Positions 1 through 64,000 of a stretch of 64,000 nt of DNA are shown here, in pieces. This DNA comes from a virus. Its lineage: Duplodnaviria > Caudoviricetes. The stretch lies in IMG/VR virus record IMGVR_UViG_3300032007_000017; one strand, 5' to 3'. The notes below the pieces were generated by a model, which saw only the letters and a program-made list of their open reading frames with translations, was not told the origin of the DNA and ran no database searches. Both the position numbers and the translations under genes were made by a program. Within the stretch, counting starts at the first letter, position 1. The number at the start of each line of letters is the position of its first letter.

Positions 1-411
1 ATCAATTCAGAGATGGCGACTCTAGAAATGCATCACGCGCTTATCACATTATTTGATATAGCCTTGATTGTTACAGAGTACTATCTAAATACCATTGGAT
101 ATGTCAGTACATTTGACGTTGTTCAAACTATCAAAGATGAACATAGACTGAATAATATCGCATTAGTGATGCTCTCAGAAACACCACATCAAGTATATCA
201 TGCGAATACTGGTGTATTTGTTATTCATCCCGATATGTTTATCTCTAAAAACTGGCCTAAGTTTATCGAAAAGTATAAGGCTGGTATCACACAAGATATT
301 GCATTCAAGATTATCTATTATATTAAACGTGCTGTGGAAGCTGGTGGAACAGATGACCAGAATCTGCTTGCACTTTCTGAAAAAATAAAAGATTGGAGTA
401 ATCTCTCATGA
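1..411 (+). CDS. hypothetical protein, 5'-truncated
   Basis: Frame is open from base 1; stop overlaps the next start (ATGA). Confidence 0.6.
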   Translation: MNSEMATLEMHHALITLFDIALIVTEYYLNTIGYVSTFDVVQTIKDEHRLNNIALVMLSETPHQVYHANTGVFVIHPDMFISKNWPKFIEKYKAGITQDIAFKIIYYIKRAVEAGGTDDQNLLALSEKIKDWSNLS

Positions 412-914
412 CTGCAACACAAGAGCAGATGGCTAGTTTGAGCCATCTGCAGCTATTTGCCATTGGTGCTTTTATTATAATCTTTGTAGGAATCATTATT
501 GTTTTCCTTCTCTTTTATCGAGAAACGAGAAAGCATAATAATGAGCTAATCAGATTAACCCAATATGCCACTAATGTACAGGCAAATATCGATAGCAGTA
601 TCCCAGATTTACTTGGTAAGATCATCGAAGATTCATTTACGGATTATCAGATTATGGTACTGATACCTAAGAATGATCAATTCATTGACAGTGAACAAGA
701 AAAAGAAATAAGAGATGCTCTTACCAATAAAGTAGCTGATAGAATATCCCCTAATGCTATCGATAAAATCTCATTGTTTTATAACCCCCAGCAATTAGGA
801 TCCATTATTGCTGATAAGATCTATATAACTGTAATGAACTACGTTGTTAGTCATAATGCATTAATTATGGATCAATCAGAGTCTTCATCTACTGCATCTC
901 AGGATGTTGTATAA
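408..914 (+). CDS. membrane-anchored hypothetical protein
   Basis: N-terminal hydrophobic helix LFAIGAFIIIFVGIIIVFLLFY followed by basic residues. Confidence 0.7.
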   Translation: MTATQEQMASLSHLQLFAIGAFIIIFVGIIIVFLLFYRETRKHNNELIRLTQYATNVQANIDSSIPDLLGKIIEDSFTDYQIMVLIPKNDQFIDSEQEKEIRDALTNKVADRISPNAIDKISLFYNPQQLGSIIADKIYITVMNYVVSHNALIMDQSESSSTASQDVV

Positions 915-945
915 AAAAATAAAGGTAGCCTCTTGGCTACCTTTA
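912..945. terminator. bidirectional intrinsic terminator
   Basis: Hairpin ataaaggtagc-ctcttg-gctacctttat between convergent genes. Confidence 0.75.
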
Positions 946-1860
946 TCTTCGTCCACCGTTAATCATCTCAATCAGAATATAGTTACCAAGAGTAGCTATG
1001 ATATTCTGATTATAGGATGGATCAATATATGGAATCATAGAAGGATCTACATACGCTGCTAAAAACCCATCATAAGGCATCTTAGGAAGTTGATAGGGTA
1101 GATTGGCTAAAAAGTCTTTTGTTACACTATTCTTATCAAACCCTATTTTCCATGATTTGAATTTGTTAGTGATATCAAAACATCCAGTCTCGACATCAAA
1201 TCTCCTTAGATAGTTTATGAAACGTATATCACCAGAGCCTAGATTGGCATACCATTGTTTACACTTTTCGTATGCTTCTCTTGAGCCAGCATAAACTCTA
1301 GTATTCATAATATCCATAAGGGCTTGTATAAAGAAGTCCTTATGAAGATTCTGAAAGTCCTGACTCATACCTCTAATTTTATAGAATCCTTGTTCATGGA
1401 CAATGTCATAATCATGATAAAACATGATCTTACGATTGAATCGTACATATGAAGTACTAGTAGATTTCTTACGAAATTTAACATAATCTCCAACTTGTAC
1501 TTCTTCTGGAAGCTTCATGCCACCAGATAATCTTGATATTACAAAGATTGCATCTTTAGCAATATGCAAGATATTCTCGTCTTCTAGTCCTAACTCTCGA
1601 CATAAAATTCCTCTGGCTTCTGATATTACAGCGGATATTATGTTATTGAGTTTAGGATCATTTGCACATTTCAATCCCACTTCAATTTCTCTTCTACGTT
1701 TCTCTAGAGAATAGAAGTAGTCATACTCTTCTTTTGTAATTTGATTTGCTTGCAATAAGGCAGATATATTCGCCTTAGAGATATCATATTCCGTGATGGT
1801 CCGGTCGAAGATGAAATCAACCGGAGCATCATATGATTCATTTCTCCATAACTCAGTCAT
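943..1860 (-). CDS. small divergent DNA polymerase (family B-like palm) protein
   Basis: Motif A-like EYDISKANISAL and motif C-like IAKDAIFV; no exonuclease domain. Confidence 0.45.
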   Translation of the reverse strand: MTELWRNESYDAPVDFIFDRTITEYDISKANISALLQANQITKEEYDYFYSLEKRRREIEVGLKCANDPKLNNIISAVISEARGILCRELGLEDENILHIAKDAIFVISRLSGGMKLPEEVQVGDYVKFRKKSTSTSYVRFNRKIMFYHDYDIVHEQGFYKIRGMSQDFQNLHKDFFIQALMDIMNTRVYAGSREAYEKCKQWYANLGSGDIRFINYLRRFDVETGCFDITNKFKSWKIGFDKNSVTKDFLANLPYQLPKMPYDGFLAAYVDPSMIPYIDPSYNQNIIATLGNYILIEMINGGRR

Positions 1861-2398
1861 CGGGATATTTCACCCCCAACATTGTTTCATATCGAATCAT
1901 GTCATTCGTCATTCTAGCAATTCCCTCTTGAGAGAATTGACTAAAATTGACTGGGAATGAATCTGGCTCATAGATATCATCAAGTGACGTGATATATTTA
2001 ATATCTAAGCCATACATTGCATTGAGAAAGTTTCCTAAAGACTCATAGATTGAACGCTTATACTGATAGTCATCTTGTATCCATATAATATTCAATGCCT
2101 GAGGCCCTATCTGATATTCTATACTCAAGAACCTCATGAGATCCATAAAGGATTCTGGTTTCTCTAGCAATTGCTTCCAATAAAAATAATCAAAATCACT
2201 TTCTGTATCCTGGAGAATGAATTGTTCTGGGACATATTGCTCATCTGGAATTAACCCAGATAGCACTTCACCAACCACTCGTAAACCAAATAGAGTGAAA
2301 TGATTTATCATCATAGGACGAACCATTCCACTCATCATTGATTCTGGAAGTTCTGTAAACAGATCATATCCATCGATTGGTATATAGAAGGCGATCAC
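1853..2398 (-). CDS. hypothetical protein
   Basis: 181-aa ORF, translationally coupled to its neighbours. Confidence 0.75.
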   Translation of the reverse strand: MIAFYIPIDGYDLFTELPESMMSGMVRPMMINHFTLFGLRVVGEVLSGLIPDEQYVPEQFILQDTESDFDYFYWKQLLEKPESFMDLMRFLSIEYQIGPQALNIIWIQDDYQYKRSIYESLGNFLNAMYGLDIKYITSLDDIYEPDSFPVNFSQFSQEGIARMTNDMIRYETMLGVKYPDD

Positions 2399-3093
2399 TT
2401 AGGACCACCTCCGAAGTGTCCACCACTAAACGGAGAATAGTATCTTTGACCATATGCATTAGCAGTCTGGCCATTCATCTCTTTGACGAGTTCTTTGAAA
2501 TATCTATTCCCAGATTCTATATCTCCTGACATAATAGGAGGATGCATCTCGACGATCATTTTATCGACTGTTGTAGGAAGAAAATCCATTCCAATCGGCA
2601 TAAACGATAGTGCTTGCAATGCTTGGATTTCACACTGCATATAGAGTGCATCTATAGCATAAGGGGCTTTATCGATATCAATCGCTCCCTGTCCATTGAG
2701 AGCAAATGTAATACCGATATAAGATTGAAAGAACTGTGGTAAATACTGTAAGATCTTTATATCTGGGAACTCAGATCCAAAGTATAATACCATTGGCTGA
2801 CCTTTCAATATTGATATATAAATCAGTAGACTCATCGACATTGCAGGCCAATAAGCATTCAGATAATTCATATAGTTATTGTAAGCAGAATCAAGCTGAT
2901 TATCCAGCTCTATAGAAACTGCTTCAAATGGCGGCAGAAGTATCGAACACTTAATGATGTTTGGATGCATTGTGATATCAGGTGGGAATTGATCCTCTGT
3001 GCACAGGAGTACTTTATACTCCTGTGCTAGAAGACCACGAAGCACGTTGATATCATTTACAACCATCACCAGATTACGTGGTTGAAGATTCAT
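2395..3093 (-). CDS. hypothetical protein
   Basis: 232-aa ORF with GGAGG RBS. Confidence 0.75.
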   Translation of the reverse strand: MNLQPRNLVMVVNDINVLRGLLAQEYKVLLCTEDQFPPDITMHPNIIKCSILLPPFEAVSIELDNQLDSAYNNYMNYLNAYWPAMSMSLLIYISILKGQPMVLYFGSEFPDIKILQYLPQFFQSYIGITFALNGQGAIDIDKAPYAIDALYMQCEIQALQALSFMPIGMDFLPTTVDKMIVEMHPPIMSGDIESGNRYFKELVKEMNGQTANAYGQRYYSPFSGGHFGGGPK

Positions 3094-3095
3094 GA

Positions 3096-4613
3096 TTATC
3101 CTCCATAGGGATTGCTCTGACGGATCTGAACATCATCGCTGATATTCACATCTGTAAAAATTCTCTTTTTCTTAACGACAACGTTGCCGTCTGTCGTCTC
3201 CTCCTGTTTCTGATCATCTGCCCACGGAGACTCAGGGAAAGTACCCGTAGTGGTAGGTGCAGGTTCATCAGGAGAGAGAATCTTATCGACGTTATTGATA
3301 AGATCGAGAGGAATATTAGCAATAGGCTTAGCGATAGGCTTTGTCTCCTCTGCCTTTTCTTCAGTAGTATCCTCACCACTATTAGTATCGGCAGGAGCAT
3401 ACTGAGGAACGTCAGGCTGATTGGATCTGATGGACGAAATGCTAGCGAGCATGCTAGCAGGCACAACAGGCTGACTGGGCTGTGCAGGAACTTCATTCGG
3501 AATATTGTTCATATTCTTCTTGAATTCCTCAAGAGCCTTAGCCTCATCAGTCTTAGGCTGCACCTGATCAGCCTTGGGAATCTCGAGCTTGGCTACTTTA
3601 CCTCCAATATTGAAAGTATGAGTAGAGGTCTCAGTCGCATTCGACGTAACAGCCTTACCACCTTTCGAGAGTCTCACATTCATTGTGGTGGGTCTGAGTT
3701 GCTGAGCAGTCATCCCCGCTTTCTGATCCGGCTTGACAATGATGTCAGAGCTGTAGTTGCTGGCAACAACCTCTTTGCCTCTCATGAGTTTCGCGTTCAT
3801 AGGTCTTTGTCCTCCCTTTCGATTTGTAATTATGATTTGTTCTCTATTGATTGATCGTTTAAGTTCGGCTGCATTATATCTGCGGCCACAACGTGTACAA
3901 TACAAGAAATTGAATCCTGGATCATAGTCTATTTCACCGCAACAAATAGACCCATCATCTAAGTGTTGATGACAGACTAACTTTCCACCATCCAGGTCAA
4001 AGATATATGGATAATCTACAAGAACAGGTCCAAATCCAGGTCTGATACCATAATTCTTAAAGAATGATTCTCCAATATCTTCAAGTACATAGTTTCCGAT
4101 GATCTGGAGAAGCATAATATAAATCTCCAGAGCGTGAGCATTGAATTCATATCGATTAAGAATAGGCACTACTCGCTCAGCAAATCCAATTACACCTGTA
4201 GGTGCTACTTGGATCATCTTTGCACAATATGGCCATATTCTTTTCTGATTTAGATATTCAGCTCCATTATCACTTAGACCAACACGATCTAAAGCCACTT
4301 TTGCTACTATACTTGGAAATTCCAGATGCTTGAAGATGATTCGATTGGTTCCTCCTGCGAAGAACTTGAATCCTCTTGCTTCCATAATCTGAAGCATAGC
4401 AGCTTTCTTTTTGTCGAAGTTTCCTGCTAGTTTATTAGACGTAGCAAGATAGTGTAAATCATTTATATCGTTTGGTGTAATGAAATTCCACCATGGCGGC
4501 ATTACTATCGATTCGAATAGTAAGTCTGCTCTAGAGTTTTGAGGTGTGAATAAAATAGATTTATCCACAACCTCTTTCCCTATTATTCGGTGCGCGACAT
4601 CTCTAAAGTCCAA
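3096..4613 (-). CDS. protein kinase-like protein with Zn-ribbon and disordered tail
   Basis: Gly-loop AGGTNR, VAK lysine, helix-C Glu (NGAE), catalytic loop EDIG..KNYG, VLVDY; followed by a Cys cluster (CC..CTRC). Confidence 0.7.
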   Translation of the reverse strand: MDFRDVAHRIIGKEVVDKSILFTPQNSRADLLFESIVMPPWWNFITPNDINDLHYLATSNKLAGNFDKKKAAMLQIMEARGFKFFAGGTNRIIFKHLEFPSIVAKVALDRVGLSDNGAEYLNQKRIWPYCAKMIQVAPTGVIGFAERVVPILNRYEFNAHALEIYIMLLQIIGNYVLEDIGESFFKNYGIRPGFGPVLVDYPYIFDLDGGKLVCHQHLDDGSICCGEIDYDPGFNFLYCTRCGRRYNAAELKRSINREQIIITNRKGGQRPMNAKLMRGKEVVASNYSSDIIVKPDQKAGMTAQQLRPTTMNVRLSKGGKAVTSNATETSTHTFNIGGKVAKLEIPKADQVQPKTDEAKALEEFKKNMNNIPNEVPAQPSQPVVPASMLASISSIRSNQPDVPQYAPADTNSGEDTTEEKAEETKPIAKPIANIPLDLINNVDKILSPDEPAPTTTGTFPESPWADDQKQEETTDGNVVVKKKRIFTDVNISDDVQIRQSNPYGG

Positions 4614-4644
4614 TCACTCACCTCCTCAGGATAATAATATATAT

Positions 4645-4938
4645 TCACACATTCATTTCCTGAGAGTTGTCCAGTTCAAAATAGCTGATATGACATCTGA
4701 TATATTCCATCGGGAAAACACCAATATCAGTTGTCAGATATCCAACTATATTTCCATTGATCGAACTCGGTTCATTCAATGCAACCGTTACATAGAATCC
4801 ATCATCGGAAACAGTAACAATCTTGCACAGACTGCCAAGAGTCCAGATCTTACAGGCTTCACCAAGGCCAGGGATATTCTTGGTGAAGTCTTTGACTCTT
4901 CCAGTCTTACCAACGTATGTCATGTTGTACCCTTGCAT
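4645..4938 (-). CDS. hypothetical protein
   Basis: 97 aa, AAGGAG RBS. Confidence 0.65.
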   Translation of the reverse strand: MQGYNMTYVGKTGRVKDFTKNIPGLGEACKIWTLGSLCKIVTVSDDGFYVTVALNEPSSINGNIVGYLTTDIGVFPMEYIRCHISYFELDNSQEMNV

Positions 4939-4943
4939 GTTCT

Positions 4944-7115
4944 TTATTCTCCTTCCTTTAAACCACCATTCTCCTGCTCTTCTAGATGCTCTTCCAATAC
5001 ATCAAGCGGAGGAATGTCGTCGTTTGGATCATCATCCTCTTCTCGAGGATAGTTATTATGACTTTCTGCTATAAAGTTTTTCATTGTAGGATCACTGCCT
5101 AGAACTTCTTTACTGAATGCGGCAAACTGTCCCATGTTATTAAACGTAGGACGAATATTACTTTCCTCAGACTCAGAAGATTCTACTCCAAGTACATGCA
5201 TGAACTCATCTGCATTCAGAGGAGTAATTCTAGCAGACTTGGATTTTGCATTGGCTACATTACAGAATCTTACATAGCCATCATAGATCTCTTTGATATA
5301 TTTTCTAGGAATCCTCATAATGGTTCCACTATCGACATCTGACAGATAGGTAGTGTATCCATACATCGGATTCATATCAAGATCTTCTTTGCCATTCGGA
5401 TCTTTACCATAAGACCCTCTAGGCTTTCCTTTTGCTTCTTCATCATCAACTTCATCGTCTACTCTAAAGAGTTTATCTTCGAGTTTGAGTCTAGCATTCG
5501 CCGCAGGAATACCAATTCCCATACCACGACGCATGCAGTTTCTAATGAATTCAGTCTGATTAATCTTATTACGTTGTCTGCGCTTTACAGGATCTGCCTT
5601 ATCCATAGCATCCTGCATATCAAGCAGATACATAAAAGATTCTACGAAGCCATGTTCCATAAATTCTGTCATGCTAGAATGGTCATATTTCCTTTCAGGA
5701 GCTCTAGCATACAACTGAGCTTGAATCATTTGCTTCTGATAGTCTTCATACTCTTTAATCCTCTTAGACTGATTGATTGCTTCCTCAGTCATAGGACTAC
5801 TGGATTTTACTTTCTGAATAAGTCTTCTATGCTCAGTAGGAGTTCTTGCATCACAGTCGACAATAACCTCACTACCACGCATTAGTCTAACTCTCATACG
5901 AGGAACGTTTTCCTCAGAAGAGATTGTCTTATTCTTATTTTTCCGCATCTCATTGGCTTCAACGAACTGTTTGCACCAATGATCTTCAAAATACTGCTGG
6001 AATTCTTCCTCAGACATATCAGCATGAGCTGCTCTGCAAGCTCTTTTTAATACTCTGAAGTCATTGTTATCCATCTCCTGAACAGACTGGAATCCATTTG
6101 CAATCGCATAGTTATACCTAGCTTGCATATATGGAGTCGGAACAGGAGCTGTAGGATTCCACATAGGTCCATTCTGGCCAAGAGTTCTAACTCCAGCCAT
6201 AAACGGATTTGTTGCTACCATATTAGATACAGGCAAACTATTTGCAGGACGAGGTCCAAGATTATTATTGTTTGTCTGCATCTGCTGTTCTACACCAGCA
6301 TAGTTAAGAACAGGTTGAGTGCTTGGTCTCGGATTGAAACGATGGTTCTCCTGAACACCAGGGAACATCAGAATCTCTCTTCGATCAATTAATTGACCAG
6401 GTTGCCATCCCCATTCAGCGGCTTTAGCATTCAATGTCTGCTCATGAATGAACTGAGAGATACCTTGCTTACCACCAAGAGTGACATCATACTCCTGATC
6501 TTCCTTAGGAGCTAATGCTGCATGTGGATCAAATCCTTGATGAAATCCACTCAGCAATCCATCTTCATTATAATCTGTATCAAGAGGAGCACTTGCTCTA
6601 AATCCTTGAGCCCTCTGATAGTCATTCCATTCAATGACTGCATTGTTATATGCATTAGGCATAATACCAATTGCAGGATTGGCTGGATTGTAGTTATAGG
6701 GAACTCCATAATATCCATATCCCATATATGGATTCATCATTCCCATTGTCTGATTAGGAGCAAATGCTGTAGGCTGAAATGCATCACGATACATCGCAGA
6801 CGGATTCATTGCTCCTCCGAATTGTACAGTAGGTATCTGGCTGCTTTGCTTTACAAGATCCATAGGATTCATAGGGGTCCTTTCTGTATCTACTGTAGGA
6901 AGTTCTTGCATAGTCCCAACACTCTGTTGCTGAGACGGAAACGATCCATAATATGATGGAGCGATTCCAAGATATACTTGCTGAGCTAATCCAGGATTAG
7001 TAGAAAGCATATATTGAACGGATACGCTATTCAGATTCAAACCCGTAGTAGCTTTTCCAGCTTTAGAGTTTGCATCTTGCATATCGAATCCGCAAAAGGT
7101 ATAGTTAGAACTCAT
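4944..7115 (-). CDS. hypothetical protein with Q/N/P/M/Y-rich low-complexity N-terminal half
   Basis: 723-aa ORF with GAGG RBS; composition bias. Confidence 0.8.
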   Translation of the reverse strand: MSSNYTFCGFDMQDANSKAGKATTGLNLNSVSVQYMLSTNPGLAQQVYLGIAPSYYGSFPSQQQSVGTMQELPTVDTERTPMNPMDLVKQSSQIPTVQFGGAMNPSAMYRDAFQPTAFAPNQTMGMMNPYMGYGYYGVPYNYNPANPAIGIMPNAYNNAVIEWNDYQRAQGFRASAPLDTDYNEDGLLSGFHQGFDPHAALAPKEDQEYDVTLGGKQGISQFIHEQTLNAKAAEWGWQPGQLIDRREILMFPGVQENHRFNPRPSTQPVLNYAGVEQQMQTNNNNLGPRPANSLPVSNMVATNPFMAGVRTLGQNGPMWNPTAPVPTPYMQARYNYAIANGFQSVQEMDNNDFRVLKRACRAAHADMSEEEFQQYFEDHWCKQFVEANEMRKNKNKTISSEENVPRMRVRLMRGSEVIVDCDARTPTEHRRLIQKVKSSSPMTEEAINQSKRIKEYEDYQKQMIQAQLYARAPERKYDHSSMTEFMEHGFVESFMYLLDMQDAMDKADPVKRRQRNKINQTEFIRNCMRRGMGIGIPAANARLKLEDKLFRVDDEVDDEEAKGKPRGSYGKDPNGKEDLDMNPMYGYTTYLSDVDSGTIMRIPRKYIKEIYDGYVRFCNVANAKSKSARITPLNADEFMHVLGVESSESEESNIRPTFNNMGQFAAFSKEVLGSDPTMKNFIAESHNNYPREEDDDPNDDIPPLDVLEEHLEEQENGGLKEGE

Positions 7116-7527
7116 TATATAAAACCTCTAAGATTTCATTTATATTCTTGTATACCAAACTATCCTCCGCAAGTTTTGAAGTACTGTAACGTTCGATGAT
7201 AGATATTAGTATACTAAAGAACTTATCTCTATCTACCTCAGTAGATCCTTTCTCAATGATTGATCTTATTATTGGTCTGGAGATCTTAACAAAAATCCCT
7301 TCAACCGATTCAACTAATTCAACAGAAGGTAACTTTATCTGAATGATCAAGTATCCAATGATGATATCTAATAATTCATCTTCAGAAATGCTTCCATTCT
7401 TATAAAGTTTAACTACATTAGAAATGAATGACTTGCTATTATTCTTACTGGGGAACTTAATGATATCGCCATTATTATAGGTAACCTCATTAGTTCCTCT
7501 TTTAAGTTTAGCATTCATAGAACTCAT
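7105..7527 (-). CDS. hypothetical protein
   Basis: 140 aa, GAGGTG RBS. Confidence 0.7.
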   Translation of the reverse strand: MSSMNAKLKRGTNEVTYNNGDIIKFPSKNNSKSFISNVVKLYKNGSISEDELLDIIIGYLIIQIKLPSVELVESVEGIFVKISRPIIRSIIEKGSTEVDRDKFFSILISIIERYSTSKLAEDSLVYKNINEILEVLYNEF

Positions 7528-7543
7528 TTATATCACCTCATTA

Positions 7544-8353
7544 TTATGATATATATTTGAACAGCTTATTTCCTCCAGGATATTCCATAGCATGAACCAA
7601 TTCAGCATAACGCCGAATGATCTGCTTTCCCTGAAGTAGAGCAAACCTATAGTGATCATCGACAGTAGGAGGCTCATTCATCACATTGATGTATGGAATG
7701 GGCATCGTCTGTGCGATATTCTCATATTCGGTATTTGCTATAATATCAAAGGTCAAACCATCAATGGTAACCTGTTGATTATGAGTATAACCTCTTAGAA
7801 TATCTCTTGTCTTATGATCCACATAGTTATTGTGAGCAGAGATTCCTTCTGCTGTCAATCCTAAGCGGAAGAGATTAATGCCATTTACCTTCTGGAAGCT
7901 TTTAGCACAATGAACATAGTTTCTTTCGACATGTCCAATCTGATGCCAGAAGTGAACTTCCAGACTATGCATAATGATATGATTGAAAATCAACTTAAAA
8001 TACAACTGATTAGAAACAGGTTCACCACTAGAATTCACTAGCATGAAGTTTCCATTCGAGTTTGCGTTTGCTATCCAATTAAAGATCCATTCTCTGGCTC
8101 CCTTGATACTGATGATGGAATCAGAGAAGATATTAAAAGCACAGGGACCCTGTGCTTTCTCTTTAATGTCAATAGCTGATAGTACTCCAATCAAGATGGC
8201 ACAAATCTCACCAGAGTTATTTGTTCCATTTGGTTGGATGATCGTCTTAAGCTGTGTAAATTGAGAGCCTCTCTCAGTGATTAATGCTCCTGCACATGCT
8301 CCTCGTAAACTCTTATCTACGGATGCGTCACAGAAAATGTCATAGATCTTCAT
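7544..8353 (-). CDS. rnhA: ribonuclease HI
   Basis: FCDAS, TNNSGE, FSDS, HQIGH and NNYVD give the RNase H acidic catalytic set. Confidence 0.85.
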   Translation of the reverse strand: MKIYDIFCDASVDKSLRGACAGALITERGSQFTQLKTIIQPNGTNNSGEICAILIGVLSAIDIKEKAQGPCAFNIFSDSIISIKGAREWIFNWIANANSNGNFMLVNSSGEPVSNQLYFKLIFNHIIMHSLEVHFWHQIGHVERNYVHCAKSFQKVNGINLFRLGLTAEGISAHNNYVDHKTRDILRGYTHNQQVTIDGLTFDIIANTEYENIAQTMPIPYINVMNEPPTVDDHYRFALLQGKQIIRRYAELVHAMEYPGGNKLFKYIS

Positions 8354-8467
8354 AGAACTTAAAAGTCCTCCTTTCTAAAGAAAATAACTTTTCTTATTCA
8401 TATAAATAATATGTATTTACGAAAAAGAATAACCCAGGGCCGAAACCCTGGGTTATTAATTGATTGA

Positions 8468-8974
8468 TTACTTCTCCGAACGGAAGATCTTGATGCCCTT
8501 AGCCTTGAGCTGCTTAAGAGCCTTACCAAGGCCCTTGGCCTTCTTGGTGGCCTTGCCCTTGCGGCCAGCCTTAGCCTCGAGCAGGCAATTCTCAATGATC
8601 TCCTCGGCAACGTCAGCCGGAGCAACGATGACGAGATCATCGGAATTAACCTCATTCTTCTCAGCGATGTCCTCAGCGACTTCGCCAGCATCAGCATCAT
8701 CGCCCTCGGCCTCGCAGATGCGAAGAACGTCACGGATATCGCAGTAGAAACGGCCATCGCCGCTCTCCCACAGATTGCACATTTCCTTGAGCTCCTCGGG
8801 AGCCAGGACAGCATGGTTATCATTCTTATCGCCAGCGGGGACTTCCTCCACGTTCGTGGTCAGAGTATCCTGCAGATCAGCGACAACGTCCTTGACCTCC
8901 TGATCGACCTGCGGATCAAGCAGATCAGCAGAGGCAGCCTCGGACAGAATACGACTAGTTCTACCGTAAAGCAT
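8468..8974 (-). CDS. highly expressed late (probable virion) protein
   Basis: C-ending codon bias, late promoter, LSEA/LLEA sites, acidic body with basic C-terminus. Confidence 0.7.
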   Translation of the reverse strand: MLYGRTSRILSEAASADLLDPQVDQEVKDVVADLQDTLTTNVEEVPAGDKNDNHAVLAPEELKEMCNLWESGDGRFYCDIRDVLRICEAEGDDADAGEVAEDIAEKNEVNSDDLVIVAPADVAEEIIENCLLEAKAGRKGKATKKAKGLGKALKQLKAKGIKIFRSEK

Positions 8975-9053
8975 TACAATTGTCCTCCTTATTATTAATA
9001 ATAAGACTTATTTTGGTAAATTCCGCGGAATAGAGTAGACATACTCTGGAATT

Positions 9054-9065
9054 TACTATTATGTT
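9054..9065 (-). promoter_or_regulatory. late-type phage promoter AACA-N6-TA
   Basis: AACA-taatag-TA, followed by a long leader hairpin at about 9015-9057. Confidence 0.75.
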
Positions 9066-9082
9066 TGCCTTCAAAATAGATA

Positions 9083-9874
9083 TTAATCAACCTGAGAGAA
9101 GGGACAATAATAGTGTTTTTCATCTTCCTTTGGGCTGTCTATTACAATATCCTTCGCGGATCCATTCATGATTTCATTTAATCTATCTTTCATCATACGA
9201 GTTACAGAATCCAATTTAGGAATCTTAAACCCATCTGCATCATAATAGATATAATGACGTTCCAAGATATGTTTATAATCTTCATTCTCCATAGAGAGTG
9301 TATAGTCTTCAATATTCTGGAGAGCAAGCTTGACATCATCAGATATGAAGTCTCCATACTGATCAACAAAACGTCTCCAGTTACCATAGACTATATTATT
9401 AGGAATGAATAGATATTGATTGTGTACCAATTCATGCACTGTTTCAGAAAGAGGAATCAATCCTACATTCATAGCATAATGGTTATACACAATCTCTTTT
9501 GCAACATGCTCAACTTCAAGGGATTCACCGAAATGAATCCTCTTTTGAACCACAGCGGCAGTTATATCATATAAAGATAGTGGCTCATGGTGAATCTCTA
9601 TATGAATTTTGGTAGTTTCAGCATTAGAGACATTCTCATAGAATGAGCAACCATTCATATTGACATAGTCTCTCAGAAAACCTACCATGTGTTGATATTC
9701 AAAGGAACCTCTTACAGTCTTTTCAATATCAAAAAGATATTTTTGAAATTCCTTTTCATCATTTAAATCATAGTCTGGCTCTAAATATGGTTCGAGCTCA
9801 GGCATTGCGATGTGATTAGGCACTTCCTCAGCATAATCTGCAAATCGCTGAAGTTGTTCAGGATCTCGTGCCAT
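9083..9874 (-). CDS. hypothetical protein with HNH-like His motifs
   Basis: IEIHHEP ... LSETVHELVH; late promoter at 9890-9901. Confidence 0.6.
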   Translation of the reverse strand: MARDPEQLQRFADYAEEVPNHIAMPELEPYLEPDYDLNDEKEFQKYLFDIEKTVRGSFEYQHMVGFLRDYVNMNGCSFYENVSNAETTKIHIEIHHEPLSLYDITAAVVQKRIHFGESLEVEHVAKEIVYNHYAMNVGLIPLSETVHELVHNQYLFIPNNIVYGNWRRFVDQYGDFISDDVKLALQNIEDYTLSMENEDYKHILERHYIYYDADGFKIPKLDSVTRMMKDRLNEIMNGSAKDIVIDSPKEDEKHYYCPFSQVD

Positions 9875-9904
9875 CTAATCACCTCCTTTTAATCGTATGT
9901 TCCG

Positions 9905-10016
9905 CAAAGCGTAATTGAGAGCCAATAAGGCTCTCAATTACTATTTTAGAAAAGAGGCTATTTGATGAAACGACAACAACACACACAAACAAGAAAAAAG
10001 ACCCTTGCCAAGGTGT
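9905..10016 (-). ncRNA. candidate anti-RBS sRNA A
   Basis: Promoter AACA-tatatg-TA (10027-10016), no ORF, contains UUUCAUCAAAUAGCCUCUUUUC, ends at hairpin 9911-9941. Confidence 0.55.
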
Positions 10017-10038
10017 ACATATATGTTATAAGATTAGC

Positions 10039-11493
10039 TTATAACTCAGACTTTGTCTTGGGATCAGGAAGTTCAATTCCACCTTCAGGCTCTCTTCCAG
10101 CCGCATCATCATCTTCGATTGTCTTAATGCCAAGGTTTACAAGTTCTTCTTGTGAAACAGTCTCAGCAACCTCATTTTCATCTGTGATGATATTAGTAGA
10201 ATCAGTGTTAATAATAGGCTTATTTGCCCTAGTATTATTAATCACTGTAGGAATCAGAATATCGTAGATTGCATCATCAGGATATTCGACCATTCCATCA
10301 GGTTGAATTCTACCCATAGTAAACAGATTCTCACGGAACCATTTACCAATCTTCAGTCCATACTCTCTCATCTCAGACTGAGCATGAGAATCCTCACGAA
10401 GCTGAAGATACTTGATAAGGTGATAGAAATTAAATGTGATATAGATTCTACCACACTGAGTATTCTGAACCAGATATGCACGAGCATCTTCGGAAATCAG
10501 AGCATTGCTTCCATTCTTCTTATCCTTCAACTGGGGATAGATTTTGTTCATCTCATCGCCAAGTTGCTGGAGATTCATACGGAAATGCTTATTTCCAAAG
10601 TCAATGTCATACATATACTTCGGATCATACTTATCTGGTTTAAATTTAGCAGGACTATTGAACGGAGCACCAGAGTAATCTACATATCTCTGAGACTCCT
10701 GAGTGATACCATTACGATGACGAGTAAGCTGCTGAGTAATGATACGGCTCATATGCTTATACTCGACAGTAACAGTAAGGAATCTCATGATATCCTTAAG
10801 AGTGAATACCTGGGGCTCAGAGCAATGCTGAGCAAGCTCATAGATAAGAGCCATATAACTATCTGCACTGATAATACGAATATCATCATCGATATTCGAA
10901 TAAGTGCATGCATTGAACTTCTTGATCGATTCCATATCGGGAGCATCAATGAAGTCTTCCTTATGAAGAACTCCTGCTTCGATCAGATCAGTCATTGCAT
11001 CAGACGGAATGTACTGATGAACCATCGATGTGATAGCACGCATCATAGCATTATCGGAAATTGTATATGCATTCAGATATAAGTCGGAGAAACCTCTCCA
11101 ACTACCTCCAAGAAGCACATGCCAACCAGCATTGTTAATACTACGATGCACAACAGAGTGGAGATAATTCTTATATCCAAGTACCTCCATAAGATCATTA
11201 GAGAACTTATCGGGAACAAAGAAATAGAAAACCACATTAGAATGCTCGAGAATAGAAGTATGACCAGTCTTAGCACGACGACCAATATACGAAGACTTAT
11301 CAGCATATTGATCAGGAAGCTTGGTATCCCAGCATGAAGAACAGGCTAGAGCACAGATCTCAACGCCATTGTTCATCATGACAAGATCACCAGTGATACG
11401 ATCAGGATCAGCATATCCAGTAACTGGGAGTCTCTCTGAATCTGACTTTGTTTTCTTTAGACCGTTATTGTTGAATAAATCTTTGAGTGACAT
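10039..11493 (-). CDS. thyX: FAD-dependent thymidylate synthase
   Basis: GHTSILEH, QLTRHR..TQESQRY, EDARAYL, LREDSHAQSEMR motifs. Confidence 0.92.
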   Translation of the reverse strand: MSLKDLFNNNGLKKTKSDSERLPVTGYADPDRITGDLVMMNNGVEICALACSSCWDTKLPDQYADKSSYIGRRAKTGHTSILEHSNVVFYFFVPDKFSNDLMEVLGYKNYLHSVVHRSINNAGWHVLLGGSWRGFSDLYLNAYTISDNAMMRAITSMVHQYIPSDAMTDLIEAGVLHKEDFIDAPDMESIKKFNACTYSNIDDDIRIISADSYMALIYELAQHCSEPQVFTLKDIMRFLTVTVEYKHMSRIITQQLTRHRNGITQESQRYVDYSGAPFNSPAKFKPDKYDPKYMYDIDFGNKHFRMNLQQLGDEMNKIYPQLKDKKNGSNALISEDARAYLVQNTQCGRIYITFNFYHLIKYLQLREDSHAQSEMREYGLKIGKWFRENLFTMGRIQPDGMVEYPDDAIYDILIPTVINNTRANKPIINTDSTNIITDENEVAETVSQEELVNLGIKTIEDDDAAGREPEGGIELPDPKTKSEL

Positions 11494-11541
11494 TGTTTTA
11501 TACCTCCTAAATAATGTCTAATTTAATGTGGTCAGACATAT

Positions 11542-11706
11542 AAAAAGATACCTGGATATGATCCAGGTATCTTGAAGCGAGGTGAAATACTAGAAGAACT
11601 ACAGAAAATCATTTTAGGAGGTTAAAAATGAACAAAAACGACTGAAAGTGAAGATGACAGAGGTATTACGGACGGACAACGAGTATGGAATTCTCCTAGT
11701 ATTTCT
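11542..11706 (-). ncRNA. candidate anti-RBS sRNA B
   Basis: Promoter AACT-atcttg-TA (11717-11706), 15-bp long-range stem, UUCAUUUUUAACCUCCUAAAA in the loop, U-tailed terminator 11542-11573. Confidence 0.7.
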
Positions 11707-11717
11707 ACAAGATAGTT

Positions 11718-11728
11718 ACATATTATTT
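11718..11728 (+). promoter_or_regulatory. early-type phage promoter ACATATTATT
   Basis: Recurrent motif upstream of non-structural genes. Confidence 0.6.
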
Positions 11729-11747
11729 AAATGATTACAGAGGTGAG

Positions 11748-12608
11748 GTGTTATATTTAATGGGCTATATTGAAAACTATAAAACACTTGAAATCACTCC
11801 TATGATTCTTGAGATGAAGCCTAGAATAGAAAGTTTATTTAATTGGCTGAATGGATATGTGAATCATAGGATTAATTGTAAGCTAAACATTTGTGGATAT
11901 AGTGTTAATAATTTTGCTATATTTCAATATCCAAATCAAGTAAGTGTATATCTTGGCAGTATCATTGACTTTTCTACTCAAATGAGTCATGGATTAGATG
12001 TCTTTAATTGCTCAATGTCGTTAGCGGCATTGACAATTACTCATGAGCTATTTCATTCTGATCAGGCTCTTGATAATAGAAGATATACAGATGATAATGA
12101 GTATAGAGATTCTATCGAACGAGCAGCAGAATATAATGCAGAACAGTTTTGTGCTGCTCATATCATAGATTTCAAAATGCTATTCGGCTTTGATTATAAG
12201 ATGAAGCATAAAACTCCATATGAAAATTTCGTTAAGGGAAGTATTAGCGATTATTATGTATATGGAGTTCCTGGAGTTCTTTGTTCTACTCTTATACGAG
12301 ATAGAATGACTGATATGTTTTATCGGTATGAGAATTTTGGAATCTATATTACGGATAATAGAATGGAAGAAGTTCCTCCATTCAATTATGATACAGGGTG
12401 TATCTTGAGATGGCATGGAAAGGCTGTTAATAGTCCTGAAGATATTGCTCATTTTCAGGATTTGCTTAGAAAGTATATGAATGGTACAAATATGTATGAT
12501 ATGACGATGTCTTTATCTCATGCAATACTCGAGAAAAACAATGAACATATAGATCTTTTGTATATTTGCATCAATAATATGAATTATTATCCATTCGCTT
12601 TTGACTGA
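11748..12608 (+). CDS. HExxH metallopeptidase-like protein
   Basis: THELFH plus downstream IERAA. Confidence 0.55.
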   Translation: MLYLMGYIENYKTLEITPMILEMKPRIESLFNWLNGYVNHRINCKLNICGYSVNNFAIFQYPNQVSVYLGSIIDFSTQMSHGLDVFNCSMSLAALTITHELFHSDQALDNRRYTDDNEYRDSIERAAEYNAEQFCAAHIIDFKMLFGFDYKMKHKTPYENFVKGSISDYYVYGVPGVLCSTLIRDRMTDMFYRYENFGIYITDNRMEEVPPFNYDTGCILRWHGKAVNSPEDIAHFQDLLRKYMNGTNMYDMTMSLSHAILEKNNEHIDLLYICINNMNYYPFAFD

Positions 12609-12657
12609 ACTTGGTAGTAATGACATGTCAACAATATCGAAAGGAGGTTGATAAACA

Positions 12658-13176
12658 TTGAATAGCTTTGTAAAACGAGCATCTACTAAGGATCTTTATA
12701 AGATTGCTTATGCTATTATGTGTTTAAAGACCACATCTGAGAGCATCACTACAGAAGAGGTAAAACATTATGTAGATAGGTGCTATTATTGTGAAGACAG
12801 ATTAGGAAATATCATTGCTATCGTTGCAGCAGAGCGTATTGTCTTTGAGTATCCTTCCGAGGTAGAAGGAGAAACAATAAAGACATACCCCAATAAATAT
12901 AGAATCAAATATATGCTCTATGACGCCTATGCTATAAAGAGCATGGGTGAAGATCCCGCAGAACTCTTAAGAGAAATGGTTAGAGAGCTAACTGCTGATA
13001 TGAGTGATTGGACCGTATCAGTAAATCTGTCAAAGTTATCAAAGATATCTATTGACTCAGAAGAAGACTGTAAAGAAACTCTTAAGTATGCATTAAATTC
13101 AAATGGATTTAGGAACATGTCAGACGAAGATCTTATGCTTCGTGCCACTCCTTTGAATTTTGATTCATTCCACTAA
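12658..13176 (+). CDS. hypothetical protein, possible degenerate GNAT fold
   Basis: TTG start with AGGAGG RBS; FVKRASTKD N-terminus and NGF near the C-terminus. Confidence 0.55.
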   Translation: MNSFVKRASTKDLYKIAYAIMCLKTTSESITTEEVKHYVDRCYYCEDRLGNIIAIVAAERIVFEYPSEVEGETIKTYPNKYRIKYMLYDAYAIKSMGEDPAELLREMVRELTADMSDWTVSVNLSKLSKISIDSEEDCKETLKYALNSNGFRNMSDEDLMLRATPLNFDSFH

Positions 13177-13211
13177 AGAAATAAACCCAGGGATTTCCCT
13201 GGGTTTATTTT

Positions 13212-16200
13212 TTATTTGTGAGTATAGAACTGAGGTATTAGCATAGACTTGCCAAAGCTATGCTTAAAGTTACTGTCCTTGATGATATTAATGACATCAT
13301 CTTGAGTTGGAGAAACCACAGCAATAGCAACGCTATTTTTAATAGCAGGAATCTCGGTAGATCTAATGCGAAGTTGAGGAACATCGAGAATTATAGAAGT
13401 AGGATTAGTCTGTTCATTCGGATCATTCGGGCTAATTGCTGCAGAAACATCATCGAATTTAATTTTTGTCGATTGCTCGATTTTATCGATAACTTCTACT
13501 GCAATAGCAGCACTCGAATTCTCTTCAGGAACAGCAGGACCATATCCATTCTCTTCTTCATCATCTTTGATGGTTTCCAGCCTCCAGAGCTTTCCAAGTT
13601 GCTTTTTGAATCTAGGAATATTCTTAAATTCAAAGTTATTGAAATCCACTCTGAAGTAACCAGTCTTACCAACGAATATTACCAATTTTCCTCCAAACAA
13701 TTCTCTTACCTTATTAGGATCTCTTCTAATAAGACGGAAAATCATAGAAATAGGATTCAAATTGGAAGCCCAGTCATAGACATCAGTATTAGGAAGAGTA
13801 TTCCAAGCACCTTTCCAAACTGGGATAAAGATAGTGTTCTTTACATAATTCTGTTTAAAGTATGGATCGAAGTTATTAAGCATACGACCGAGATACTCTA
13901 AATAGAATCTAATAGCCACATCTCTTATCGTTTTATTATTCGATAAGAAGAGGCCATTATAGTAAGACAGATCATAGAATACATTCAGAGAATTATACAT
14001 CCTAGGCTTTACATAAGCCTTCTTAATCTTAGGACAAGATTGTCTCACTCGATTATTGATAGCCACATGATCAGAAGTAATTCTGATTCTCTGAGACCAC
14101 AGATATTTACGAAGCTTGGTATTGTAAGAATTCTGGGATAATTCTCCAGGAGCTTCTGTAAATACAAACACCTGTCCTTCCATCAATGTAGTAAACTTAT
14201 CTTCTACTACAGAGAAAGATTCTTGATGTTGAGTAGCAGACGTATAAATATCAAGCTGCATGTAAACCATATCGCCATTGATTACATATTGCTTAAAGCC
14301 CTTCTTTTCATAGAACTTTTGAGCAACAGCATTATTCTTATCAACAGCAATATTTGTGATATTATCCTCATCAATAGCAATCTCAATCATTTGAGATGCT
14401 AAACCACGTCCTTGGTAGTCGTCAGCAACTTTAATAGCTTGCAGCCAGACTACGCTGCTACCAGGAGAATTTTCATCTTCTTTTTTCTGAGAATTATAAT
14501 AGCAAACTGGGATATTGCCTTTTTTCTCATCAATCCAAAGATATCCATGGCAGCCTTTCTTTGTTTTTACTTCAGTAAGACCTTCAATATGGTTTTTATA
14601 CTTCTCAATGACTTCATCATTGATCTGAAGTTTTGTGAGTCTGCTGATTGGAAGATAAGTCTTACCGCTGTCAGTTTCAATAACAGTAGCTTCTCCAAAA
14701 GTAGCAGTTTTTCTTTGATCTTCTGTAGCCTTTATGAAAGTATCTACTATATCAGAGCCAGGAAGAATCTCATCCTCTCTAGGGATATAAGCAGTCATAT
14801 ACCGATATTTATCGATATCTCCCCATAACTTACGATAGTGAATATCTTCATAATGTGTAAGAATATCTTTGACATTCTTTACACTTCCCATACCAGAAGT
14901 AAATCTAGGGTTATAGGGATCGAAGATTACAGTAGATCCATCAGCATAGCTAATAACATTTGCAGCAATTATATCTCCGCACTTATCAGCATATGCATCA
15001 TGCTCACGAAACAGAATAAGATTGACGTTGAATCCCATCTTACAAAGTGCTCTATAACAGAATATAGCACAATGGAAGTAAGAAACTTCTTTCATCTTAA
15101 TGATGTCTTTTACAGTATGAGGATTAAACCACATACCATCAGAATGCTCTTTGCTTGCACCACTAAGAGTATCAGGCTTCTTAAAATGAGTCCTACAATA
15201 TTTCATGAGACTAAGCTCATCAAGAATATTAGAAGGAATGTCATCATATTCATGATAGTTGACGATATTTCTAGGGCCAGAAACTGTATTAACCGTACTG
15301 TACCCACTATCGCTACACGGATACAACCAAAGCCTATAAACACTTTGAGTAGCAGACTTTCTAACAAGCTTAAATCCATACTTCTTAGCAAGTCTGATAG
15401 AGGCTTGATTCTTATTATCCACGTACCAAATCAGATTGGTAGTATAAGGATTATCAACAAAGAATTCTCTTGCTTCAAGGAATCTAGTTAAAAGAGTAGA
15501 TGCAACTCCTTCATGACGATGACGAGGATCAACTCCAATAACAACGATTCCAGAATTCTGAGGTCCATCATAGATCTCTAAGAATCCTCTCAGATCATAA
15601 GTGCCAGTCTTCTCTACTTCTCTATAAAGACACTTACGAGTCTTATCCATCTTAATGAATGTACCCGTACGATCTAAGAAGTTCTTTTCTTTATCACTCA
15701 TATTATTGAAGATATTGACAGCATCCTGATGATCACCATCTCTAATGAACTCAGTATTATCTTCATCTTCAATAACGTATACTTTAGCAGCTTCAAGCTG
15801 AATTTTAATGCGATTATAGAAGTCCTTGGCACCATATCTAAATATACGGACATAATCTCCTTCTTTTAGAGCTTTTATAAGTGCCATTCTTCCTTCAGAC
15901 TTATAGTACTTCTGAATGAATCTTGCCATAGAGATTCTATCGTCAACCTTGTGATCATTGTGCTCGTAGATATAATCGCAGGCACCAGACAGAACCATAC
16001 CTACTCTATTTGCAAGAAGCCAATTACATTTACGAAAGCTATTATTAGCTACATAAGTAATGATAGCAGTCTCACAATACATAGAATAAGGTCCTTCAGC
16101 AAGAACCAAATTATATTCAGATCCACAAAGAACAAAGATTTCTGTAGATGTATTAAAGCTATTGGGAGTGATTTTAGATTCTTTTTCAATCAAATCAGCA

Positions 16201-16685
16201 CCAACTGCTTTATTCATATCAGAGAGAGAAGTGAATGCATAGATATTCGGATAAATACGATTCATCTTCCTAACCTGAAAGAAATCATACCATTTATCGA
16301 AATTCTTCTTTGCAAATTCAGTCTCAAGCAATCTTTGATCATTGGTTGTTCCATAAGCCTTAACAACCGGTTTAGTGTGATTTACATTTACTTCTTCAGT
16401 AAATGCCATCTCTTCATAGACATCAGGATCTTCATCCTCTACATCAAGCTTAATACTACCATCGTTTGTCAAATAGTGTTTGACATTTCTATCCATCCAA
16501 TAGGATACGAAATAAGACGGATTTTGAAACCATGGAGTATTAATTAGAGTGATGGAGTCCTCCATAGACTGAGTCAAAAGGGTGATCATAGCACCCTTCT
16601 TTTTATTTGTAGGATTAAATGGAAGGTAAGCTCTTTGCCTTGTTGAATACAAGCGAAGAGGGATCATTTCATCCATTAAAATCAT
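13212..16685 (-). CDS. large late (virion) multidomain protein with two GNAT acetyltransferase domains
   Basis: VDPRHRHEGVA..NQASIRLAKKYGF and VADDYQGRGLA..NAVAQKFYEKKGF; late promoter 16713-16724. Confidence 0.75.
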   Translation of the reverse strand: MILMDEMIPLRLYSTRQRAYLPFNPTNKKKGAMITLLTQSMEDSITLINTPWFQNPSYFVSYWMDRNVKHYLTNDGSIKLDVEDEDPDVYEEMAFTEEVNVNHTKPVVKAYGTTNDQRLLETEFAKKNFDKWYDFFQVRKMNRIYPNIYAFTSLSDMNKAVGADLIEKESKITPNSFNTSTEIFVLCGSEYNLVLAEGPYSMYCETAIITYVANNSFRKCNWLLANRVGMVLSGACDYIYEHNDHKVDDRISMARFIQKYYKSEGRMALIKALKEGDYVRIFRYGAKDFYNRIKIQLEAAKVYVIEDEDNTEFIRDGDHQDAVNIFNNMSDKEKNFLDRTGTFIKMDKTRKCLYREVEKTGTYDLRGFLEIYDGPQNSGIVVIGVDPRHRHEGVASTLLTRFLEAREFFVDNPYTTNLIWYVDNKNQASIRLAKKYGFKLVRKSATQSVYRLWLYPCSDSGYSTVNTVSGPRNIVNYHEYDDIPSNILDELSLMKYCRTHFKKPDTLSGASKEHSDGMWFNPHTVKDIIKMKEVSYFHCAIFCYRALCKMGFNVNLILFREHDAYADKCGDIIAANVISYADGSTVIFDPYNPRFTSGMGSVKNVKDILTHYEDIHYRKLWGDIDKYRYMTAYIPREDEILPGSDIVDTFIKATEDQRKTATFGEATVIETDSGKTYLPISRLTKLQINDEVIEKYKNHIEGLTEVKTKKGCHGYLWIDEKKGNIPVCYYNSQKKEDENSPGSSVVWLQAIKVADDYQGRGLASQMIEIAIDEDNITNIAVDKNNAVAQKFYEKKGFKQYVINGDMVYMQLDIYTSATQHQESFSVVEDKFTTLMEGQVFVFTEAPGELSQNSYNTKLRKYLWSQRIRITSDHVAINNRVRQSCPKIKKAYVKPRMYNSLNVFYDLSYYNGLFLSNNKTIRDVAIRFYLEYLGRMLNNFDPYFKQNYVKNTIFIPVWKGAWNTLPNTDVYDWASNLNPISMIFRLIRRDPNKVRELFGGKLVIFVGKTGYFRVDFNNFEFKNIPRFKKQLGKLWRLETIKDDEEENGYGPAVPEENSSAAIAVEVIDKIEQSTKIKFDDVSAAISPNDPNEQTNPTSIILDVPQLRIRSTEIPAIKNSVAIAVVSPTQDDVINIIKDSNFKHSFGKSMLIPQFYTHK

Positions 16686-16767
16686 GGATTTTATCCTCCT
16701 TCTTAATCTAGTTACTATGATGTTGAAGGTAGCACAATTTATGCTATCTTCAATGATTTATTTAAAG

Positions 16768-16779
16768 ACATATTATTAT
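16768..16779 (+). promoter_or_regulatory. early-type promoter ACATATTATTAT
   Basis: Motif match upstream of the 16822 operon. Confidence 0.65.
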
Positions 16780-16821
16780 TTTGAACCTAGAAGCGAACAA
16801 TAAACTGTAAAGGAGAAATAT

Positions 16822-17115
16822 ATGGTAATCTATAACCAGAGAGGAAATACCACTACAATGGGTATTTGCCTCACTCCAGAATATTATAAGGAGGGTAATA
16901 TGGAAGTAACTCTGAAAGAGTTTAAAGACCGCGTCGATGCATTTGTAAAGTATTTCGGCGAGGACAAGAAAGTAAGTATCACTAGTACTTGGGCTCCAGT
17001 TATTAGTGATTCAAGGTTTCCAAATGGGGTAGTCCCATTCTTCTATGATGATGAACCCAGAAACGAAACCCATGAAAATACAATAAGGAGGATTTTAGAA
17101 AATGGCAAAAAGTAG
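16822..17115 (+). CDS. hypothetical protein (alternative start 16899-16900 region)
   Basis: AAGGAG RBS. Confidence 0.6.
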   Translation: MVIYNQRGNTTTMGICLTPEYYKEGNMEVTLKEFKDRVDAFVKYFGEDKKVSITSTWAPVISDSRFPNGVVPFFYDDEPRNETHENTIRRILENGKK

Positions 17116-17494
17116 ACATGGTTATCAGAGAGCACATCGTCCCAATCCTGTTATGGCTCAGATGCAGCAGCAGAAGAGGATTGAGAAGCAACTGAAGGAA
17201 GCGTACAATCAAGGTGTTCGTCAAGGTATTATCCTTGACAAGATCATTGCAGTACAGCTTCTGCGTAATGCTGGTTCCGGTGCACCCATTACTGAATATA
17301 TGAGTGCCTTCGATAAATATCGCAATGCTGTTGTCTTTGATGAGCTGACTACAGTTCGCGATATCATCGATCAGCTTAAAGAGGCTGAAGGATTTAGTCT
17401 TACTGATGAGGATATCATCGAAGCTATTCCTGAGATTGCCTCTTATCTCCCCGAATCTTCAAAAGAAGAAGAAAATACCTCTAAAGTCGAGTAA
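17102..17494 (+). CDS. hypothetical protein
   Basis: 130 aa, AGGAGG RBS. Confidence 0.75.
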   Translation: MAKSRHGYQRAHRPNPVMAQMQQQKRIEKQLKEAYNQGVRQGIILDKIIAVQLLRNAGSGAPITEYMSAFDKYRNAVVFDELTTVRDIIDQLKEAEGFSLTDEDIIEAIPEIASYLPESSKEEENTSKVE

Positions 17495-17633
17495 GCAGTC
17501 TACTTAGACATAAACTGCTTTTGAAACGATTTTACGAGCTTACATTCTCGTGAGAGTGCCTAAATGGGCCTCTCACGAGAGTATTTTTTGATAAATAGCT
17601 CTACATCTATATAATTGAAAGGAGCTATAATCA

Positions 17634-17831
17634 ATGGATAAGATAGAACCTGGAAAGGTGGATAAGGATAATTTTATTCAGTTTTTAACTCATGCAACTC
17701 CAGAAGAGATGAATGAGTTAATTGATAAGAAAGGTAAACCACGTAAGCCTTATTATCCATTTTATGAATTTAGAGCTAAGGAGGAATCGCAAGATGAAAG
17801 ACCAAACACCTATGGAACCGAAACCCGTTAA
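17634..17831 (+). CDS. small hypothetical protein
   Basis: AAGGAG RBS. Confidence 0.6.
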   Translation: MDKIEPGKVDKDNFIQFLTHATPEEMNELIDKKGKPRKPYYPFYEFRAKEESQDERPNTYGTETR

Positions 17832-18333
17832 GGAATTAATCACGGATATTAAGGAGAATCTTTCCCAGAAAGGTGCTTCAAGACAGGATGAGATTTCTGT
17901 TATGCAATCCATGTTATCTGATCCTGATTATGAAGTTGCCATGTGGGGAAAGAATGGTATCAAGGGTATGTACAATCCGTGCAAAGACTTCCGTTCTATG
18001 GGAGCTAGCATGCTTGTCAATACCACTAAGATTACCCAGCACGAAGCAAATGCTCTTATGGAGAACTATGTTCCGTCTCGTAGAGAGGCTGAGAGTATGG
18101 TTAATATTTCTAAGGAGTACGTTAATACGTATCTTCAGACAGATCGTAAGTTGCCGCTTGGCGGACGTGAGAAATCTGACATCTCTCTTCAGCTTCGCCA
18201 TGCACCGGCTGCTGAAAAAAGTTACCCCTCCAAGGATGAGAAAGGTAATTTCATGAAAGGTACTAAGATTATTGGAGCTCATGATACAATCAAGGTCAAG
18301 GCTCCTTGCCCGTCTTGGGTACAATCTAAGTAA
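17794..18333 (+). CDS. divergent HU/IHF-like DNA-binding protein
   Basis: SRREAESMV..YLQTDRKLPLGG..IGAHDTIKVK parallels HU helix 2, beta strands and arm; start moved to the ATG after AAGGAGG. Confidence 0.5.
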   Translation: MKDQTPMEPKPVKELITDIKENLSQKGASRQDEISVMQSMLSDPDYEVAMWGKNGIKGMYNPCKDFRSMGASMLVNTTKITQHEANALMENYVPSRREAESMVNISKEYVNTYLQTDRKLPLGGREKSDISLQLRHAPAAEKSYPSKDEKGNFMKGTKIIGAHDTIKVKAPCPSWVQSK

Positions 18334-18394
18334 GATTAAGAGGGGTATTTCCCCTCTTTTCTTAAGAATAAAATTATTTTAAGGAGAAACGAAA

Positions 18395-19030
18395 ATGACT
18401 AAGAACAAGAACACGAAGAACACTCTTCCGACTACCGCAAACAACACTACACTTACAGAGGATGATTTTATCAATGCGGCAGAGATGATTCTTACCGATG
18501 AACCTCTCGATGATTATCACAAGCTTCTGGCCGCTAGATCTCTCTGTGAAGCAAGTGGCGCAAACCCCGATGCTGTATTCCCTCAGATCAACAATGATAT
18601 GAGAGATCAGTATACGTCTGCTAGTAATATTCTCTCTGATGATTATTCTAGTGAAGATGATGATACTGATATCAAAGATACCACCATTCGTGCAGTCAGG
18701 GGCGATGAGGTTATTGAGGATGATGAACTCATGGTTCCTGACGAGCCCACTACTGCTATTCATGGTACTGATATCAATACAGGGATTATGAACTATCAGT
18801 CTGCTATTACTGTACTGAATCAGTATGCGTTCCTTGGTATTCCTTGTGCTATCCTTGGCAACAAGGCATGTGGATTCTTTGTTGATACTTGTCATGTGAC
18901 ATTTGAAGATCTTAGAAAGCTTTATGAAAGTGATTCTATTGATTTTCTTATGTATACTGATGGCAACAGAGCTACCATTATCAAGCAAGCAGTCTTTGAT
19001 AACTTCACTGGAATGATCGCTAAGTTATAA
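18395..19030 (+). CDS. acidic hypothetical protein
   Basis: 211 aa, AAGGAG RBS. Confidence 0.75.
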   Translation: MTKNKNTKNTLPTTANNTTLTEDDFINAAEMILTDEPLDDYHKLLAARSLCEASGANPDAVFPQINNDMRDQYTSASNILSDDYSSEDDDTDIKDTTIRAVRGDEVIEDDELMVPDEPTTAIHGTDINTGIMNYQSAITVLNQYAFLGIPCAILGNKACGFFVDTCHVTFEDLRKLYESDSIDFLMYTDGNRATIIKQAVFDNFTGMIAKL

Positions 19031-19083
19031 AAAATAAAGGGGAGAAATCCCCTTTATTTTTTGTCTGCCTATAACATTTATAT

Positions 19084-19159
19084 ATAACCATAGTTGTGCC
19101 TCCTTTCCGGTGGCGAACGATGAATAAGAGGAAGGCTTGGCTTCCTCTTATTCATTTTT
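19084..19159 (+). ncRNA. candidate anti-RBS sRNA C
   Basis: Promoter AACA-tttata-TA (19073-19084), 5' seed CCAUAGUUGUGCCUCCUUUCC, U-tailed terminator 19120-19159. Confidence 0.7.
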
Positions 19160-19196
19160 ATGGATCATATAAATATACAAAAAAAAGAAGAGGGGG

Positions 19197-19643
19197 TTAA
19201 CCCTCTTCTTCTTCAGCTTCGGCTTCAGCTTCTTTAACCATAGCATCAACCTCTGCTTTTGTTTCTTCATCGACGTCATCGATACTTTTCTTGAATGCAA
19301 TCCAAGCATCGATAGCTTCATTGATAGTCATCTTCTTGGTACGAATATCATCACTATGATATTCCCAGATTCCTCGAATACAAGCAGTAGTCTTACGAGT
19401 ATCAAAGTATGAAAGAGTTTTATAGTTTTCACACATGATAATAGTTAAGCCTGTTCTATCTACATTGTATCCAAAGAAATCAGGATAAGAAGAATAGATT
19501 TCTTTACCATTCATGACTTCAGCCATAGTCATAGTAATGGGATCTTTTGATTCAAGTTCTGCAAGTTGTGCTGAACGTACAAGAGCATATTCAACAAACG
19601 TTCTTGCATTACTATTGTTCAGTACTTCGTATACCTTGTCCAT
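19197..19643 (-). CDS. hypothetical protein
   Basis: 148 aa, coupled to the chaperonin stop codon. Confidence 0.75.
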   Translation of the reverse strand: MDKVYEVLNNSNARTFVEYALVRSAQLAELESKDPITMTMAEVMNGKEIYSSYPDFFGYNVDRTGLTIIMCENYKTLSYFDTRKTTACIRGIWEYHSDDIRTKKMTINEAIDAWIAFKKSIDDVDEETKAEVDAMVKEAEAEAEEEEG

Positions 19644-21469
19644 TACTTGATCTCCTTCGTATCAGTATAGACGTTATGCTGAGCAGTCGGAACCATAAAC
19701 TGATTACAACTAACCATCAGTCCAACGATCTTCATGACAGAGTTCAGAATAATGGTATCAGATTCAATAGAAGATTTGACCTTACCATCAAACTCATTGG
19801 TTCTCATATTGTAAGGACCACCTCCTCTGATTGTCTGATCAACAAGCTCTCTGGAATTAGGATACTTTGTAGCATAGAGCATATTAACCAGCTCAATATA
19901 TGCATCAAAGATACCATTTACCACAAGATACTCAGCATCAGTGGCTCCAGCACTACCAATCTCATCATTAAGATCAATGATAGCATTCAAGCCAGATACA
20001 TTAGCACCCCAACCTACGCCATACTTGGCAGCAGATCTGCAGTTCTTAACAGCATCCTCAACTCTATGAAGAAGAGCATCTCTGTCAGAAGGAGACATAC
20101 CACCAACACGGATCTCAACCAAGTTGGACTTCAGAGCATGGAGACGACGCTTAAGAGTACCAAGCTCTCTCACATCTCCACCATCAGCTTCATTCTTCTT
20201 GATCTCTGCTTCAACGAAAGCAAGAAGATTCTTATAGATCTCACTAAATTCACCATCCTCATTCTTCATTTCCAGAGGATTAATGAACTTAGTATCTTCA
20301 CTATAAGAAACAACAGACTCTGCCTTACCAGCGAAGTCAAAGAAGTTATCAGGAGTGCAAGCACGTCCAGCTTCCACATCAGCCTTATAGACTTCTGCAT
20401 CCATATATTTCATAATGGGCTTAGCACCACAGAGCTGATAGATATCTCTAATCTGATCAGGCTGAGTACGGTTGATAACAAAGTTCACAGGAAGTTTGTT
20501 ACCAGCAGGCTGCTTAGACTGAATATCAACCAGTCGATCGATCAAAGAGGACATATCTCTAGAGATCTTCGGACAAACGATAACAGTCGGAGTCAGATTA
20601 AACACTCCTGTTCTAACACCCCTATCAAAGGGATTGATGATATTATTGCTAAGAATGGCATCGAGAATGACACCAAGCTCCTTAGTATCAATAGGATCAT
20701 CAAAGAAATAGATCTCAGGATTATCAACGACAGCAGAGTTATCAGACGGATTTGTGACAAATGAACTATCCATAAATCCGCTATCGATTGTCATACCATC
20801 AAATGTCTTGACGGTAATCTCTTCAGGAGCAGTTGTAGGAGCGACATCGATGAAAACTCCCATACCACTTTCTTTATAGATATTCTGGATAAACTGAGCA
20901 ACCCAGTAATCTCCATCAGAAGAAGTATATGCAATATCAAAGATATCCTGAAGATTGCATTCCTTAGCGGTTTCACGAATTGCTTCATCGATTTCTTTAC
21001 CAATCTTATCCATAGCACGAGTGACATCGGATGCATACAGATTGGGATTGGCTTCCATACCTTTGATAATACTATCAAAGATAAGCTTGGAGAGGATAAC
21101 AGCACTCGTTGTACCATCTCCAACAGTCTTGACGATATTAAGAGTGATATTCTCAATATCATCACGAATAGACTGCTCAATAATGCCATTATACTTAATA
21201 GCACCAAGAATCGTATGACCATCCTTAGTGTACATCGTACTGGCATTCAGGTTTTTAATAGCAGTCACAGATCCATGAGGACCAAAGCTGTTAATAAGGA
21301 TCTTAGTAAGGTCTCCAAGAATCGTTGACTGGATTCTGCGAAGTGTTTTCTGATCAATTACATTAGAAATGTAATTGATATGCTTTACTTTACCATCATC
21401 GACAATGAATGCTACCGGATCGTTAACGGGATTGTCGACAATAGTCTTTTCGCCATAATCATTACTCAT
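19643..21469 (-). CDS. groEL: phage GroEL-like chaperonin
   Basis: SFGPHG, TKDGHTIL, VGDGTTSA, VEDA motifs; start MSND after AAGGAG. Confidence 0.92.
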   Translation of the reverse strand: MSNDYGEKTIVDNPVNDPVAFIVDDGKVKHINYISNVIDQKTLRRIQSTILGDLTKILINSFGPHGSVTAIKNLNASTMYTKDGHTILGAIKYNGIIEQSIRDDIENITLNIVKTVGDGTTSAVILSKLIFDSIIKGMEANPNLYASDVTRAMDKIGKEIDEAIRETAKECNLQDIFDIAYTSSDGDYWVAQFIQNIYKESGMGVFIDVAPTTAPEEITVKTFDGMTIDSGFMDSSFVTNPSDNSAVVDNPEIYFFDDPIDTKELGVILDAILSNNIINPFDRGVRTGVFNLTPTVIVCPKISRDMSSLIDRLVDIQSKQPAGNKLPVNFVINRTQPDQIRDIYQLCGAKPIMKYMDAEVYKADVEAGRACTPDNFFDFAGKAESVVSYSEDTKFINPLEMKNEDGEFSEIYKNLLAFVEAEIKKNEADGGDVRELGTLKRRLHALKSNLVEIRVGGMSPSDRDALLHRVEDAVKNCRSAAKYGVGWGANVSGLNAIIDLNDEIGSAGATDAEYLVVNGIFDAYIELVNMLYATKYPNSRELVDQTIRGGGPYNMRTNEFDGKVKSSIESDTIILNSVMKIVGLMVSCNQFMVPTAQHNVYTDTKEIK

Positions 21470-22157
21470 GAGAACTCTCCTTTTCTTGTAGTTGGAAAGA
21501 ATCAATGATTTGGAATTCGCTCTTTTGACCATATTTGATAATATAGTCTTTTAGAATTACCACGTCATTGTCAATTACTTCTAGGTTACAGCCATAATTT
21601 AAAATAGCCAGATATTTAGCTGTAGATTGCATATTCGGAATATCATCTAAATATCTTACATCAGCAAGAATTAAACGGCTGTATTGGGACAGATCAAGTT
21701 CACTTCTTTTCCCAATAAAGATATTGGGATTAGATGACTTGAACAGTGATTGAATTGTTTTTACTTGAGCCTCATTATCACAACGGATATGGACCTTGAT
21801 CATTCCTCCAGCAGCTCGAGAATATGTAGTGATAAGTCTATGAATCATAGTTACAGGAGCTCCCTGTACGATTCTATCATACTCATCAGATACGTAGGTA
21901 TCATAGATAGTTTTCCAATACTGCTTTCCAGAATCCATAAAGCACTCTTCTACAATATTCTTATTGTATAGAGTAACTCTATCTCTTACAAGTTCCATTA
22001 ATGGCTTATGTAAAAAAGCATAGTTGATTGATGGATTAAAGCCTCCGAGAGGATAGTCCTCTCGGAGAGCTTTAACCACAGCTAACTGAAGATCAACTAT
22101 GCCATCAAATTCAACCAGTATAGACTGTCGTCTAACTGCATTTAATCCAAGTGGCAT
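21462..22157 (-). CDS. hypothetical protein, degenerate HAD-like fold
   Basis: ILVEFDGIVD resembles HAD motif I with the first Asp replaced by Glu. Confidence 0.5.
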   Translation of the reverse strand: MPLGLNAVRRQSILVEFDGIVDLQLAVVKALREDYPLGGFNPSINYAFLHKPLMELVRDRVTLYNKNIVEECFMDSGKQYWKTIYDTYVSDEYDRIVQGAPVTMIHRLITTYSRAAGGMIKVHIRCDNEAQVKTIQSLFKSSNPNIFIGKRSELDLSQYSRLILADVRYLDDIPNMQSTAKYLAILNYGCNLEVIDNDVVILKDYIIKYGQKSEFQIIDSFQLQEKESSHE

Positions 22158-22169
22158 AGTACTACCTCA

Positions 22170-22967
22170 TTAATAGAGGTCATCCATCGTGGCATTGACA
22201 TATGCATCAAGACCACCATCATCGCTGTTGGACTGAGATGCAGGAGAAGAAGGACCATTGCTAGAGAAGTAGCTGGTAGAACTACTCTGTCTAGAGCCTC
22301 CTATACTCATATCCAGACCCAATTTCTCTCCAATTCGATTGAGCTTCGTGGAAGTACGATAGTCATTCCAACGGGTCTCATCGACAACCGTGTAAGCGAT
22401 TGCTCTAGTTTCGGCTTTATAGTATTCCTCAAGCACAGTCAGAAGCTGACGGAGCTCAAGATCAGGAAACTTTCTAGTCCCATACTGTCCATTGGACTTC
22501 TCGGAGAAGTTAGTGACAGCAAAATAGTAATCGCCTTTAACTTCATATGCAAAAGACGAAGAAACGTTACCAGATTCATCGACTTTGCGAATGATCACCA
22601 GCGGGAACTTCGAATTGAAGTCCTTTCCTGTCGAGAAGCAAATGATAGAACTACCAGAAGTAACTCCACAGTTATCATTTGCTTCAGGATTTTCGATAAA
22701 GCTCTTCAAAACCTCAGCGAGGATACGAGCCTTAGAATGATTCAGATAGACACTGATACCATTCTTCATATCGAACGTAGGCTGGTCAGTAGGCGATTCA
22801 GGATTCTTAGGACTAATAGAAATACGTAAAGTCTTATTCCAGAATTGGGTAGTCAAAGAAGTCTGGTCAACAGTGCTCTGTGCATTGTTAAACCTATACG
22901 GTGAGTAGATAGTGGGATCAATAGGCCCACCTTTCTTGTTATTGTTTGAATAGTTTCCGTACGGCAT
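22170..22967 (-). CDS. probable single-stranded DNA-binding protein
   Basis: Beta-rich core, Ser/Gly linker and acidic-aromatic C-terminus (MDDLY); early motif at 22985-22994. Confidence 0.5.
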   Translation of the reverse strand: MPYGNYSNNNKKGGPIDPTIYSPYRFNNAQSTVDQTSLTTQFWNKTLRISISPKNPESPTDQPTFDMKNGISVYLNHSKARILAEVLKSFIENPEANDNCGVTSGSSIICFSTGKDFNSKFPLVIIRKVDESGNVSSSFAYEVKGDYYFAVTNFSEKSNGQYGTRKFPDLELRQLLTVLEEYYKAETRAIAYTVVDETRWNDYRTSTKLNRIGEKLGLDMSIGGSRQSSSTSYFSSNGPSSPASQSNSDDGGLDAYVNATMDDLY

Positions 22968-23005
22968 GAGTATTTTCCTCCTTAAATAATATATGTACTT
23001 ATTTG

Positions 23006-24172
23006 TTACAGATCAGTATTTTTATACACAGGCGTGGCCATCAGATAAGATGATATCGCCGGCTTGTTATTAAAAATCCAATCTGCTAATTCATTAGGTT
23101 TCATGGTGAATATCGGTTCTTCGATCTGGAAACCAGCAGCACCAGGATGACCTCCACCACCAAACTGCTCTGCAATCTTATTGACTTCAATATAATTTGC
23201 TTTATTTGCATAAATCGAATGAATCCAAAGTCTAGATTCAGGATCGAATCTATACAAAACAGCAAAGCTTACCAAATTATCATCAAGATAATTTAAGAAG
23301 TTCTTAGAATTTCCATGACCATTCTTTACAATGATCTTATGACCAAAGAGATTCATGATCGTACAGAATTTAAATTCTGTAAAATATCTATTTCTCTCAA
23401 ACACATTGATCTTCTTACCATCTCTGATAAACTCTTCACATCTATCGAAGAGATTAAACATATCAGAATATTTTGTTTCTCTTGTATTCTGATCCATTCT
23501 CGTCATTGAGAAATCAGATGCCATATATCCTGTGATGAAATCAGGAGCTTCAGGCTCTTCTCTCGTCCAACGATCATGATGATCAAGATAATACAAGAAG
23601 TCAGGAATGGTGAATTCTCCATAGTCTGCTATAGTTGCACTTATCTTGGTTATATGATTGGGTTCATTCTTCTTCAATGCAACATCATTGACAAGCAGAT
23701 AATGATTATCGTGAATATTGATTGATGAAGAACAGATCAAATCCGTATAAAGATAGGTAAGAACTGCTCCGCATGCATTATTACTATGAATAATAGCACC
23801 ATACGAGATATTCTTATGCTGAGCAAGGAATGAAAACACACCATCAATAATAGGCTTAGAAGAAGCATGATGGTCAATCCAAACCACTCTCTTAACTCTA
23901 GGATCACTGATAATTGCATTTATCAGAATATCAATTGTATTCTGTGTGAAAGAAAGATCAACAAACCAGAGTTCAATAGGATCATCTCCTTCAATCTTAA
24001 GATGATCATCAAAGGAAGAAGTATATACCTTTTCAGCGGTAAAGACATTCTTATATACAAATCCTTCCTTTTTCAAATTTACTTCTTTTCCAAGCAGAAA
24101 ATTCTCTGCCAGGTATCCGGATACATGACCATCCGGATCATTATGATGATAAATCATTGCGTTATAGTTCAT
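23006..24172 (-). CDS. DHH/DHHA1 phosphoesterase
   Basis: HNDPDG, VDLS, IDHH and GGGGHPGAAG motifs. Confidence 0.9.
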   Translation of the reverse strand: MNYNAMIYHHNDPDGHVSGYLAENFLLGKEVNLKKEGFVYKNVFTAEKVYTSSFDDHLKIEGDDPIELWFVDLSFTQNTIDILINAIISDPRVKRVVWIDHHASSKPIIDGVFSFLAQHKNISYGAIIHSNNACGAVLTYLYTDLICSSSINIHDNHYLLVNDVALKKNEPNHITKISATIADYGEFTIPDFLYYLDHHDRWTREEPEAPDFITGYMASDFSMTRMDQNTRETKYSDMFNLFDRCEEFIRDGKKINVFERNRYFTEFKFCTIMNLFGHKIIVKNGHGNSKNFLNYLDDNLVSFAVLYRFDPESRLWIHSIYANKANYIEVNKIAEQFGGGGHPGAAGFQIEEPIFTMKPNELADWIFNNKPAISSYLMATPVYKNTDL

Positions 24173-24243
24173 AGCTGGGTTCTCCTTTCTTGAATTCATC
24201 ATAATAATATGCAACTGAAACTTATTATTAAAGAGGTGAGCAT

Positions 24244-24879
24244 ATGCCTAATAAAACAGATTTCTATAATAACTCATCTATGAATATGCCTTATCTCGAA
24301 ATAGGCATTGCATTAAAAGATATTGATCGAAACAATCCTGGAAAGATTCCATTTTCTATTCCTATCCTTACTCCAGATGTAGATACATCTAAACAAGTTA
24401 AGAGTAAAGTTCCTCAGAGAGATAAGTCAAATATTCTCACTGATAATAAAGGAGCTGTAGATGTATCTGATATAGAAGTTTCAAACTATATTGAGATTGA
24501 AATTCCTAGAGAGTTATGTGCTCTTGCAAATGCAAAATATGCAGTTGAAGGATGGCTCAATATAGAAGGATCTGGACACGTTCAAACTGCTACTTTAAAT
24601 GGAACTGGTAGTATATCTGGATCTCTTTCTGGTAGTGGAACAGTTGGTCCTCCGCTCAATTATGATTTTCTTAGTGCTTCTGGTACTGTTTCTGGTAATA
24701 TATCAGAAACTGTAAGTGGAACACATACTACAGACTTTCAGAAAGCCAAAGTAGATGGAGAACTTACATTGAAAATGATTGCTCCATATCATATTATTCC
24801 AAAAGGCAGTAAGTGGCTTATTGCCTTTATCGGAGGAGATATGAGTATGCCTAGAGTAATCTGTAGGCTTCCTGATTAA
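24244..24879 (+). CDS. baseplate spike (gp5/gpV OB-fold)-like protein
   Basis: GKIPFSIP ... IPKGSKWLIAFIGGD..PRVI; late promoter 24219-24230. Confidence 0.5.
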   Translation: MPNKTDFYNNSSMNMPYLEIGIALKDIDRNNPGKIPFSIPILTPDVDTSKQVKSKVPQRDKSNILTDNKGAVDVSDIEVSNYIEIEIPRELCALANAKYAVEGWLNIEGSGHVQTATLNGTGSISGSLSGSGTVGPPLNYDFLSASGTVSGNISETVSGTHTTDFQKAKVDGELTLKMIAPYHIIPKGSKWLIAFIGGDMSMPRVICRLPD

Positions 24880-24897
24880 AAAAAAAAGAAAGGGCTT

Positions 24898-25299
24898 TTA
24901 GCCCTTTCTTTTCAGAGTGCAATGATACAAATCATGCACTTCAGCAACGTCTTCAAGCCATTCCTCGTAGGAAATACTCGTGATCTCGTATTCTCCAAGA
25001 GATGCAGTGATAGCTAATGGACCATATGTAGTTTTGGCCATCAGCTCAATGGAGCATTCTTTTCGTAGAGGGTTCACCATGCATTGGAATTCATTAATAC
25101 CAATGACTTTATTATTGTGATATATTGTTCCGCAGATCGTGAACATGATATCATCAATAATAAAATCAATCGGATTAAGAGGTTTAATGCTGATTTCAGT
25201 TAGTTCCCCATTTTTATCTTTTGCTGGTGATATGGATGCCATGAGAGATTCTGTTTGCTTAAACAAATCTACAAACACTTTGTTGAACGAATAGTCCAT
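24898..25299 (-). CDS. hypothetical protein
   Basis: AAGGAGG RBS; early motif at 25322-25330. Confidence 0.7.
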   Translation of the reverse strand: MDYSFNKVFVDLFKQTESLMASISPAKDKNGELTEISIKPLNPIDFIIDDIMFTICGTIYHNNKVIGINEFQCMVNPLRKECSIELMAKTTYGPLAITASLGEYEITSISYEEWLEDVAEVHDLYHCTLKRKG

Positions 25300-25346
25300 A
25301 TTCATTCCTCCTTTCATATAGATAATATGTAATTATAAATCGAATA

Positions 25347-25424
25347 AATTACAAGAGAGGCCAAAAGGCCTCTCTTGTGTTGGCTCGTTTTTGAAAAGCG
25401 TGAACAGGTTCGCATCCAAGATCT
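25347..25424 (-). ncRNA. candidate late sRNA F
   Basis: Promoter AACA-ttctat-TA (25435-25424), about 45 nt body, hairpin 25351-25378; no ORF. Confidence 0.45.
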
Positions 25425-25442
25425 AATAGAATGTTCTCAGAA

Positions 25443-26618
25443 TTAATATCTATCAGGCTGGATGTCAGGATAAGGAACAAAGACTCCATAAGTCTTTCCC
25501 TTATAGACAAGAGTAGAAGACAATTCATCTCTAACTCTCTTAAACTTCTCAAGAGATTCTCTCCAGCGCTTAGCCTCAGTCTGAGAGAGATCATCAGAAT
25601 TAACAAAGTCTTCAATGATTGCAATACGAGTATTCAGTTGACGCATCAGATAAAGAGCATCATCTTCATCTTCAACATTACGAACTCTCATATTCAATTC
25701 ATAGAAGTCATCTTCGAGAGATCTCATGTTATTGATGCGCATCTTACGCATTCTCTCATTGATCTTCGACTTGACAGATGCTGTAATATCAGCCTCCATC
25801 AAAGCATAGTCGTCAATACGAGAAATACGCTTGATCATAGCATCCATTTCCATCTTCTCGATAGTAGAACCAGTAAGAGCTTTAGCCTTATTCAAAGCTT
25901 TAATAGCTCCAATACGTCTAGTTCCAAGATGACGATAAAGACTAAGTGTCCAAGTAAATGCAGAGAATTTATCTACATTGCCACCGCTATACAGCTTCAT
26001 ATTCTTAGAGATAATCTTGTTCATAGCTCTTTCGAGGTCAGCAGTATATCCATACATTCTGACAAAGTCATCAGCAAGAATCTCATCCACATCGTTTGTA
26101 TAGAACATGGAACGATCCTTTGAGATGAAATCCTTCAAAGCATATGCAAGAATCTCTCTATAATGAATCGAATCAGACATAGCGATAGAGTCATGAGACT
26201 TAGCCATATACTCATCAAGATATCTCCTAGCATTAGCAATCGGAGTAATATCATTCGTTACATGACCAACCTCATGAAGAGTCATAGCAACCAGCTCACG
26301 AGAAGTTAAACCAAGAATGGGATTAAAGAGATGAGAATCATACTCAAGAGAATACTTAGAGATACGCATTTCATCAGTTCCCATAAGATAGTCATAGATC
26401 TTATCAGAATCAATACCTGCATTCACGATAATACCGAAAAACATCTTATCCGTATTATTGGTATAAAATACCTGAGTGCAGGTAGAATCCTTGAAGAATC
26501 TATTAAGCTCTCTACGAATATTAAGCAAATCCGAAGAGTTTAAAGATCCACGAGCAATAGCCCGATCAAAGATATTTTCCAAACCAGAGAAGTCATAATT
26601 GATCTTTCTCATAGTCAA
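25443..26618 (-). CDS. late (virion) protein with HExxH metallopeptidase motif
   Basis: LHEVGH ... EILADDF; late promoter 26643-26654. Confidence 0.65.
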   Translation of the reverse strand: MTMRKINYDFSGLENIFDRAIARGSLNSSDLLNIRRELNRFFKDSTCTQVFYTNNTDKMFFGIIVNAGIDSDKIYDYLMGTDEMRISKYSLEYDSHLFNPILGLTSRELVAMTLHEVGHVTNDITPIANARRYLDEYMAKSHDSIAMSDSIHYREILAYALKDFISKDRSMFYTNDVDEILADDFVRMYGYTADLERAMNKIISKNMKLYSGGNVDKFSAFTWTLSLYRHLGTRRIGAIKALNKAKALTGSTIEKMEMDAMIKRISRIDDYALMEADITASVKSKINERMRKMRINNMRSLEDDFYELNMRVRNVEDEDDALYLMRQLNTRIAIIEDFVNSDDLSQTEAKRWRESLEKFKRVRDELSSTLVYKGKTYGVFVPYPDIQPDRY

Positions 26619-26659
26619 TAACCTCCTCTTAATGAGTCATATTACTCAATTGTTCAGCC

Positions 26660-26697
26660 CAAGAGAAAAAAGAAAGAGGGCTTAGCCCTCTTTCTTT
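26660..26697. repeat. cassette-boundary hairpin repeat, copy 1
   Basis: aaaaagaaagagggc-tta-gccctctttcttt. Confidence 0.85.
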
Positions 26698-26708
26698 ATT
26701 AGTGGTGC

Positions 26709-27161
26709 TTAAGAAATATATCTAGATGAAGTAATTTTATCAGATACTTCTCTTGTTTTATCAGACATATCTATAAGAAAATCTGAGCAGAATTCTAAGC
26801 ACTCAAATAGATCTGGCATGGTTCTATTATGAATCAATTCAAATATTTCTTCTGGACCTTCCCAGTCATCAGTATTAAATTCATTACAAGTATCGGAATC
26901 TTTTCCAAGAGCAAATAGTTTAAGATCTTCAGCATCAATGTCTAAAGAACCATAAGTTCCTACCTGCCTCGAATACCCATAAAGACGATTATCCCATGCT
27001 TCATATTCGGATTTGAATTCCCTATCATTCTCTAAGTAGCCAGAATAGTATACATCATCTGCAAAATCATCTACAAGATCATACATTGCTGCATATACAT
27101 CATACCATGCTCTATAAATATCAGCATAGTAAAGCATGGTTCTTTGATCAAGGGTAAACAT
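26709..27161 (-). CDS. acidic hypothetical accessory protein
   Basis: Start MFTLD after AAGGAG; early motif at about 27195-27204. Confidence 0.7.
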   Translation of the reverse strand: MFTLDQRTMLYYADIYRAWYDVYAAMYDLVDDFADDVYYSGYLENDREFKSEYEAWDNRLYGYSRQVGTYGSLDIDAEDLKLFALGKDSDTCNEFNTDDWEGPEEIFELIHNRTMPDLFECLEFCSDFLIDMSDKTREVSDKITSSRYIS

Positions 27162-27234
27162 ATTTGAATTCTCCTTTAATATAGATTTCACAAGTATAAT
27201 ATATTATTATCTCAAATAATAGATTTATACTTTT

Positions 27235-27270
27235 AAGAAAAAAGAAAGAGGGCTAAGCCCTCTTTCTCTT
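27235..27270. repeat. cassette-boundary hairpin repeat, copy 2
   Basis: aaaaaagaaagagggc-taa-gccctctttct. Confidence 0.85.
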
Positions 27271-27731
27271 TAAATAATTTCGGGGTTAATTTGATTCAGA
27301 ATAAATGGAAAATCATTGACGACATCATAAATTTCAGCATATATCTTTTTACTATTTTTAGTATACTTAAATGTAAAATTTACTGATAATCCAACCAATT
27401 GCTTCTTAGAAAACACAATATACATCGAATTACAATTTTTTACAATCATATCGAATATACTAAGATCGCACCATGCCTGATAAAATTTATCGGTATAAAG
27501 TATTGGTTTAGGATTATGGTTAATGATTGTGAGTGATGCATTTCCATTTCTATTAAATATAGATGTTCCTTTTGGCTGTGTAAATGCAAAATCACAAGGA
27601 ATTCCATTACTTAACAAACTGAACTTATTTGGAACAGGTATAATCTCACCATTTTCGAATTTAATAGAATGATCCCCAATAATCATACTTGGCTCATATG
27701 AACGATAAAGATACTTCTGATAGGCTGCCAT
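27270..27731 (-). CDS. hypothetical accessory protein
   Basis: AT-rich, AAGGAGG RBS. Confidence 0.7.
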   Translation of the reverse strand: MAAYQKYLYRSYEPSMIIGDHSIKFENGEIIPVPNKFSLLSNGIPCDFAFTQPKGTSIFNRNGNASLTIINHNPKPILYTDKFYQAWCDLSIFDMIVKNCNSMYIVFSKKQLVGLSVNFTFKYTKNSKKIYAEIYDVVNDFPFILNQINPEII

Positions 27732-27753
27732 TTTTATTTTAATATCCTCCTTT

Positions 27754-27790
27754 CAAGAGAAAAAGAAAGAGGGCTTAGCCCTCTTTCTTT
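27754..27790. repeat. cassette-boundary hairpin repeat, copy 3
   Basis: caagagaaaaagaaagagggc-tta-gccctctttcttt; contains the stop codon of 27775-28503. Confidence 0.85.
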
Positions 27791-28503
27791 GTTTTCTTAA
27801 TTCGCAATGTTGAAGCTGGTACAAACCATATATCTGTATTTTCTTCTTCTTCCCATCCATATCTTTTATGGTCTACTGCGTATGCCTCAAGCATATATAT
27901 TACTACAGGAAGTTCAATAAAATATGGATATGGATGTGTAATACCACAAATACGCATCATTGTATCTCTGTAAAGAGGGTTAAACGTTATTTTTAATTCT
28001 CTTCCTTTAAGGGAAGAACCATCTTTTGGTGAATGGTCATTTTTAGTAATTGTGCTATAAACAGCCTTATCGTCTTCCCAGGCCGCATCGAGGGCTTTAT
28101 GCGATTTACCATATAATAGGCTATAATCAAAGTAATATTCACGATAAGTGCCATCGCCATAGCCATATCTTGAATCAACACGAAGCGCAAATGTTTCAAG
28201 GTATACTTCTTTTCCAGTTCTTGACAAAATGACTCTACGAACTTTTGGGTGTTTTACGAGTTCTTCTCTTATTGCTGGTATTGATAGATTTCCGTTAGTA
28301 TCAATTATTATCCCATCCGAATCAAGACTAATGATATCGAATTGTATAAAAGTCATATCGTAATCTTTTCCATAAGATCTACATATATCAATAGCCTCAG
28401 ATATATCTGTCGTATATATGTCAGGAGTATCAGGGGTATTGGGAATTCTAAATATTGCATTTTCGGGAATGCATATATGATCAAAATATTTAATATCAGT
28501 CAT
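27775..28503 (-). CDS. hypothetical accessory protein
   Basis: 242 aa, AAGGAGG RBS. Confidence 0.7.
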   Translation of the reverse strand: MTDIKYFDHICIPENAIFRIPNTPDTPDIYTTDISEAIDICRSYGKDYDMTFIQFDIISLDSDGIIIDTNGNLSIPAIREELVKHPKVRRVILSRTGKEVYLETFALRVDSRYGYGDGTYREYYFDYSLLYGKSHKALDAAWEDDKAVYSTITKNDHSPKDGSSLKGRELKITFNPLYRDTMMRICGITHPYPYFIELPVVIYMLEAYAVDHKRYGWEEEENTDIWFVPASTLRIKKTKKEG

Positions 28504-28507
28504 TATT

Positions 28508-28606
28508 TTAATACCCTCCTTTAGGACGATTATTGTTATTTCTGATCATGTAGAGAGCGATTGCTATAAGTGTTAACTGAACTAGAGTTCCGATTATAGT
28601 AGACAT
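28508..28606 (-). CDS. 32-aa single-TM peptide (not in ORF track)
   Basis: MSTIIGTLVQLTLIAIALYMIRNNNNRPKGGY, AAGGAG RBS. Confidence 0.55.
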   Translation of the reverse strand: MSTIIGTLVQLTLIAIALYMIRNNNNRPKGGY

Positions 28607-28631
28607 TCTTTATTTCTCTCCTTCTTAATAC

Positions 28632-29246
28632 CTATCCTTTCAAATATTTTTCGACTCGTTTATCATATTCTATCCCATTTCCTTTACAATAGCTCTTCAT
28701 GAGGTCAATCAAATCTTCTTTTGTAGAATGATAGTCATGACCAATATGCTTAAATTCAGCCATAGAGGTTTTGGTTAGACCAAGCTCGTAAGATAACTCG
28801 ATCGTACCCTCTGGAATAAAATAGAATGCTTCTCCTTTATATTCCCCTTCGATATCATATGGGGTTCCATCAGTATCTACCCATACAACATGAGAGAATG
28901 GAGCAGCCCAGCATACTTCACCTCTCTCGAATGCATTACGAAGCATGTGGGCGAAATAATAACAATATCCTGCTCTAAACTTTTTTCTTATAACTTCCCA
29001 ATTATATTCAGGAAGTTTATCATATCCAGCAAAGTCACCAATGAACTTTAATACTTCATCGCGCATCTCATTTCGTTCCATTATCGAAAATTTCAATTTA
29101 ATGCCTTCTCCATATCCTAAAGATTCCAATAAGGTCGACATAAGGTTATCGGCTTCTTCATAAAAAATGCCTGGCGATTCATACATATCTTGAAGTGCAA
29201 GTATTTGGTTCTTAAATTCTTCTGGGGTCATAACTTTTTCGCTCAT
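28632..29246 (-). CDS. hypothetical protein with Cys-His-Asp (papain/transglutaminase-like) signature
   Basis: GYCYYFA .. HVV .. YDIEG; early motif at 29275-29290. Confidence 0.55.
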   Translation of the reverse strand: MSEKVMTPEEFKNQILALQDMYESPGIFYEEADNLMSTLLESLGYGEGIKLKFSIMERNEMRDEVLKFIGDFAGYDKLPEYNWEVIRKKFRAGYCYYFAHMLRNAFERGEVCWAAPFSHVVWVDTDGTPYDIEGEYKGEAFYFIPEGTIELSYELGLTKTSMAEFKHIGHDYHSTKEDLIDLMKSYCKGNGIEYDKRVEKYLKG

Positions 29247-29321
29247 AATTGGTTTCTCCTTTCGATTTAGTACTATAATAATAATATATATTTAAAATAA
29301 ATAAAGGTAGCGATGCTACCT

Positions 29322-29489
29322 TTATTTTGTAAGCTCATTCAATCTAGGACGAATATCATCCATCTCATCTTGAATTGCTTGTATTTCAGCATAACTAAGA
29401 GATGGATCTCTTAGTCTCTTTTCAAGCACATCTATTCGATTTTTATATTGATTGATTAGATTAATTTTAGCATACATACTAAGCTCCAT
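29322..29489 (-). CDS. 55-aa coiled-coil protein (not in ORF track)
   Basis: MELSMYAKINL...NELTK, AAGGAGG RBS. Confidence 0.65.
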   Translation of the reverse strand: MELSMYAKINLINQYKNRIDVLEKRLRDPSLSYAEIQAIQDEMDDIRPRLNELTK

Positions 29490-29532
29490 ATATTTATCCT
29501 CCTTTAGAGCACAGTATTAATGAGATGTAAAA

Positions 29533-29808
29533 TTAATCACTAATCTTATCATATGTCTTATAGAAGATATCGGGTTTGCATGGATAGAGTTCTCCATTCA
29601 CTCCCTGAATCACATAATCTTCATTCGAGATATAGTGATCTCCCTCAAGAGTTTTAATGGTATAATGACCATCATTAGATTTATAGACTGTTCCATTATC
29701 AATGGCGTCTTTAAACCATTGAGGTGCATTTTCAATACATTTATCTAAATGAGCATAGATAAACTGAAATGCTTCAATAGTAACAGGTTTCTTTATATAT
29801 CTAGCCAT
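29533..29808 (-). CDS. widespread small phage protein (KKPVxIEA / TLEG / GExYPCKPDIF family)
   Basis: Recognisable conserved motifs; function unknown to me. Confidence 0.8.
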   Translation of the reverse strand: MARYIKKPVTIEAFQFIYAHLDKCIENAPQWFKDAIDNGTVYKSNDGHYTIKTLEGDHYISNEDYVIQGVNGELYPCKPDIFYKTYDKISD

Positions 29809-29813
29809 TTCTA

Positions 29814-30137
29814 TTACATCTCCATAATTATAATCGATACAGAATATGTAATATACTCTATATCAGTACACATAAGAAAAAGTTTTGACTTATCGATACC
29901 AAAACAACAATATACTTCTTTGGAAATATTATCTTTATTATATAAAGATCTCCAAAATTCTATCTGTTTATCTTTTGTATCTATTACTTTTTCAATGACA
30001 TTAGTGCGGTTATTTCCATCATTAGTCAAAGTTGTGTTTGTATATTTTACTGAAATTCTATATTGTTTTAACTCATCGTATCCTACAACTGTTTTAAGAT
30101 CCAAAATATCTCCAAAATTCATTTTAGTTTTTATCAT
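29814..30137 (-). CDS. hypothetical accessory protein
   Basis: AGGAGG RBS; very AT-rich. Confidence 0.65.
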   Translation of the reverse strand: MIKTKMNFGDILDLKTVVGYDELKQYRISVKYTNTTLTNDGNNRTNVIEKVIDTKDKQIEFWRSLYNKDNISKEVYCCFGIDKSKLFLMCTDIEYITYSVSIIIMEM

Positions 30138-30187
30138 GAATAATAAAACCTCCTAGTATATAATTATTAAAATGTCGATTACATAAT

Positions 30188-30222
30188 AAAAAATAATAGG
30201 TAGCCCGAAGGCTACCTATTAT
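30188..30222. terminator. major capsid gene terminator
   Basis: aataataggtagc-ccgaag-gctacctattatt with a U tract on the minus strand. Confidence 0.8.
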
Positions 30223-30235
30223 TCAACGAGAATTA

Positions 30236-32029
30236 TTAGTTCTCGAGCAGGTTAAAGTCATTCATCTGACCAACCTGGATCGGATCATCATTCGCAGGAA
30301 TGTTGGTCAGACCAGTCGGGTGCAGAATCTTGACACGGCCCTGGACAGGCTGATACTCAACGAACTTCCAGCGCTCGAAAGCGTGGACAGCAGGCAGAGC
30401 ATAGTTGTCGACATTGCGGATCTCATTGCTGACGTACATCTGATAATCGTAAATACGATAGATGATACGCTCGCTGTTCCGCGGGCACAGAACCAGGATG
30501 AAGTTCGTGGTACCACGAAGCTTATCAGAACCGATGAACTGATACACGCGCTTGTCGCTCGTGACGATCGTGCGGGTGTAGTCGAGCTCGACGGGGCCGA
30601 TGCTGTTCGGAGTCTGATACGTATACTCGGTCGGGGTGACCATACGAACTAGCTCAGGAGAACCGAAGACGGAAACCGTCATATTCGGATCATTCAGGAC
30701 CTGGAGCATAATCGTAACGACATGATCCAGATAATCCATGAACATTTCCTTGCGGTACTGAACCGGGCTGAAGGCATAACCGACGCGCTCAGGAGCAAAG
30801 TCAAAAGCGGTCTGAACCTTCTGGGAAGCCGGCATACGAACAAAGCTGTCGTCGAGGTGATGATGGATCTTGTCATCCTTGTAGTTACCCAGAACGGTCT
30901 TGATCATGGACATGATCTTGGCGAGCTGGTTGGTGTTATACAGGGCAGCAATATCCTTAACCTCATCGGGGGAGACAGGCGTATTGATGGGATTCGCAGA
31001 CGGAATCTCAACGACGGTGGTACGAGTATCCCACTTGACAGAGGGAGTGCGAACCATCGCGGTGGAAGTGTCGACACGGGCAGCAATCTTAACAGCAGTG
31101 ACAACTTTCTTATAGTCGACAATGCAGAACTTGTTCTTCTTAGTGTAACCACCAAGGACAGCGGTCTTCGTGATCATCTTATCCGGATTCGAAGGATCGC
31201 GGGACTGGATCTCGATACCAGCAGTCATCGTACGGTCATACTCACCGTAAGCAGGAACAAAGTCCTTATGAGTGGGCAGCCAGACCTCAACTTCGCCATC
31301 CTTAGTGGCTTCCTCACCCGTCTCAGGGTTGACATCGCCAGTCTTCAGATAGACCTTGGTCTTGACAGCAGAGATATGAGTATCGATATCGAGGTTGTCA
31401 CGAGAGTTAGCACCCATGAGAGCCAGAATATCAGTGGACTCATTCTCGGGGAGGGTGATCTCGACCTCGACGAACGGGGAGGTAGCCTCGATAGCATCGT
31501 AGAGCTTGTACTGCTCCTTGAACATATCGATCTCCTGTCCATCCGGCGTCACGAGATAACGCGTCTCCATGGTAATGGTGAACTTCGGCTCACGAGCAAC
31601 AACCTTAGGAATAGCACCCTTATCGAAGATGCAGTTCATCAGGATGTTCTTGTGAAGCGGGAAAGTCATACCGATCACAGGATTCATAGTGCCGATGTTC
31701 GCATATTCCAAAACAGCCTCACGGTCATTCAGGAACTGCTCATCAAGGGCTTCCTTCTGCTCCTGGATCAGTTCAGCAGCGTTTTTAGGATCAAGAGCCG
31801 CAATGGCGTCCTCATCAAGAGCCCCCTCAACGAAGAAGTTCTTAAGAGCATTGATGCTGGACTCATACATCATGGCCTTTGCCGGCTCGGAATACAGATC
31901 CACACCGGACTCGGTCATAATGTCACGAGCGCACTCGGCAAAGCTCTTAGCAAACTCGAAGATGGGGTCATTCTGATAGCCACGGCCCATGGTCGCCGTA
32001 GAGCGGCGATTACCAACAACACTAGGCAT
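30236..32029 (-). CDS. major capsid protein precursor
   Basis: 597 aa with the strongest codon bias in the window, late promoter, position near the protease and scaffold, acidic propeptide ending at about AVLE. Confidence 0.75.
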   Translation of the reverse strand: MPSVVGNRRSTATMGRGYQNDPIFEFAKSFAECARDIMTESGVDLYSEPAKAMMYESSINALKNFFVEGALDEDAIAALDPKNAAELIQEQKEALDEQFLNDREAVLEYANIGTMNPVIGMTFPLHKNILMNCIFDKGAIPKVVAREPKFTITMETRYLVTPDGQEIDMFKEQYKLYDAIEATSPFVEVEITLPENESTDILALMGANSRDNLDIDTHISAVKTKVYLKTGDVNPETGEEATKDGEVEVWLPTHKDFVPAYGEYDRTMTAGIEIQSRDPSNPDKMITKTAVLGGYTKKNKFCIVDYKKVVTAVKIAARVDTSTAMVRTPSVKWDTRTTVVEIPSANPINTPVSPDEVKDIAALYNTNQLAKIMSMIKTVLGNYKDDKIHHHLDDSFVRMPASQKVQTAFDFAPERVGYAFSPVQYRKEMFMDYLDHVVTIMLQVLNDPNMTVSVFGSPELVRMVTPTEYTYQTPNSIGPVELDYTRTIVTSDKRVYQFIGSDKLRGTTNFILVLCPRNSERIIYRIYDYQMYVSNEIRNVDNYALPAVHAFERWKFVEYQPVQGRVKILHPTGLTNIPANDDPIQVGQMNDFNLLEN

Positions 32030-32077
32030 TTAAATGTCCTCCTTATTATTTCAACCTATCTGGATAGATAGATATTT

Positions 32078-32089
32078 TATTAAATTGTT
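32078..32089 (-). promoter_or_regulatory. late promoter of the capsid gene
   Basis: AACA-atttaa-TA. Confidence 0.8.
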
Positions 32090-32115
32090 ACCACAAAACA
32101 GTTATATTTGACGGG

Positions 32116-33015
32116 TTATACGAAGTCTAAATCTTCATCATATCCGCCATTAGAAATCTGCTGCTTTCTTTTATCTTCAGCAAGTTTTGTAAGAATGGAA
32201 TTAATATCACTAAGTGCATTAAAGAATAGCTGATAATTAACTTCATTCTCAGTAGCGGTTTTAGTACTAAATGTGTAGATCAGATAATCGGATACCAGAT
32301 CTGATAATTCTGCTAATTTATCAGAAGCGAATTCAATAGGCTTAATCATATTAATATCTTTAGGGATATTATTAATACGATCAATTACACTATTAATCGC
32401 ATCGTAGAGCTTATTGTAATTCTTCTTAAGCTCCTGATTTCTAATAGCAAGCTGATCTGCAGAAAGATCCTGATTGATTTGATTCTCGAGATCCTGAATC
32501 TGTCTATCCCAAACAGATTCCTGATCCATAGAATCTCCTTCCATACCAGATCCTTCAGTTCCATCATCAGACTCCCCATTATCAGGGCCAATATCTTGAG
32601 CATCAGAATTGGAGTCATCAGTATAGTCTTCAGGAGCTCCTTCTCCTTCAGCTACTTCTGCTCCTCCTCCATTGTCTCCTCCCTGTTGCTGGGGTTCTTG
32701 TTCTCCTTCTCCTCCATTATCGGGAGGCTGTTGATTTCCTTCTTCTCCTGTTTCTCCTTCCGGAGCATTGTCTCCTCCGTCGTCGGGAACAGTATAGTCC
32801 TCAGGGGCTGCGTTGGGATCGTCGGTTCCTTCTCCTCCAGCTCCTTCTCCATCTTGATTACCAGAAGGACCAGAGTCGACACCCCCACTATCATCCCCAT
32901 CAGCAGTATAATCAGTAGGAGCTTCATTGTCATTGTCATTATTCACTTCCTGTCCATTGACTTGAAGTTCTTGAAATAAGCGTTTCTTTTCTCCATTTGG
33001 AGTATAAAGGATCAT
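32116..33015 (-). CDS. probable scaffold/prohead core protein
   Basis: D/E/G-rich disordered region with repeated AP(E/T)DYT, helical C-terminus; directly upstream of the capsid gene; promoter 33040-33051. Confidence 0.55.
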   Translation of the reverse strand: MILYTPNGEKKRLFQELQVNGQEVNNDNDNEAPTDYTADGDDSGGVDSGPSGNQDGEGAGGEGTDDPNAAPEDYTVPDDGGDNAPEGETGEEGNQQPPDNGGEGEQEPQQQGGDNGGGAEVAEGEGAPEDYTDDSNSDAQDIGPDNGESDDGTEGSGMEGDSMDQESVWDRQIQDLENQINQDLSADQLAIRNQELKKNYNKLYDAINSVIDRINNIPKDINMIKPIEFASDKLAELSDLVSDYLIYTFSTKTATENEVNYQLFFNALSDINSILTKLAEDKRKQQISNGGYDEDLDFV

Positions 33016-33093
33016 TTATACAACTCTCCTTTCCTTAATTAATCGAATGTTGAGGGCATAAAATAGAGTAGGCTTAATGCCTACTCTATTTTG

Positions 33094-35883
33094 TTATTCT
33101 TCACTCATGATACCATCATTGGAGATTTTATCTTTACGATAGTATTTCTCTCCTTTGAGGTTCATATGATACTTTACTTTAGAACGTTGTCTTTCGAGAT
33201 TTCTTTGAATCTCATACAACTTTCTAAGAGCTTTCAAGTCATTCTTAGATTCTGCTGTGTCAATATATTTCTGACACATCTTCAGCTCGACATCGAGCTC
33301 ATCAAGAATCTGTTGACGTTGTTTCGACTGAAGTGCTTTAGTTCCTCCAATATAACCCAAAACTCCAATAACAGCAATTGCAGGGTCAATCAGAGCAGCG
33401 CCACCAGCCAGAATAGCTAGCTTAATAGTTTTAGAAGCACTAGGAATCAGAGATCCTTTGATAACAGCCTCACGATTATTTGACGTAAGAGCTCTCTCAG
33501 CAGACTTTCTAAAATTATTTGCCGCAACATCAATATTCTTACTGATAGTCTTGTCTTTATCAGAAAGCTTCTGTAAGCCTTTCTTGACTTTCTCAGAAGC
33601 AAGCTTCAAAGAATTCAAAACAGACGCTTCAGTAAGAGGAGTTTTATAGATTGCTGCATTATACATCTCAGTCAATCCCATAATAATCTGAAGTCTACCA
33701 GTAAGACGCATAGCCTCACTCATAATATCTTCAGTATTATGGCTCTGCGGGAACATAATGCCTAGCTTTCTATATACATTATCTATGTCATATTTGTCTG
33801 AATAATCAAGTTTAGTAACACCAATCTTAGCATCAGATTTCACATCACTGATAGCAAAAGACAGTGCATCTTTAGAAATGATTTCAGGACTAATACGACA
33901 GACATCGTATAGATCTGTTGCAATGGAAGGATTAGCCTCAATGATTGTATGGAGTTTAGCCTGATCAAAGGATTTAATATCCATATTATCATAAGCTTCA
34001 CTCAATGCAGACATGAGAGCTACATATTTAGCTGATTCTCCAAAGTCTTCAAGATCTCCAAAATCATCATCATTGAAATCGAAGTCTCCTAAATCAAAAT
34101 CTTTGAAGTCATCATCATCAATGTCAATGCTCCCAATAGAAGTATCATCGATGGGCTCATCTTCATCATACTTCTTATCGAGTTCTTCATCATTCAACAG
34201 AGTTTCATAATACTGATCAAGCTTTTGATAGGTATTATAAACCTCTTTTCTATACTCTTGAAGATTCTTTTTCTCTTCATCATTCTTACAGGATTCAATC
34301 TTCTTGTCAACTGCCTTGATTTCAGCTTTAAATGCATTACGTGCTTTAATAGCTTCTTCTCTAGACATATGCATTGCAAGAAGTTTATCTCCTAAGAATA
34401 CGATAGCACCTACTACTGGATGAATAGCAATTCCTCCAATAACAAAAACTCCACGAATATACTTTAACAGATCAGGAAGTTCTTCAACGGAGTTTTCAAT
34501 GCTACCAGCATAAAGCCTGTGAATCAAAGCTTTTAATTTATTTGGTTTATCTGCATCATCAGAAGTTTTGAATTTATTCATAATCTCCTGATAATCAACC
34601 TTCTCTTGAATGCTGACAGCTCCTCCAGGAGTGCTATCCATAATAGCACTAAAGGTAGTATCAGTTAAGAAAGATTCATTCTTAGCAGAATAGTATTTAC
34701 TGAATCGATTATCAGGACCGACATCGACACTCATACCATACTGCTTAATCTTCTTTTTGATATTTCGAGCAAGTTCAGCTTCATCTGCAGAATCGCAATG
34801 ATTAAACATTTGAATTGCAGATCTTACATGTGATTCATCAGGCATTGGATATTTTCTCTTGGAAGGAAGACCATAGTCTTTATCCGAAATAAATGCTCTT
34901 TGACGAGAAGTAAGTTTGGATTCATCCAGAGGATAATCATCATCAACCTCGTCATCATGAATTACATCGAGATCTCCATTATAGTCATTCTTATCGAAAA
35001 CTATAGATCCCTCGAGCATAGTTCTACAAGCAACACTATTTTCTCCAAGAGCCATGTAATAATCGGTAAGTGTAGTAACCAATTCAGATTCATCAAAAGT
35101 ATAAGCATTTCTATGAAGCCCATACCACATAGTCTCTAAACAGGTATTGAAGCGAGCTTTAAGAGGCATATCATATGTCTCAATTAACTTAGCAACTTCA
35201 ATCGCTGTATCAGAGATACCATTTATGATGGTATTCTCTTGAATGATTTTATCAATATTGAATCTCTTGGATACTCGGTTATAGTTCTCTAGAATCCTAT
35301 CGATTGATACAATCTTGGTAGCCTGCTCAAGCATACGCTCATATGCAGTAATTACAGCTTCCTGTTTAGCAGGACTACTATCAGGAGCAGGATTCTGAGG
35401 AGTTACAGATTGAACAAAACTTTTAGCAGGAGCTAGATTGGTTTGAAGGTTAGACTTAATATCATCAATAGATTTCTGAATCATATCAGTAATACTATTA
35501 AGATTCTTATTAACCAAGCTATTCTTGGCATTCATCTTTCCTTTAACTCTACCGAGCTTCTGCTTTAAATATGTTTGAGTCTCTTTGGCGTCTCTGGTTT
35601 TATTTACATACTCTTTGAGAATCAGATTACCATACTTATTGATCTGAGAAACAGTTCCATGTTCTGCCAGAGCATCAAAGAGATTATACATCGAAGATTC
35701 TGACATCGAATGGCTACTATCGCCAATAGCGCATTCAATACAAAAGATAATCTTAGAGGTAAAGCCTGATTGGATAGCTACTTCTGCTTGTTCATCAAAA
35801 GTATCTCTCCGCTTCAGATCTAAATTACCTTCTGGGATATTACGAATTCTGTTGCGTACATCTACTATACTCAACTGTTTCAT
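33094..35883 (-). CDS. large virion/head protein with an inserted DUF6582-like domain
   Basis: YGLPSKRKYPMPDESHVRSAIQMF module, hydrophobic hairpins, many ES/EA sites; promoter 35912-35923. Confidence 0.65.
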   Translation of the reverse strand: MKQLSIVDVRNRIRNIPEGNLDLKRRDTFDEQAEVAIQSGFTSKIIFCIECAIGDSSHSMSESSMYNLFDALAEHGTVSQINKYGNLILKEYVNKTRDAKETQTYLKQKLGRVKGKMNAKNSLVNKNLNSITDMIQKSIDDIKSNLQTNLAPAKSFVQSVTPQNPAPDSSPAKQEAVITAYERMLEQATKIVSIDRILENYNRVSKRFNIDKIIQENTIINGISDTAIEVAKLIETYDMPLKARFNTCLETMWYGLHRNAYTFDESELVTTLTDYYMALGENSVACRTMLEGSIVFDKNDYNGDLDVIHDDEVDDDYPLDESKLTSRQRAFISDKDYGLPSKRKYPMPDESHVRSAIQMFNHCDSADEAELARNIKKKIKQYGMSVDVGPDNRFSKYYSAKNESFLTDTTFSAIMDSTPGGAVSIQEKVDYQEIMNKFKTSDDADKPNKLKALIHRLYAGSIENSVEELPDLLKYIRGVFVIGGIAIHPVVGAIVFLGDKLLAMHMSREEAIKARNAFKAEIKAVDKKIESCKNDEEKKNLQEYRKEVYNTYQKLDQYYETLLNDEELDKKYDEDEPIDDTSIGSIDIDDDDFKDFDLGDFDFNDDDFGDLEDFGESAKYVALMSALSEAYDNMDIKSFDQAKLHTIIEANPSIATDLYDVCRISPEIISKDALSFAISDVKSDAKIGVTKLDYSDKYDIDNVYRKLGIMFPQSHNTEDIMSEAMRLTGRLQIIMGLTEMYNAAIYKTPLTEASVLNSLKLASEKVKKGLQKLSDKDKTISKNIDVAANNFRKSAERALTSNNREAVIKGSLIPSASKTIKLAILAGGAALIDPAIAVIGVLGYIGGTKALQSKQRQQILDELDVELKMCQKYIDTAESKNDLKALRKLYEIQRNLERQRSKVKYHMNLKGEKYYRKDKISNDGIMSEE

Positions 35884-35937
35884 ATTCCCTCACCTCAAAA
35901 CTTAATGAGTTTATTAAATTGTTAAAGGTCTTATTAA

Positions 35938-36072
35938 ATGCATACTCCCAGGGAAATTCCCTGGGAGTATGACTCGATCATAGGAGGTCCCCAAAAACAA
36001 TGTCTGCAAAGCCCGACACCCGCAGATATCTTATTTGAGTTTAACCAATGAGGCGAAATTCCATTGGCCTTT
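35938..36072 (-). ncRNA. candidate anti-RBS sRNA D
   Basis: Promoter AACA-cttaag-TA (36083-36072), two hairpins, GACAUUGUUUUUGGGGACCUCCUA, terminal hairpin 35941-35971. Confidence 0.65.
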
Positions 36073-36104
36073 ACTTAAGTGTTATGCACAAACTTGTCAC
36101 ATAT

Positions 36105-36340
36105 GAGAAAAAAAATAAAGTTATTTTATAGGGGTGGTGGGGAGGGTTGTACATTTCTGTACAACCCTCCCAGATGAGGTGACAAAGAAGGTGATGGCCA
36201 TCTCGAGAGAAGGAGAAACCCTGGATGGGGAAGATGCAAAATCATGTCAAATATAAACTACACCGTCAGCAGTTTTTCGACGATTTGACTATGAATACAA
36301 GCACCTATTGTACTCTCGAGACTTATTTACTTCTTCATCA
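36105..36340 (-). ncRNA. candidate early multi-anti-SD RNA E
   Basis: Early motif 36343-36355, long-range stem TCTCGAGAG/CTCTCGAGA, several CU-rich tracts, 14-bp hairpin 36140-36171; no ORF. Confidence 0.6.
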
Positions 36341-36423
36341 CGATAATAATATATAATCAAAACTTGATTTAATTACGAAATTACAGATCCCTGAGGAAAA
36401 CCTCAGGGATCATTATTATTTGC

Positions 36424-37269
36424 TTAGAATTTAGAGCAATAGTCCTCAATATCATTCTTGATATAAGACTCAAGATTGACATAGAACTTCTCACCATTCT
36501 TGGTACTAAGCATGACAGCAGTACCACCACGAACAAGTTGAATGGATTCATAGAATACCTCAAACTGTTCGATGATAGAACGGACGTTAGCAGACTCCTG
36601 CTTGATATAGCTCATAACTTCCTCATTCATAATGGGGATAATAGAGCTCTCAGTGACAATCTTCTTATCCTTCTTAGCCATAGCAGCTTCAAAGTAAGAA
36701 TTGAAAGACTTCTGAACACCAGCAGACTCTGTAACGAGTTTATGTGTATATGCTCCAGGATGAGAGGGGAAGATAACGAAGTCATGTGTAATGTACTTCA
36801 GATCTCTAACGAGATTTCTTCCACCAATCTGCTGAAGGGTACCAAGCGAACGCATAGAAAATGCAGGCTTGCAACCCTCAAGAAGATCCTTATTAACAGC
36901 TTCACCATAATCATTATTTGTTCCAGTATAGTGAGCCATCCACTTCGGACCATCCATCCAGAACTTTAGATAACGGACAGCAGTCTCTTTAGGATCGATC
37001 GTTTGCTGGCGAATAATAGAAGAATCCATCGGGTGACCAGCCTCACCGAGCATATAACCAGCGGCAAGCAGTTCTTTTGTACGAGCACAATTCTGCTCTC
37101 TGGTAAGATCAGCAGTCAGATAGCAACGACCATTGCGGTTCTCTTCCTCGCCTTCTTGAAGGCAAGCTTCGCCGATAGGCTTATTATTTGAGGTGCCAAC
37201 AATATGAGCATCACTAGCAGTGTAAGCATCCTCAAGAATGATATGTCCAATATTAATAGCGGCAGGCAT
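36424..37269 (-). CDS. prohead core protease (T4 gp21-like)
   Basis: ENRNGRCY, GEAGHP, FSMRSLG, ITHDFVIFPSHPGA motifs. Confidence 0.9.
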   Translation of the reverse strand: MPAAINIGHIILEDAYTASDAHIVGTSNNKPIGEACLQEGEEENRNGRCYLTADLTREQNCARTKELLAAGYMLGEAGHPMDSSIIRQQTIDPKETAVRYLKFWMDGPKWMAHYTGTNNDYGEAVNKDLLEGCKPAFSMRSLGTLQQIGGRNLVRDLKYITHDFVIFPSHPGAYTHKLVTESAGVQKSFNSYFEAAMAKKDKKIVTESSIIPIMNEEVMSYIKQESANVRSIIEQFEVFYESIQLVRGGTAVMLSTKNGEKFYVNLESYIKNDIEDYCSKF

Positions 37270-37354
37270 ATTAACCCTCCTCTTAATGCATTATTTACTA
37301 AAAAGTTAATCTGTTACTCACTTAGATATTATAATAGTAAGGAGGATGATAAAT

Positions 37355-37597
37355 ATGACAATTGCTAAAGCGAAACATGTAAGAGGTATTCTTAATCAAA
37401 TCGATGAACTCGATAAGATTGAAGAAATTCTCAAAAATTATGATGCTACTGTCAAAGTTGCAGTATCTAGCGAATACAATAGTAATAAAGGGAATAGAAT
37501 TGAAAGACAGATAATGATTCCCGATGTAAAGCAATTGCTCGAAAGGTATATCAAAGATCGTAAAGCAGATCTTTATAAAAATCTTGAAGAAATTTGA
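37355..37597 (+). CDS. hypothetical protein
   Basis: AGGAGG RBS. Confidence 0.7.
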   Translation: MTIAKAKHVRGILNQIDELDKIEEILKNYDATVKVAVSSEYNSNKGNRIERQIMIPDVKQLLERYIKDRKADLYKNLEEI

Positions 37598-37611
37598 AGG
37601 AGGATTTATCA

Positions 37612-38481
37612 ATGGAATTTCCATGCAGAATGGTTGCAGAGAAAATCATTCAGGAGAATAAGGAAAGAGTTGGGAATTTAATTGGCATTCCTAAGATCGA
37701 AATGATCGGCAAGTATGTCAGTGGTACTAAAAGAGCAAGTAAAGATTTCAATTACTTCATGCTCAGTATGTGTGATGCTGCAAATGCATCTGGCATAGAA
37801 CTTTGTTCCTCATTTGATGATACTGATGATGGAGTTAAATACCTAATCAAAAGAGCCAATGATGATACTCGTACAAGCGGTATTATTGTAGAGAATGGGT
37901 TAGATTATAATATTTATGATAGAATTGTTTTCAATAAAGATATCGACTGTTGTAATTCTATCAATCTTGGGATGTTTTATGGAAATAGAAAAAATCCTTA
38001 TCTGTACCCTACTTATATTCCAGCTACAGCAGAAGCTGTTATAGAGTTATTAGAATTCAGAGGATTCGATTTAGATAACTCTAAAATTGCAGTAATTGGT
38101 CGTGGAACGGTTGGTAGATCTGTTGCTACTCTTTGCACTCAAAAGAATGCAATGGTTACTATCTGCCATTCTAAAACAAGTGAAGATCATATCAAAGAAA
38201 TCTGTAGGAATTCCAATATCATTGTTGCTTGTACTGGTCATCCTCTTTATCATCTTGATGAATGGATTGGAGATCGTACTATTGCTATTGTGAATGTAGG
38301 TCTTACAGACGTTCCTAAAGAGGTATTCGAAAAGTATAAGGATTCATCCATGCTTACAATCAGTCCTGCTAAGAATGGCATCGGATTGATAACGTCGGCA
38401 TTGCTCTGTAAGCATGCTATTGATTCGTATGAGTTTATATGTTTACGATCATCACTCCTGCAAAAAATGGTATCGGGTTGA
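37612..38481 (+). CDS. folD: methylenetetrahydrofolate dehydrogenase/cyclohydrolase (divergent)
   Basis: KDIDC, PATAEAV, VIGRGTVGR, VTICHSKT, GIGLIT motifs. Confidence 0.85.
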   Translation: MEFPCRMVAEKIIQENKERVGNLIGIPKIEMIGKYVSGTKRASKDFNYFMLSMCDAANASGIELCSSFDDTDDGVKYLIKRANDDTRTSGIIVENGLDYNIYDRIVFNKDIDCCNSINLGMFYGNRKNPYLYPTYIPATAEAVIELLEFRGFDLDNSKIAVIGRGTVGRSVATLCTQKNAMVTICHSKTSEDHIKEICRNSNIIVACTGHPLYHLDEWIGDRTIAIVNVGLTDVPKEVFEKYKDSSMLTISPAKNGIGLITSALLCKHAIDSYEFICLRSSLLQKMVSG

Positions 38482-38546
38482 TAATGTCGGCATTGCTCTG
38501 TAGACATGCTATTGATTCATATGAGCTTACAATGAACAATACTTAA
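38359..38546 (+). repeat. diverged tandem duplication of the folD 3' end (92-bp period)
   Basis: Copies start at 38359 and 38451; about 80 bp alignable. Confidence 0.85.
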
Positions 38547-38668
38547 AAAAGAAGAGGGGAAACCCTCTTCTTTTTTTCTGTAATACTTTCGATTTATGAA
38601 GATATATTATTAAGATAGAAGATGGGTGTGATGGCCCATCAAATATTACATAAAGGAGAGACCCCACG

Positions 38669-38857
38669 ATGAAGAAAAAGTTCTTTAGCCCACTCGATAT
38701 GGCGGATGCCATGTTCAACCTTGGTTACACAAGAGAGGAGATCGAGGACAAGATCTCCTCAATGCTCGAAGACTCAATGGACATCTATGGGTTTCACGAG
38801 GAAACTCAGGAAACCCTTCAGCGTCAGCATGATGAGGCTATCCCTCCCGAGTGGTGA
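38669..38857 (+). CDS. small acidic early protein
   Basis: Early motif 38602-38613, AAGGAG RBS, own terminator. Confidence 0.7.
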   Translation: MKKKFFSPLDMADAMFNLGYTREEIEDKISSMLEDSMDIYGFHEETQETLQRQHDEAIPPEW

Positions 38858-38892
38858 GGAAAAAGAAAGGGCTGTAAAAGCCCTTTCTTTTT

Positions 38893-41423
38893 TTAGAATT
38901 TAGGTACAGAAGTCTTACCAACAGCATCAGGAAGTTTGAGTGTTAAATTATAGATTGCTTGATAAGCTTCATTACCACAGTTACGAATCGGAGTTCCTCC
39001 CATACCAATAAGATTAAAGTTCTGATTCATAACATGCTCGAGTTCCTCATTAGCCTCATCTGTGTATATTGGTTTCACGGTAATCGTATCGCCATCGTAA
39101 TCTAGATTAGTAAATAGTATTTACGGTAAGATAAATATTATTTTTTTTTACTTAAGTTCGCAATTCTTAAGCGCTTTCGCTTCTCATACTTTCGTATGAG
39201 TATAGATCATATGTTCACCCTTCTCTTTCGAGTTAGGGGCAGGATTTTTCTTCTGCCGTAAGCTTGCAGTTCTACTCTCCCGTCAGGAGATGATCGTTGA
39301 ACCTTCACCATTTTACAGGCGAGTGGCTGCTGAATTCCCATTTGCGATACCTGAGTTTTAGGATTTAACCATGACCCATCCTAATTACTTTTTTCTACTT
39401 TCGTAACCATCACGCTTGCCTTTTCAAGCTACGTTGTGGTGAATTAGGCTTTAGGGATTGCCAGCAATTAACCCTGGAAACTTACTCATTACTGAATAAG
39501 CTGAGATTACCATTAGGCTACTCCATTAAGGCCATCGAGATACAAATTACAGATATTAGCCGAGTCTACAAACATATTGGATGTATTGTTTCCAATATCA
39601 TCCTGGCGTATATATGGATAATTCTTATAGAACTTTCCATCTATTACCATAGGCTCTGTTTTATTGGTAGAGTTTACATGGATTCCAATAGGAAATTGAT
39701 TGTAGATAGAATCTCAATTGTGTTCAACTAGGGTCGCTAATCCTAGCCCGCTTTATTCAAGCTGCACTATGTCACCATAGTAGTTCAGACTATATCACCA
39801 TCTCAGAGAGATGTTCCGCATTTCGACCCGCTTGGGCCTACGTCATAAAGACTAGTCGTTGAGCCTTCCTAGCACATCCTTTTACTCTAGGCTTGGTTGC
39901 TGATTGTCTCATTTTGAGAGTTTCCAGCAATTAACGGAATTTTCTTAATAGATCGCTCTATTAAGCCACGAATTCATGGGATATCTACATATAATAGCTT
40001 TACGACCTTCAGCAGCTTCTACAGTTGCAATATAGATCAGGTCACACCATGTAAACCAACGTTCAACAATAGGCATATTGCCTACACCAGATTCGTATTC
40101 TTCTTTAGTTACATTGAATCCTTTAAAATGAAGGTAGATCTTTCTACCATCAACAGTTTCAACTTCAATAGGAAGTAATCTGGTCGAATAACCATTGCAG
40201 AAACGGTTAAGTTCTTTACGCAATCTCTCTTCAGAAAATTGCATTTGATAGTCTTTAATATAGACTATCTCTTCTTTTCCTGTCTTGGGATCAATACAAG
40301 GAACTCCTTTATTTCCAGAGAAAGCGTTTTCAAAATACCTCTTCATATGGAAGATGACAAAAGGAGTAAAGTTTGCTGCTGCTGATGCAAGAGGAATGGC
40401 AGCATAATCCAAGTCAGCCTGCATGTCTTCGATCTTTTCAACCTTCAATTCAGGGGCTGACATAACAAGACGAGAAGCATAGTCGGTGGTCTTAGACATA
40501 ACAGAACGTCTAAGAACACCAAGCTTACCAGGAACATTAGGTCCTGTAGTAGTACCATTAATAGTAGTACCATTTCCAAAATAGTCAAAGATCTGAACAA
40601 TCGACATTTGAATACGACCACGAGTAGCTCCAGCCATATCCAATCCATAGTCAGTAGATTCTTTAAGAGCTTTAGTAGCGAGAATCAGATTACGATAGAG
40701 TTGATTAATCTCTCCGATAGAGATTCTGCCACCCTTAGATGTATCCACATCTCGTAATGCAGCAGGAATAACAACTATCTTTCTAATCCATGCACCAGGA
40801 TCTCGTTTACAAGCATTGATAAAATCAACGTCTTGATCTCTACGGATTGATGCTGTTCTTGCTACATTGATTTTCTCAAAGTTATCCTTTAAGAACTTCA
40901 ATCCAGTCTTACCGTGTTCAGGATCTTCTACCAATACTCCATTATCAGTAATGGAGAAATATTTCGTTTCATTAACACAAGCAGGAATCTTCTTATCAAG
41001 CTTAGACCATACTTTATAGAGTTCTGGACTCATAAACCACTCATGAAGATCAATATAAGCACAAGTGTTCATACGATCATACATAGTGATTCCAAAGATC
41101 TCATTGGATAATAGTCCATCTGAGGTAGGAATATTATTTCTAGAGAAAGTGATTGGATTGGTAATGGGCTTTAAATCATTAACCGAAACCAATCTATCTA
41201 CATCTAGAAGATTCACTCTCAGATGCTTAGGTCTCACTTGATTTCCATCTTCATACAGAAAGTTTTCAATCAAGAATCTCATGAAACCTTCTGCTTTATC
41301 TGCACTTTTTACTTTAGTAGGAGTATTATACCTGTCATCATAGTTTTCATGCTTGGCAAATAATTCAGGATCTTCATTTCCTAAATATCCACCATTTCTA
41401 ATACTATATGGTAAAATACCCAT
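38893..41423 (-). CDS. rpoC: phage RNA polymerase beta-prime N-terminal subunit; exons 41423-39976, 39714-39521, 39101-38893 (616 aa spliced)
   Basis: DGLLSNEIFG and GKLGVLRRSVMSKTTDYASRLV; splicing restores RYPI-DS and the catalytic NG-DYDGD in frame. Confidence 0.9.
39102..39520 (-). ncRNA. group I intron 2 (419 nt, no ORF)
   Basis: P AAUUGCUGGCAA, Q UUCAGCAGCC, R UCAACGAUCA, S CAUAUGAUCU; P3 CAGGGUU/AAUCCUG; GNRA-capped P2 and P9; terminal G. Confidence 0.88.
39715..39975 (-). ncRNA. group I intron 1 (261 nt, no ORF)
   Basis: P AAUUGCUGGAAA, Q AAUCAGCAACC, R UCAACGACUA, S GAUAUAGUCU; P1 CCAU/GUGG with U.G wobble; terminal G. Confidence 0.93.
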
Positions 41424-41441
41424 AAAATCACCTACCTTTAT

Positions 41442-41453
41442 TAGTGAAATGTT
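41442..41453 (-). promoter_or_regulatory. late promoter of the RNAP subunit gene
   Basis: AACA-tttcac-TA; suggests this is a virion RNAP subunit. Confidence 0.7.
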
Positions 41454-41495
41454 GACGGTATCAAAAGAGAGCCTCCGAAGAGGCTCTCTTTTCTC

Positions 41496-41834
41496 TTATT
41501 GCTTCTTAATGGATACTGAGACGATACGCTGATCACAAACTGACGTGATATTATAGTTCATACCATATGCCTTATAGGTTATGCCATTAATATAACTATT
41601 CAGTCTGTTTGCAGCAGTCTTATTCTTTGCTTTCACTTCAAAGCCAGTAGATCCATTATGTGTAGTAGAGATACTGTAGTTTGGGTTCCCACCAATAATT
41701 CTATACAGCACCATCAGTTTCCCGAAATTGTGTGTATAGTCATTTGTAGGATCTCCCATGTCTACTCCACACATGAAAGCAGGAACTCCGGAATATAACA
41801 CCAAACCGAAACCCTCCTTATGATAATTCATCAA
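41496..41834 (-). CDS. hypothetical protein
   Basis: 112 aa at the end of the baseplate operon. Confidence 0.7.
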   Translation of the reverse strand: MMNYHKEGFGLVLYSGVPAFMCGVDMGDPTNDYTHNFGKLMVLYRIIGGNPNYSISTTHNGSTGFEVKAKNKTAANRLNSYINGITYKAYGMNYNITSVCDQRIVSVSIKKQ

Positions 41835-42099
41835 ATATTTCTTCCATGCCAGACATCTTTAAATCAGCTGCTCTGGCTTGTGCATCAGAAATTTGAGGGG
41901 ATTCAGATTGATTCTGTTTCATTGGAATGGGAGAGGATTTAGGACGACCTCTCTGTACCGCAGCATTTTTTCTCGATATCCTAGCTTCCTCTTCTGCTTT
42001 TGCTTTCTCTTCTGCTTCTCTCTTCTCTTGCTCTTCTTTCTGAGCTTGAGAAATCTCAAAAGCATTACGATATAATTCGTGAAGTAAGTTAAGAGGCAT
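41818..42099 (-). CDS. tail-assembly-chaperone C-terminal ORF, probably reached by -1 frameshift
   Basis: No RBS before the ATG; frame open upstream into the end of 42159-44648. Confidence 0.55.
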   Translation of the reverse strand: MPLNLLHELYRNAFEISQAQKEEQEKREAEEKAKAEEEARISRKNAAVQRGRPKSSPIPMKQNQSESPQISDAQARAADLKMSGMEEIFDELS

Positions 42100-42158
42100 A
42101 TCGTAAAGATTTGTAGGATCGATTCGACGGTAAACTGTACAGATTGTATCTATATAGT

Positions 42159-44648
42159 TTATAATGCCGCGATAGCTCCAGTTTGGTGTCGCCGAAAAAG
42201 GATCTGCTGAGCTGTGACATCTTCAGCTTCGATCTTAGCACCACACTTGGGACATTCAGTAGCAGGAATCTGATAAGTCATATCCTCGCTTGTCTGGAAG
42301 AGTTCAGCAATTCTTGTCCTAAGCTCGAAATAGTTATCAGAAGGCAGGGTCTGAATAATATCCGAAAGAATTGTAATCTTCTTCGCAGTACTCTTTGCAG
42401 GATTGGACTTATCATAACCGAAATCAATCGGCTTAAGCTTCATAGACTCCTCATCGATCATATAGATAGAATCGATGAAAGACATCGTATCAAGAAGGTC
42501 TTCATACTTCTCAAGGAATTCCTCAGACAGAGAGGCAGTTTCCATTACCATATTCCAGATGGAAGGATCTTTCAGTCCAACCACATACTGATCAGAGATC
42601 TGATGTAGTTCAACTTCATATCCAGCAATGGAGAAGTCTCCACTCTCGAAGATCTTACGAATACGTGCCTTAGCCTCTTCGCTAGCATACTTAACCATGT
42701 CGGTATCGAAGTCATAATCCTGGAGCCAGATGTGGTGGCATTCAGGGCACTCATAGTGGACATAGTTAGAGCCGGCGAATGTAGCCTTATGAATAGCAGC
42801 ATAGATATGATCGATATCAGAGAATCGAGTTACCTTAAGCCACTCATCAAAGGTATTCGGCTTAGGAGAAGTAATATGACGATAAATAATACCATAGATC
42901 TGTCTAAAGGTATTAATACGATTCTTGGTGCTGTTCTGAGGATTCATCGAGAAAAGCTCAGGACCATTGACTCCACGAACAGAGATACCCTTACCTGCAT
43001 TAGGAAGAACATGATCTGCAGTATTTACATCTTTGATGGAGAAACCAGCAACCTGAGAAGCACTAATAGGAGTATCATCGATTGTGAAGTTAGACAGATC
43101 AAGACGCTTCATCACCTTGATATTTGCCTTAACTGCACTCTTCATATCCTCAAGAATCTCTTCATCAGTACGAACCTGTGCATCTTCACCAAGTTCGAGC
43201 TCAAGATCATTCTTGATATTGCTGATATTGATAGCACCTTCCTTAGCAGCTTCTCCCTCATAAGAACTCTCAATCACGAGCTTCTTCTTAGGAGTTTCAA
43301 CAGGAGCAGGTTCAACTTCAACCTTATGCTCTTCTGTATGAGCTTTATTAGGAATTACAAAAGTCTTATTGATTGACTCTTCTTCAGGTTCTTTGGAATC
43401 TGTCTCTTCGTTAGCAAGTTCTTTCAAAGCTGTAGCTTCATCGTTCTTTACAGCATTATCAAACTCATCGGGCTGTTCAGTTACAGCTTCAGTATTGGTT
43501 TCAGGAGTATTCAACTTAACTCCCCCCTTGCTTGCTAATTCGATGGCTTTCTGTGCAGTCGGCATATCAGAAGGAAGCTTCAGCACACGAATGTCATCGT
43601 TAAAATCAAGGTATTCATACAGATAACCTCTATGGAAGAAGTTATTATAAACACCTTCTACCGTATCATTAGGTTCAAGAACATGGATACCTGCAATATT
43701 CTCGATATTGACTTCGAGAATACCAACAAATCCATTTTTCTTTGCAACTAAGAACGGATGAACTGCGACTTCATTGGTAGCATTATTATGCATTACAATA
43801 GCCCACAGTTCTGCATATACATTTTGCTGCTCCAAGAATTTACGAGCATGGAGACAGCGATCGAAATAGTCAGCAGCAGTAACTTTGTTCTTGACATAGT
43901 TATATGCCTCAAGACAACTGTTTACAAACTGCTGCTCATTCTGAGATTTATCAACAGAAGCAACTTTTCCGCCGATCTTGATTGTCTTTTTAATAGACTC
44001 TTCATTATCGTCTTTCTGCTCACCATTGATCTGTCTTTCGCGTTCTGCATCGAGTTCTGCATCAGACTCAGGATGCGCTACTGTCTTACCTTCAGCCTTT
44101 GCTTCAACGAACTCTTCATACTGTTTCGCTGTAAGAGCATCTACTCGTTCAGTAATACTCTCAAGCTCAGCATCTACTCCCAGTTCAAGATCGTTAAGAG
44201 CATCTTGCTCATCAAGATTAATAGTCTTATCAACCTTCTTGGGAAGGGATGCAGGATTGAAGGATTCCATACTACCCATATCTGCAGAAGGTACGAAATT
44301 ATTCATAACCTTCAGAGGAGTAGGATCAGGAACTTCTTCTTTGGGTTTGTATCCTCCATGAATTACCGGAGTAGCCTGAGCAGGTCTACCAGGATTAATA
44401 GGAGTACGTGCAGTTGATCTAACCTCATCTAATGATTGGATATTGCTATCACTATATTGAGGTTTAAAGGTAGGAGGAGTATCGAAGATAGGATCATACG
44501 CCTGTTCAGCTTGCTGCTGTCTTACCTGCTTCGCCTCTGCAGGACTGACATACTGACCTTGACGTTGAACTTTGCCCTTCGTTACATCAATCTTTTCGCT
44601 AGATGTGGTTTGCATTTGAATGATTTGCTTAGGATCAAAGTCAGGCAT
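42159..44648 (-). CDS. baseplate hub/tail assembly protein (T4 gp26/gp51-like C-terminal domain)
   Basis: YECPECHH ... CPKCGA pair in the C-terminal domain; adjacent to the gp25-like gene. Confidence 0.6.
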   Translation of the reverse strand: MPDFDPKQIIQMQTTSSEKIDVTKGKVQRQGQYVSPAEAKQVRQQQAEQAYDPIFDTPPTFKPQYSDSNIQSLDEVRSTARTPINPGRPAQATPVIHGGYKPKEEVPDPTPLKVMNNFVPSADMGSMESFNPASLPKKVDKTINLDEQDALNDLELGVDAELESITERVDALTAKQYEEFVEAKAEGKTVAHPESDAELDAERERQINGEQKDDNEESIKKTIKIGGKVASVDKSQNEQQFVNSCLEAYNYVKNKVTAADYFDRCLHARKFLEQQNVYAELWAIVMHNNATNEVAVHPFLVAKKNGFVGILEVNIENIAGIHVLEPNDTVEGVYNNFFHRGYLYEYLDFNDDIRVLKLPSDMPTAQKAIELASKGGVKLNTPETNTEAVTEQPDEFDNAVKNDEATALKELANEETDSKEPEEESINKTFVIPNKAHTEEHKVEVEPAPVETPKKKLVIESSYEGEAAKEGAINISNIKNDLELELGEDAQVRTDEEILEDMKSAVKANIKVMKRLDLSNFTIDDTPISASQVAGFSIKDVNTADHVLPNAGKGISVRGVNGPELFSMNPQNSTKNRINTFRQIYGIIYRHITSPKPNTFDEWLKVTRFSDIDHIYAAIHKATFAGSNYVHYECPECHHIWLQDYDFDTDMVKYASEEAKARIRKIFESGDFSIAGYEVELHQISDQYVVGLKDPSIWNMVMETASLSEEFLEKYEDLLDTMSFIDSIYMIDEESMKLKPIDFGYDKSNPAKSTAKKITILSDIIQTLPSDNYFELRTRIAELFQTSEDMTYQIPATECPKCGAKIEAEDVTAQQILFRRHQTGAIAAL

Positions 44649-44666
44649 GTTGGACCTCCTTTTTGA

Positions 44667-45056
44667 TTACAAATCTGCTATAGCTTTGTAATCTGTTTTG
44701 TAAGAATTAGATTGAGTGTCATAAAAGATCGCAAATATGATACCATTTATCGTAATAGCGATGTAGTATGAGTTGTCCTTAATCGAGACATCCACATCTA
44801 CACCGGTAAGAAACGGTAAATATTTATCAATTTGCGTCTTGATACGAGAGGCTAATTCAGAAGATAATCCACCATCATCTACTCTAAATCGATAATTTGA
44901 AACAAGTCCTACTCCCATATCTGGATGAGATTGGAAGGTGCCAGGTTCCAATAATACCAATCTAGAGAGGAGAAGCATAATACCTTCTGCACCCTCGTAT
45001 ACTTTCGGATTATTGAATTCATCGATAGATAAAGAATATTCAGCAATTCCAGCCAT
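44667..45056 (-). CDS. baseplate wedge protein (gp25-like)
   Basis: EPGTFQSHPDMGVGL ... IDKYLP; promoter AACT-N6-TA at 45088-45099. Confidence 0.7.
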   Translation of the reverse strand: MAGIAEYSLSIDEFNNPKVYEGAEGIMLLLSRLVLLEPGTFQSHPDMGVGLVSNYRFRVDDGGLSSELASRIKTQIDKYLPFLTGVDVDVSIKDNSYYIAITINGIIFAIFYDTQSNSYKTDYKAIADL

Positions 45057-45157
45057 AGAAAGTCCTCCTCTCTTAACTAGAATAACTTAATATACAGTTT
45101 AAGATCTACAAAATAACTCATATATGAAATAAAAAGAAGAGGGAAACCCTCTTCTTT

Positions 45158-45862
45158 TTATTGTTTATAACGATCTTTCCTATAAGGATAAGATTCGTCA
45201 AAAGATTTCAGATCATTAGGAGTCATATAACCAAGCTCAATAGCTCTGATGATATCCTCACGTCTTCTAACGAAACGTTTAGGAGGTTCTTTTCCAGCAG
45301 CTATAGCTTCTTGCTTTCTTTCTTCTTTAATCATATTCCAAAATTCTTTAATGACTTTAGCCTGTTCGGTTTTATTGAGTTCATTAAAAGGAATATTGGA
45401 TTTATCAGATGATTTATTTTCTTCTTTGGATTTATGATATCTTTCTTTTTCCATTGCGGATTTTACACGCTTAGCCAGTAATTCACTTTCTTTCTTTTGC
45501 TTTTCAAGCAATTTCTTGCGTTCATCAGTAATTTTACTAGGAGGAACTTGTTTACCTTTGCTTTTATAATAAGTTGGATTAGGAGTTAAGTCTTCATCAG
45601 GAAGACAATACACTATTCCAGCATTTTTACTATTTATAGAAAACGATACAAGATGATCGCAATTATTACATAAATCAGAAGTATATTTATAAGGGCATTC
45701 TACAGCTCTAATATCTGGCCTATCAGCACCAAAATGATTAGTTAATGATACATATACCCCATTACAACGATGTGATAAAACATCAACGCCAGCTTTCTTT
45801 CTAGCCTCATTGACTTCTGCGTTGATTTTAAGTTTAGCGGTTTTGATTTGGTCTTTATTCAT
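45158..45862 (-). CDS. basic Cys-containing hypothetical protein
   Basis: Start MNKD after GAGGTG; CP..CxxC cluster; promoter 45889-45900. Confidence 0.65.
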   Translation of the reverse strand: MNKDQIKTAKLKINAEVNEARKKAGVDVLSHRCNGVYVSLTNHFGADRPDIRAVECPYKYTSDLCNNCDHLVSFSINSKNAGIVYCLPDEDLTPNPTYYKSKGKQVPPSKITDERKKLLEKQKKESELLAKRVKSAMEKERYHKSKEENKSSDKSNIPFNELNKTEQAKVIKEFWNMIKEERKQEAIAAGKEPPKRFVRRREDIIRAIELGYMTPNDLKSFDESYPYRKDRYKQ

Positions 45863-45964
45863 GATTAAACACCTCATCTTTACAAGATTACTCAAATGTT
45901 GAGGCCCCTGTAGAATACAGCACCCGGAACATCTCAATAATTATCGTACAAGGAGGTTATTTCC

Positions 45965-48457
45965 TTGAAATACAAAGTCAAAAAATATAAGAGCACCAGA
46001 AAGTATAGGTGCCCTTTCTGTAGGTTGACTGCAACCAGAGGAGATCTAGCTGCTCATGTTGAAAAAGAGCATGAGGATATGATCCCTGAAGGTTATAATG
46101 GAACAAGAGTAGTCTATGACTACATCAATAAGAAGAATTATGGAACTTGTTTGATCTGTAAGCAGCCTGTATATGAATGGGATGATAACGTTGCTAGATA
46201 TAAGAATATCTGCAATAGACCTGAATGTATGGAAGCTCTTAAGAAGAAAGCTCAGGGAAATCATTTTGATGATCCTGAAGTTCAGAAGAAGATGCTTGCT
46301 GCTAGAAAGATCTCTGGTTCTTATAAGTTTAGAGATGGTACTGTTCATTCTTATGTCGGAACCTATGAGTTGAGATGCTATGAATTCATGGATAGTATTG
46401 GTATTCAGGGTAAAGATATTATGTCTCCTGGTCCTACTATCTATTATGAATATAAGGGAGAAACTCATCCTTGGATTCTTGACTGGATGTATATTCCTGC
46501 TATGCTCTGCTGTGATGTCAAGGATGGTGGATCAAATCCTAATAATCGTCCTATGCTAGAGTATAGAGAAAAGCAGCTTGCTAAAGAAGCCGCTATTGAA
46601 AAGAATGGTCAGTATAACTACATTCGTTTGACCGATAATAACTTTGGTCAACTCTTATCTGCTCTTGCTGATATCAGATATGGCACGATCAATCATGATC
46701 CTATCAATCATATCTATATCAATGAATCTACTGTTCTTACAGAGAGAAATTTGATTGATGAGGAAGACATTTATTATAATAAAGATAAATGGGATAAGGG
46801 AGAAATCAATCTTTGTTTTATTACTGGGCTTGGTGGTTCCGGTAAATCTACTATGGCAAATGATATTAAAGCAGAGACATATTCTCTTGATGATTTGTAT
46901 GATGTACCAGATTATACCGATAAAGATATGAAAAATCATGGAGATATGTTTTATTCATTCTTCACAGGTGCTGGAAAGAAATATAGAATTCCGTATAAAC
47001 TTGAAGATTGGAATAGTTGGGGTCCTAAGAATGGATTCAAGGGAGACATCGGAGAATGTTATTATAAACCTCTGATAAAAACTTTTGTAAATTATGCTAA
47101 GGCTTATGCTAGTTCTCATAAATCTAAAAGATTTGTGATAGAAGGTATAGCATTATATACCTATATAGAACCTGCTGAGCTTAGAGATTATGCTGTATTT
47201 ATTAAAGGAACTTCCGCAGCTAAATCATTTATCAGAAGTTTAAAAAGAGATGTTAAAAATACCGAAGGACTTAAAGGAAAAATATCATTTACTTCACAAA
47301 AAATCAAAAATGCTAAGTTCTATTTAAAAGATGAAAAAATAATCGATAAATGGAGAAATTACTATAGAGGTATTAAAAATGAAGCATATCTTACGGAGGC
47401 CCAGAAGATCATTAAAGGAACTCTAAAAGACATGCAGAAGATTACTGATACTCTTACAGGTAATGATGAGGGTAAAGGTAATAAGTTGAAAGAGCAGAAA
47501 GAAACTATCTACCGTGATATTCAGTATGCTTCTAAAGATCATGGTGGATGGGTTGAAATGTACAGTTCAAAAGATTCTACCAAAGACTGTCAGATTGCTA
47601 GTATTGCTATTGATGTAGATCCTGAAGCTAGAGGTACTGGTTTGAGTGATAGACTTATCAATGGCGCTAAAGCTAGTATGAAGAAGCTTGGTATAGATCG
47701 TATTGAGTGGTACTGTAAGAAGACCAATATAGGTTCCTATAAACTTGCTAAGCGTTGTGGGTTTAAAGAAGAGCCTAAGCTTTGTAATAAGGAATGGTAT
47801 ACTCTCTATTATGGAAAAGAAGTTAAACTTGAAGTATCTGGAGGTATGCCTTCTGCTCATGCTCATGCAGATTATATCATTCCTAGAATGATGTCTGGTA
47901 TTGAGTTTGATGGTAGAACTGAACCGGCATATTATTTTGGTAACACTGGTTCTGAATATCTCGTCAGTTTTGATCCTGAGATGAATCCTATGTTTGATGA
48001 GAAGCAAAAGAAGCTCATTCAACTCTCATCTTGCTCTAGGATAGTCTGTCCTGGTAATAAACTGACTACGTTTACTGAGAAGCAATTAAGAGAAATGGGA
48101 GAACAAGGTCTTCTTGAAGCTCTTATTGGACATGAATTCAATGGATGGAGAAGTCTGTTTACTGAAGGAATTGTCAAAGTCTCAGAAGATATTGATAATG
48201 ATTTTGCTAGAATTCTTGTAGTGAATGGCCTTGTACAAGGAGTACGTCAGGCATTCTCTGAAGCTTTTGAAGTTCAGCAAGGAATTATCGATACAAAAGG
48301 AAGTGTTACAATTCATCGCGATAATGATGGATTCTTTGCTACCACTCCAGAAGATTTCTTTTTAACCTCTAATCATTATGAGACTGTAGATGAGCTTATG
48401 GATGTGGTTGATCTTATGAATTCCATGTATGATCATAAGCAATTAGGAAAGGTGTGA
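45965..48457 (+). CDS. multidomain late protein: Zn fingers + PD-(D/E)xK-like nuclease + P-loop kinase + GNAT
   Basis: CPFC..H...H, CLIC..C, YE..LD..CDVK, GLGGSGKS, VDPEARGTGLS..NIGSYKLAKRCGF; promoter 45928-45939. Confidence 0.7.
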   Translation: MKYKVKKYKSTRKYRCPFCRLTATRGDLAAHVEKEHEDMIPEGYNGTRVVYDYINKKNYGTCLICKQPVYEWDDNVARYKNICNRPECMEALKKKAQGNHFDDPEVQKKMLAARKISGSYKFRDGTVHSYVGTYELRCYEFMDSIGIQGKDIMSPGPTIYYEYKGETHPWILDWMYIPAMLCCDVKDGGSNPNNRPMLEYREKQLAKEAAIEKNGQYNYIRLTDNNFGQLLSALADIRYGTINHDPINHIYINESTVLTERNLIDEEDIYYNKDKWDKGEINLCFITGLGGSGKSTMANDIKAETYSLDDLYDVPDYTDKDMKNHGDMFYSFFTGAGKKYRIPYKLEDWNSWGPKNGFKGDIGECYYKPLIKTFVNYAKAYASSHKSKRFVIEGIALYTYIEPAELRDYAVFIKGTSAAKSFIRSLKRDVKNTEGLKGKISFTSQKIKNAKFYLKDEKIIDKWRNYYRGIKNEAYLTEAQKIIKGTLKDMQKITDTLTGNDEGKGNKLKEQKETIYRDIQYASKDHGGWVEMYSSKDSTKDCQIASIAIDVDPEARGTGLSDRLINGAKASMKKLGIDRIEWYCKKTNIGSYKLAKRCGFKEEPKLCNKEWYTLYYGKEVKLEVSGGMPSAHAHADYIIPRMMSGIEFDGRTEPAYYFGNTGSEYLVSFDPEMNPMFDEKQKKLIQLSSCSRIVCPGNKLTTFTEKQLREMGEQGLLEALIGHEFNGWRSLFTEGIVKVSEDIDNDFARILVVNGLVQGVRQAFSEAFEVQQGIIDTKGSVTIHRDNDGFFATTPEDFFLTSNHYETVDELMDVVDLMNSMYDHKQLGKV

Positions 48458-48461
48458 TATT

Positions 48462-50846
48462 ATGCCTGATTCCAACTATGTTTCAAATATTATGGATATC
48501 GCATATTATGCTGATGATCCTTCATATCCTGGAGTTACAAAGGAATTAACTGATAAGATTACTCATATGCAACAGCAAGCTGATGCAGAAGATCTCTATA
48601 TCATTAATCCTGTAAAACTCAGAGCAGGTACTTATAATTTAACAGATGCTTATGATAGATATATGAGCCAGACTAAGCCATTCCGTCGTAAATCAGATTG
48701 GCTTACATTATCTGCTATTGGTCTTACCAATCAGCAGATATTTGATTATATCTATAATAAAGCTATGCATCAAGATGATTCTCTTGAATTGTCCACGTTT
48801 GGACATTATGAAGAATATCAGAATATTGATGAGTCTGCATCAGTCGATGTCCCGGATTATATTCCTGTAATGGATAAACCTGTCGATATTGATGCTCTTC
48901 ATGCTCAGTATTCTGGTCCAGAATGGAATCAAAGGGTCTATAATCTCTCTGATTGGGAAGCTGAAACTGGATATATTGCTATTAATCCTGGTAGAATTAT
49001 TACTCTTGGTGCTCTTGAAGAACTCTGGAGTGCTTGGAATAATATGATTCGTAGACATCAGAGATATTCTGATTGGAAGATGATTGAGTTATTTGGTCTT
49101 ACCAATCAGCAGATGTATATAGGATATAAACAGTGGCTTCTTAAGAAAGAGAAAGAATCTGGTGGGCCTCTTACACCTCCTGGTGTAATTGCTGATGTAA
49201 TAGCTCCTAGACTTGAGACTAGTATTACTAAGACCTACTTTAATACTATTCTTGAAAATGGAGATATTACTCATCAGGAAATGGCTAGCTTAGATGCTAT
49301 TCCTGCTAGGCATCCTGAATTCTTTGATAATCGAGTTTATACAACTCTTATCAATGATATCCGTACCAAGGATGCAGAGATGAATGGAAATGTTCCTTCT
49401 GCTGAATGGTTCCATTCTGATCTTCCTGCTTATACTCCTGATGAGATGATTGATATGGGAGTTTATCAAGGAGGATCTAATCCCGAAGATACTAGTGATC
49501 TGATTCCTGGTCAGATTATGAATGAGGATTGGTTTAGAGAATACTGTCAGTTCTTTGAAACTGGCTATGAAACAGATCACTATATCAAATTAAATCAGGA
49601 TAGAATTCATAAACTCGAACAGCTTTACTACATTCCTTCTGATAGAACTGGTTCTAAGGATTGGCAGGAGTCTGTTAGAGCTCTTGGATGGAATCCTGAT
49701 ATAGAGTTTACTCCTAAGAATAGAGTAGTGAATGATAGATTGATGTCTGCTCATTATGAATCAGTCATTAATCATTATGATTTCGAAGATGTGAGAGATG
49801 AGATGACTCTCTTTGAAGCTAAAAAAGAGAAATCTAATGCTTATAAGCCTATCTTTATTACTCTTATTGAAGGTGGATCTCCGCTGTCTGTTGCTATCAA
49901 GAAAGCTACTAAAGCGAGTTATACTCATGCTATGCTTTCTCTCGATAGTACAATGGAGAAGATGTACTCATTTGGATTGGATACTAAGGTAAAACTTACT
50001 GGGTCTTTTATCATCGATGATATTCGCACTAAGCCGAAAGATAAACTCTTTAAAGCTTATGCAATTCTTGTTGATAATGAGACCTTCAATCAAATCAAAT
50101 CCAACATTGATCATTTCATTCAGAGACAAAGGCAAACAAAGTATTCTTGGGATGGATTGATTAAGTATCTTTTCAAACAGCCTTCTGAAGGTGATGATGA
50201 AAAGATGTTTTGTTCTCAATTCGTTGATAGAATGCTGAAACTTGGTAGCATTGACTTTACGAAAAAGAGCTCTAGTCTTCTATCTCCTAATGATCTTGAT
50301 AAGGCTGCTAAGAAGAATAAGAAGATTTATACTGTCTTTAAAGGTAAAGTCGGTGGATATAAGAAAGAAGTCATCGATAAGATCATCAATACTCTGCTTC
50401 AAAGAGAGACCTATTTTAAGCCTGTTAAAGAAGCAAGAGAACTTCCCATTCAGATGAATAAGAATGGAGATGTCTTAATCAATATCAATAAGACAGACTA
50501 TGCTGCTGAATACCAAGCATCTCATAGACTTCTTATGGAGTATGATAAGGCAAATAATATTGATGGTATGAAAGCTGAATTAGCTAAGTTATGGGCCATG
50601 CTTCTCTCTATCGAAGAGAAGATCTATGGAGATCATATGATTAGCTCAGCAAAACGTAGCAAGCTTTATATCACTAGAGCGCATATTCTTGGAGATTTCA
50701 ATAAGTATATGGAAATTGTAAATCGAAATGATGGTAGTTTCAATTTCAATGATTACTTCCAGAAGTCTCCTTATGCGAAAGGTGTTTATAAGGTTAATGC
50801 TGCTACAATCAGTGGCTTATTATCTCTTGTGAAACAAGTGCTTTAA
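48462..50846 (+). CDS. late protein with permuted papain-like (YiiX/NlpC-P60) domain
   Basis: SYTHAMLSLD ... KYSW ... MFCSQFV ... SPNDL. Confidence 0.7.
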   Translation: MPDSNYVSNIMDIAYYADDPSYPGVTKELTDKITHMQQQADAEDLYIINPVKLRAGTYNLTDAYDRYMSQTKPFRRKSDWLTLSAIGLTNQQIFDYIYNKAMHQDDSLELSTFGHYEEYQNIDESASVDVPDYIPVMDKPVDIDALHAQYSGPEWNQRVYNLSDWEAETGYIAINPGRIITLGALEELWSAWNNMIRRHQRYSDWKMIELFGLTNQQMYIGYKQWLLKKEKESGGPLTPPGVIADVIAPRLETSITKTYFNTILENGDITHQEMASLDAIPARHPEFFDNRVYTTLINDIRTKDAEMNGNVPSAEWFHSDLPAYTPDEMIDMGVYQGGSNPEDTSDLIPGQIMNEDWFREYCQFFETGYETDHYIKLNQDRIHKLEQLYYIPSDRTGSKDWQESVRALGWNPDIEFTPKNRVVNDRLMSAHYESVINHYDFEDVRDEMTLFEAKKEKSNAYKPIFITLIEGGSPLSVAIKKATKASYTHAMLSLDSTMEKMYSFGLDTKVKLTGSFIIDDIRTKPKDKLFKAYAILVDNETFNQIKSNIDHFIQRQRQTKYSWDGLIKYLFKQPSEGDDEKMFCSQFVDRMLKLGSIDFTKKSSSLLSPNDLDKAAKKNKKIYTVFKGKVGGYKKEVIDKIINTLLQRETYFKPVKEARELPIQMNKNGDVLININKTDYAAEYQASHRLLMEYDKANNIDGMKAELAKLWAMLLSIEEKIYGDHMISSAKRSKLYITRAHILGDFNKYMEIVNRNDGSFNFNDYFQKSPYAKGVYKVNAATISGLLSLVKQVL

Positions 50847-50908
50847 ACACATATTATTATAGTAGACCTGGTGACAGGTCTACTATATTTATGATGAGGT
50901 AAAGTTAT

Positions 50909-51070
50909 ATGACTAGAAAACAATTTATTTTAGTTGTAATACTTATGCTTATATCCCAGTTTATAATGTGGGGTATAATTGACCATGATATATATAGAAT
51001 GTGGGCAATTATATATGCTATTCTGTATATCATTATTGGTGCTTATTTTTACAAAATAAGCAAGAAATAG
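50909..51070 (+). CDS. 53-aa two-TM membrane protein (not in ORF track)
   Basis: MTRKQFILVVILMLISQFIMWGII...YAILYIIIGAYFYKISKK; GAGG RBS; early motif 50849-50860. Confidence 0.65.
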   Translation: MTRKQFILVVILMLISQFIMWGIIDHDIYRMWAIIYAILYIIIGAYFYKISKK

Positions 51071-51123
51071 TGTATTACTATAGCACAAACTTTAAATTAG
51101 TAAGAAAAGGAGGTATTAAATAT

Positions 51124-51714
51124 ATGGCTATTCTTACAGGATCAGAGATTTATAAACAGATCCAAGCTGGGAATATTACTATGGATCCGTTTGATCCTAA
51201 GTTAATCAATCCCAACTCTTGCAATCTTCATATCGCAGATGAGATTAAAGTATATAAGTCTGATAGACTGATTAAGCTCAATGGAGTAGATCTTATTGTC
51301 CTCGACAGTCATAAGGTGAACGAAACCGATACATATAAGATGACTGACGATGGCTTTATGCTTCTTCCTGGCATTCTTTATCTTGGAAGAACTGTCGAAA
51401 AAGTTGGAACAACTAAGTTTGTACCTAAACTCGATGGTCGTAGTTCTACCGGTAGACTTGGTCTTAAGATTCATCTTACTGCTGGATTTGGAGATATTGG
51501 ATTTAATGGAACCTGGACTCTGGAACTTGAAGTAACGCATCCGTTAATCATTTATCCTGGAGATGAGGTCTGCCAAATCTGTTTTGAGACTGTAGAAGGA
51601 GATACTGATTACTTGTATAATGGTCGTTATCAAGGTCAAGTCAATGCTACAGCCTCTAGGTTTTACGAGAACAAGAAAGGAGTCTTTAATCTTGAAGACG
51701 TTGCCCAAGACTAA
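51124..51714 (+). CDS. dcd: dCTP deaminase
   Basis: MAILTGSEI, INPNS, DGRSSTGRLG, AGFGDIGFNGTWTLE, YNGRYQGQ. Confidence 0.93.
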   Translation: MAILTGSEIYKQIQAGNITMDPFDPKLINPNSCNLHIADEIKVYKSDRLIKLNGVDLIVLDSHKVNETDTYKMTDDGFMLLPGILYLGRTVEKVGTTKFVPKLDGRSSTGRLGLKIHLTAGFGDIGFNGTWTLELEVTHPLIIYPGDEVCQICFETVEGDTDYLYNGRYQGQVNATASRFYENKKGVFNLEDVAQD

Positions 51715-52666
51715 AGGTCTTAAATTCTATAAATGGGTTGGTGACAAGTGCACGGTAATCCGTTTATATGATTACAATGAAGTCAAGCATGAGTATATAA
51801 TGCTTGATGAGAATAATCGAAAGATTAAAATTCCTGAAGATGAAATGCTTGATGATATCTGGATCAAGCTCAATCCTGATGGAATCATGTCCTTCTTTAT
51901 CATTGAGAGTAAAGACATTGAAGGTACTATTACACAAGATGTCATGATCACTCTCAATCGAATTAATACAAAAACTCGAACTCTCGAAGAAGTTCCATAT
52001 GTCATTTGTCGTCAATCTGTTATTGATATCTTTGCTCTTCTTCAAGATAAGACAAGATATATTGCAGGTATGACGATGTCTATTAAGACATGCCCGAATG
52101 AAGTAAACTTCTCTGACTTCTTGAAGTTTGAGAAGATGAACCATAAAGTTCAGGTTGCTGTCTATATGGAAGATCATCAAGATGATATTCTCAGGTTGAT
52201 CAATACGCATAAGTTTGATACTACTCTGAGGAATATCAAAGCAAAGGCTCATAAGATGATTGCACAAGGAGTGCAAGGCTATTGTGAGACTTTGTATGAT
52301 CTGATGAGAGATAATTTCTTTATGTTTGATTTTAGAGATGCTTATGACATCACTGAAATCGATATGGAGAAGTTCGATTTTGAAGATGATAAAACTAACA
52401 AAGCTTTAACAGAGTTCATCATATCCAGTAAGCAAGAAGTACCTGTTAAGTTTTATCCCATGAAATTCGATAGAACTGTATACTTAGAGGAACTTCAGAG
52501 ACCATACGTATTAATTGCTCCGATGTCCTATAAGTATCCGCTTGGGGATATTACTGTACTTTGCTATGATGTCTCTCAGACCATCTCATTCAAAGATGTT
52601 GTCAACAAAGGCTTAAAGCCATCTGATGCTAAGAAAGAGGTAATGAAGCAATTAGGATGGCAGTAA
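51692..52666 (+). CDS. hypothetical protein
   Basis: TTG start after AAGGAG. Confidence 0.75.
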   Translation: MKTLPKTKGLKFYKWVGDKCTVIRLYDYNEVKHEYIMLDENNRKIKIPEDEMLDDIWIKLNPDGIMSFFIIESKDIEGTITQDVMITLNRINTKTRTLEEVPYVICRQSVIDIFALLQDKTRYIAGMTMSIKTCPNEVNFSDFLKFEKMNHKVQVAVYMEDHQDDILRLINTHKFDTTLRNIKAKAHKMIAQGVQGYCETLYDLMRDNFFMFDFRDAYDITEIDMEKFDFEDDKTNKALTEFIISSKQEVPVKFYPMKFDRTVYLEELQRPYVLIAPMSYKYPLGDITVLCYDVSQTISFKDVVNKGLKPSDAKKEVMKQLGWQ

Positions 52667-52763
52667 AATGTGTTTTAGACACATATTATTCATGTAAGAT
52701 AGTGTGATTCCATAGTCACATTATTGATAAGCTTATCAATCTATAAAAGGAGGCTCCAAAACT

Positions 52764-53573
52764 ATGGAAACAACCAATGCTAACGTTTTGACCCAGGAGG
52801 AGAACGTCTCCCCCAAGACTGAGGCGAACACCGAGAAGGACAAGATGACGATTGACCTCGATCCGATCAAGTTCGAGGCCGATGCGGAAACCATGTTCAT
52901 CAATGGTGCTCAGCTCACCGAAAAGATTAGCGCTATGTTCAAGGCCGTGTTTGCTGACTTTGTCGGCTGCCAGATCGTTACCAACAATCCTGGTATTGCG
53001 GCTCCTGAGATCGTTAATCGCACAATCGCGCCCGGTGCCATGTATGTGAATCTCTCCTTTGCGGAGAATAGTTCCAAGGATGGATACCATGTCCTGAAGC
53101 GCCGCTCCGAAACGAAGGGTACGAAGATGATCTCTCGTCTCAACTTCGTCAATGGCGGCATGTCCAACCGTATGTATACGATTGACGATGGGGCCAAGGA
53201 AGCTCTCGAAGAGTTCCTGCCGACTCAGTTCAACAAGAACAAGAAGCCTGACTTCGATGCTCGTTATGTTGAGCTCGTCAACTCTGCTCCGGCTGGATTC
53301 ATGAACTATGGCTTCAATGGTGGAAGCATGACCGAATGTAAGCTCTTTGGATTCCCCATCGAACTTCTGCTCAAGAAGATCTATGGTGCCAAGGACAGCG
53401 AAGGTCATGATCTCGAGTATGGCTGCAACCTGATTCGTATGACCGTCGATGGTCGTGATTCGGTTCTGCAGGTCACTCAGCTCAAGTCCTCTACCGTGAA
53501 CAAGCTGTTCAACATCATGGGTATGGGTCAGCAGCAGTTCGGTAATCCGATGCTGAACTATATGACCCGTTAA
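52764..53573 (+). CDS. highly expressed early protein of unknown function
   Basis: Early motif 52681-52690, strong codon bias, own terminator. Confidence 0.8.
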   Translation: METTNANVLTQEENVSPKTEANTEKDKMTIDLDPIKFEADAETMFINGAQLTEKISAMFKAVFADFVGCQIVTNNPGIAAPEIVNRTIAPGAMYVNLSFAENSSKDGYHVLKRRSETKGTKMISRLNFVNGGMSNRMYTIDDGAKEALEEFLPTQFNKNKKPDFDARYVELVNSAPAGFMNYGFNGGSMTECKLFGFPIELLLKKIYGAKDSEGHDLEYGCNLIRMTVDGRDSVLQVTQLKSSTVNKLFNIMGMGQQQFGNPMLNYMTR

Positions 53574-53658
53574 GTATCCACATAAGGGCACGATAAAAAG
53601 AAAGGGAGAATAAAATCTCCCTTTCTTTTTTCAAGCTAATTTTTAAGGAGCTGAGATT

Positions 53659-53946
53659 ATGAAGAAGATAAATATCGATCAATTAAATAATATGATCATT
53701 GGTATGGTTGAAACTAATTCATCAAACCCTGAACGTTGTAGATTTGGTGCAATCATAGAAAATGACAATGACGAAAATCTCAATATCAGTTTTCTTTCCT
53801 ATGAAAGTATACTTTGGTTTGCTAAAGTTACTCAAAATATAACTGATAATGATATAATAGCTCTGGTTGATCTCTATACTGGAGAACTTGTATCAATGAA
53901 AACGGCATATGAGATTTCAATGGAACGAATTGGAGGTAAAGGATAA
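53659..53946 (+). CDS. hypothetical protein
   Basis: AAGGAG RBS. Confidence 0.65.
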   Translation: MKKINIDQLNNMIIGMVETNSSNPERCRFGAIIENDNDENLNISFLSYESILWFAKVTQNITDNDIIALVDLYTGELVSMKTAYEISMERIGGKG

Positions 53947-54380
53947 TGGCATTTGATGGTGGTGGAAATATTCATTATGAATATGATCCCAATGGAGTGA
54001 ATGAGATCATCGATGAACTTAGTCCTACCAGCTATCTCTCTCTTCGTAGTGTAAGATGGAGTGAAGATGGGGACTTCAAGCTTGATCTCAGACGCTATTT
54101 CGTCAAGCAAGATGAATCTGAGATGCCTGGAAAGGGCTGTTCTATTCATAATCCGAACAGACTTGCAAATGTTCTCTTCTCTAATGGCTTTGGTGATACT
54201 GAAACCATTGCTAGAGAATTATTCTGCAGGGATGATTGGAACAAGGGAGTAGGTACAGTTCTGGCAGATATGAATGATACAGAATACAAGAAATTCAAAA
54301 AGGATATGGATACTGCTCGTGATGAAGCCATTAAGAATCGTGGCATGAGCAGTGATGATTTCTTGGGAGCTCTGGCTTAA
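53946..54380 (+). CDS. PC4/YdbC-like ssDNA-binding protein
   Basis: LRSVRWSEDGDFKLDLRRY...MPGKG. Confidence 0.65.
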   Translation: MAFDGGGNIHYEYDPNGVNEIIDELSPTSYLSLRSVRWSEDGDFKLDLRRYFVKQDESEMPGKGCSIHNPNRLANVLFSNGFGDTETIARELFCRDDWNKGVGTVLADMNDTEYKKFKKDMDTARDEAIKNRGMSSDDFLGALA

Positions 54381-55466
54381 ATGGAAGCTGAGTTTGATCT
54401 GTATTATGCACTATTAGGAAACTTTGTTAGTTACGAAGCATTGTTTCCTATTAGTAAAAAGCTTCTTTATGATTATCGTGGAGAAGCTCCACTATTAGAC
54501 TTTTATATCGATATCAATTCGTATATTAAGTCTTTCTGGGTTCCAAGAAAATATTCCTATAAGAATATCAATATTCTCACAGCCAATCTAATTAATTGCT
54601 GTGCTCATTATAGGAACTATTTCTGGACTCGTCATACAATGAAAACCAGATTCTTCTTAGTGTGGGCAGATAATATACCAGAGAGTAAACCTCTTGAGTA
54701 TAATGCTCACTATAAGGAACGAGTCAATACTGCAAGTATAGCAGGATGGCAGGCTCCTATGATCAATTTCACTAAGAAGGCTTTAGCATTTCTATGTAAG
54801 TACCTTCCACAAATCTACTTTATTGAAGGTGGTACGAATGAAACTGCTGGAGTAATAAGTGCTTTAATAAAACAGAATTCTGTTCCGGCAAATCCTAAAG
54901 TGATATTGTCGAAAGATGCTTATTGCTACCAGCTCGTTGCATACCATCCGAATACGTTTATACTTCGTCCTAAGAAACGTAAGATAAATGGCAATAGTGT
55001 AGATGCTTCGTGGTTGGTTACTAAGACAAACCTCTTCAATGCATTGAAGGAAGAGCTTGGTTATAAACAAACTGCTGTATTTCCATCTAATGTACAACAT
55101 CTAGATTGCGTATTAGGTCTTTCTGGATTAAAGGCTCGTCATATACGAGGAGTAATGACAGTCTCTAAAGCATGTGATTTAATTGCTGCTATTGAGCAAG
55201 CTGCTCCTGAGCATCTAGATAGTCCAGAAAAACTGGAAATGAGTATTAAGCTTAATCCAGTAGATGTAGAACGAGGAGTCAATCCAATCGGGCTTTCTAT
55301 TACTGCTAATCTCTTAGATGCAAGAATAGATGAACTGAGTTTTGTATCTTCACCACTATTTGTGGAGGTAAGCAAGTCTATAGTTGATCTATATAATCCT
55401 CAAGCTGTTATGGAGATTAGTAACCATGAGTATCAGGATTATCCTCTTGAACTGATGGAATTATAG
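54381..55466 (+). CDS. 5'-3' exonuclease/FEN-like (PIN-fold) protein, divergent
   Basis: FYIDINS, ILSKD..YQL and an HhH-like LSG..IRGV; several catalytic acids appear to be missing. Confidence 0.55.
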   Translation: MEAEFDLYYALLGNFVSYEALFPISKKLLYDYRGEAPLLDFYIDINSYIKSFWVPRKYSYKNINILTANLINCCAHYRNYFWTRHTMKTRFFLVWADNIPESKPLEYNAHYKERVNTASIAGWQAPMINFTKKALAFLCKYLPQIYFIEGGTNETAGVISALIKQNSVPANPKVILSKDAYCYQLVAYHPNTFILRPKKRKINGNSVDASWLVTKTNLFNALKEELGYKQTAVFPSNVQHLDCVLGLSGLKARHIRGVMTVSKACDLIAAIEQAAPEHLDSPEKLEMSIKLNPVDVERGVNPIGLSITANLLDARIDELSFVSSPLFVEVSKSIVDLYNPQAVMEISNHEYQDYPLELMEL

Positions 55467-55531
55467 AGCTCGAACATAAGGGTAGTAGTCAAACTACTAC
55501 CCTTATTATTTTTTATAAAGGGGGAGTCTCT

Positions 55532-56764
55532 GTGCCTAATATATCTACTAGCAATAAGAATGTGATATACAAGTACACAGCGGAAATCCTTACAAACTTT
55601 GAAAATGATAATAATCCGATTAGAATTGATTTTCTTCGGTTCCGTTCGATTGTAGTTGACTATAATTATGATAAGCTTAATTTTCCTCTCTTCTACTGCA
55701 ATGTAGGAATTCGTAGAGAGGATGCTATTAAATTAGCTGAGAATCAGAAGAATGGAACCGTTATATTCACAATGTGGAAATATCGTGAAGACATCACTTC
55801 TGCTTCTGATATGAAAATTGAAGTTCTTAGAAAAGAATGTATATACTTTATTCCTACTGATGTATCCAAAGAAAGTGATGCTATTATAGTCGATGAAGAT
55901 AAGTCTGATGACTATGGTTATCGCACCACAATTGGCTTAATTGTTCTTGATCATACCAATAAAAATGAAATGGTTAAGCATGGTGTCATCAATAAAGGAA
56001 CAATGTCTTCTGTTCTTTTCTATCAATTAAAAGACCATCAATTGATAATGGAGCCTTTACAGCATAATCCTACACTTAATGGTCTTATGCTACCTCCTCT
56101 TCATACATTATCTAAAATGATAGGGTATTTGAATAATTACTCTGCATTTTATGATACAATGTATAAATTCTTTATTAGCTTCGAAGCCACTTATCTTCTT
56201 TCTTCTTCTGGAAAAGGAGTTAAGAAAAAAGGCAATAGAAGTAATATGGTAAAATTCATTATCCAAAAGACATACTATGAAGAATCCATAGAGGGTATGA
56301 CAGAAAAGGATGATATGTATGAGATTCCTTGCTCTGCATCATACTGTGTTCTGGATGATGGTAGCAATAATGATAAATTCTTTTCTGGATTAGAAGGGAT
56401 TACTTCTAATGGAGGAAAAGAAGAAAAAGAAACTGGATTACGAGATAAAGAGAGTAAACTTATTAAGCATTCTGAAACAATTAGATTACCTAATAATAAT
56501 ACTACTCTTCTCGATAATATCGTATCAGAAGCTGCTAATAGTGCTGTCGTAATGACAATCACTAAAAATAAAATAGATAGTACTATACTTACTCCAAATA
56601 AGCAGTACTATATAGATTGTACAGAAGTTTATGGTGAGCAATTCACTGGAACATACTTATTGTCAAGCAAAAAAGAAATGTATGTACCAGAAGGTGAAGG
56701 TCTTGCTATGTCTGTTATTCTTCGTATGAAGAAGCTAGCTAATTCTGAAAAAACAACATCCTAG
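55532..56764 (+). CDS. late structural protein, possible baseplate hub
   Basis: Late promoter 55473-55484; beta-rich, C-terminal LTPNKQY..GTYLL pattern. Confidence 0.5.
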   Translation: MPNISTSNKNVIYKYTAEILTNFENDNNPIRIDFLRFRSIVVDYNYDKLNFPLFYCNVGIRREDAIKLAENQKNGTVIFTMWKYREDITSASDMKIEVLRKECIYFIPTDVSKESDAIIVDEDKSDDYGYRTTIGLIVLDHTNKNEMVKHGVINKGTMSSVLFYQLKDHQLIMEPLQHNPTLNGLMLPPLHTLSKMIGYLNNYSAFYDTMYKFFISFEATYLLSSSGKGVKKKGNRSNMVKFIIQKTYYEESIEGMTEKDDMYEIPCSASYCVLDDGSNNDKFFSGLEGITSNGGKEEKETGLRDKESKLIKHSETIRLPNNNTTLLDNIVSEAANSAVVMTITKNKIDSTILTPNKQYYIDCTEVYGEQFTGTYLLSSKKEMYVPEGEGLAMSVILRMKKLANSEKTTS

Positions 56765-56790
56765 GGATTTCTCCCTAGGATGTAATTTAT

Positions 56791-59241
56791 TTATTTTTTG
56801 TTTTGCTGTTGATCTTGCTGCTGCTGTTGGTTGTTATTCTGCTGCTGGTTATTATTCGTCTGTCCACCATCGCCAGTATAACGCTTGACATGGATTCTAA
56901 TAACCTGCATACATTCATTACGAATAAACTCACAAGCAGACATCTTAGCCTTCAGCATGCCAGAACAGACATTCGAGTATACTCTGCAGTAGTTATCAAT
57001 CACATTCTTATGATTGTTTCTAGCCTGCATAGTATTATTATCAGAATTATCTTGTCCTGTTACATTCTTGACACGGCTAGCACCAGTAGCATTTCCATTA
57101 TCATCCTGATGAATGGTTTCAACCTCAACAAGAACACCACTCTCATTAAGAGTAAACCATTTCTCATAGAGATAAGAATATGCTGCTTCAGCATTAGGTT
57201 GAGCATTCTGCCCACCACCTTGTCCAGGACCATTAGCTCCTTCAGTATCGCCAGTTTCAACATCTTTACCAGCTTGCTTCAGGAGATTTTTAATACTCTT
57301 CTCCATCTCACGGATAGAGTTCTTGATATTATTCTCGATTTTACGAATATCATACAGGAAGTCATAGTACATCTTGATATTCTGCTGGAACTGTTTTCCA
57401 GTAAACTCAAAATCATGGCCTTGCATGCAGAAGTAGTTCTTAAACCAGTTATTGATGCCAGCAAGATCCTGAATATCATCAGTCTTTGCCTTCTCAGAGG
57501 TATCACCAGCAAGGGCATTCTTGTAATGATTAAAGAACTTCACCTCATCAGTCAACTGAGACTGAGTCATAGTTTGAAGATCGAGAGTAGGGATCTTAGA
57601 CTGATCATAAATTCTTCTGATACTCAATCCAAGATTCTGAGACTTGTACTGAGAGTTATCAAAAGGTTTAGTCAGGATAATATCTTTGTAGCGGTCAAGA
57701 TAATGCTTTGTAGTTGTGAAGTTAGCAGTAAGCTTCTCCATAAACTTCTCAAAAATCTTCTTGATAGCAGCAATAGTATTAAAGTAAGCTTTCTTTACCT
57801 TATCGCCGACATCTTCATTGATAGAGAGAAGACCTTCATAAATAGCTTGATCATTCTCTGCATTAGCAAACAGAAGAGCTTCCTGATTAATAGCCTGTCT
57901 CTCAAGAGTATGAGAGAAGATATTAAATCTAGCAGAAGTATCAGAGATATCATTATAGAATTCTCTATAGAGATCTCTTTCATCCATATCGCTAAGTTGA
58001 GTATCCATACCAAAAGCTTCCTCAATTAACTCAGGAGAATTCTGGTATGTAGCAGACTCGAAATAATAAGCCTCGTTAAAGTCCACTCCTTTAGCACGAT
58101 TAGCAATTCTCTTAGTGACTGCATTCATCTGATTGATTTCTTGGCTTACATAAGACCAATAGTTGTTATTCGCAGTCTGGATAACACCAGCAACCTTAAT
58201 ACTAGTCTTTCTAAGAGTAGCAAAAAGATTATTAACCTCAGACTGTTTGTCTCCAAACATATTGGGATTATGCTCGACATTATACTTAATTCTATTAAGC
58301 ATATGAGTCATACGAGCAAGATCAGAAACAGGAGTAAGTTTAATAAACTTAAATCCTTTATCATGATCATAGCCATCCATCCACTCAAAACGCTGAGACA
58401 GATACTGATCAGCATTTCCAGTATAATCAGCAGCATTGATTCTAAGAGAATCAATATCACTATTGACCTTGGATCTAACCTTCTCATTTGTAGCTTTGAT
58501 CTCATCTATCTCTTTACTAACAGAAGAAGAATTTCCAGAAGTAAAGCTATTGACAAGGCTATTATATTGCTGCATCAAGTCATTAAGATCTCTAATAGCA
58601 GAAATATTACCAGAAGCCTGATCAATAGTGGGATGAGAAAACTTCTTCAGCTCAATATTAGAATTGGCTGCAGCTTCCTTGAACTTTTCAAGAGATACTT
58701 TGAGATTCTTGACAGAGGTTCTATCAATATAAGGATTCAGAGTAGTAAATTTTCCTTCATTTTGACTGACATTTCCCTGGAAGTAAACGCCAGCATCAGA
58801 TTCTCTATCGCTATCACTAGAATTGGAAGAAGAACTACTATTGGAATTGCTATATCCTCCTCCACTATAACTATTTCCGCTATAGGAATTATAATTAGTA
58901 TAAGAACTATGGCTATTCCAATATTCTCGAGCTCGTTTATTAACTCTATCTATTTTAATAGATTCGATAATATAATAGATAAGGCTAATAAGGAAACCAC
59001 AGATAGATGCAATAAAGAACGCTCCCTGGCCAGAGATCTCATCAATAGGAGTAAGTTCATTACTCTCAAGAATCTTCTTAAGATATTCTCTCTGAGCATA
59101 GTTCTCAGCAATTAATTCAGCATCCTCAAACTCAAGAATAGACATAATAGTCGATTCATCTTGAGCAACGATTTTATATGCTGTTTCTTTCAGTAACTCA
59201 TTATTGGTTACGGTAAGTACATCAGCACTAAATGCTTTCAT
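56791..59241 (-). CDS. inner-head/virion protein
   Basis: Late promoter 59266-59277; amphipathic IAAIKKIFEKFMEKL helix after INE; internal TM segment. Confidence 0.65.
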   Translation of the reverse strand: MKAFSADVLTVTNNELLKETAYKIVAQDESTIMSILEFEDAELIAENYAQREYLKKILESNELTPIDEISGQGAFFIASICGFLISLIYYIIESIKIDRVNKRAREYWNSHSSYTNYNSYSGNSYSGGGYSNSNSSSSSNSSDSDRESDAGVYFQGNVSQNEGKFTTLNPYIDRTSVKNLKVSLEKFKEAAANSNIELKKFSHPTIDQASGNISAIRDLNDLMQQYNSLVNSFTSGNSSSVSKEIDEIKATNEKVRSKVNSDIDSLRINAADYTGNADQYLSQRFEWMDGYDHDKGFKFIKLTPVSDLARMTHMLNRIKYNVEHNPNMFGDKQSEVNNLFATLRKTSIKVAGVIQTANNNYWSYVSQEINQMNAVTKRIANRAKGVDFNEAYYFESATYQNSPELIEEAFGMDTQLSDMDERDLYREFYNDISDTSARFNIFSHTLERQAINQEALLFANAENDQAIYEGLLSINEDVGDKVKKAYFNTIAAIKKIFEKFMEKLTANFTTTKHYLDRYKDIILTKPFDNSQYKSQNLGLSIRRIYDQSKIPTLDLQTMTQSQLTDEVKFFNHYKNALAGDTSEKAKTDDIQDLAGINNWFKNYFCMQGHDFEFTGKQFQQNIKMYYDFLYDIRKIENNIKNSIREMEKSIKNLLKQAGKDVETGDTEGANGPGQGGGQNAQPNAEAAYSYLYEKWFTLNESGVLVEVETIHQDDNGNATGASRVKNVTGQDNSDNNTMQARNNHKNVIDNYCRVYSNVCSGMLKAKMSACEFIRNECMQVIRIHVKRYTGDGGQTNNNQQQNNNQQQQQDQQQNKK

Positions 59242-59331
59242 GTCAAACCTCCTTAATAAGCATTTTACTAAAGTGTTCAAGGTAGTCAAAGAAACAAGAG
59301 AGTCCGAAGACTCTCTTGTTAAATGGTTTGA

Positions 59332-60483
59332 TTAGATCAGACCGAGGTTGCCGAGGAAGCCATAGGACTCATTCTTCGGCTCTTCCTTCTTCGGCGTATA
59401 CTTCTCACCATTGGCAACGCGGATATAGCGAAGAGCATAAGCGCGAGCCTGGGAAGCACGAGCGCGGATAGCACTCAGAACGCCAGAACGACGGGTCTGA
59501 GCAAGAGACAGCGTGGTGCTGGTCAGCTTGTTGTAACGGGTGCAAGCAGCCATCAGGGCATTACGAGCAACACCGTTCTCAACCTTAGAAGCAGCCTTCT
59601 CGAGCTTGTCGAAGTTACGGATCTGCTCCTGGAACTTCTTCTTGGACTCCTTCATGAACTTGCCAGCAGCTTCTCTGTCGGTCTTGATATCCTTAAGAGT
59701 GGAGAGAACCTCATCGGCAGACATCCACATCTCAGTAGCCTTATCACCACCAAACAGGTTCTTCTTCAGAGTAGAAGAGAATTCGGAAGCACCGCACTCA
59801 CTACCAGCAAGAACCTTGCGGATCTCAGAGAGAGTGCTCTCGAGCTGCTCAGCGCTCATCAGGCTCTCGTCATTGCTACCAGCATCGATAGCAGCACGGA
59901 TCTTCTCAGCAGCAGAGCTAAGAGATTCAGCATCGACATTCATGTCGGGATTGGGAAGCTTGCCATTAAGACCAGCGAAGGAATAACCCTTCATCTTCTT
60001 GGCATCTCTGTCAGAAGTGACCTTAGCATAGCCATCCTTGATCTGCTTCTCATGCTTCTCAACAAGCTTCTTGTTGGTAGCAAACATAGCAGCCAGATTG
60101 CCAGCCCACTTCTGCAGAATGTTCCAAACCTTCTTGAAGAAGGCAACAACCTTCTGCTTAGCAGAAGCAAAGAATCCCTTAATGTCAGCAGCCTCGAAGA
60201 AGAACTCGCGGCCATTGACAGCCTCACTCAGCTCATGCATACCAATGGTCTGCATAATCTGATTATTGGCACACTCGAATTCATAGATGGCCATAGCGGA
60301 CTCATCCATGATATCATCAACACCGCCATCGGGACCGAAAGCGGCATCCTGAGCATCCTGCTGCTCAGCTTCATTTGCATCATGATCGTCAACAATGTCC
60401 TCAATTTCCTTGATGTCGACATTGGTATCATCCTCAGTGATGTGAGGAACCTCTTCCTCAAGCAGAGTACGATAAATACCCAT
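59332..60483 (-). CDS. abundant inner-head protein
   Basis: Acidic propeptide, FFEA followed by IKGFFASAKQKVVAFFKKVWNIL; strong codon bias. Confidence 0.7.
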   Translation of the reverse strand: MGIYRTLLEEEVPHITEDDTNVDIKEIEDIVDDHDANEAEQQDAQDAAFGPDGGVDDIMDESAMAIYEFECANNQIMQTIGMHELSEAVNGREFFFEAADIKGFFASAKQKVVAFFKKVWNILQKWAGNLAAMFATNKKLVEKHEKQIKDGYAKVTSDRDAKKMKGYSFAGLNGKLPNPDMNVDAESLSSAAEKIRAAIDAGSNDESLMSAEQLESTLSEIRKVLAGSECGASEFSSTLKKNLFGGDKATEMWMSADEVLSTLKDIKTDREAAGKFMKESKKKFQEQIRNFDKLEKAASKVENGVARNALMAACTRYNKLTSTTLSLAQTRRSGVLSAIRARASQARAYALRYIRVANGEKYTPKKEEPKNESYGFLGNLGLI

Positions 60484-60517
60484 TACTGGATTACCTCCTT
60501 ATTAGATTTCAGGCAAA

Positions 60518-61621
60518 TTAGCACTCAGAATCGGTGTCAATATTGATCTCAATCTCAACACCATCATCCTTGGCCTCTTCAACAGCGTCAGCGACCTCAG
60601 TAGCATCGACGGGAGCTTCGATAGCATCGTTGACCTCGTCAACACCCTCAAGCCAAGCACAAGCCTCAAGCAGAGCGCTCTCAGACTTGGGACTATACGC
60701 AACCAGAGCACCAATCAGAGCACGATCCTGAGCAACAGCATCCTTGATGGCCTTGATCTGAAGCTTGGTCACGCGAGTAAGAGCAGTCTCATAGGCAGCA
60801 CAGGTCTTGGAAGTAGCCTGATAGCCCTTACCGGAACCCTCAGTCTGCTTCTCAGCTTCTTTGGCCTTCTTATTGATCTCAGCAATGGCCGTCTTGATAC
60901 CCTTATCGGCCTCGTTAGAAGCCTTCTTGATATCACTGATGGCCTTGGACTTAGAGGTAATATTATTGAAGAGCTCCTCAACCGAAATGTGAAGATCGCC
61001 AAAGATAACATCCTTCTTCTCTTCAAAGACATACTCTTTGAACTTCTCAGCAAGATTCTCAGAGTTAGCACCGGGGATCTTGCTATACATTTTGTTCTGG
61101 ATGGCAGTAGCATCCTCAGCAGCAACGCCTCCCTTGTAGGCCTCGACCATATTAGAGAAATCATTGGAGATCTCTTTATTGAGACTCATAGCCTTATCAA
61201 ACTCAGCCTTGCGCTTCAGGTACTTGGGGATCTTGACCTCACTCAGACCAGTCTTGGTAGCAAGAGTCTTACGATGCATAGCAACGAAAGCCTTACCATT
61301 GCGGACCAGCCAGACAGTCAGCTTGGCATAGACCTGCTTGAAGACACCCTTGATCTTCTCCCACAGCTTCTGAAGGCGAGCCTTCAGACCATTCCAGAAC
61401 TCCTTAATAGAAGCTTCACGGAAAGACTGAAGCTCGGAAGCGACCATGGTGCCCTCAGTGATAGCGGCCTGCTCCTGGAAGTCTGAACGCAGAACGGCGT
61501 TGAAAAGGATCATGTCGTTCTGAGCAGACTCGGCGAGGATGCGGCCCATATCCTGGTAACTATAGTTCTCGTTAGCAACAACAGTCATGTTGCTAGCACT
61601 ATTCCGAGAATAAATAGGCAT
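60518..61621 (-). CDS. abundant inner-head protein (paralogue)
   Basis: FREA followed by IKEFWNGLKARLQKLWEKIKGVF; promoter 61684-61695. Confidence 0.7.
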   Translation of the reverse strand: MPIYSRNSASNMTVVANENYSYQDMGRILAESAQNDMILFNAVLRSDFQEQAAITEGTMVASELQSFREASIKEFWNGLKARLQKLWEKIKGVFKQVYAKLTVWLVRNGKAFVAMHRKTLATKTGLSEVKIPKYLKRKAEFDKAMSLNKEISNDFSNMVEAYKGGVAAEDATAIQNKMYSKIPGANSENLAEKFKEYVFEEKKDVIFGDLHISVEELFNNITSKSKAISDIKKASNEADKGIKTAIAEINKKAKEAEKQTEGSGKGYQATSKTCAAYETALTRVTKLQIKAIKDAVAQDRALIGALVAYSPKSESALLEACAWLEGVDEVNDAIEAPVDATEVADAVEEAKDDGVEIEINIDTDSEC

Positions 61622-61702
61622 AATTGTAATCCTCCTTTAGATTTATGCAAATCTCAGAATTATTTCTGTAATCCTACAGATTTTATTATTATGTTTGCGG
61701 GA

Positions 61703-62911
61703 TTAAAAGAGGCTAGAAGATTGAGAAATACCATCATCAATGATATTCTTATCATCGTCCAACCTATATTTCCGCTCACTCTGTTGTACTTCTCTAGAAG
61801 CATTAACTTCAGCTTGTTTAGAGTCGATAGCAAGCTTATTAGAGTAGTCTCTGAAACGTTCGACAATAGCTAACTGCTTGTCGACGATCTTCTTTCTCTC
61901 TTCTTTATCCATAGCAGCATTAGCCTGAACGTTATAAGCATTCATCTGAAGAAGATCAGCCTGAATGGCAAAGAAGTCAGATATGCTTACTCTAGCATGA
62001 TAGAAGAGATAAACCAATTCACGAAGAATCGGAACGATATTGAGAATGACAACAACTGCAACAATTCCGCCAACAGTCGCAACTCCAGAGAATTTACGAA
62101 CTCTTTGAGAAATTACATGGTTGCAAGCTTCATCAATCTCACCCTTCTCGCAAGCTCTATTGAACTTATCGAGAGTGGTATACAGGAGATAGCTACGAGT
62201 ACGCTGATATCCAACTTTATCAAGCTGAATCTTAAACGTCTCATCGGAAGGAGCTTTAACCAACTCAATGCAAGCACTGATCAGATAAGAAGTTCCTTCT
62301 ACAATAGCTAAAGCAGTATTCTCATAGATCATACAAGGAAGCTGGCAATCAGCTCTGTATGCTCTTTCGAATAGATCTTTGCGAGTCTCGAGATTGGTCA
62401 TAGCCAAAGCAATAGTATCGACAGGGCCGCCTTTCTCGTTATACTCTTTAAGAATACCCTGAAGGATACCAAGAATATCTTTAATATCCTCATAGTGCTC
62501 CATTTTGGTAATATCACCTTTAGTCTGAGGGATCTTACCATAATCAATACGGGTAGTCTTCTTGACAATGTGGTCATAAAGCTTACTAGTCAGATTAGTC
62601 AGAACGCTATTCTGATTAGCTTCATTCAGGCCAAGAATCATTTTACGAGTGGTATTATCCTTGAGATTGAAATGAGTATTGAATGCTTCTCTGACAACAG
62701 GATAAGCAGTATACTCACGAGTATCAACCTCAGGAGGACGAGTAGTATCAACTCTATCCCTAAAGAGTGTAGGATCACTCGTAGGATCAGGAATATCACT
62801 ACCGTCTTTACCTAAAGAAAAAAGTTTCTTTTCGGGGAGGGAAGCAGCCTGTTGATCAGCTACTTCCGCATGGACATACTGTCCTTTGTAGTTTTTCTTC
62901 ATAATAGGCAT
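61703..62911 (-). CDS. probable virion protein with a hydrophobic segment
   Basis: 402 aa; VATVGGIVAVVVILNIVPIL. Confidence 0.65.
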   Translation of the reverse strand: MPIMKKNYKGQYVHAEVADQQAASLPEKKLFSLGKDGSDIPDPTSDPTLFRDRVDTTRPPEVDTREYTAYPVVREAFNTHFNLKDNTTRKMILGLNEANQNSVLTNLTSKLYDHIVKKTTRIDYGKIPQTKGDITKMEHYEDIKDILGILQGILKEYNEKGGPVDTIALAMTNLETRKDLFERAYRADCQLPCMIYENTALAIVEGTSYLISACIELVKAPSDETFKIQLDKVGYQRTRSYLLYTTLDKFNRACEKGEIDEACNHVISQRVRKFSGVATVGGIVAVVVILNIVPILRELVYLFYHARVSISDFFAIQADLLQMNAYNVQANAAMDKEERKKIVDKQLAIVERFRDYSNKLAIDSKQAEVNASREVQQSERKYRLDDDKNIIDDGISQSSSLF

Positions 62912-62923
62912 ACTTACACCTCC

Positions 62924-64000
62924 TTATCGAGCAACTTTAGTCATCAGATTGACGACCTTCTTGTAAGTATTGTCTTTGTCTTCACGTTCAAGAGAAGTAA
63001 AGGCATAGTTCTCCCAGTTACCTTCTCCAGTATCAAACATAAACTTCGCAACCTCAAGAGATTCATCAACAATGACTACACTCATAAGGTTCAGTTTACT
63101 AAAGAGAGACTGGATAATACTGGGATTTTCGAAGTCGATATTGTTATTCCGCTTAACGTAATCGACATCTTCCTGAGAGACAGCAACCGTAGTGATTGCC
63201 ATATAATTATTCGGCATATTAAGCAAACGCTTAATCTTCGAGCCCATTGCTCTACGTTCAAGAACCTTCCACATAGGGTTGGAAGATCCTCTACGAGATA
63301 CACTAAGAGCATCAATCTTAGCTCTATCAATCATCAGAAGGAAATCCTTAACAAAGGAAATCTCTCTGGTGGTTGCACGAAGGAACTGAGTGATCCAATT
63401 AGTATCATCATATTTAGCAATGAAATGATTCTGGATATCTCCAGCATCACAAGGAATCAAACGAGCTTTAACTCCAACAACGGAATTCTCGATAGGAATA
63501 GAGCGACCGGCATCATCAATATAGTAGTAAGTAACAGTGATCGTAGTAGGCATAACTTCATTAGCCTTCTTATAATCACCATTATTCACATTTTGATTTC
63601 TGGAAGGATTATTTCTTCCATTTCTTCTAGCTCTATCAGTATCACCAAAAGATTCAACCATAAGGTTACGGTTGTACGGATCTCTGTTGACGCTAAAAGA
63701 ACTAATAGGAGCAGGAGTAACATTCTCTTCAAAATAGAAGTTAATGTTCTTCATGTCCTCACGGATGGTTTGCAGCGCAGAATAATCAAGCTTAGCATTG
63801 TATGATTCGCTGATAGAATCCATAATACGGAGCATATCATCAACATTCATTTTATCATTAAGCTTGATATTCTTATGGAATTGATTCAAAATTCCTTCCA
63901 TGTCAGAAATATTTTGAGTCTGAATAGACCCAAAAAGAAGCTGAAGCATGGTAGCTGCTTTTCTTTCAATTGCTTTAGCAATCATGGATGCAGCATTAAT
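62924..64000 (-). CDS. probable virion protein, 5'-truncated by the window edge
   Basis: Frame is open to the window end. Confidence 0.65.
   Translation of the reverse strand: MNAASMIAKAIERKAATMLQLLFGSIQTQNISDMEGILNQFHKNIKLNDKMNVDDMLRIMDSISESYNAKLDYSALQTIREDMKNINFYFEENVTPAPISSFSVNRDPYNRNLMVESFGDTDRARRNGRNNPSRNQNVNNGDYKKANEVMPTTITVTYYYIDDAGRSIPIENSVVGVKARLIPCDAGDIQNHFIAKYDDTNWITQFLRATTREISFVKDFLLMIDRAKIDALSVSRRGSSNPMWKVLERRAMGSKIKRLLNMPNNYMAITTVAVSQEDVDYVKRNNNIDFENPSIIQSLFSKLNLMSVVIVDESLEVAKFMFDTGEGNWENYAFTSLEREDKDNTYKKVVNLMTKVAR

Follow-up and report, generated by a model that had tools for sequence, protein, structure and literature searches.

The stretch of phage DNA examined here raises the question of whether short gaps between genes can encode RNAs that block ribosome-binding sites (RBSs). 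Within the window (the whole 64,000-nt stretch that was analysed), a sequence-only reading had picked out six intergenic units, here u1-u6, and had proposed that they form one dispersed family of trans-acting small RNAs, in which a CCUCC seed, made specific by complementarity to spacer and start codon, occludes the RBSs of chosen mRNAs. We asked which parts of this proposal hold, and which other explanations of the six loci have to be weighed against it.

The phage that carries the six units is an uncultivated AR9-like jumbo phage. The best matches of its major capsid protein are only jumbo phages of the AR9 group (Staphylococcus phages and phiR1-37), at ~20% identity; at this level AR9 itself is a distant relative only. 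Megablast and tblastn searches of 50,697 phage records returned no close relative, and the GroEL-like protein found no match in IMG/VR. Since the phage's own genes carry strong AGGAGG Shine-Dalgarno (SD) sequences, we presume a Gram-positive host.

Two promoter classes could be recognized. The late motif, AAC[AT]N6TA, holds only ~11 bits of information and has 207 matches genome-wide, 81 of which fall in intergenic DNA (9.5% of the genome), where they are about six-fold denser; 71 of these 81 share the orientation of the gene that follows and mostly lie 20-35 nt ahead of its ATG. The early motif, [CT]ATATTAT, is intergenic in 33 of 73 matches, nearly all co-oriented. Both are the motifs of AR9 (Takahashivirus), whose mapped late consensus is AACA-N6-TA/G, its last base being the transcription start, and whose early consensus is an AT-rich ATATATTAT-N6-G element (PMC5312081). 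Judged by its sequence, the late motif is an AR9-type late promoter, of the kind served by the non-virion RNA polymerase. These genome-wide statistics and the AR9 consensus bear out the assignment of late-type promoters to u1-u5 and of an early promoter to u6.

At all six loci the reported arrangement of promoter, ORF-less body and hairpin was confirmed (Table 1). The bodies fold more stably than their shuffles (z-scores of -4.3 to -7.0), and in no unit does the transcribed strand contain an SD-led ORF. Five of the six (u1, u2, u4, u5 and u6) are found again in the nearest relative, and u1, u4 and u5 show compensatory changes in their terminal hairpins. In 9 of 12 copies the predicted strand gives a better fold than its reverse, and the five u5 orthologs tested are all among these 9; these structural statements are based on per-sequence folds and pairwise alignments. 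A hairpin followed directly by a U-run, as in an intrinsic terminator, is found only in u2 and u3. The hairpins of u1, u4 and u5 are followed instead by GCUUUGCG, UAAUUUAU and CAUUUAAU, respectively, with no U-tail, so the polymerase may run on into the next gene and these three units may be leaders. A terminator scan reported the u1 hairpin only for the opposite strand. The four sites at which the transcribed strand had been read as the reverse complement of SD, spacer and ATG were located in u1, u2, u3 and u5. Searches of Rfam at gathering and E-value thresholds found no family for any unit, and nothing above noise in 35850-36450. Elsewhere in the window, a group I intron is the only Rfam match.

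Table 1. Promoters, bodies, boxes and hairpins of the six units and their neighbours (TIR, translation-initiation region; L numbers are relatives)
Unit	Feature	Position	Strand	Remarks
u1	distal late promoter (AACA-N6-TA)	10016..10027	-	matching motif in L008
u1	body	9908..10016	-	between ThyX-domain gene stop (10039) and first hairpin; fold z -5.7
u1	anti-TIR box	9949-9967		unpaired; reverse complement of SD+spacer+ATG
u1	hairpin	9911-9941		covaries with L008
u1	proximal late promoter of gene 9083..9874	9890..9901	-	downstream of u1 hairpin; conserved in L008
u2	late promoter	11706..11717	-	conserved in L005 and L007
u2	early promoter, back to back with late promoter	11715-11733	+	early motif
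u2	body	11540..11706	-	upstream of ThyX-domain gene; 17-bp 5'-3' clamp; fold z -7.0
u2	CCUCC box	complement of 11616-11630		in hairpin loop
u2	terminator	11545-11573 + U5	-	U-tailed
u3	late promoter	19073..19084	+	between convergent genes
u3	body	19084..19162	+	fold z -5.6
u3	anti-TIR box	19089-19106		reverse complement of SD+spacer+ATG
u3	hairpin	19120-19155		16 bp, then U5 run
u4	late promoter	25424..25435	-	8 nt past stop of gene 25443..26612; conserved in L001 and L005
u4	body	25345..25424	-	hairpin 25351-25378; fold z -4.3
u4	early promoter of gene 24898..25299	25315-25333		follows u4; early motif
u5	late promoter	36072..36083	-	AAC[AT]N6TA
u5	body	35935..36072	-	fold z -4.3; box unpaired in centroid
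u5	5' hairpin	36045-36067		CGCC loop; loop motif aligns across orthologs
u5	anti-TIR box	35982-36002		reverse complement of SD+spacer+ATG
u5	terminal hairpin	35941-35971		compensatory changes
u5	proximal late promoter of gene 33094..35883 (DUF6582-like)	35912..35923	-	late motif
u6	early-type promoter	36339..36357	-	fits AR9 early consensus; conserved in L001
u6	body	36100..36339	-	~235 nt, rod-like, pyrimidine-rich bubbles; fold z -5.9
u6	strong hairpin	36140-36171		U8 run 36108-36115, ~23 nt after hairpin
u6	prohead protease gene terminator	36386..36411	-	parts protease gene from u6

The claim of a single family did not survive. An all-against-all BLAST of intergenic sequences gave modular links only, with no sequence common to the six units, and we reject their common homology: u1, u2, u4 and u6 show no sequence relationship, an anti-SD box is wholly missing from u4, the CAU of u2 is absent from its L005 and L007 orthologs, and u3 is lineage-specific. 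The last is a ~100-nt insertion that is missing from L005, and for which L006 and L007 have no room, their flanking genes being 39-45 nt apart. Its 3' module is identical at 30 of 34 positions to a paralog of u5 that lies at 88215 on the scale of the window.

Compared with L008, u1 has kept UUUCAU and a CU-rich box despite a 1-nt indel. The clamp that closes u2 has been remade with different, unrelated sequence in L005 (13 bp) and L007 (~17 bp). By eye, only a 6-bp alternative pairing that might serve as an antiterminator was found in u2, and the unit matches no Rfam aptamer. The u4 hairpin shows one compensatory pair against that of L001, and at this locus L006 and L007 pass from stop codon to terminator to early promoter without the unit. 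In u6, conserved blocks shared with L001 are separated by indels, and a GGYGTAGTTTAT block is common to L003, L009, L010, L016 and L021; its 39-codon frame lacks an SD, and in L001 a 2-nt indel interrupts it.

The most informative unit is u5, which has orthologs in nine metagenomic relatives (64-88% identity in the protease) and a paralog outside the window that shares 19 of 21 positions of the box. A late motif stands at the promoter position in L001, L003, L009, L010, L016, L017, L021, L022 and L023, and besides this promoter every ortholog has one or more ACCUCC boxes and a terminal hairpin. The 5' hairpin is present in most, with none clear in L022 and L023. Neither the ten phages examined nor the paralog have lost the ACCUCC box, which usually has CAU 6-12 nt before it; in the L001 ortholog this CAU is missing. 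Beyond these, there are many further contigs with the protease link. Outside the kept elements the orthologs are too diverged for whole-sequence alignment with MAFFT and RNAalifold. The 16S-like anti-SD box and the CGCC loop are the only invariant single-stranded elements of the RNA, and the stems around them covary. Because the box is kept and the stems covary while the frames on the opposite strand shift, the pattern among the orthologs points to selection on an RNA and not on a coding sequence.

Anti-SD tracts are also over-represented. In the 2163 nt of orphan units of this genome there are 7 CCUCC or CUCCU tracts against 2.3 expected (P ~0.009), with no enrichment of SD-type words such as GGAGG. 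Of 26 boxes in 18 unit copies, drawn from the window, the paralogs and the orthologs, 16 have a CAU 4-13 nt upstream, whereas the background is 26% (P = 1.4e-4); the copies are not fully independent statistically. The boxes also have a higher probability of being unpaired than the background (0.61 versus 0.41). These features make some of the units good candidates for translation-blocking RNAs.

The proposed source of specificity, complementarity to spacer and start codon, found no support among phage targets. Best pairing to 161 phage TIRs was no better than that of shuffles that kept CCUCC and CAU, the fraction of controls that did as well being 0.15-0.38; for phage targets, this is an outcome that the sequence-only reading had itself named as refuting it. 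The AUG-anchored best match was likewise unexceptional (P = 0.22). Pairing did not differ between early and late phage TIRs, and we therefore reject a preference of late RNAs for early-gene TIRs. Two individual candidates were also discarded: pairing of u3 with gene 52764 (-26.3 kcal/mol) equals the mean best control, and the 8+11 nt match of u5 to the ThyX-domain gene is within the null and, by eye, does not covary in L001/L005 or L007/L009. As no phage TIR stands out, the targets of the boxes are probably in the host or broad. It should be noted that an unspecific anti-SD RNA would hit phage mRNAs too, since the phage genes have strong AGGAGG SDs.

We consider the best explanation of the whole to be a mixed set of non-coding units, with anti-RBS boxes that would block translation, and give it a probability of roughly 0.4. 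Within it, we are quite confident that the six loci are genuine non-coding units under selection; that base-pairing to RBSs is what the units do is a tentative assignment, held at somewhat below even odds. What stands of the sequence-only reading is thus a set of apparent non-coding transcription units with, in u5, a box that is kept and tends to be unpaired; what falls is specificity for phage targets and the single family.

On this explanation, the non-virion RNA polymerase would fire u1-u5 at late promoters and the virion polymerase would fire u6 from its early promoter, each RNA ending at a strong hairpin. The u5 product would be a conserved structured RNA of ~130-200 nt, encoded downstream of the prohead protease gene in a whole clade, with putative paralogous or mosaic copies in this genome in u3 and in units at 88215 and 113676 on the scale of the window. 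Similarly, u2 would be an RNA that is closed by a clamp and conserved ahead of the ThyX-domain gene, u6 an early RNA conserved beside u5, and u1 and u4 probable insertions of promoter plus spacer between a stop codon and the hairpin of the same gene. The 16S-like (A)CCUCC(U) box that is predicted to be exposed in u1, u2, u3 and u5, often with CAU 6-12 nt upstream, would most likely pair with the SD and start codon of an mRNA and block binding of the 30S subunit, by analogy with the C/U-rich small RNAs of Firmicutes. A stronger version, which we think rather doubtful, is that an exposed CAU-N6-12-ACCUCC in a clade-wide late RNA copies the anti-SD tail of 16S rRNA together with the initiator anticodon, the two elements with which the 30S initiation complex reads an mRNA, and that the RNA, in several paralogous copies, clamps the TIRs of host mRNAs, or of SD-led mRNAs broadly, late in infection.

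The alternative that survives best, although we judge it unlikely, is that the co-oriented units u1, u2, u4 and u5 are long 5' leaders or attenuators that act in cis and are not free small RNAs. The distal promoter would then yield a second mRNA isoform with a leader hairpin and anti-SD box that work in cis, by pausing or terminating the polymerase ahead of the gene or by masking the gene's own SD, and translation would differ between distal- and proximal-promoter transcripts. AR9 offers a precedent: its distal late promoters lie 110-260 nt upstream of genes and some are stronger than the proximal ones (for g075, a step height of 1071 versus 61), and dRNA-seq attributed the distal late transcription start sites to the genes behind them, which gives 5' UTRs 26-491 nt long, some of them suggested to control translation (PMC5312081). 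The phage studied here shares with AR9 the tandem distal and proximal late promoters and the hairpin-containing transcribed spacers of 110-260 nt, which were treated in AR9 as UTRs and not as separate RNAs (PMC5312081); unlike the units here, the AR9 leaders inspected have no CCUCC or CAU boxes. A proximal late promoter follows u1 and u5, and an early one follows u4; the missing U-tails of these three hairpins also fit a leader. In three phages (that of the window, L005 and L007) the second unit precedes the ThyX-domain gene, and it closes with a true terminator; its box, ACCUCCUAAA, has a 10-nt complement in the SD region of that gene, but this match shrinks to 6 nt in L005. Moreover, u3 and the paralog at 88215 lie between convergent genes with nothing downstream, and therefore cannot be 5' leaders, and neither in the window nor in L023 does the u5 box fit the sequence surrounding the SD of the gene that follows. 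In L003, L009 and L016, u5 is followed by a different small ORF, which in L009 has its own late promoter.

It is improbable that the hairpins are merely terminators or insulators of neighbouring genes, with promoter motifs and CU tracts arising as by-products of intergenic turnover and the RNA having no function. Units are indeed gained and lost fast, as the absence of u3 from L005, L006 and L007 and of u4 from L006 and L007 indicates, the six share no sequence, and a six-base motif of so little information arises easily. Against this, u5 has kept its promoter, box and hairpin in ten phages amid scrambled flanks, its loop and box stay single-stranded while the stems covary, CCUCC is enriched without GGAGG, and the boxes are associated with CAU.

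That the opposite strand is the functional one, its SD and ATG serving, in antisense or read-through RNAs, as micro-ORF starts, ribosome-loading sites or GGA sites of the CsrA type, is very improbable: most copies do have a complete TIR there with canonical 6-12 nt spacing, read-through from convergent genes would transcribe it at u3 and the 88215 unit, and the T-run of the u1 hairpin lies on it, but, in agreement with the sequence-only reading, it carries no late or early phage motif and sigma-70-like matches only at chance level, its frames are tiny (2, 4, 5, 7, 12, 12, 23, 35 and 47 codons) and unrelated, the frame in which the conserved blocks are read varies, the encoded peptides are hydrophilic and neither conserved nor like type I toxins, and G-U pairs favour the predicted unit strand.

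Several known systems resemble the preferred reading of mixed non-coding units in part. Small RNAs of Firmicutes with C/U-rich seeds (RsaE/RoxS, the loops of RNAIII, SR1) pair with Shine-Dalgarno regions; like them, the units here are short, end in a terminator hairpin and expose a pyrimidine-rich motif complementary to GGAGG-type SDs. They differ in belonging to none of these families by sequence or Rfam, in being phage-encoded and, as predicted, driven by phage polymerases, and in a box that copies the 16S tail, commonly with CAU at start-codon distance. In small RNAs of the DapZ/MicL type, an RNA embedded in a 3' UTR has its own promoter and shares the terminator of the mRNA. The promoters of u1 and u4 likewise lie just past a stop codon, and these units end at the first hairpin after the gene; here, however, the promoter is downstream of the stop and not inside the coding region, and comparison with relatives shows that the spacer is a recent insertion. 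A type I toxin-antitoxin system would also pair a small RNA with the SD and ATG of a very short frame; this was rejected because the peptides are not conserved; they are also hydrophilic, and their frames lack a promoter. Trans-acting small RNAs of phages and prophages, such as lambda PreS, are likewise virus-encoded and proposed to base-pair with mRNAs, but are single, Hfq-dependent RNAs of temperate enterobacterial phages with defined host targets (bioRxiv 10.1101/2024.10.31.621285; PMC12197685). Here, the candidate units are several and dispersed, and the jumbo phage that carries them is of lytic type, with a host presumed to be Gram-positive.

The u5 RNA, which at least ten phages have kept beside the prohead protease gene, is a concrete candidate for phage-encoded control of translation initiation. 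Control in jumbo phages with their own RNA polymerases is thought to run mainly through promoter classes and proteins, and to our knowledge their regulatory RNAs are essentially uncharted; the long leaders of AR9 received no explanation from those who described them. If the stronger version is true, the CAU-N6-12-ACCUCC clamp would be an RNA-based device for shutting off translation, of a type that we know of in no phage. If the boxes act in trans, they would extend the anti-SD mechanism of Firmicutes small RNAs to lytic jumbo phages and provide compact natural modules for blocking translation; action in cis would account for the tandem promoters of AR9.

The six promoter-and-hairpin units (u1-u6) were all found where the sequence-only reading had placed them, and none has an ORF led by a Shine-Dalgarno (SD) sequence on its transcribed strand. 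Every unit folds far better than its dinucleotide shuffles (z -4.3 to -7.0), and each starts at a promoter copy whose distance to the next gene boundary, 113-456 nt, is unusually large. Downstream of u1 and u5 there is a further late promoter, a proximal one, and downstream of u4 an early one; u2, in a gap between divergent genes, stands back to back with an opposite-strand early promoter, and u3 is flanked by the terminators of converging genes. A U-run directly follows the hairpin only in u2 and u3; u6 has a U8 run ~23 nt past its hairpin, and u1, u4 and u5 have no U-tail after theirs. Since the usual arrangement in relatives is stop codon, immediate terminator and next promoter, the spacers of 60-95 nt that separate stop codon from hairpin in u1 and u4 are additions. 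No Rfam family matches the units. Strengthened by comparative data, the observation is confirmed: these are real, partly conserved non-coding elements, though not the single family of six that had been proposed.

Positions of the units and of neighbouring features, on the window scale
Feature	Position	Strand	Remark
u1	9908..10016	-	
u2	11540..11706	-	
u3	19084..19162	+	
u4	25345..25424	-	
u5	35935..36072	-	
u6	36100..36339	-	
ThyX-domain gene	10039-11493	-	484 residues; ThyX/Thy1 match confined to residues 240-390
u2 late promoter (-) and early promoter (+) of gene 11760..12608	11706-11733		overlap of 3 bp
Hairpin repeats	26613-26708 and 27162-27269		~30 nt, 97-100% identity, closing neighbouring small genes
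Group I intron	39765-39987	-	Rfam match, 93.7 bits
Stretch of own genome (L015; genome 158627-160642)	149095-151110		2 kb without a credible gene; >10 promoter motifs, late or early, spread over the two strands; many strong hairpins

Both promoter classes are real, as shown by intergenic enrichment, co-orientation and agreement with the consensus of Bacillus phage AR9. The late motif, AAC[AT]N6TA, has 207 matches genome-wide, 81 of them in the intergenic 9.5% (a density ~6-fold that of coding DNA); 71 of these 81 are aimed at the following gene and mostly lie 20-35 nt before its ATG. It is the AR9 late promoter motif, experimentally mapped as AACA-N6-TA/G with its last base the transcription start (PMC5312081). 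The AR9 early consensus is ATATATTAT-N6-G (PMC5312081), and an element of this type, [CT]ATATTAT, is present here (73 matches, 33 intergenic, nearly all co-oriented). The two classes place the phage in the two-RNA-polymerase AR9 group. No close relative of the 178,490-bp contig (37% G+C; window, bases 9533-73532) was found among deposited phages; its major capsid protein matches, at ~20% identity, those of Yersinia phage phiR1-37 and of Staphylococcus jumbo phages. Genes of the contig specify a prohead protease of the T4 type, a GroEL-like chaperonin, a ThyX-domain protein and a GNAT-bearing protein of 1157 residues, and hundreds of related proteins are known from metagenome assemblies only. 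The contig starts, outside the window, with CCC and a 14-G run, which is probably an end artefact of assembly or sequencing; the contig showed no terminal repeat.

Anti-SD tracts, (A)CCUCC(U) boxes, exceed chance. In 2163 nt from 20 orphan units of the genome, 7 CCUCC/CUCCU tracts were seen against 2.3 expected (P ~0.009), and GGAGG-type words in the same units are at expectation. CAU stands 4-13 nt upstream of 16 of 26 boxes against a background of 26% (binomial P=1.4e-4), counted over 18 copies from the window, paralogs and orthologs that are kin and not fully independent; the spacers between CAU and box differ in sequence and length among these related copies. Unpaired probability is 0.61 in boxes and 0.41 in the remaining RNA, and in u2 a small hairpin presents the box as its loop. 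With CAU and box on the promoter-bearing strand, the opposite strand shows a full SD-spacer-ATG. The frames opened there are tiny and hydrophilic (2, 4, 5, 7, 12, 12, 23, 35 and 47 codons), and they read conserved nucleotide blocks in differing frames. That strand lacks a phage promoter motif, and its sigma-70-like matches are at chance level. The forward strand is the better folder in 9 of 12 copies, owing to G-U pairs. We conclude that what selection acts on is the sequence, as RNA or DNA, of the strand with the promoter, and not a peptide.

The claim that such RNAs occlude the ribosome-binding sites (RBSs) of chosen phage mRNAs fared less well. Anti-TIR segments (complements of SD, spacer and ATG in a translation-initiation region, TIR) of u1, u2, u3, u5 and two paralogs were paired with 161 phage initiation regions, using shuffles with CCUCC and CAU fixed as controls. 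The best energies fall within the shuffle distribution (controls equally good, 0.15-0.38), so that pairing with phage mRNAs is no better than SD/AUG preservation alone provides, and early and late TIRs are matched alike. For phage mRNAs, such pairing is an outcome that the sequence-only reading had itself named as refuting it. Two candidates were rejected: u5 with the ThyX-domain gene, the longest AUG-anchored identity (11 nt, P=0.22; no covariation in other phages), and u3 with gene 52764, whose -26.3 kcal/mol equals the control mean. The anti-RBS interpretation is supported in part: it keeps its exposed, conserved anti-SD/anti-AUG module, but neither phage target specificity nor the unity of the family. 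Because that module is exposed and conserved, RBS occlusion would be the most economical mechanism, with a probability of roughly 0.4. A serious and only somewhat less probable rival is cis-acting leader function. In AR9, dRNA-seq found late promoters active at distal sites, 110-260 nt ahead of genes, some more strongly than proximal ones, and the authors take the transcribed stretches as long 5' UTRs without an assigned function. The AR9 leaders that we folded form hairpins, but lack the CCUCC box. A literature search found no description of anti-SD RNAs in jumbo phages. In the AR9 record, ARAGORN predicts a tRNA-Asn (GTT) at 208904-208977 (L027:85-158), where no tRNA feature is listed; Table S3 of the AR9 paper places this stretch in the 146-nt 5' UTR of g244.

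Nearest to this phage is a single 47-kb contig (sampled as L001, L005 and L008; protease 88%, GroEL-like protein 75% identical). It carries u1, u2, u4, u5 and u6 with promoter motifs retained and compensatory hairpin changes; u3 is missing, the window having a ~100-nt insertion between the two terminators, and L006 and L007, which are more distant, lack u4. In L005 and L007, too, the u2 RNA precedes the ThyX-domain gene; its long 5'-3' clamp is re-formed there by unrelated sequence (13 bp and ~17 bp, respectively), with CU-rich boxes within or past the clamp and then a U-tailed terminator. A predicted structured RNA with a terminator stands before this gene in three phages. Beside u5, u6 is kept in relatives, sharing the GGYGTAGTTTAT block and a terminator.

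Other non-coding sequence was seen elsewhere. The gap at 39079-39512 has 80-90% identical blocks in window-scale 136807-137195 and 139771-140471, far beyond the window, a sign that there may be several introns, or remnants of introns, that are related. The stretch at 149095-151110 could hold additional non-coding units in a cluster; the gap at 123582-124115 (534 nt) resembles it.

Of the units, u5 makes the strongest case. Its layout 3' of the protease gene is constant in nine phages (L001, L003, L009, L010, L016, L017, L021, L022 and L023; protease identity 64-88%), and the locus is absent in phages with 42-43% protease identity. A late promoter is followed by a 5' hairpin from +2 (not clear in L022 and L023) and a middle that has diverged; then come one or more (A)CCUCC boxes and a long hairpin at the end. 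The loop of the 5' hairpin contains CGCC in 6 of 8 aligned copies. MAFFT does not succeed on full-length copies, so the surviving features are structure and two single-stranded motifs. Paralogs share parts: u5 and the unit at window-scale 88215 have a 19/21-nt box in common, the 88215 unit matches the one at 113676 in 41/43 nt across promoter and 5' hairpin, where one pair is compensatory, and 30/34 nt of the 3' flank of the 88215 unit match u3. A Tad8-family gene adjoins the u6/u5 RNAs at L010:5611-5892, with unrelated 68-88-codon ORFs there in other relatives. Small genes beside or between these RNAs vary among relatives, which marks the protease-downstream gap as an accessory-gene hotspot. 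On this comparative evidence, u5 defines a new family of predicted structured RNAs in a clade of uncultivated jumbo phages.

Follow-up and report, generated by a model that had tools for sequence, protein, structure and literature searches.

A conserved clamp-closed RNA element upstream of a thyX-like gene in uncultured jumbo phages, a candidate regulator of thyX translation

Closest described systems and how the locus compares

To our knowledge, the regulatory RNAs of jumbo phages with RNA polymerases of their own have hardly been explored, and we know of none in Rfam for this group. In the Firmicutes, small RNAs of the RsaE/RoxS and FsrA types end in a terminator and bear unpaired C-rich motifs, which pair with Shine-Dalgarno (SD) sequences and block initiation. 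Among phages, the C4 RNA is represented by a model in Rfam, and Citron and Schuster are said to have described, in 1990, a bipartite pairing for c4. In the immI regions of P1 and P7, c4, icd and ant belong to one operon, and the C4 RNA is needed for full repression (PMC8198154). With respect to transcription signals the closest described phage is AR9, which has an early consensus of AAATATATATTAT-6N-G and a late consensus of AACA-6N-TA/G, the last base of the latter being the start (PMC5312081); any change at position -8 or -11 of the AACA element abolishes in vitro transcription (PMC5449584). In the text of the AR9 transcriptome paper that was covered by a text search, no small or noncoding RNA is reported, only antisense and internal starts.

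The locus considered here lies in a 64,000-nt window, the whole stretch of DNA that was analysed, which is part of a viral record of 178,490 bp (~72% complete, 37% G+C). The phage encodes a split multisubunit RNA polymerase, of which beta-like and beta'-like fragments were recovered, and comparison with a cultured-phage collection yielded neither a DNA match nor a protein match to a phage. A gap of 266 bp (11494-11759) separates a thyX-like gene on the minus strand from a divergent gene on the plus strand (Table 1). The ThyX-like protein is about twice the usual ThyX length; its Thy1 domain occupies residues 234-388, and the ~230 aa that precede it at the N-terminus are conserved and include several Cys and His residues that are invariant. 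This length is shared by at least 280 metagenomic relatives. The product of the divergent gene matched no Pfam family and no PHROG family; it contains a HExxH motif (THELFH), and its gene is syntenic with thyX in 13 of 13 lineages. Elsewhere in the window a group I intron is present at 39765-39987 (-) (Rfam RF00028, 93.7 bits).

The gap between the two genes contains an element that invites comparison with each of the above systems. As in the case of P1/P7 c4, it would be a phage-encoded small RNA whose gene precedes that of its target on the same strand, with complementarity to the region of the ribosome-binding site (RBS), and the blocking of downstream genes by RNA pairing near this site, which is a feature of c4, is here proposed. 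Unlike c4, which is cut from an operon transcript, the element carries a promoter-like motif of its own and an intrinsic terminator, and a clamp formed by its 5' and 3' parts closes around one large loop; it is also found in a lytic-type jumbo phage beside a nucleotide-metabolism gene rather than in an immunity region. A search against 4227 Rfam families recovered no C4 match and no other relevant match, either with the whole window at the gathering threshold or with the region 11400-11850 at E values up to 10. With the RsaE/RoxS and FsrA type it would share the form of a small terminator-ended RNA with an SD-complementary motif in a predicted unpaired region. However, this motif is ACCUCC, the exact SD complement, as against the UCCC or CCCC of the Firmicutes C-rich RNAs, and it is distinguished from them further by an added anti-AUG, a single clamp-closed loop, its encoding by a phage and its lack of an Rfam match.

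The helix joining the 5' and 3' ends, directly followed by a terminator with a gene downstream, is also reminiscent of riboswitch and attenuator leaders, from which the element departs in its hypervariable loop with no conserved sensor core, in having no antiterminator and in the presence of a promoter-like motif before the gene. Finally, the early TTACATATTAT-N6-G and late AACA-N6-TA motifs, the split RNA polymerase subunits and the intrinsic terminators are like those of AR9/PBS1-type units, whereas the thyX-upstream unit has AACT, which is inactive in AR9 in vitro. By sequence and structure, the thyX-upstream RNA is a member of neither the c4 RNAs nor the Firmicutes C-rich sRNAs. By analogy, the closest working principle appears to be that of the same-strand phage antisense RNAs (c4) together with that of the SD-targeting Firmicutes sRNAs, and its distinctive features are a clamp flush with the transcription start site (TSS), an exact SD complement combined with an anti-AUG, a predicted promoter of phage-polymerase type, and the setting in an uncultured jumbo phage.

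Anatomy and conservation of the RNA unit

A first-pass annotation of this DNA had described a minus-strand RNA unit in the gap, with a 15-bp clamp, a pyrimidine-rich loop enclosed by this clamp and carrying multiple anti-SD sites, and a UCACCUC sequence after the clamp leading into a U-tailed terminator. Direct reading of the minus strand recovered each of these components: GAAAUACUAGGAGAA (11705-11691) pairs with UUCUUCUAGUAUUUC (11598-11584), and the loop contains UACCUCUGUCAUC (11665-11653) and GUUCAUUUUUAACCUCCUAAAA (~11633-11612). The clamp proved to be longer still, with 17 bp formed by 11705-11689 and 11600-11584 (15 Watson-Crick and 2 G·U pairs). The unit appears to be equipped with both its own promoter-like motif and its own terminator, and given its position between divergent genes it is, as had been argued, not a 3' UTR. 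The loop is composed of 44% U, 26% C and 11% G. Its module complementary to the thyX translation initiation region (TIR), here termed the anti-TIR module, consists of CAU (11630-11628), a U-rich spacer, ACCUCC (11622-11617) and UAAAA, in the order CAU-UUUUA-ACCUCC-UAAAA. The terminator hairpin (11573-11545) with its U-tail was the sole terminator-like site reported in a scan of 10800-12400.

Table 1. Features of the thyX-upstream locus (window coordinates)
Feature	Coordinates	Strand	Basis or remarks
thyX-like gene	10039..11493	-	484 aa; Pfam Thy1 1.1e-25; PHROG thymidylate synthase families
thyX-like translation initiation region UUUAGGAGGUAUAAAACAAUG, proposed target	11491..11511	-	pattern match
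Second late-type motif, degenerate, CACATTAAATTA, predicted start 11519	11519..11530	-	positional conservation
Intrinsic terminator: 13-bp stem, 3-nt loop, U-tail	11540..11573	-	hairpin 11573-11545
Linker ACCUCGCUUC, 10 nt, single-stranded, ACCUC-bearing	11574..11583	-	between clamp and terminator
Clamp 3' arm AGUUCUUCUAGUAUUUC	11584..11600	-	sequence, fold, inverted repeat
Loop, 88 nt, U/C-rich, predicted largely unpaired	11601..11688	-	composition, fold
Anti-TIR module	11612..11633	-	complementary to thyX ribosome-binding region
Second pyrimidine motif UACCUCUGUCAUC	11653..11665	-	sequence reading
Clamp 5' arm GAAAUACUAGGAGAAUU	11689..11705	-	sequence, fold, inverted repeat
Late-type promoter motif AACTATCTTGTA, predicted start at final A (11706)	11706..11717	-	AACT-N6-TA
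Early-type promoter TTACATATTAT-N6-G of divergent gene, predicted start at G (11733)	11716..11733	+	motif copies in genome
Divergent gene	11760..12608	+	ATG start 11760; 282 aa

The minus strand folds with a predicted energy of -45.5 kcal/mol (z -6.0), compared with -40.7 kcal/mol (z -3.9) and an interrupted stem for the plus strand, because the G·U pairs of the clamp become A·C mismatches on the latter. A 15-mer repeat of this kind is expected by chance about 0.7 times per window when up to two mismatches are allowed; the 17-bp inverted repeat, with its exact placement between the promoter motif and the terminator, is not a chance occurrence, and it recurs in 12 other lineages with sequences that differ.

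The comparative evidence comes from DNA fetched around a sample of the hundreds of metagenomic relatives of the ThyX-like protein, a first single-protein scan of viral contigs having found nothing. Thirteen metagenomic lineages, with ThyX proteins that are 37-73% identical, and a 98% twin have the same layout ahead of thyX, with the element occupying gaps of 200-380 bp between the same gene pair and showing the same anatomy throughout. In these lineages the 5' arm begins 0-3 nt past the predicted start, the loop measures 39-176 nt, a strong terminator (-15 to -24 kcal/mol) follows 1-15 nt past the clamp in all 13, and the terminator ends 52-82 nt ahead of the thyX ATG; the linkers are C/U-rich in about half of them. 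The sequences of the clamp arms are unrelated between lineages (e.g. GAAAUACUAGGAGAAUU, AAAUGUAGAUGGU, AUUGAUAUGAGAUUUU and AAGAUGAGAAUAGGU). On a structure-anchored alignment of 10 lineages 136 clamp positions were counted without a single mismatch, 127 of them being Watson-Crick pairs and the remaining 9 G·U. The 5' arm pairs over 9-17 bp with the 3' region of its own lineage, whereas its pairing with the 3' regions of the other lineages averages 6.5 bp. The stem supposed in the earlier reading is thus kept via compensatory changes, and the G·U pairs in it fix the strand as minus. MAFFT followed by RNAalifold, when applied to the entire elements, gave no pairs at all, owing to misalignment of the loops. 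No conserved ORF or peptide was detected in the element on either strand. More distant thyX loci with a different gene order are devoid of the RNA element, as is one lineage (L095) in which thyX lies 78 nt from the divergent gene. A low-scoring match of the 3' arm and terminator to the Bacillus sRNA ncr1241 (24.8 bits against a cut-off of 60, E 0.055) was rejected as a chance similarity because the arm sequence is not conserved in the relatives. Taken together, it is very likely, from the comparison of these sequences, that a conserved structured RNA gene exists at the locus; its product is predicted to be, probably, a separate small non-coding RNA of ~167 nt extending from 11706 to ~11540 on the minus strand.

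The loops, divergent as they are, mostly have anti-SD content in common. Among the 6-mers of ten loops ACCUCC, which is complementary to the SD core GGAGGU, is over-represented by far the most strongly, with 12 occurrences observed against 0.27 expected from dinucleotide-preserving shuffles; all but one of the ten contain it. A count over 13 loops gave 29 instances of CUCC and a single GGAG; the count per loop is 1-3 CCUCC and up to 4 CUCC motifs, while the loop of one lineage (L010) is without any CUCC. Several copies read (U)CACCUCC(U), which resembles the 3' end of 16S rRNA. The anti-SD enrichment that the first-pass annotation had read from a single loop is therefore strong across the lineages, and often combined with a CAU (anti-AUG) 4-10 nt upstream. 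The core of the loop can be summarized as CAU, a 5-9-nt A/U-rich spacer and (U)UACCUCC, which together constitute the collinear complement of a start codon and SD. The same text is equally the complement of a perfect SD and ATG on the plus strand, belonging to a mini-ORF (MNKND*); this was rejected as a gene, since it is not conserved, being absent in some lineages and showing no common sequence elsewhere.

A second RNA in the same genome, RNA E, had been said to be alike in layout, and this likeness holds: at 36339-36100 (-) a 10-bp clamp begins from the first base and is followed by an ACCUC linker and then by a hairpin of 14 bp, the z of the fold being -5.9. The broader claim of a dispersed family stands at the level of layout only and for RNA E alone, which is the member that was checked. 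RNA E is preceded by an early-type promoter with its start at 36339, a promoter class that differs from that of the thyX-upstream RNA, and its first 10 nt pair with CUUCUUUGUC ~150 nt downstream. A scan of the genome for units in which a late promoter is combined with a terminator and with a clamp of 12 bp or more lying flush with the TSS recovered no other example; the few shorter clamps that it returned were rejected as being terminator hairpins themselves. The clamp/ACCUC/hairpin design may be reused in this genome.

Promoter motifs at the locus and across the genome

The predicted start of the RNA, 11706, is one base ahead of the clamp. Across 10 aligned lineages little or no variation is seen in the TAACT, in the T at -1 or in the A at the start, whereas the N6 spacer is free to vary in sequence. 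In length the spacer departs from N6 in two of the 13 lineages, being N5 in one and N7 in another. In the 80-nt regions upstream of genes, AACA-N6-TA occurs 35 times against 3.8 expected and AACT-N6-TA 13 times against 3.8 expected (3.4-fold), such that the late-type class as a whole (AACA/AACT) is enriched 3-9 fold upstream of genes; genome-wide, TACA is weakly enriched, and CACA and GACA are not enriched. Examples of AACA-N6-TA(A) are situated at window coordinates 9901 (-), 59277 (-), 68856 (+) and 73859 (-), and the extended consensus of the late motif is approximately (C/G)AACA(T/C)TTnA(G/T)TAAT. The two promoter classes also differ in the genes that they precede, with GGAGG present in 48% of the TIRs behind late-type promoters versus 14% of those behind early-type ones.

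An AT-rich block had earlier been taken as the promoter of the RNA, and this assignment has to be revised: the block is largely the early promoter of the neighboring gene, and the signal proper to the RNA is AACT-N6-TA. The two promoters stand back to back with a 2-bp overlap (11716-11717). There are ~40 copies of TTACATATTAT-N6-G genome-wide, almost always intergenic, and in 14 of the 16 exact copies a sense gene lies downstream, in the orientation seen for the divergent gene; other copies are at window 8399 (-), 25315 (-) and 36339 (-). In the lineage L093 the AACT motif is ~15 nt away from the early promoter and yet flush with the clamp, and it therefore belongs to the RNA.

Of 11 lineages examined, 10 have retained a further motif, of the form xAC(A/T)-N6-TA(A/G), which stands at a fixed distance in the stretch that separates the terminator from the thyX SD. 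In the present phage it takes the degenerate form CACATTAAATTA, the first base of which is off the AR9 consensus, and judging from its placement it is probably thyX's own promoter. Position -8 of the upstream motif is T in all lineages, which sets it apart from an AR9-type late promoter. Since changes at -8 or -11 abolish transcription in AR9, the calling of both AACT and the proximal xACA as promoters assumes a relaxed specificity in this clade, and the genome-wide enrichment supports such a relaxation for AACT only. AACT-N6-TA might accordingly be viewed as a promoter class similar in function to the AR9 late consensus, though distinct from it in sequence.

Candidate targets, competing readings and implications

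The target first proposed for the RNA was a TIR of the form AGGAGGTTAAAAATGAAC, and no gene in the 178-kb record has such a TIR. Instead, the closest match in this record to the composite pattern of the anti-TIR module is the adjacent thyX ribosome-binding region, with which the module forms an inverted repeat (I2) of 16 nt at 88%. RNAduplex predicts pairing of the RNA with the thyX TIR at -16.9 to -18.7 kcal/mol, reaching from the SD to the AUG (about -27 to +5). The pattern TTTAGGAGGT-N1-2-AAAA-N0-2-ATG has exactly two matches in the 178-kb record, namely the thyX TIR and the complement of the RNA, and the equivalent pattern of the lineage L013, GGAGGTAAA-N1-8-TATGAG, likewise occurs only in the thyX TIR and the RNA complement of its 57-kb record; both patterns were composed after viewing the sequences, and hence they illustrate how far the match extends and do not amount to an independent test. 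Lineage-specific bases beside the start codon match the lineage's own thyX, as in L013 with CUCAUA and in L049, where GCCAUAA faces UUAUGGC; in L092, UCCUGUGUCAUA pairs with UAUGACAUGGGA near the start codon, again in a lineage-specific manner.

These correspondences were assessed by permutation tests, in which each RNA was scored against its own thyX TIR and against the TIRs of other lineages under several scoring schemes that were tried. For the thyX TIR the ungapped score gave p 0.022, the gapped collinear score p 0.008-0.024 and the RNAduplex energy p 0.075; for the TIR of the divergent gene p was 0.3-0.45, with no lineage specificity, and reversed or sense controls were not significant. 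The second pyrimidine motif, UACCUCUGUCAUC, has complementarity at 11 of 12 positions to the 5' terminus that is predicted for the divergent mRNA (direct repeat D5). The TIR or 5' end of the divergent gene was nevertheless rejected as a partner, the pairing being not lineage-specific (p 0.2-0.45).

By RNAduplex energy thyX is only 25th of the 387 TIRs of the genome, and the best energy, -25.1 kcal/mol, belongs to the gene at 18395-19030, whose TIR (window 18365-18402, +) pairs with the 3' half of the loop in two blocks that cover the SD and the AUG. This gene is a possible second target candidate; its 211-aa product belongs to no Pfam family, and no homologue is present in the 57-kb relative record (a fragment, 23% complete). 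In two lineages (L004 and L094) pairing between the RNA and the cognate thyX SD is poor. In L092 (957-1149) and L093 (939-1154) a near-identical loop module (…CCUGUGUCAUAACG…GUUUACCUCCA) coexists with thyX TIRs that differ, which hints at another conserved partner, and the several copies of ACCUCC per loop are more than one target requires. The best match in an ungapped search for targets across the genome was only ~2 sd over shuffles, complementarity to the genome's TIRs overall is no better than that of composition-matched shuffles (mean 18.96 vs 18.68), and the TIRs of early- and late-promoter genes are equally complementary (p 0.76). In RNAduplex runs of the whole loop against all TIRs, artefacts of long loops and a G-rich repeat gene with a glycine-rich product dominated the results. 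This gene, with GGTGGAGG-type repeats, lies beyond the window at ~167,780-168,550 (-) in window coordinates, and dominates naive anti-pyrimidine duplex searches in general. The permutation tests lend modest to moderate support to thyX as the target of the RNA.

We accordingly favor, at an even chance, a model in which an independent phage sRNA represses the translation of thyX by pairing. Transcription would start at the AR9-like late-type promoter AACT-N6-TA, with late timing being probable. The first bases of the transcript would then pair with a segment just upstream of the strong intrinsic terminator to form a clamp of 13-17 bp, which would bury both ends of the RNA and probably stabilize it, and which would hold the long U/C-rich loop open. 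The loop would in turn display one or more copies of ACCUCC, with the core CAU-spacer-ACCUCC being collinear with the thyX start codon and SD 50-80 nt downstream. Pairing with the thyX TIR would block ribosome binding, and might take place either in trans, on mRNAs initiated at the proximal thyX promoter, or in cis, on read-through transcripts.

An alternative is that the RNA is real and that its ACCUCC copies act broadly, with the thyX match being incidental; such a general anti-SD RNA might pair with many strong SDs, whether in the mRNAs of the phage or in those of the host, or it might act as a decoy for some factor recognizing the 3' tail of 16S rRNA. The multiplicity of CCUCC and CUCC motifs in the loops and the resemblance of several of them to the 16S 3' end speak for this possibility, but an undiscriminating repressor would also strike the phage itself, given the frequency of GGAGG among its late-promoter genes. 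Similarly, other TIRs in the genome surpass that of thyX in pairing energy, and the module common to L092 and L093 is retained despite their differing thyX TIRs; against this, complementarity to the TIRs at large does not exceed that of shuffles, and the start-codon flanks are lineage-specific and match the cognate thyX in L013 and L049. The siting of RNA E, with its similar clamp/ACCUC/hairpin layout, elsewhere in the genome is a further point in favor. On balance we consider a general anti-SD function unlikely. A more specific variant, by which a late, stable, clamp-closed RNA made by a clade of jumbo phages exposes multiple copies of the ACCUCC found in the 16S rRNA 3' tail and acts as a multivalent SD sponge or as a decoy for an anti-SD factor, with thyX as one client among others, appears slightly less likely still; if true, the RNA would constitute a tool by which translation is reprogrammed globally.

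It might also be asked if the element is merely the 5' leader or attenuator of thyX, in which case AACT would be the thyX promoter, and the clamp and terminator would form a cis-acting device for premature termination and SD sequestering that is relieved by some factor. The colinear arrangement of promoter, structured RNA, terminator, SD and ATG on one strand in 13 of 13 lineages is compatible with this, but the presence of a promoter-like motif past the terminator in 10 of 11 lineages is not easily accommodated, even if this proximal motif is off the AR9 consensus at an essential position. While pairing with the anti-SD module (by means of I2) could keep the thyX SD sequestered in read-through RNA, the best alternative pairing of the left arm of the terminator is equal to that in shuffles in 9 of 10 lineages, indicating no antiterminator, and the terminators themselves are uniformly strong. 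Furthermore, loops that vary so widely in length and have no conserved alignable core are unlike a ligand- or protein-binding sensor, no leader or riboswitch match was found in Rfam, and L095 possesses thyX without the element. The leader or attenuator reading is thus weakened, and we regard it as improbable.

The least tenable proposal, a very remote one in our estimation, is that of a plus-strand or DNA-level feature, i.e. real RBSs with mini-ORFs (MNKND*, 11628-11645) or a protein-binding inverted repeat: although a perfect AGGAGG, a 6-nt spacer and an ATG are present, with CAU lying 4-10 nt upstream of about one third of the CCUCC sites in relatives (by eye) and small ORFs of 5-30 aa occurring in most lineages, these ORFs have neither length nor sequence in common (6, 25, 7 and 11 aa within one subclade), three lineages (L004, L008 and L012) have no usable start, no promoter motif lies upstream, the nine G·U pairs of the clamps would be mismatches, the U-tail of the terminator exists on the minus strand only, and arms placed 88 nt apart, with a spacing of 39-176 nt among relatives, are ill-suited to a protein operator.

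The repression of thyX by a dedicated phage RNA hence remains our preferred reading, and the RNA itself is a new family of a known regulatory kind. As a candidate it has unusually clean comparative support in its position, its promoter motif, its fully covarying clamp and its enriched anti-SD word. If confirmed, it would mean that a nucleotide-metabolism gene is controlled post-transcriptionally by a dedicated phage RNA, and that the short promoter variant AACT-N6-TA is functional. The combination of a terminator with an anti-RBS loop that is held open by a TSS-flush clamp would then represent a reusable design, perhaps to be found in other phage genomes. The RNA and thyX thus offer a directly testable pair of RNA and target for an uncultured phage clade.

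Follow-up and report, generated by a model that had tools for sequence, protein, structure and literature searches.

What is made from the 540-bp spacer that separates the prohead protease gene (36424-37269, minus strand) from the gene for a 929-aa DUF6582 protein (33094-35883, minus strand) in this phage, and on what would such a product act? The window, that is, the whole stretch of 64,000 nucleotides that was analysed, belongs to a 178-kb IMG/VR virus record, and the phage is represented by metagenome sequence only. An earlier note on this DNA placed in the spacer an early minus-strand transcript, RNA E, and described it as a clamped RNA of about 230 nt with five tracts complementary to Shine-Dalgarno (SD) sequences, which might regulate many targets and possibly shut off host translation. 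Judged from its genes, the source is a giant phage that is distant kin of the Bacillus phages AR9/PBS1 and of Staphylococcus/Listeria jumbo phages. This placement is based on the prohead protease, which is 25-28% identical to its counterparts in those phages and is assigned to the Peptidase_S77 family, and on an RNA polymerase beta-like gene that is split, with a group I intron inside (39765-39987, minus strand; Rfam RF00028, 93.7 bits). The protease gene is closed, directly upstream of the RNA E promoter, by a terminator-like hairpin with an 11-bp stem (36386..36411, minus strand), and the matching position of L016, a relative described below, has a hairpin with another sequence. Among relatives the spacer between the protease and DUF6582 genes is a variable hot spot of 157-1150 bp, in which small genes of 49-93 aa are found (L020 4107-4355 and L023 4111-4392, both on the minus strand, L026 3527-3676, L011 4851-5126, and L017 3908-4114); in two relatives, one of these is a Tad8 (PF25189) gene of the anti-defence type.

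The virion polymerase of AR9 recognises the early promoter consensus AAATATATATTAT-N6-G(+1) (PMC5312081). The stretch GATTATATATTAT-tatcgt at 36340..36358 on the minus strand matches this consensus, and the early motif TATATATTAT-N6-G at 36355-36339 (N6 is tatcgt) has both the 6-nt spacing and the G at the predicted +1, position 36339. An early motif with N6-G/A was also found 6-130 nt upstream of 38 of the 161 genes that were heuristically called in the record. Because of the match to the AR9 consensus and the recurrence of the same core across the genome, 36339 is likely to be the first transcribed base, and the promoter is conserved in the two relatives L015 and L016. The late consensus AACA-N6-TA occurs twice further downstream, in front of the adjacent small RNA, sRNA D (36083-36072, minus strand), and in front of the 929-aa gene (about 35923-35912, minus strand), so that RNA E is, by these motifs, a separate early unit ahead of two late units. 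Transcription from this start would give, we infer, an RNA of about 200-230 nt, and no conserved open reading frame lies on either strand. The early motif and the non-coding minus-strand RNA that the earlier note had described are thus supported by the promoter match and by the reading frames.

A 240-nt RNA E folds with a minimum free energy (MFE) of -75.8 kcal/mol (z = -5.9; z = -4.2 for the plus strand), and all of the elements that follow are on the minus strand and are numbered from the predicted first transcribed base. Helix H1 is a 10-bp closing helix that begins exactly at the predicted +1 and joins nt 1-10 (GAUGAAGAAG, 36330..36339) to nt 150-159 (CUUCUUUGUC, 36181..36190), with two G.U pairs. 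Helix H2 joins nt 18-27 (GUCUCGAGAG, 36313..36322) to nt 131-140 (CUCUCGAGAU, 36200..36209) and contains the clamp of the earlier note, which is present as described: UCUCGAGAG at 36321-36313 pairs with CUCUCGAGA at 36209-36201 with a probability of about 1 in the ensemble. Inside H2 is a variable interior domain (nt 28-118, 36222..36312), followed by a mostly unpaired segment, block a (UCCAGGGUUUCUCC, nt 115-128, 36212..36225). Block b (GGCCAUCACC, nt 141-150, 36190..36199) lies in the internal loop, and beyond H1 a single-stranded linker (36172..36181) carries block c, CACCUCA (nt 159-165). In the MFE fold the RNA continues with a terminal 14-bp hairpin, GGGAGGGUUGUACA-gaaa-UGUACAACCCUCCC (nt 169-200, 36140..36171), and then with a 3' tail, CACCACCCC...UUUAUUUUUUUU (36108..36139), whose U-run is a possible 3' end.

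The collections that were searched first held distant relatives only, with spacers of 157-822 bp, and none of these had an alignable RNA E; closer phages were found by a protein search with the prohead protease. In L015, where the protease is 99% identical, there are six differences from the window in the 5' domain, all of them in loops or in the interior, and one L015 difference turns a G-C pair into G.U. This change and the G.U pairs of the fold fit the minus strand as the RNA strand. In L016, where the protease is 88% identical, the promoter is kept as TGTATATTAT-tatcat-G, and blocks a, b, and c are unchanged; the U-run is also retained, as is the next RNA's late promoter, while the remainder of RNA E has diverged and the interior is shorter. 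The L016 copy folds independently into the same H1/H2 closing helices (z = -7.4), with the H1 pairs kept and both sides changed, and it has a hairpin of unrelated sequence at the position of the terminal hairpin. A covariance model built from the window and L015 detects L016 with 39.5 bits (E = 1.3e-7) and finds no match in 13 more distant loci and no paralogue in the 178-kb record. In the L016 alignment 97.6% of cells are paired, and 11 pairs are changed on both sides versus 3.8 +/- 1.6 in shuffles (0/500) and 0-3 in slid controls, a covariation that comes from a single divergent lineage and from an alignment that was fitted to the structure model. RNAalifold independently predicts H1 and H2.

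Searches for known relatives of RNA E gave nothing further. There was nothing relevant for the region in Rfam either at the gathering cutoff or at E <= 10, and no tRNA or tmRNA was found; blastn of the spacer and tblastn of the 929-aa neighbour against GenBank phages found no match, exact-pattern scans of IMG/VR with two RNA E motifs found none, and blastn of RNA E gave no significant match in any of the relative loci or elsewhere in the genome. In phages whose protease is 70-78% identical the same slot holds a different small unit, E' (L011 4430-4625, L017 3420-3640, L021 3440-3650, L020 3760-3900, and L024 3760-3890), which ends in a conserved CAGUGGCGUAGUUUAUGCC and a canonical terminator. 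The window and the E' units have only a 13-nt block in common, GGUGUAGUUUAUA (36264-36252, minus strand), which is identical to that of L017. The promoter of E' is early-like in some of these phages and late-like in others. In the distant relative L008 a hairpin with the loop GGUGAUGGCC lies in the protease spacer (1960-2010), with no recognisable promoter near it, so that the loop motif reaches beyond the lineage that carries RNA E. On the whole, RNA E is very probably a real and functional early non-coding RNA.

Which parts of this RNA would be available to a partner can be read from the ensemble. The probability of being unpaired is about 0.9 for UUUCUCCUU (about 0.9 for the UUUCUCC of block a), 0.94 for GGCCAUCAC in block b, 0.99 for ACCUCAUCU, and 0.97 for CACCACCCC. 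It is 0.26 for CAUCUUCCCC, the CCUUC part of UCACCUUC is paired inside H1, and CCCUCCC is paired as an arm of the hairpin. The blocks that are unpaired in the ensemble are the same as those that are invariant in L016, namely a, b, and c, and their flanks diverge. Each of the three blocks thus provides an accessible and conserved seed of the sort expected in a base-pairing small RNA.

We compared the three exposed segments with the 5' regions of all 161 genes. The gene at 38669-38857 ranked first of the 161 both for block a (-24.5 kcal/mol) and for block b (-17.4), and its total was -56.0 versus -40.5 for the runner-up and -39.8 +/- 2.5 for shuffled segments (0/150), figures that come from an open-ended search in which some selection bias remains. 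This is an early gene for an acidic protein of 62 aa with no membrane helix, and it lies 2.3 kb from RNA E on the opposite strand. A FolD-like methylene-tetrahydrofolate dehydrogenase/cyclohydrolase gene lies between the two (37612-38481, plus strand), a call that rests on Pfam THF_DHG_CYH matches to the L015 and L016 orthologs. The predicted target region (38603..38672, plus strand) begins with an early promoter, TATATTAT, at 38603-38610, with +1 at the A at 38617, and continues with a leader hairpin at 38621-38640, whose loop is UGUGAUGG, an SD, AAGGAGAGACCC, around 38653-38664, and the AUG at 38669. The three pairing sites on this leader are colinear and antiparallel: in the leader hairpin the 5' arm pairs with block c and the loop plus 3' arm (GUGAUGGCC) with block b, block a, which is complementary to the SD region, pairs with AAGGAGAGACCC, and a further CAUC pairs with the GAUG at the start codon.

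The contact with block b also stands out beyond the annotated genes, as the 38669 leader is the best non-self partner of block b in the whole 178-kb record on both strands, and likewise in L028. When opening energies are included, block a is again the best of 161 (-14.9 vs -10.5; -12.3 with the true leader). For block b, opening of the leader hairpin costs ~10 kcal/mol and leaves a net of ~-6, and in the accessibility-corrected ranking for this block gene 38669 is outside the top six. It is also outside the top eight partners in nested-only cofolding, a method that cannot represent loop-loop contacts.

The L016 ortholog of the 38669 gene encodes 58 aa and is 45% identical, and its leader keeps the loop UGUGAUGG on a different stem. 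Block b of L016 pairs with this leader over 11 bp at -20.7 versus -11.8 for the next of 13 genes, and the leader is the best non-self partner of block b in 12.6 kb. Two bases that flank the core of block b differ in both partners and still pair, as AU-AU here and as GC-GC in L016. Block a matches the L016 leader over only 6-7 nt. Because blocks a and c are invariant and the match of the L016 leader to block a is short, pairing with the 38669 leader does not explain the conservation of these two blocks.

Other early leaders may also be contacted. Five of the six best partners of block b are leaders with early promoters (there are 38 early genes among the 161), and these five carry the common motif [A/G]U[G/A]AUGG[C/U/A]C, from which a small regulon of early leaders is possible. 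As a class, early leaders are no better partners of block b than other genes (Mann-Whitney p = 0.54); only the subset of five is.

The reading that we favor, to which we give a probability of roughly 45%, is that RNA E is an early trans-acting antisense RNA that would limit translation of early phage genes, chiefly 38669. The virion-type (early) RNA polymerase would start at G 36339 and produce a non-coding RNA of ~200-230 nt, in which H1 would lock the 5' end, and H1 and H2 together would hold the interior domain and display the single-stranded C/U-rich blocks a, b, and c. RNA E would then pair in trans with the 5' leaders of early phage mRNAs, of which 38669-38857 is the leading candidate. 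Block b would contact the leader hairpin loop GUGAUGGCC, which is the site of the AUG of a short upstream reading frame, and the SD of 38669 would be masked by block a, together with the main AUG in the case of this phage. As stable RNA E accumulates, translation of the early protein of 38669 would be limited or switched off. That the two RNAs pair in vivo, and in which direction this would act, goes beyond the complementarity that was computed, and the regulatory logic is a guess, both RNAs being early. If the antisense reading holds, it would show that phages of the AR9/PBS1 group control early genes post-transcriptionally.

A more specific reading, about which we are doubtful, takes RNA E to be the antisense image of an early leader, possibly an inverted duplication, and a translational timer, a long-lived early RNA that would dock loop-loop on upstream AUGs. 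The upstream frames would lie in the loops of five leaders, with the main genes coupled to them through overlapping AUGA, and the timer, if real, would add an RNA-based layer of early shut-off to the two-polymerase programme of AR9-like phages. As for the origin, the plus strand of RNA E resembles the 38669 leader (local alignment p = 0.002 vs shuffles), with a score for this leader of 33 versus 32 for another 5' region, and an inverted-duplication origin from the 38669 leader is only suggestive. As a separate observation, in several early leaders a hairpin loop holds an AUG (GUGAUGG) that opens an upstream frame of 13-15 codons; these are at 38632-38672 (plus strand) and, elsewhere in the genome in window-scale coordinates, at 85714 (minus strand), 165221 (plus strand), and 160818 (plus strand). 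The upstream frame ends in a UGA that overlaps the main AUG (AUGA) in three of them, and in the fourth it ends 5 nt past the main AUG; by a rough estimate, three overlaps of this kind would arise by chance with a probability of about 2e-4. These endings suggest that early genes may be translated by coupling to upstream frames.

Could the conserved loops instead be there for a protein? It is possible, although we consider it unlikely, that RNA E is a protein-binding or decoy RNA in which the internal loops held by H1 and H2 form a platform for a phage or host protein, for instance a nuclease, an RNA polymerase, or an RNA-binding protein. The internal loop between H1 and H2 is conserved on both sides (AAUAA opposite GGCCAUCAC), which is typical of loops recognised by proteins, the paired 5' end and the terminal hairpin suggest a stable RNA, and, as described above, blocks a and c are invariant with no conserved complement in the L016 leader. 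However, there is no match to 6S RNA, Y RNA, pRNA, or another family even at E <= 10, the fold is a branched domain and not a rod with a central bubble, and it would have to be by coincidence that the complementarity between block b and the leader loop is conserved.

The extent of the transcript bears on a further alternative. The length of about 230 nt in the earlier note requires that transcription stop at the U-run at 36119-36108, and the U-run begins ~20 nt past the strong hairpin at 36171-36140 and does not adjoin it, which leaves the 3' end uncertain. A scan for intrinsic terminators, in which a G+C-rich hairpin is followed immediately by a U-run, did not return this hairpin, and in L016 the U-run is closer to the hairpin through an extended imperfect stem. 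Transcription may continue across the next small RNA and into the 929-aa gene, and it has to be asked whether the early promoter serves a long transcript, giving early or continuous expression, of which RNA E would be only the cis-acting structured leader, that is, a stabiliser or attenuator. The lack of a U-run adjoining the hairpin would suit such a leader, as would the arrangement in L026 and L027, where the slot contains a nearly identical promoter, which serves a 49-aa gene through a leader of ~110 nt. We nevertheless consider this quite unlikely, since three strong hairpins and two late promoters stand between RNA E and the 929-aa gene, the U-run and the hairpin position are kept in L016, and the conserved single-stranded blocks and the closing helices would be left unexplained.

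All five tracts that the earlier note listed are present on the minus strand, at 36236-36227 (CAUCUUCCCC), 36220-36209 (GGUUUCUCCUUC), 36194-36187 (UCACCUUC), 36182-36172 (UCACCUCAUCU), and 36146-36131 (CCCUCCCCACCACCCC). Their use as a general anti-SD riboregulator, in which the tracts would imitate the 3' tail of 16S rRNA (AUCACC, CACCUC) and damp host and phage translation broadly, is improbable in our judgment. The note had counted on the tracts being exposed and conserved, and this is the case for three of the five, which are unpaired in the ensemble and invariant in L016, but not for CAUCUUCCCC or for the CCCUCCCC part that forms the 3' arm of the hairpin, which are neither exposed nor conserved. 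Blocks b and c, both exposed and conserved, each have 6 nt in common with the 16S tail GAUCACCUCC, and the tract density, at ten 5-mers common with the 16S 3' tail per 120 nt, is in the top 0.28% of genome windows and below the maximum of the genome. The mean duplex energy with the 161 ribosome-binding site (RBS) windows was -16.75, versus -13.19 +/- 1.36 for random genomic segments (0.7% as low) and -15.48 +/- 0.63 for dinucleotide shuffles (3% as low). The excess over composition-matched shuffles is thus small, at ~2 sd, and the enrichment in SD complementarity, although real, is modest and mostly due to base composition. Moreover, thousands of SDs are too many for a single small RNA to titrate, and strong SDs of the phage itself would be hit as well. 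A general anti-SD action of RNA E is therefore weakly supported, and the broad range of SD-type targets with host shut-off proposed at the outset was not supported. One particular phage leader, that of 38669, is a better fit to the conserved blocks.

The two individual targets that had been named fared unevenly. AAGGAGAAACC does occur once more in the genome, at 29251-29261 on the minus strand within the RBS of gene 28632-29246, and this match is real, but the L016 contig shows no ortholog of this 204-aa gene at the syntenic position. AGATGAGGTG likewise occurs once more, at 45870-45879 on the minus strand ahead of the start at 45862, and this RBS ranks as the top partner of block c once accessibility is taken into account, but the AUCU of the match is not conserved in L016.

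It is extremely improbable that the locus is only a decayed remnant of an early leader or gene, or that it encodes a 43-aa or 20-aa peptide on the plus strand behind SD-like purine tracts: this would accord with the AAGGAG that stands 8 nt ahead of the ATG of a 43-aa plus-strand frame (36225-36356), with the plus-strand likeness to the 38669 leader given above, and with the variable length of the slot among relatives (157 to 822 bp), but that ATG is absent in L016, the remaining frames on both strands are broken by a 2-nt difference between the window and L016 in the spacer between conserved blocks, no early or late promoter motif faces the plus strand, tblastn with the small frames of the region finds no protein relatives, and the compensatory changes keep H1 and H2, in which three G.U pairs would be mismatches on the plus strand. 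Small open reading frames on both strands were accordingly rejected, having no relatives and neither start nor frame conserved, and the minus strand has no RBS-led frame. The 5' end of RNA E (36338-36327, minus strand) reads G-AUG-AAG-AAG-UAA and that of the L016 copy G-GUG-AAG-GGA-CAA-UAA, a frame of 3-4 codons that is probably incidental since this sequence forms helix H1.

To our knowledge, giant phages with their own RNA polymerases make small RNAs for almost none of which a target or mechanism has been proposed. RNA E comes with a predicted start, compensatory changes that back its fold, exposed loops that are conserved, and, in the same genome, a single candidate target that stands out statistically. 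By the Rfam search it belongs to no described RNA family, and by analogy it is most like the phage P1 c4 antisense RNA and the trans-encoded antitoxin RNAs. According to what Citron and Schuster reportedly found in 1990, c4 acts through two short blocks, and the downstream gene is coupled to the icd frame. The role of C4 RNA in phage P1/P7 (immI) has been described (PMC8198154). Like P1/P7 c4, RNA E is a structured phage small RNA that is predicted to act in trans by short exposed segments, and c4 acts on the ribosome-binding region of icd, a small upstream frame to which a downstream gene is coupled. Unlike RNA E, c4 is processed from the operon that it controls, and it belongs to a temperate phage and is made by the host polymerase, whereas RNA E has its own early promoter for a phage polymerase and a candidate target that is 2.3 kb off on the other strand. 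The two RNAs are related neither in sequence nor through Rfam.

Trans-encoded type I antitoxins such as IstR-1, which acts on tisB, and base-pairing small RNAs have their own promoter, stable stem-loops, and a conserved single-stranded seed, and they pair within a structured 5' leader, either at the RBS or ahead of it. RNA E resembles them in its predicted own promoter, its stem-loops, its seed, and its predicted pairing with a leader, and it differs in having three dispersed blocks and not one seed and in a candidate target that, unlike a typical type I toxin, is an acidic protein without a membrane helix. In the giant phages phiKZ and 201phi2-1, short non-coding transcripts arise from phage promoters, some of them positionally conserved and with functions unknown (PMC11512511). 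RNA E, too, is from a giant phage that encodes its own RNA polymerases; those phages, however, are nucleus-forming Pseudomonas phages whose small RNAs are mostly derived from 5' UTRs, whereas RNA E is intergenic, belongs to the AR9/PBS1-like lineage, and has a specific predicted target. It is like 6S RNA in being about 200 nt long, in having its 5' and 3' regions paired, and in its internal loops. An identity with 6S RNA was rejected, as no 6S model gave a match at E <= 10 and the fold has no large central bubble, its interior being a hairpin domain, and so was an identity with phi29-type pRNA, for which there was no Rfam match and no self-complementary loop pair was seen.

Two other small RNAs of the window are related to this locus by position or by motif. 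The adjacent sRNA D (35941-36083, minus strand) is better conserved than RNA E, with counterparts at L001 4860-4990, L012 1375-1545, L013 498-600, L011 4626-4815, L016 2927-3075, and L017 3636-3805. In every relative examined a late-type AAC(A/T)-N6-TA is followed by 100-170 nt and then by ACCUCC, 8-12 nt, and a hairpin of varying sequence, and the unit lies just ahead of the late promoter of the DUF6582 gene. A kinship in layout with sRNA B (11542-11717, minus strand) was considered and rejected, having no support in sequence by blastn or in structure by the covariance model. sRNA B has a late-type promoter, AACT-N6-TA, and holds GUUCAUUUUUAACCUCCUAAAAU, which is nearly the same motif as that in the D-like RNAs of L001 and L012 and is reverse-complementary to a consensus SD plus AUG.

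Follow-up and report, generated by a model that had tools for sequence, protein, structure and literature searches.

Can a group I intron choose its 5' splice site without a U.G wobble pair? Few features of group I introns are better conserved than the wobble at this site, which has a central role in substrate docking, and in the Tetrahymena intron its replacement reportedly impairs the first splicing step. As the pair is both highly conserved and central to docking, natural exceptions serve as test cases. The question was raised by a virion RNA polymerase (RNAP) beta'N-like gene at 41423-38893 (minus strand) of a 64,000-nt stretch of viral DNA, referred to below as the window. The gene is made up of three exons and two ORF-less group I introns, and the second of these (intron 2) interrupts the beta' DYDGD magnesium-binding motif, splitting its first Asp codon into G and AU. 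The coordinates of all features are collected in Table 1. Splice junctions are marked by an arrow (↓) and paired strands are separated by a slash.

Table 1. Features of the beta'N-like gene and of its second intron. Except for the window itself, positions are those of the window.
Feature	Position	Strand	Remarks
Window	G000:C1:9533-73532		within a 178-kb IMG/VR viral contig, rated about 72% complete
Exon 1	39976..41423	-	ORF; 3' end ...AGA UAU CCC AU↓
Intron 1, 261 nt, canonical group I	39715..39975	-	Rfam RF00028, 93.7 bits, E 8e-23
Exon 2 (194 nt)	39521..39714	-	reading frame; collinear with LPJP1, BpSp and L014; codes ..DSIYNQFPIGIH...NLYLDGLNG
Intron 2, 419 nt, ORF-less IA2 (Twort/IStron-type) group I	39102..39520	-	Rfam, blastn and helix check
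P1 extension hairpin, GCC-UAAU-GGU	39509..39518	-	internal loop with UA on one side, AAU on the other
Internal guide, GUAAUCUC	39503..39510	-	same place relative to P2 as the guides of relatives
P2, 8 bp, GUAA loop (CUUAUUCA-GUAA-UGAGUAAG)	39481..39500	-	
P7 5' strand, GAUCA	39291..39295	-	first G-C pair is the presumed guanosine-binding pair
P7 3' strand, UGAUC	39205..39209	-	
AU-rich inverted repeat	39113..39142	-	10/11 pairs; 3' tail after P9.2
Terminal G (omega G)	39102	-	sole G between 39124 and 39096; needed by every motif-restoring splice
Exon 3	38893..39101	-	codes (D)YDGDTITVKP...SVPKF and a stop codon

The interrupted gene

Exon 1 matched PHROG 2986 ("RNA polymerase beta subunit") at E 4.6e-57 over profile positions 8-407 of 539 and bacterial beta' chains in the PDB at E 1e-6. 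By tblastn it was 27-33% identical to beta' sequences of jumbo phages of the AR9/PBS1 type and others (29-33% for AR9 g145, LPJP1 and BpSp), and the AR9 match, g145, carries the annotation virion RNAP beta' N-terminal subunit. Exon 3 matched the far end of the same profile (positions 485-535 of 539, E 3e-5). The homology covers the beta' double-psi barrel and ends in the D-x-D-G-D metal-binding motif, which is whole only once the gene is spliced. As judged by these homologies, the gene is the N-terminal half of the beta' subunit of a jumbo-phage virion RNAP. Gene callers overlook it, leaving the 194-nt middle exon uncalled.

The exon junction fixes the predicted splice site of intron 2

Exon 2 ends in ...CUU AAU GGA G at 39521 and intron 2 starts with UAGCCUAAUGGUAAUCUCAG at 39520. 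The intron ends in ...ACUAAUCUAG at 39102 and exon 3 starts with AU UAC GAU GGC GAU at 39101. A first-pass annotation of this DNA had stated that removal of 39520-39102 gives NG-DYDGD, and the sequence reads as it described: the joined exons are CUU AAU GGA GAU UAC GAU GGC GAU, or LNG↓DYDGDT, at homolog length. Homologs that are intronless at this point read ALGADYDGDT (Listeria phage LPJP1), ALGGDYDGDT (Bacillus phage BpSp) and GLVGDYDGDT (the metagenome relative L014) with no difference in length. Across the intron-2 site the two jumbo phages read ..ALGADYDGDTLS (LPJP1) and ..ALGGDYDGDTVS (BpSp). L014, which is 71% identical, has an intron at the intron-1 site and none at the intron-2 site, where it reads CUA GUA GGU GAC UAC GAU GGA GAU (LVGDYDGD).

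All in-frame, stop-free combinations of 5' sites from 39600 to 39481 with 3' sites from 39200 to 39041 were then enumerated (n=2308). A terminal G together with D[YF]DGD was kept in only 10 of the 2308 splice pairs, all 10 used G39102 with a G at -1, and homolog length was kept by 39521↓39101 alone among them. No U-ending exon restored the motif with a terminal G among the 2308 pairs, and a canonical U.G site for intron 2 was rejected as neither a search by hand nor the exhaustive enumeration gave a restoring pair. The earlier claim that the 5' splice site is a G-C pair and not U.G was therefore supported, the sole motif-restoring, terminal-G, homolog-length splice being the one that follows G39521, which is paired with C39505.

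Three registers yield the same mRNA: G at -1 and G at the intron end, A at both of these positions, or G at -1 and U at the intron end. Only the first of them has a terminal G. The first-pass annotation was correct that a register with A at the 5' site and a terminal A exists; it had taken this for the only other one. To our knowledge, all known group I second steps require a terminal G in the P7 site.

Intron 2 has the anatomy of a Twort-type IA2 ribozyme

The Rfam match, the helices, the blastn matches and the homolog junction all agreed with the first-pass call of a group I intron inside the RNAP catalytic motif. Alignment to a group I model bore this out in part: in a local search over 1.3 kb, RF00028 matched 39529-39183 at E 1e-6, with a score of 34.2 bits that is below the gathering score of 50. 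The alignment recovered P3 to P9 and skipped a P5 extension of roughly 110 nt. Rfam's own P1 was rejected after comparison with relatives, as it takes half of P2. By complementarity we found P2, P3, P4, P5 with its long extension, P6, P7, P7.1, P7.2, P8, P9, P9.1 and P9.2, and thereby the features of group IA2: a P3-P8 core with the P3/P7 pseudoknot, P7.1/P7.2 and an extended P9. The 48-nt tail contains no ORF. P7 (GAUCA/UGAUC) forms five Watson-Crick pairs and retains the G-binding G-C pair as G39295-C39205, as had been noted from the letters.

In distant mode, blastn returned 161 phage records with a best E of 5e-32, most of them from Staphylococcus Twortvirinae and from phages of Enterococcus, and the core of intron 2 was 60-78% identical to Twort/IStron-type introns. 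The helix set and these matches together identify intron 2 as Twort-type IA2. The Twort-type IA2 introns of Staphylococcus and Enterococcus Herelleviridae are homologous to it (E down to 5e-32) and have the same long P5 extension and P7.1/P7.2. However, four examples of them (Romulus, EF1TV, PT94 and Koomba-kaat) have a U.G 5' site, unlike intron 2. In Staphylococcus phage Romulus (JX846613, 8520-10227) an IS605 OrfB transposase is annotated after the Twort-type intron of the portal gene, which makes this an IStron-like arrangement in a cultured Staphylococcus phage.

The guide matches the spliced junction and P1 has no wobble pair

The internal guide was said to be the exact complement of the spliced junction GAG↓AUUAC just before P2, and it is: GUAAUCUC is its reverse complement at 8 of 8 positions and ends 2 nt upstream of P2. 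CUC (39505-39503) pairs with the exon GAG to form P1 and GUAAU (39510-39506) pairs with the 3' exon AUUAC to form P10. By our own arithmetic, with roughly 13 positions open to it before P2, an exact 8-mer would arise by chance about twice in 10,000 cases.

P1 of intron 2 consists of three exon pairs only and has no wobble pair. The first intron base, U39520 (+1), faces U39506 at position -6 from P2, the place held by the wobble G in the two sister introns of the same phage (L205 and L206), and the -1 G (G39521) pairs at position -5. Relative to the canonical sisters, cleavage would therefore occur a single pair further down P1, towards its base. One phage genome thus has three sister introns, two with a U.G site and intron 2 with a G-C site one step nearer the helix base. 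In the four canonical relatives (the Romulus portal gene, EF1TV, PT94 and Koomba-kaat) the guide is in the same place and forms 4-5 pairs including the U.G.

The P1 extension hairpin covaries in 7 introns (GCU/AGC, GCC/GGC, GCC/GGU). We suspect the conserved UA/AAU internal loop next to it to be what allows the site to be recognized without a wobble. The exon sequence GCCUUAAUGG (39524-39533) recurs as GCCUAAUGG (39518-39510) in the P1 loop, by chance or as an exon relic, and this second copy largely coincides with the conserved hairpin. The direct repeat was considered as an alternative splice site and rejected because it leaves an in-frame UAA stop.

Other introns share the P1 of intron 2

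The build of P1 is common to intron 2 and six other introns from viral contigs and bacterial MAGs, and runs from exon NNG through (U/A)A, a 3-bp hairpin, AA(A)N, a 3-nt guide and AG to P2. Exon and guide show compensatory changes in the six relatives (GAG/CUC, GCG/CGC, AAG/CUU) while the -1 G-C pair is invariant. Four of the six sit in the terminase gene of jumbo phages at ..IERNG↓GFGAS. At this point the terminase of the window phage itself has no intron and reads ..IERNGGFGAT (AAU GGU GGU UUU), which argues that the base after the G in these introns (U or A at +1 in L077 and L104) is intronic too. More distant terminase homologs (BpSp, PB50) were rejected as a junction reference on account of a one-residue difference in length. 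In the beta'N-like gene the predicted cut is preceded by the seven exon bases AAUGGAG (39521-39527), and the same seven precede the terminase introns L077 and L182, where they likewise code N-G. This identity hints at guide-matched movement between genes, though beyond the three paired bases it could be due to chance.

A further relative was found in the gene of a divergent family A DNA polymerase (L009:8774-12741, on a viral contig of 17.5 kb). It is a G-type intron whose P1 loop contains an endonuclease-like ORF. Here only CAGGG↓ in combination with the terminal G of AAAUG↓ gives ..EARIQGHY.., whose E-x-R-x-x-x-H spacing we take to be that of family A polymerase motif A. A PDB search with the C-terminal 200 residues of the first exon and a Pfam scan of all of it returned no match, and Pfam matched only the downstream part of the gene, so the motif A alignment is a putative one. 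What looks like an intein (CLASDTELL...) lies 25 codons downstream of the G-type intron in the same gene.

Two other features were considered as correlates of the G site. A link to P7 GAUCA was rejected because L206 combines GAUCA with a U.G site and most copies resembling group B IStrons (described below) combine GACUA with a G; as judged by sequence, P7 GAUCA/UGAUC is a lineage marker unrelated to the G site. A difference in J4/5 was rejected as an adaptation to the G site because L009 and another of the relatives, L008, retain the J4/5 of U.G introns. A loose pattern scan of viral contigs gave 105 candidates, 7 of which passed the filters, and the matches were mostly due to chance. The same intron at the same site was found neither by megablast against phages nor by a protein scan of viral contigs, and a metagenome scan for it returned one relative, without intron 2.

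Kinship with IStrons provides a precedent for splicing after G

In IStrons an IA2 ribozyme is joined to an IS200/IS605 or IS607 element, and they fall into two groups (Tourasse, Stabell, Kolsto 2014, NAR 42:12333, PMC4227781). In group B the last exon base is a G and the junction U belongs to the element. A one-pair shift of the U-G pair, with an internal loop after it, was predicted there, and RT-PCR demonstrated that BcISt1 and other group B IStrons splice after the G with U as the first intron base (PMC4227781). Group B elements insert after sites ending in GG and have the 3' end CGG, with the exception of CsISt1, which inserts after AG and ends in CAG, and ORF-less IStron copies retain an AU-rich inverted-repeat stem downstream of P9.2 (PMC4227781).

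Intron 2 resembles group B (BcISt1 of the Bacillus cereus group, LsISt1, CsISt1, CbISt) in being IA2 with P7.1/P7.2 and an extended P9, in the G at the exon end, the U at the intron start and the internal loop right after the site, and in the AU-rich stem downstream of P9.2; ORF-less copies exist there as well. It inserts after GGAG and ends in CUAG, which is closest to the exception CsISt1, the two sharing insertion after AG and differing in their ends (CAG versus UAG). In contrast to group B, intron 2 has no IS607/IS605 ORF, its P7 is GAUCA instead of GACUA, and it interrupts an essential phage gene at the catalytic motif whereas group B elements are multicopy and scattered in the bacterial genome. 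In group B the +1 U usually faces G or A while in intron 2 it faces U, and the published picture of a shifted U-G pair therefore does not transfer exactly.

The P7/P7.1 pattern was found in 82 stretches of bacterial genomes, many of them multicopy in Lysinibacillus, Clostridium, Pectinatus and others. These multicopy stretches have GGG↓UAA junctions and CCC guides, the published look of group B. The intron 2 core is closest to that of L164+ (78% identity), which shares the G-type P1 and precedes a TnpB-like ORF with an IS605 OrfB helix-turn-helix domain at its N-terminus.

The two sister introns of the same phage lie outside the window. Their cores are 72-75% identical to that of intron 2 and they have the same P2, P7.1, P7.2 and P9; unlike intron 2 they have an ordinary U.G 5' site (GUGU↓/GCAC). 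L206 (G000:C1, about 147,900-149,800; 72% core identity, P7 GAUCA) is a full IStron with a TnpB of 421 aa (PF07282, PF01385, PF12323) in a host gene that is weakly RecA-like. L205 (G000:C1, about 146,200-146,800; 75% core identity, P7 GGUCA/UGAUC) is ORF-less, and its 3' tail carries a long AU-rich inverted repeat. Homology was also seen between the tail of intron 2 (the 39142-39113 hairpin) and the stretch before TnpB in L206. Taken together with L164+ and the phage's own TnpB IStron, this tail homology makes intron 2 look like an ORF-less member of the IStron lineage.

The relatives with the same P1 and the published RT-PCR of group B support the G-site reading and make it credible. A habit of splicing after G is not unprecedented, and intron 2 would be a new example of a rare documented class.

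Proposed mechanism and alternatives

From the junction and the relatives we infer that intron 2 works as an ORF-less IA2 ribozyme, belongs to the Twort/IStron lineage and cuts after G39521, a reading to which we give a probability of roughly 0.8. In the first step free guanosine would attack the phosphate between G39521 and U39520 while the 5' exon is held by a P1 of three base pairs (GAG/CUC). With the exon held in this way, the cut would follow a G-C Watson-Crick pair and the U that usually ends the exon would become the first base of the intron. In the second step the terminal G39102 would sit in the guanosine site of P7, with P10 (AUUAC/GUAAU) and a P9.0 of two base pairs (UA/UA) aligning the 3' exon. 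The ligation product would be AAU GGA GAU UAC GAU GGC GAU, with the junction AATGGAGATTACGATGG.

If cleavage were instead to follow U39520, with a U-U pair in place of the U.G, ligation at G39102 would give GGAGU↓AUUAC (junction AATGGAGTATTACGATGG) and truncation before DYDGD, and the gene would be dead or decaying. The position of U39520, opposite -6 from P2 where L205 and L206 have the wobble G, speaks for such a cut. However, the guide would match at 7 of 8 positions versus 8 of 8 for GAG↓AUUAC, and an essential virion enzyme would be lost, yet its exons are intact and collinear with homologs. The terminase and DNA polymerase introns face the same problem with the same solution, and BcISt1 was shown to keep the U in the intron (PMC4227781). 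We therefore regard cleavage after U39520 as unlikely.

Identical ligated sequence would also result from the other registers, in which the exon ends in ...GGA and the intron in ...CUA, or the exon in ...GG and the intron in ...UCU. The run of three Gs at the 3' end of the terminase relatives makes a register with A or C at -1 compatible with a terminal G there, but in intron 2 the other registers would leave a terminal A or U, against the terminal-G requirement, and would reduce P1 to 1-2 bp. We consider a shifted register very unlikely. Just as improbable is that the G site is an assembly or sequencing artefact or intron 2 a non-splicing relic in a defective genome: the source is a single metagenome-derived contig, about 72% complete, in which a single-base junction error could occur, and no second copy of the allele was found in viral contigs or in one scan of metagenome contigs, but the arrangement of exon G, intron UAGC and guide recurs in independent contigs and one base change would not give a canonical site that also restores the Asp.

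Cleavage after G39521 would make intron 2 an unusually clean exception to the wobble rule, as an invariant catalytic motif and the one register with a terminal G pin its junction to a single position, and the canonical sister introns of the same genome would act as built-in controls. It would also take splicing after G beyond the transposon-borne IStrons of bacteria, to an intron that has no ORF and that interrupts an essential jumbo-phage enzyme at its active site. A wider and more doubtful proposal is that one scaffold follows two 5' site rules and makes guide-matched jumps between essential genes, by reverse splicing or TnpB-assisted integration rather than by endonuclease homing. If it did follow two rules, the site information would lie in the P1 internal loop (UA/AAU) and not in the catalytic core, and wobble-independent site choice would be widespread in IStron-type phage introns.

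Other introns in jumbo-phage RNAP genes

The homologous vRNAP beta'N gene of Bacillus phage AR9 (g145, a three-piece join, 29% identity) also has a group I intron within DYDGD. It is located 8 nt downstream of the intron 2 site at DYD↓GD (GAU↓GGU) and differs in having the canonical U and a homing-endonuclease ORF near its 5' end. The upstream intron of g145 is a group II intron after RYPIEQYR, giving a second intron near RYP as in the window. In PhiPA3 the gp210 intron interrupts the gene of a vRNAP beta subunit, where it is placed at two Asp codons (Birkholz et al. 2024, PMC11620839). Like intron 2 it is a group I intron at a conserved Asp of a jumbo-phage virion RNAP gene, but the subunit is different, the intron carries an HNH homing endonuclease used in phage-phage competition, and no unusual splice site was reported (PMC11620839).

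Intron 1 has a P1 of CCAU↓/GUGG with a U.G 5' site and a terminal G at 39715. It splits RYPI↓DS, and its ends were placed from the reading frame and this junction. The L014 intron near the same site is about 1.2 kb and appears to hold two ORFs, and the group II intron of the AR9 homolog lies a few codons downstream of the intron-1 place. At the other end of the gene, a G+C-rich hairpin (AAAGGGCU-UUUAC-AGCCCUUU, at about 38858-38892 of the window) with A and U runs on either side adjoins the stop codon. It lies between convergent genes and looks like a bidirectional terminator.
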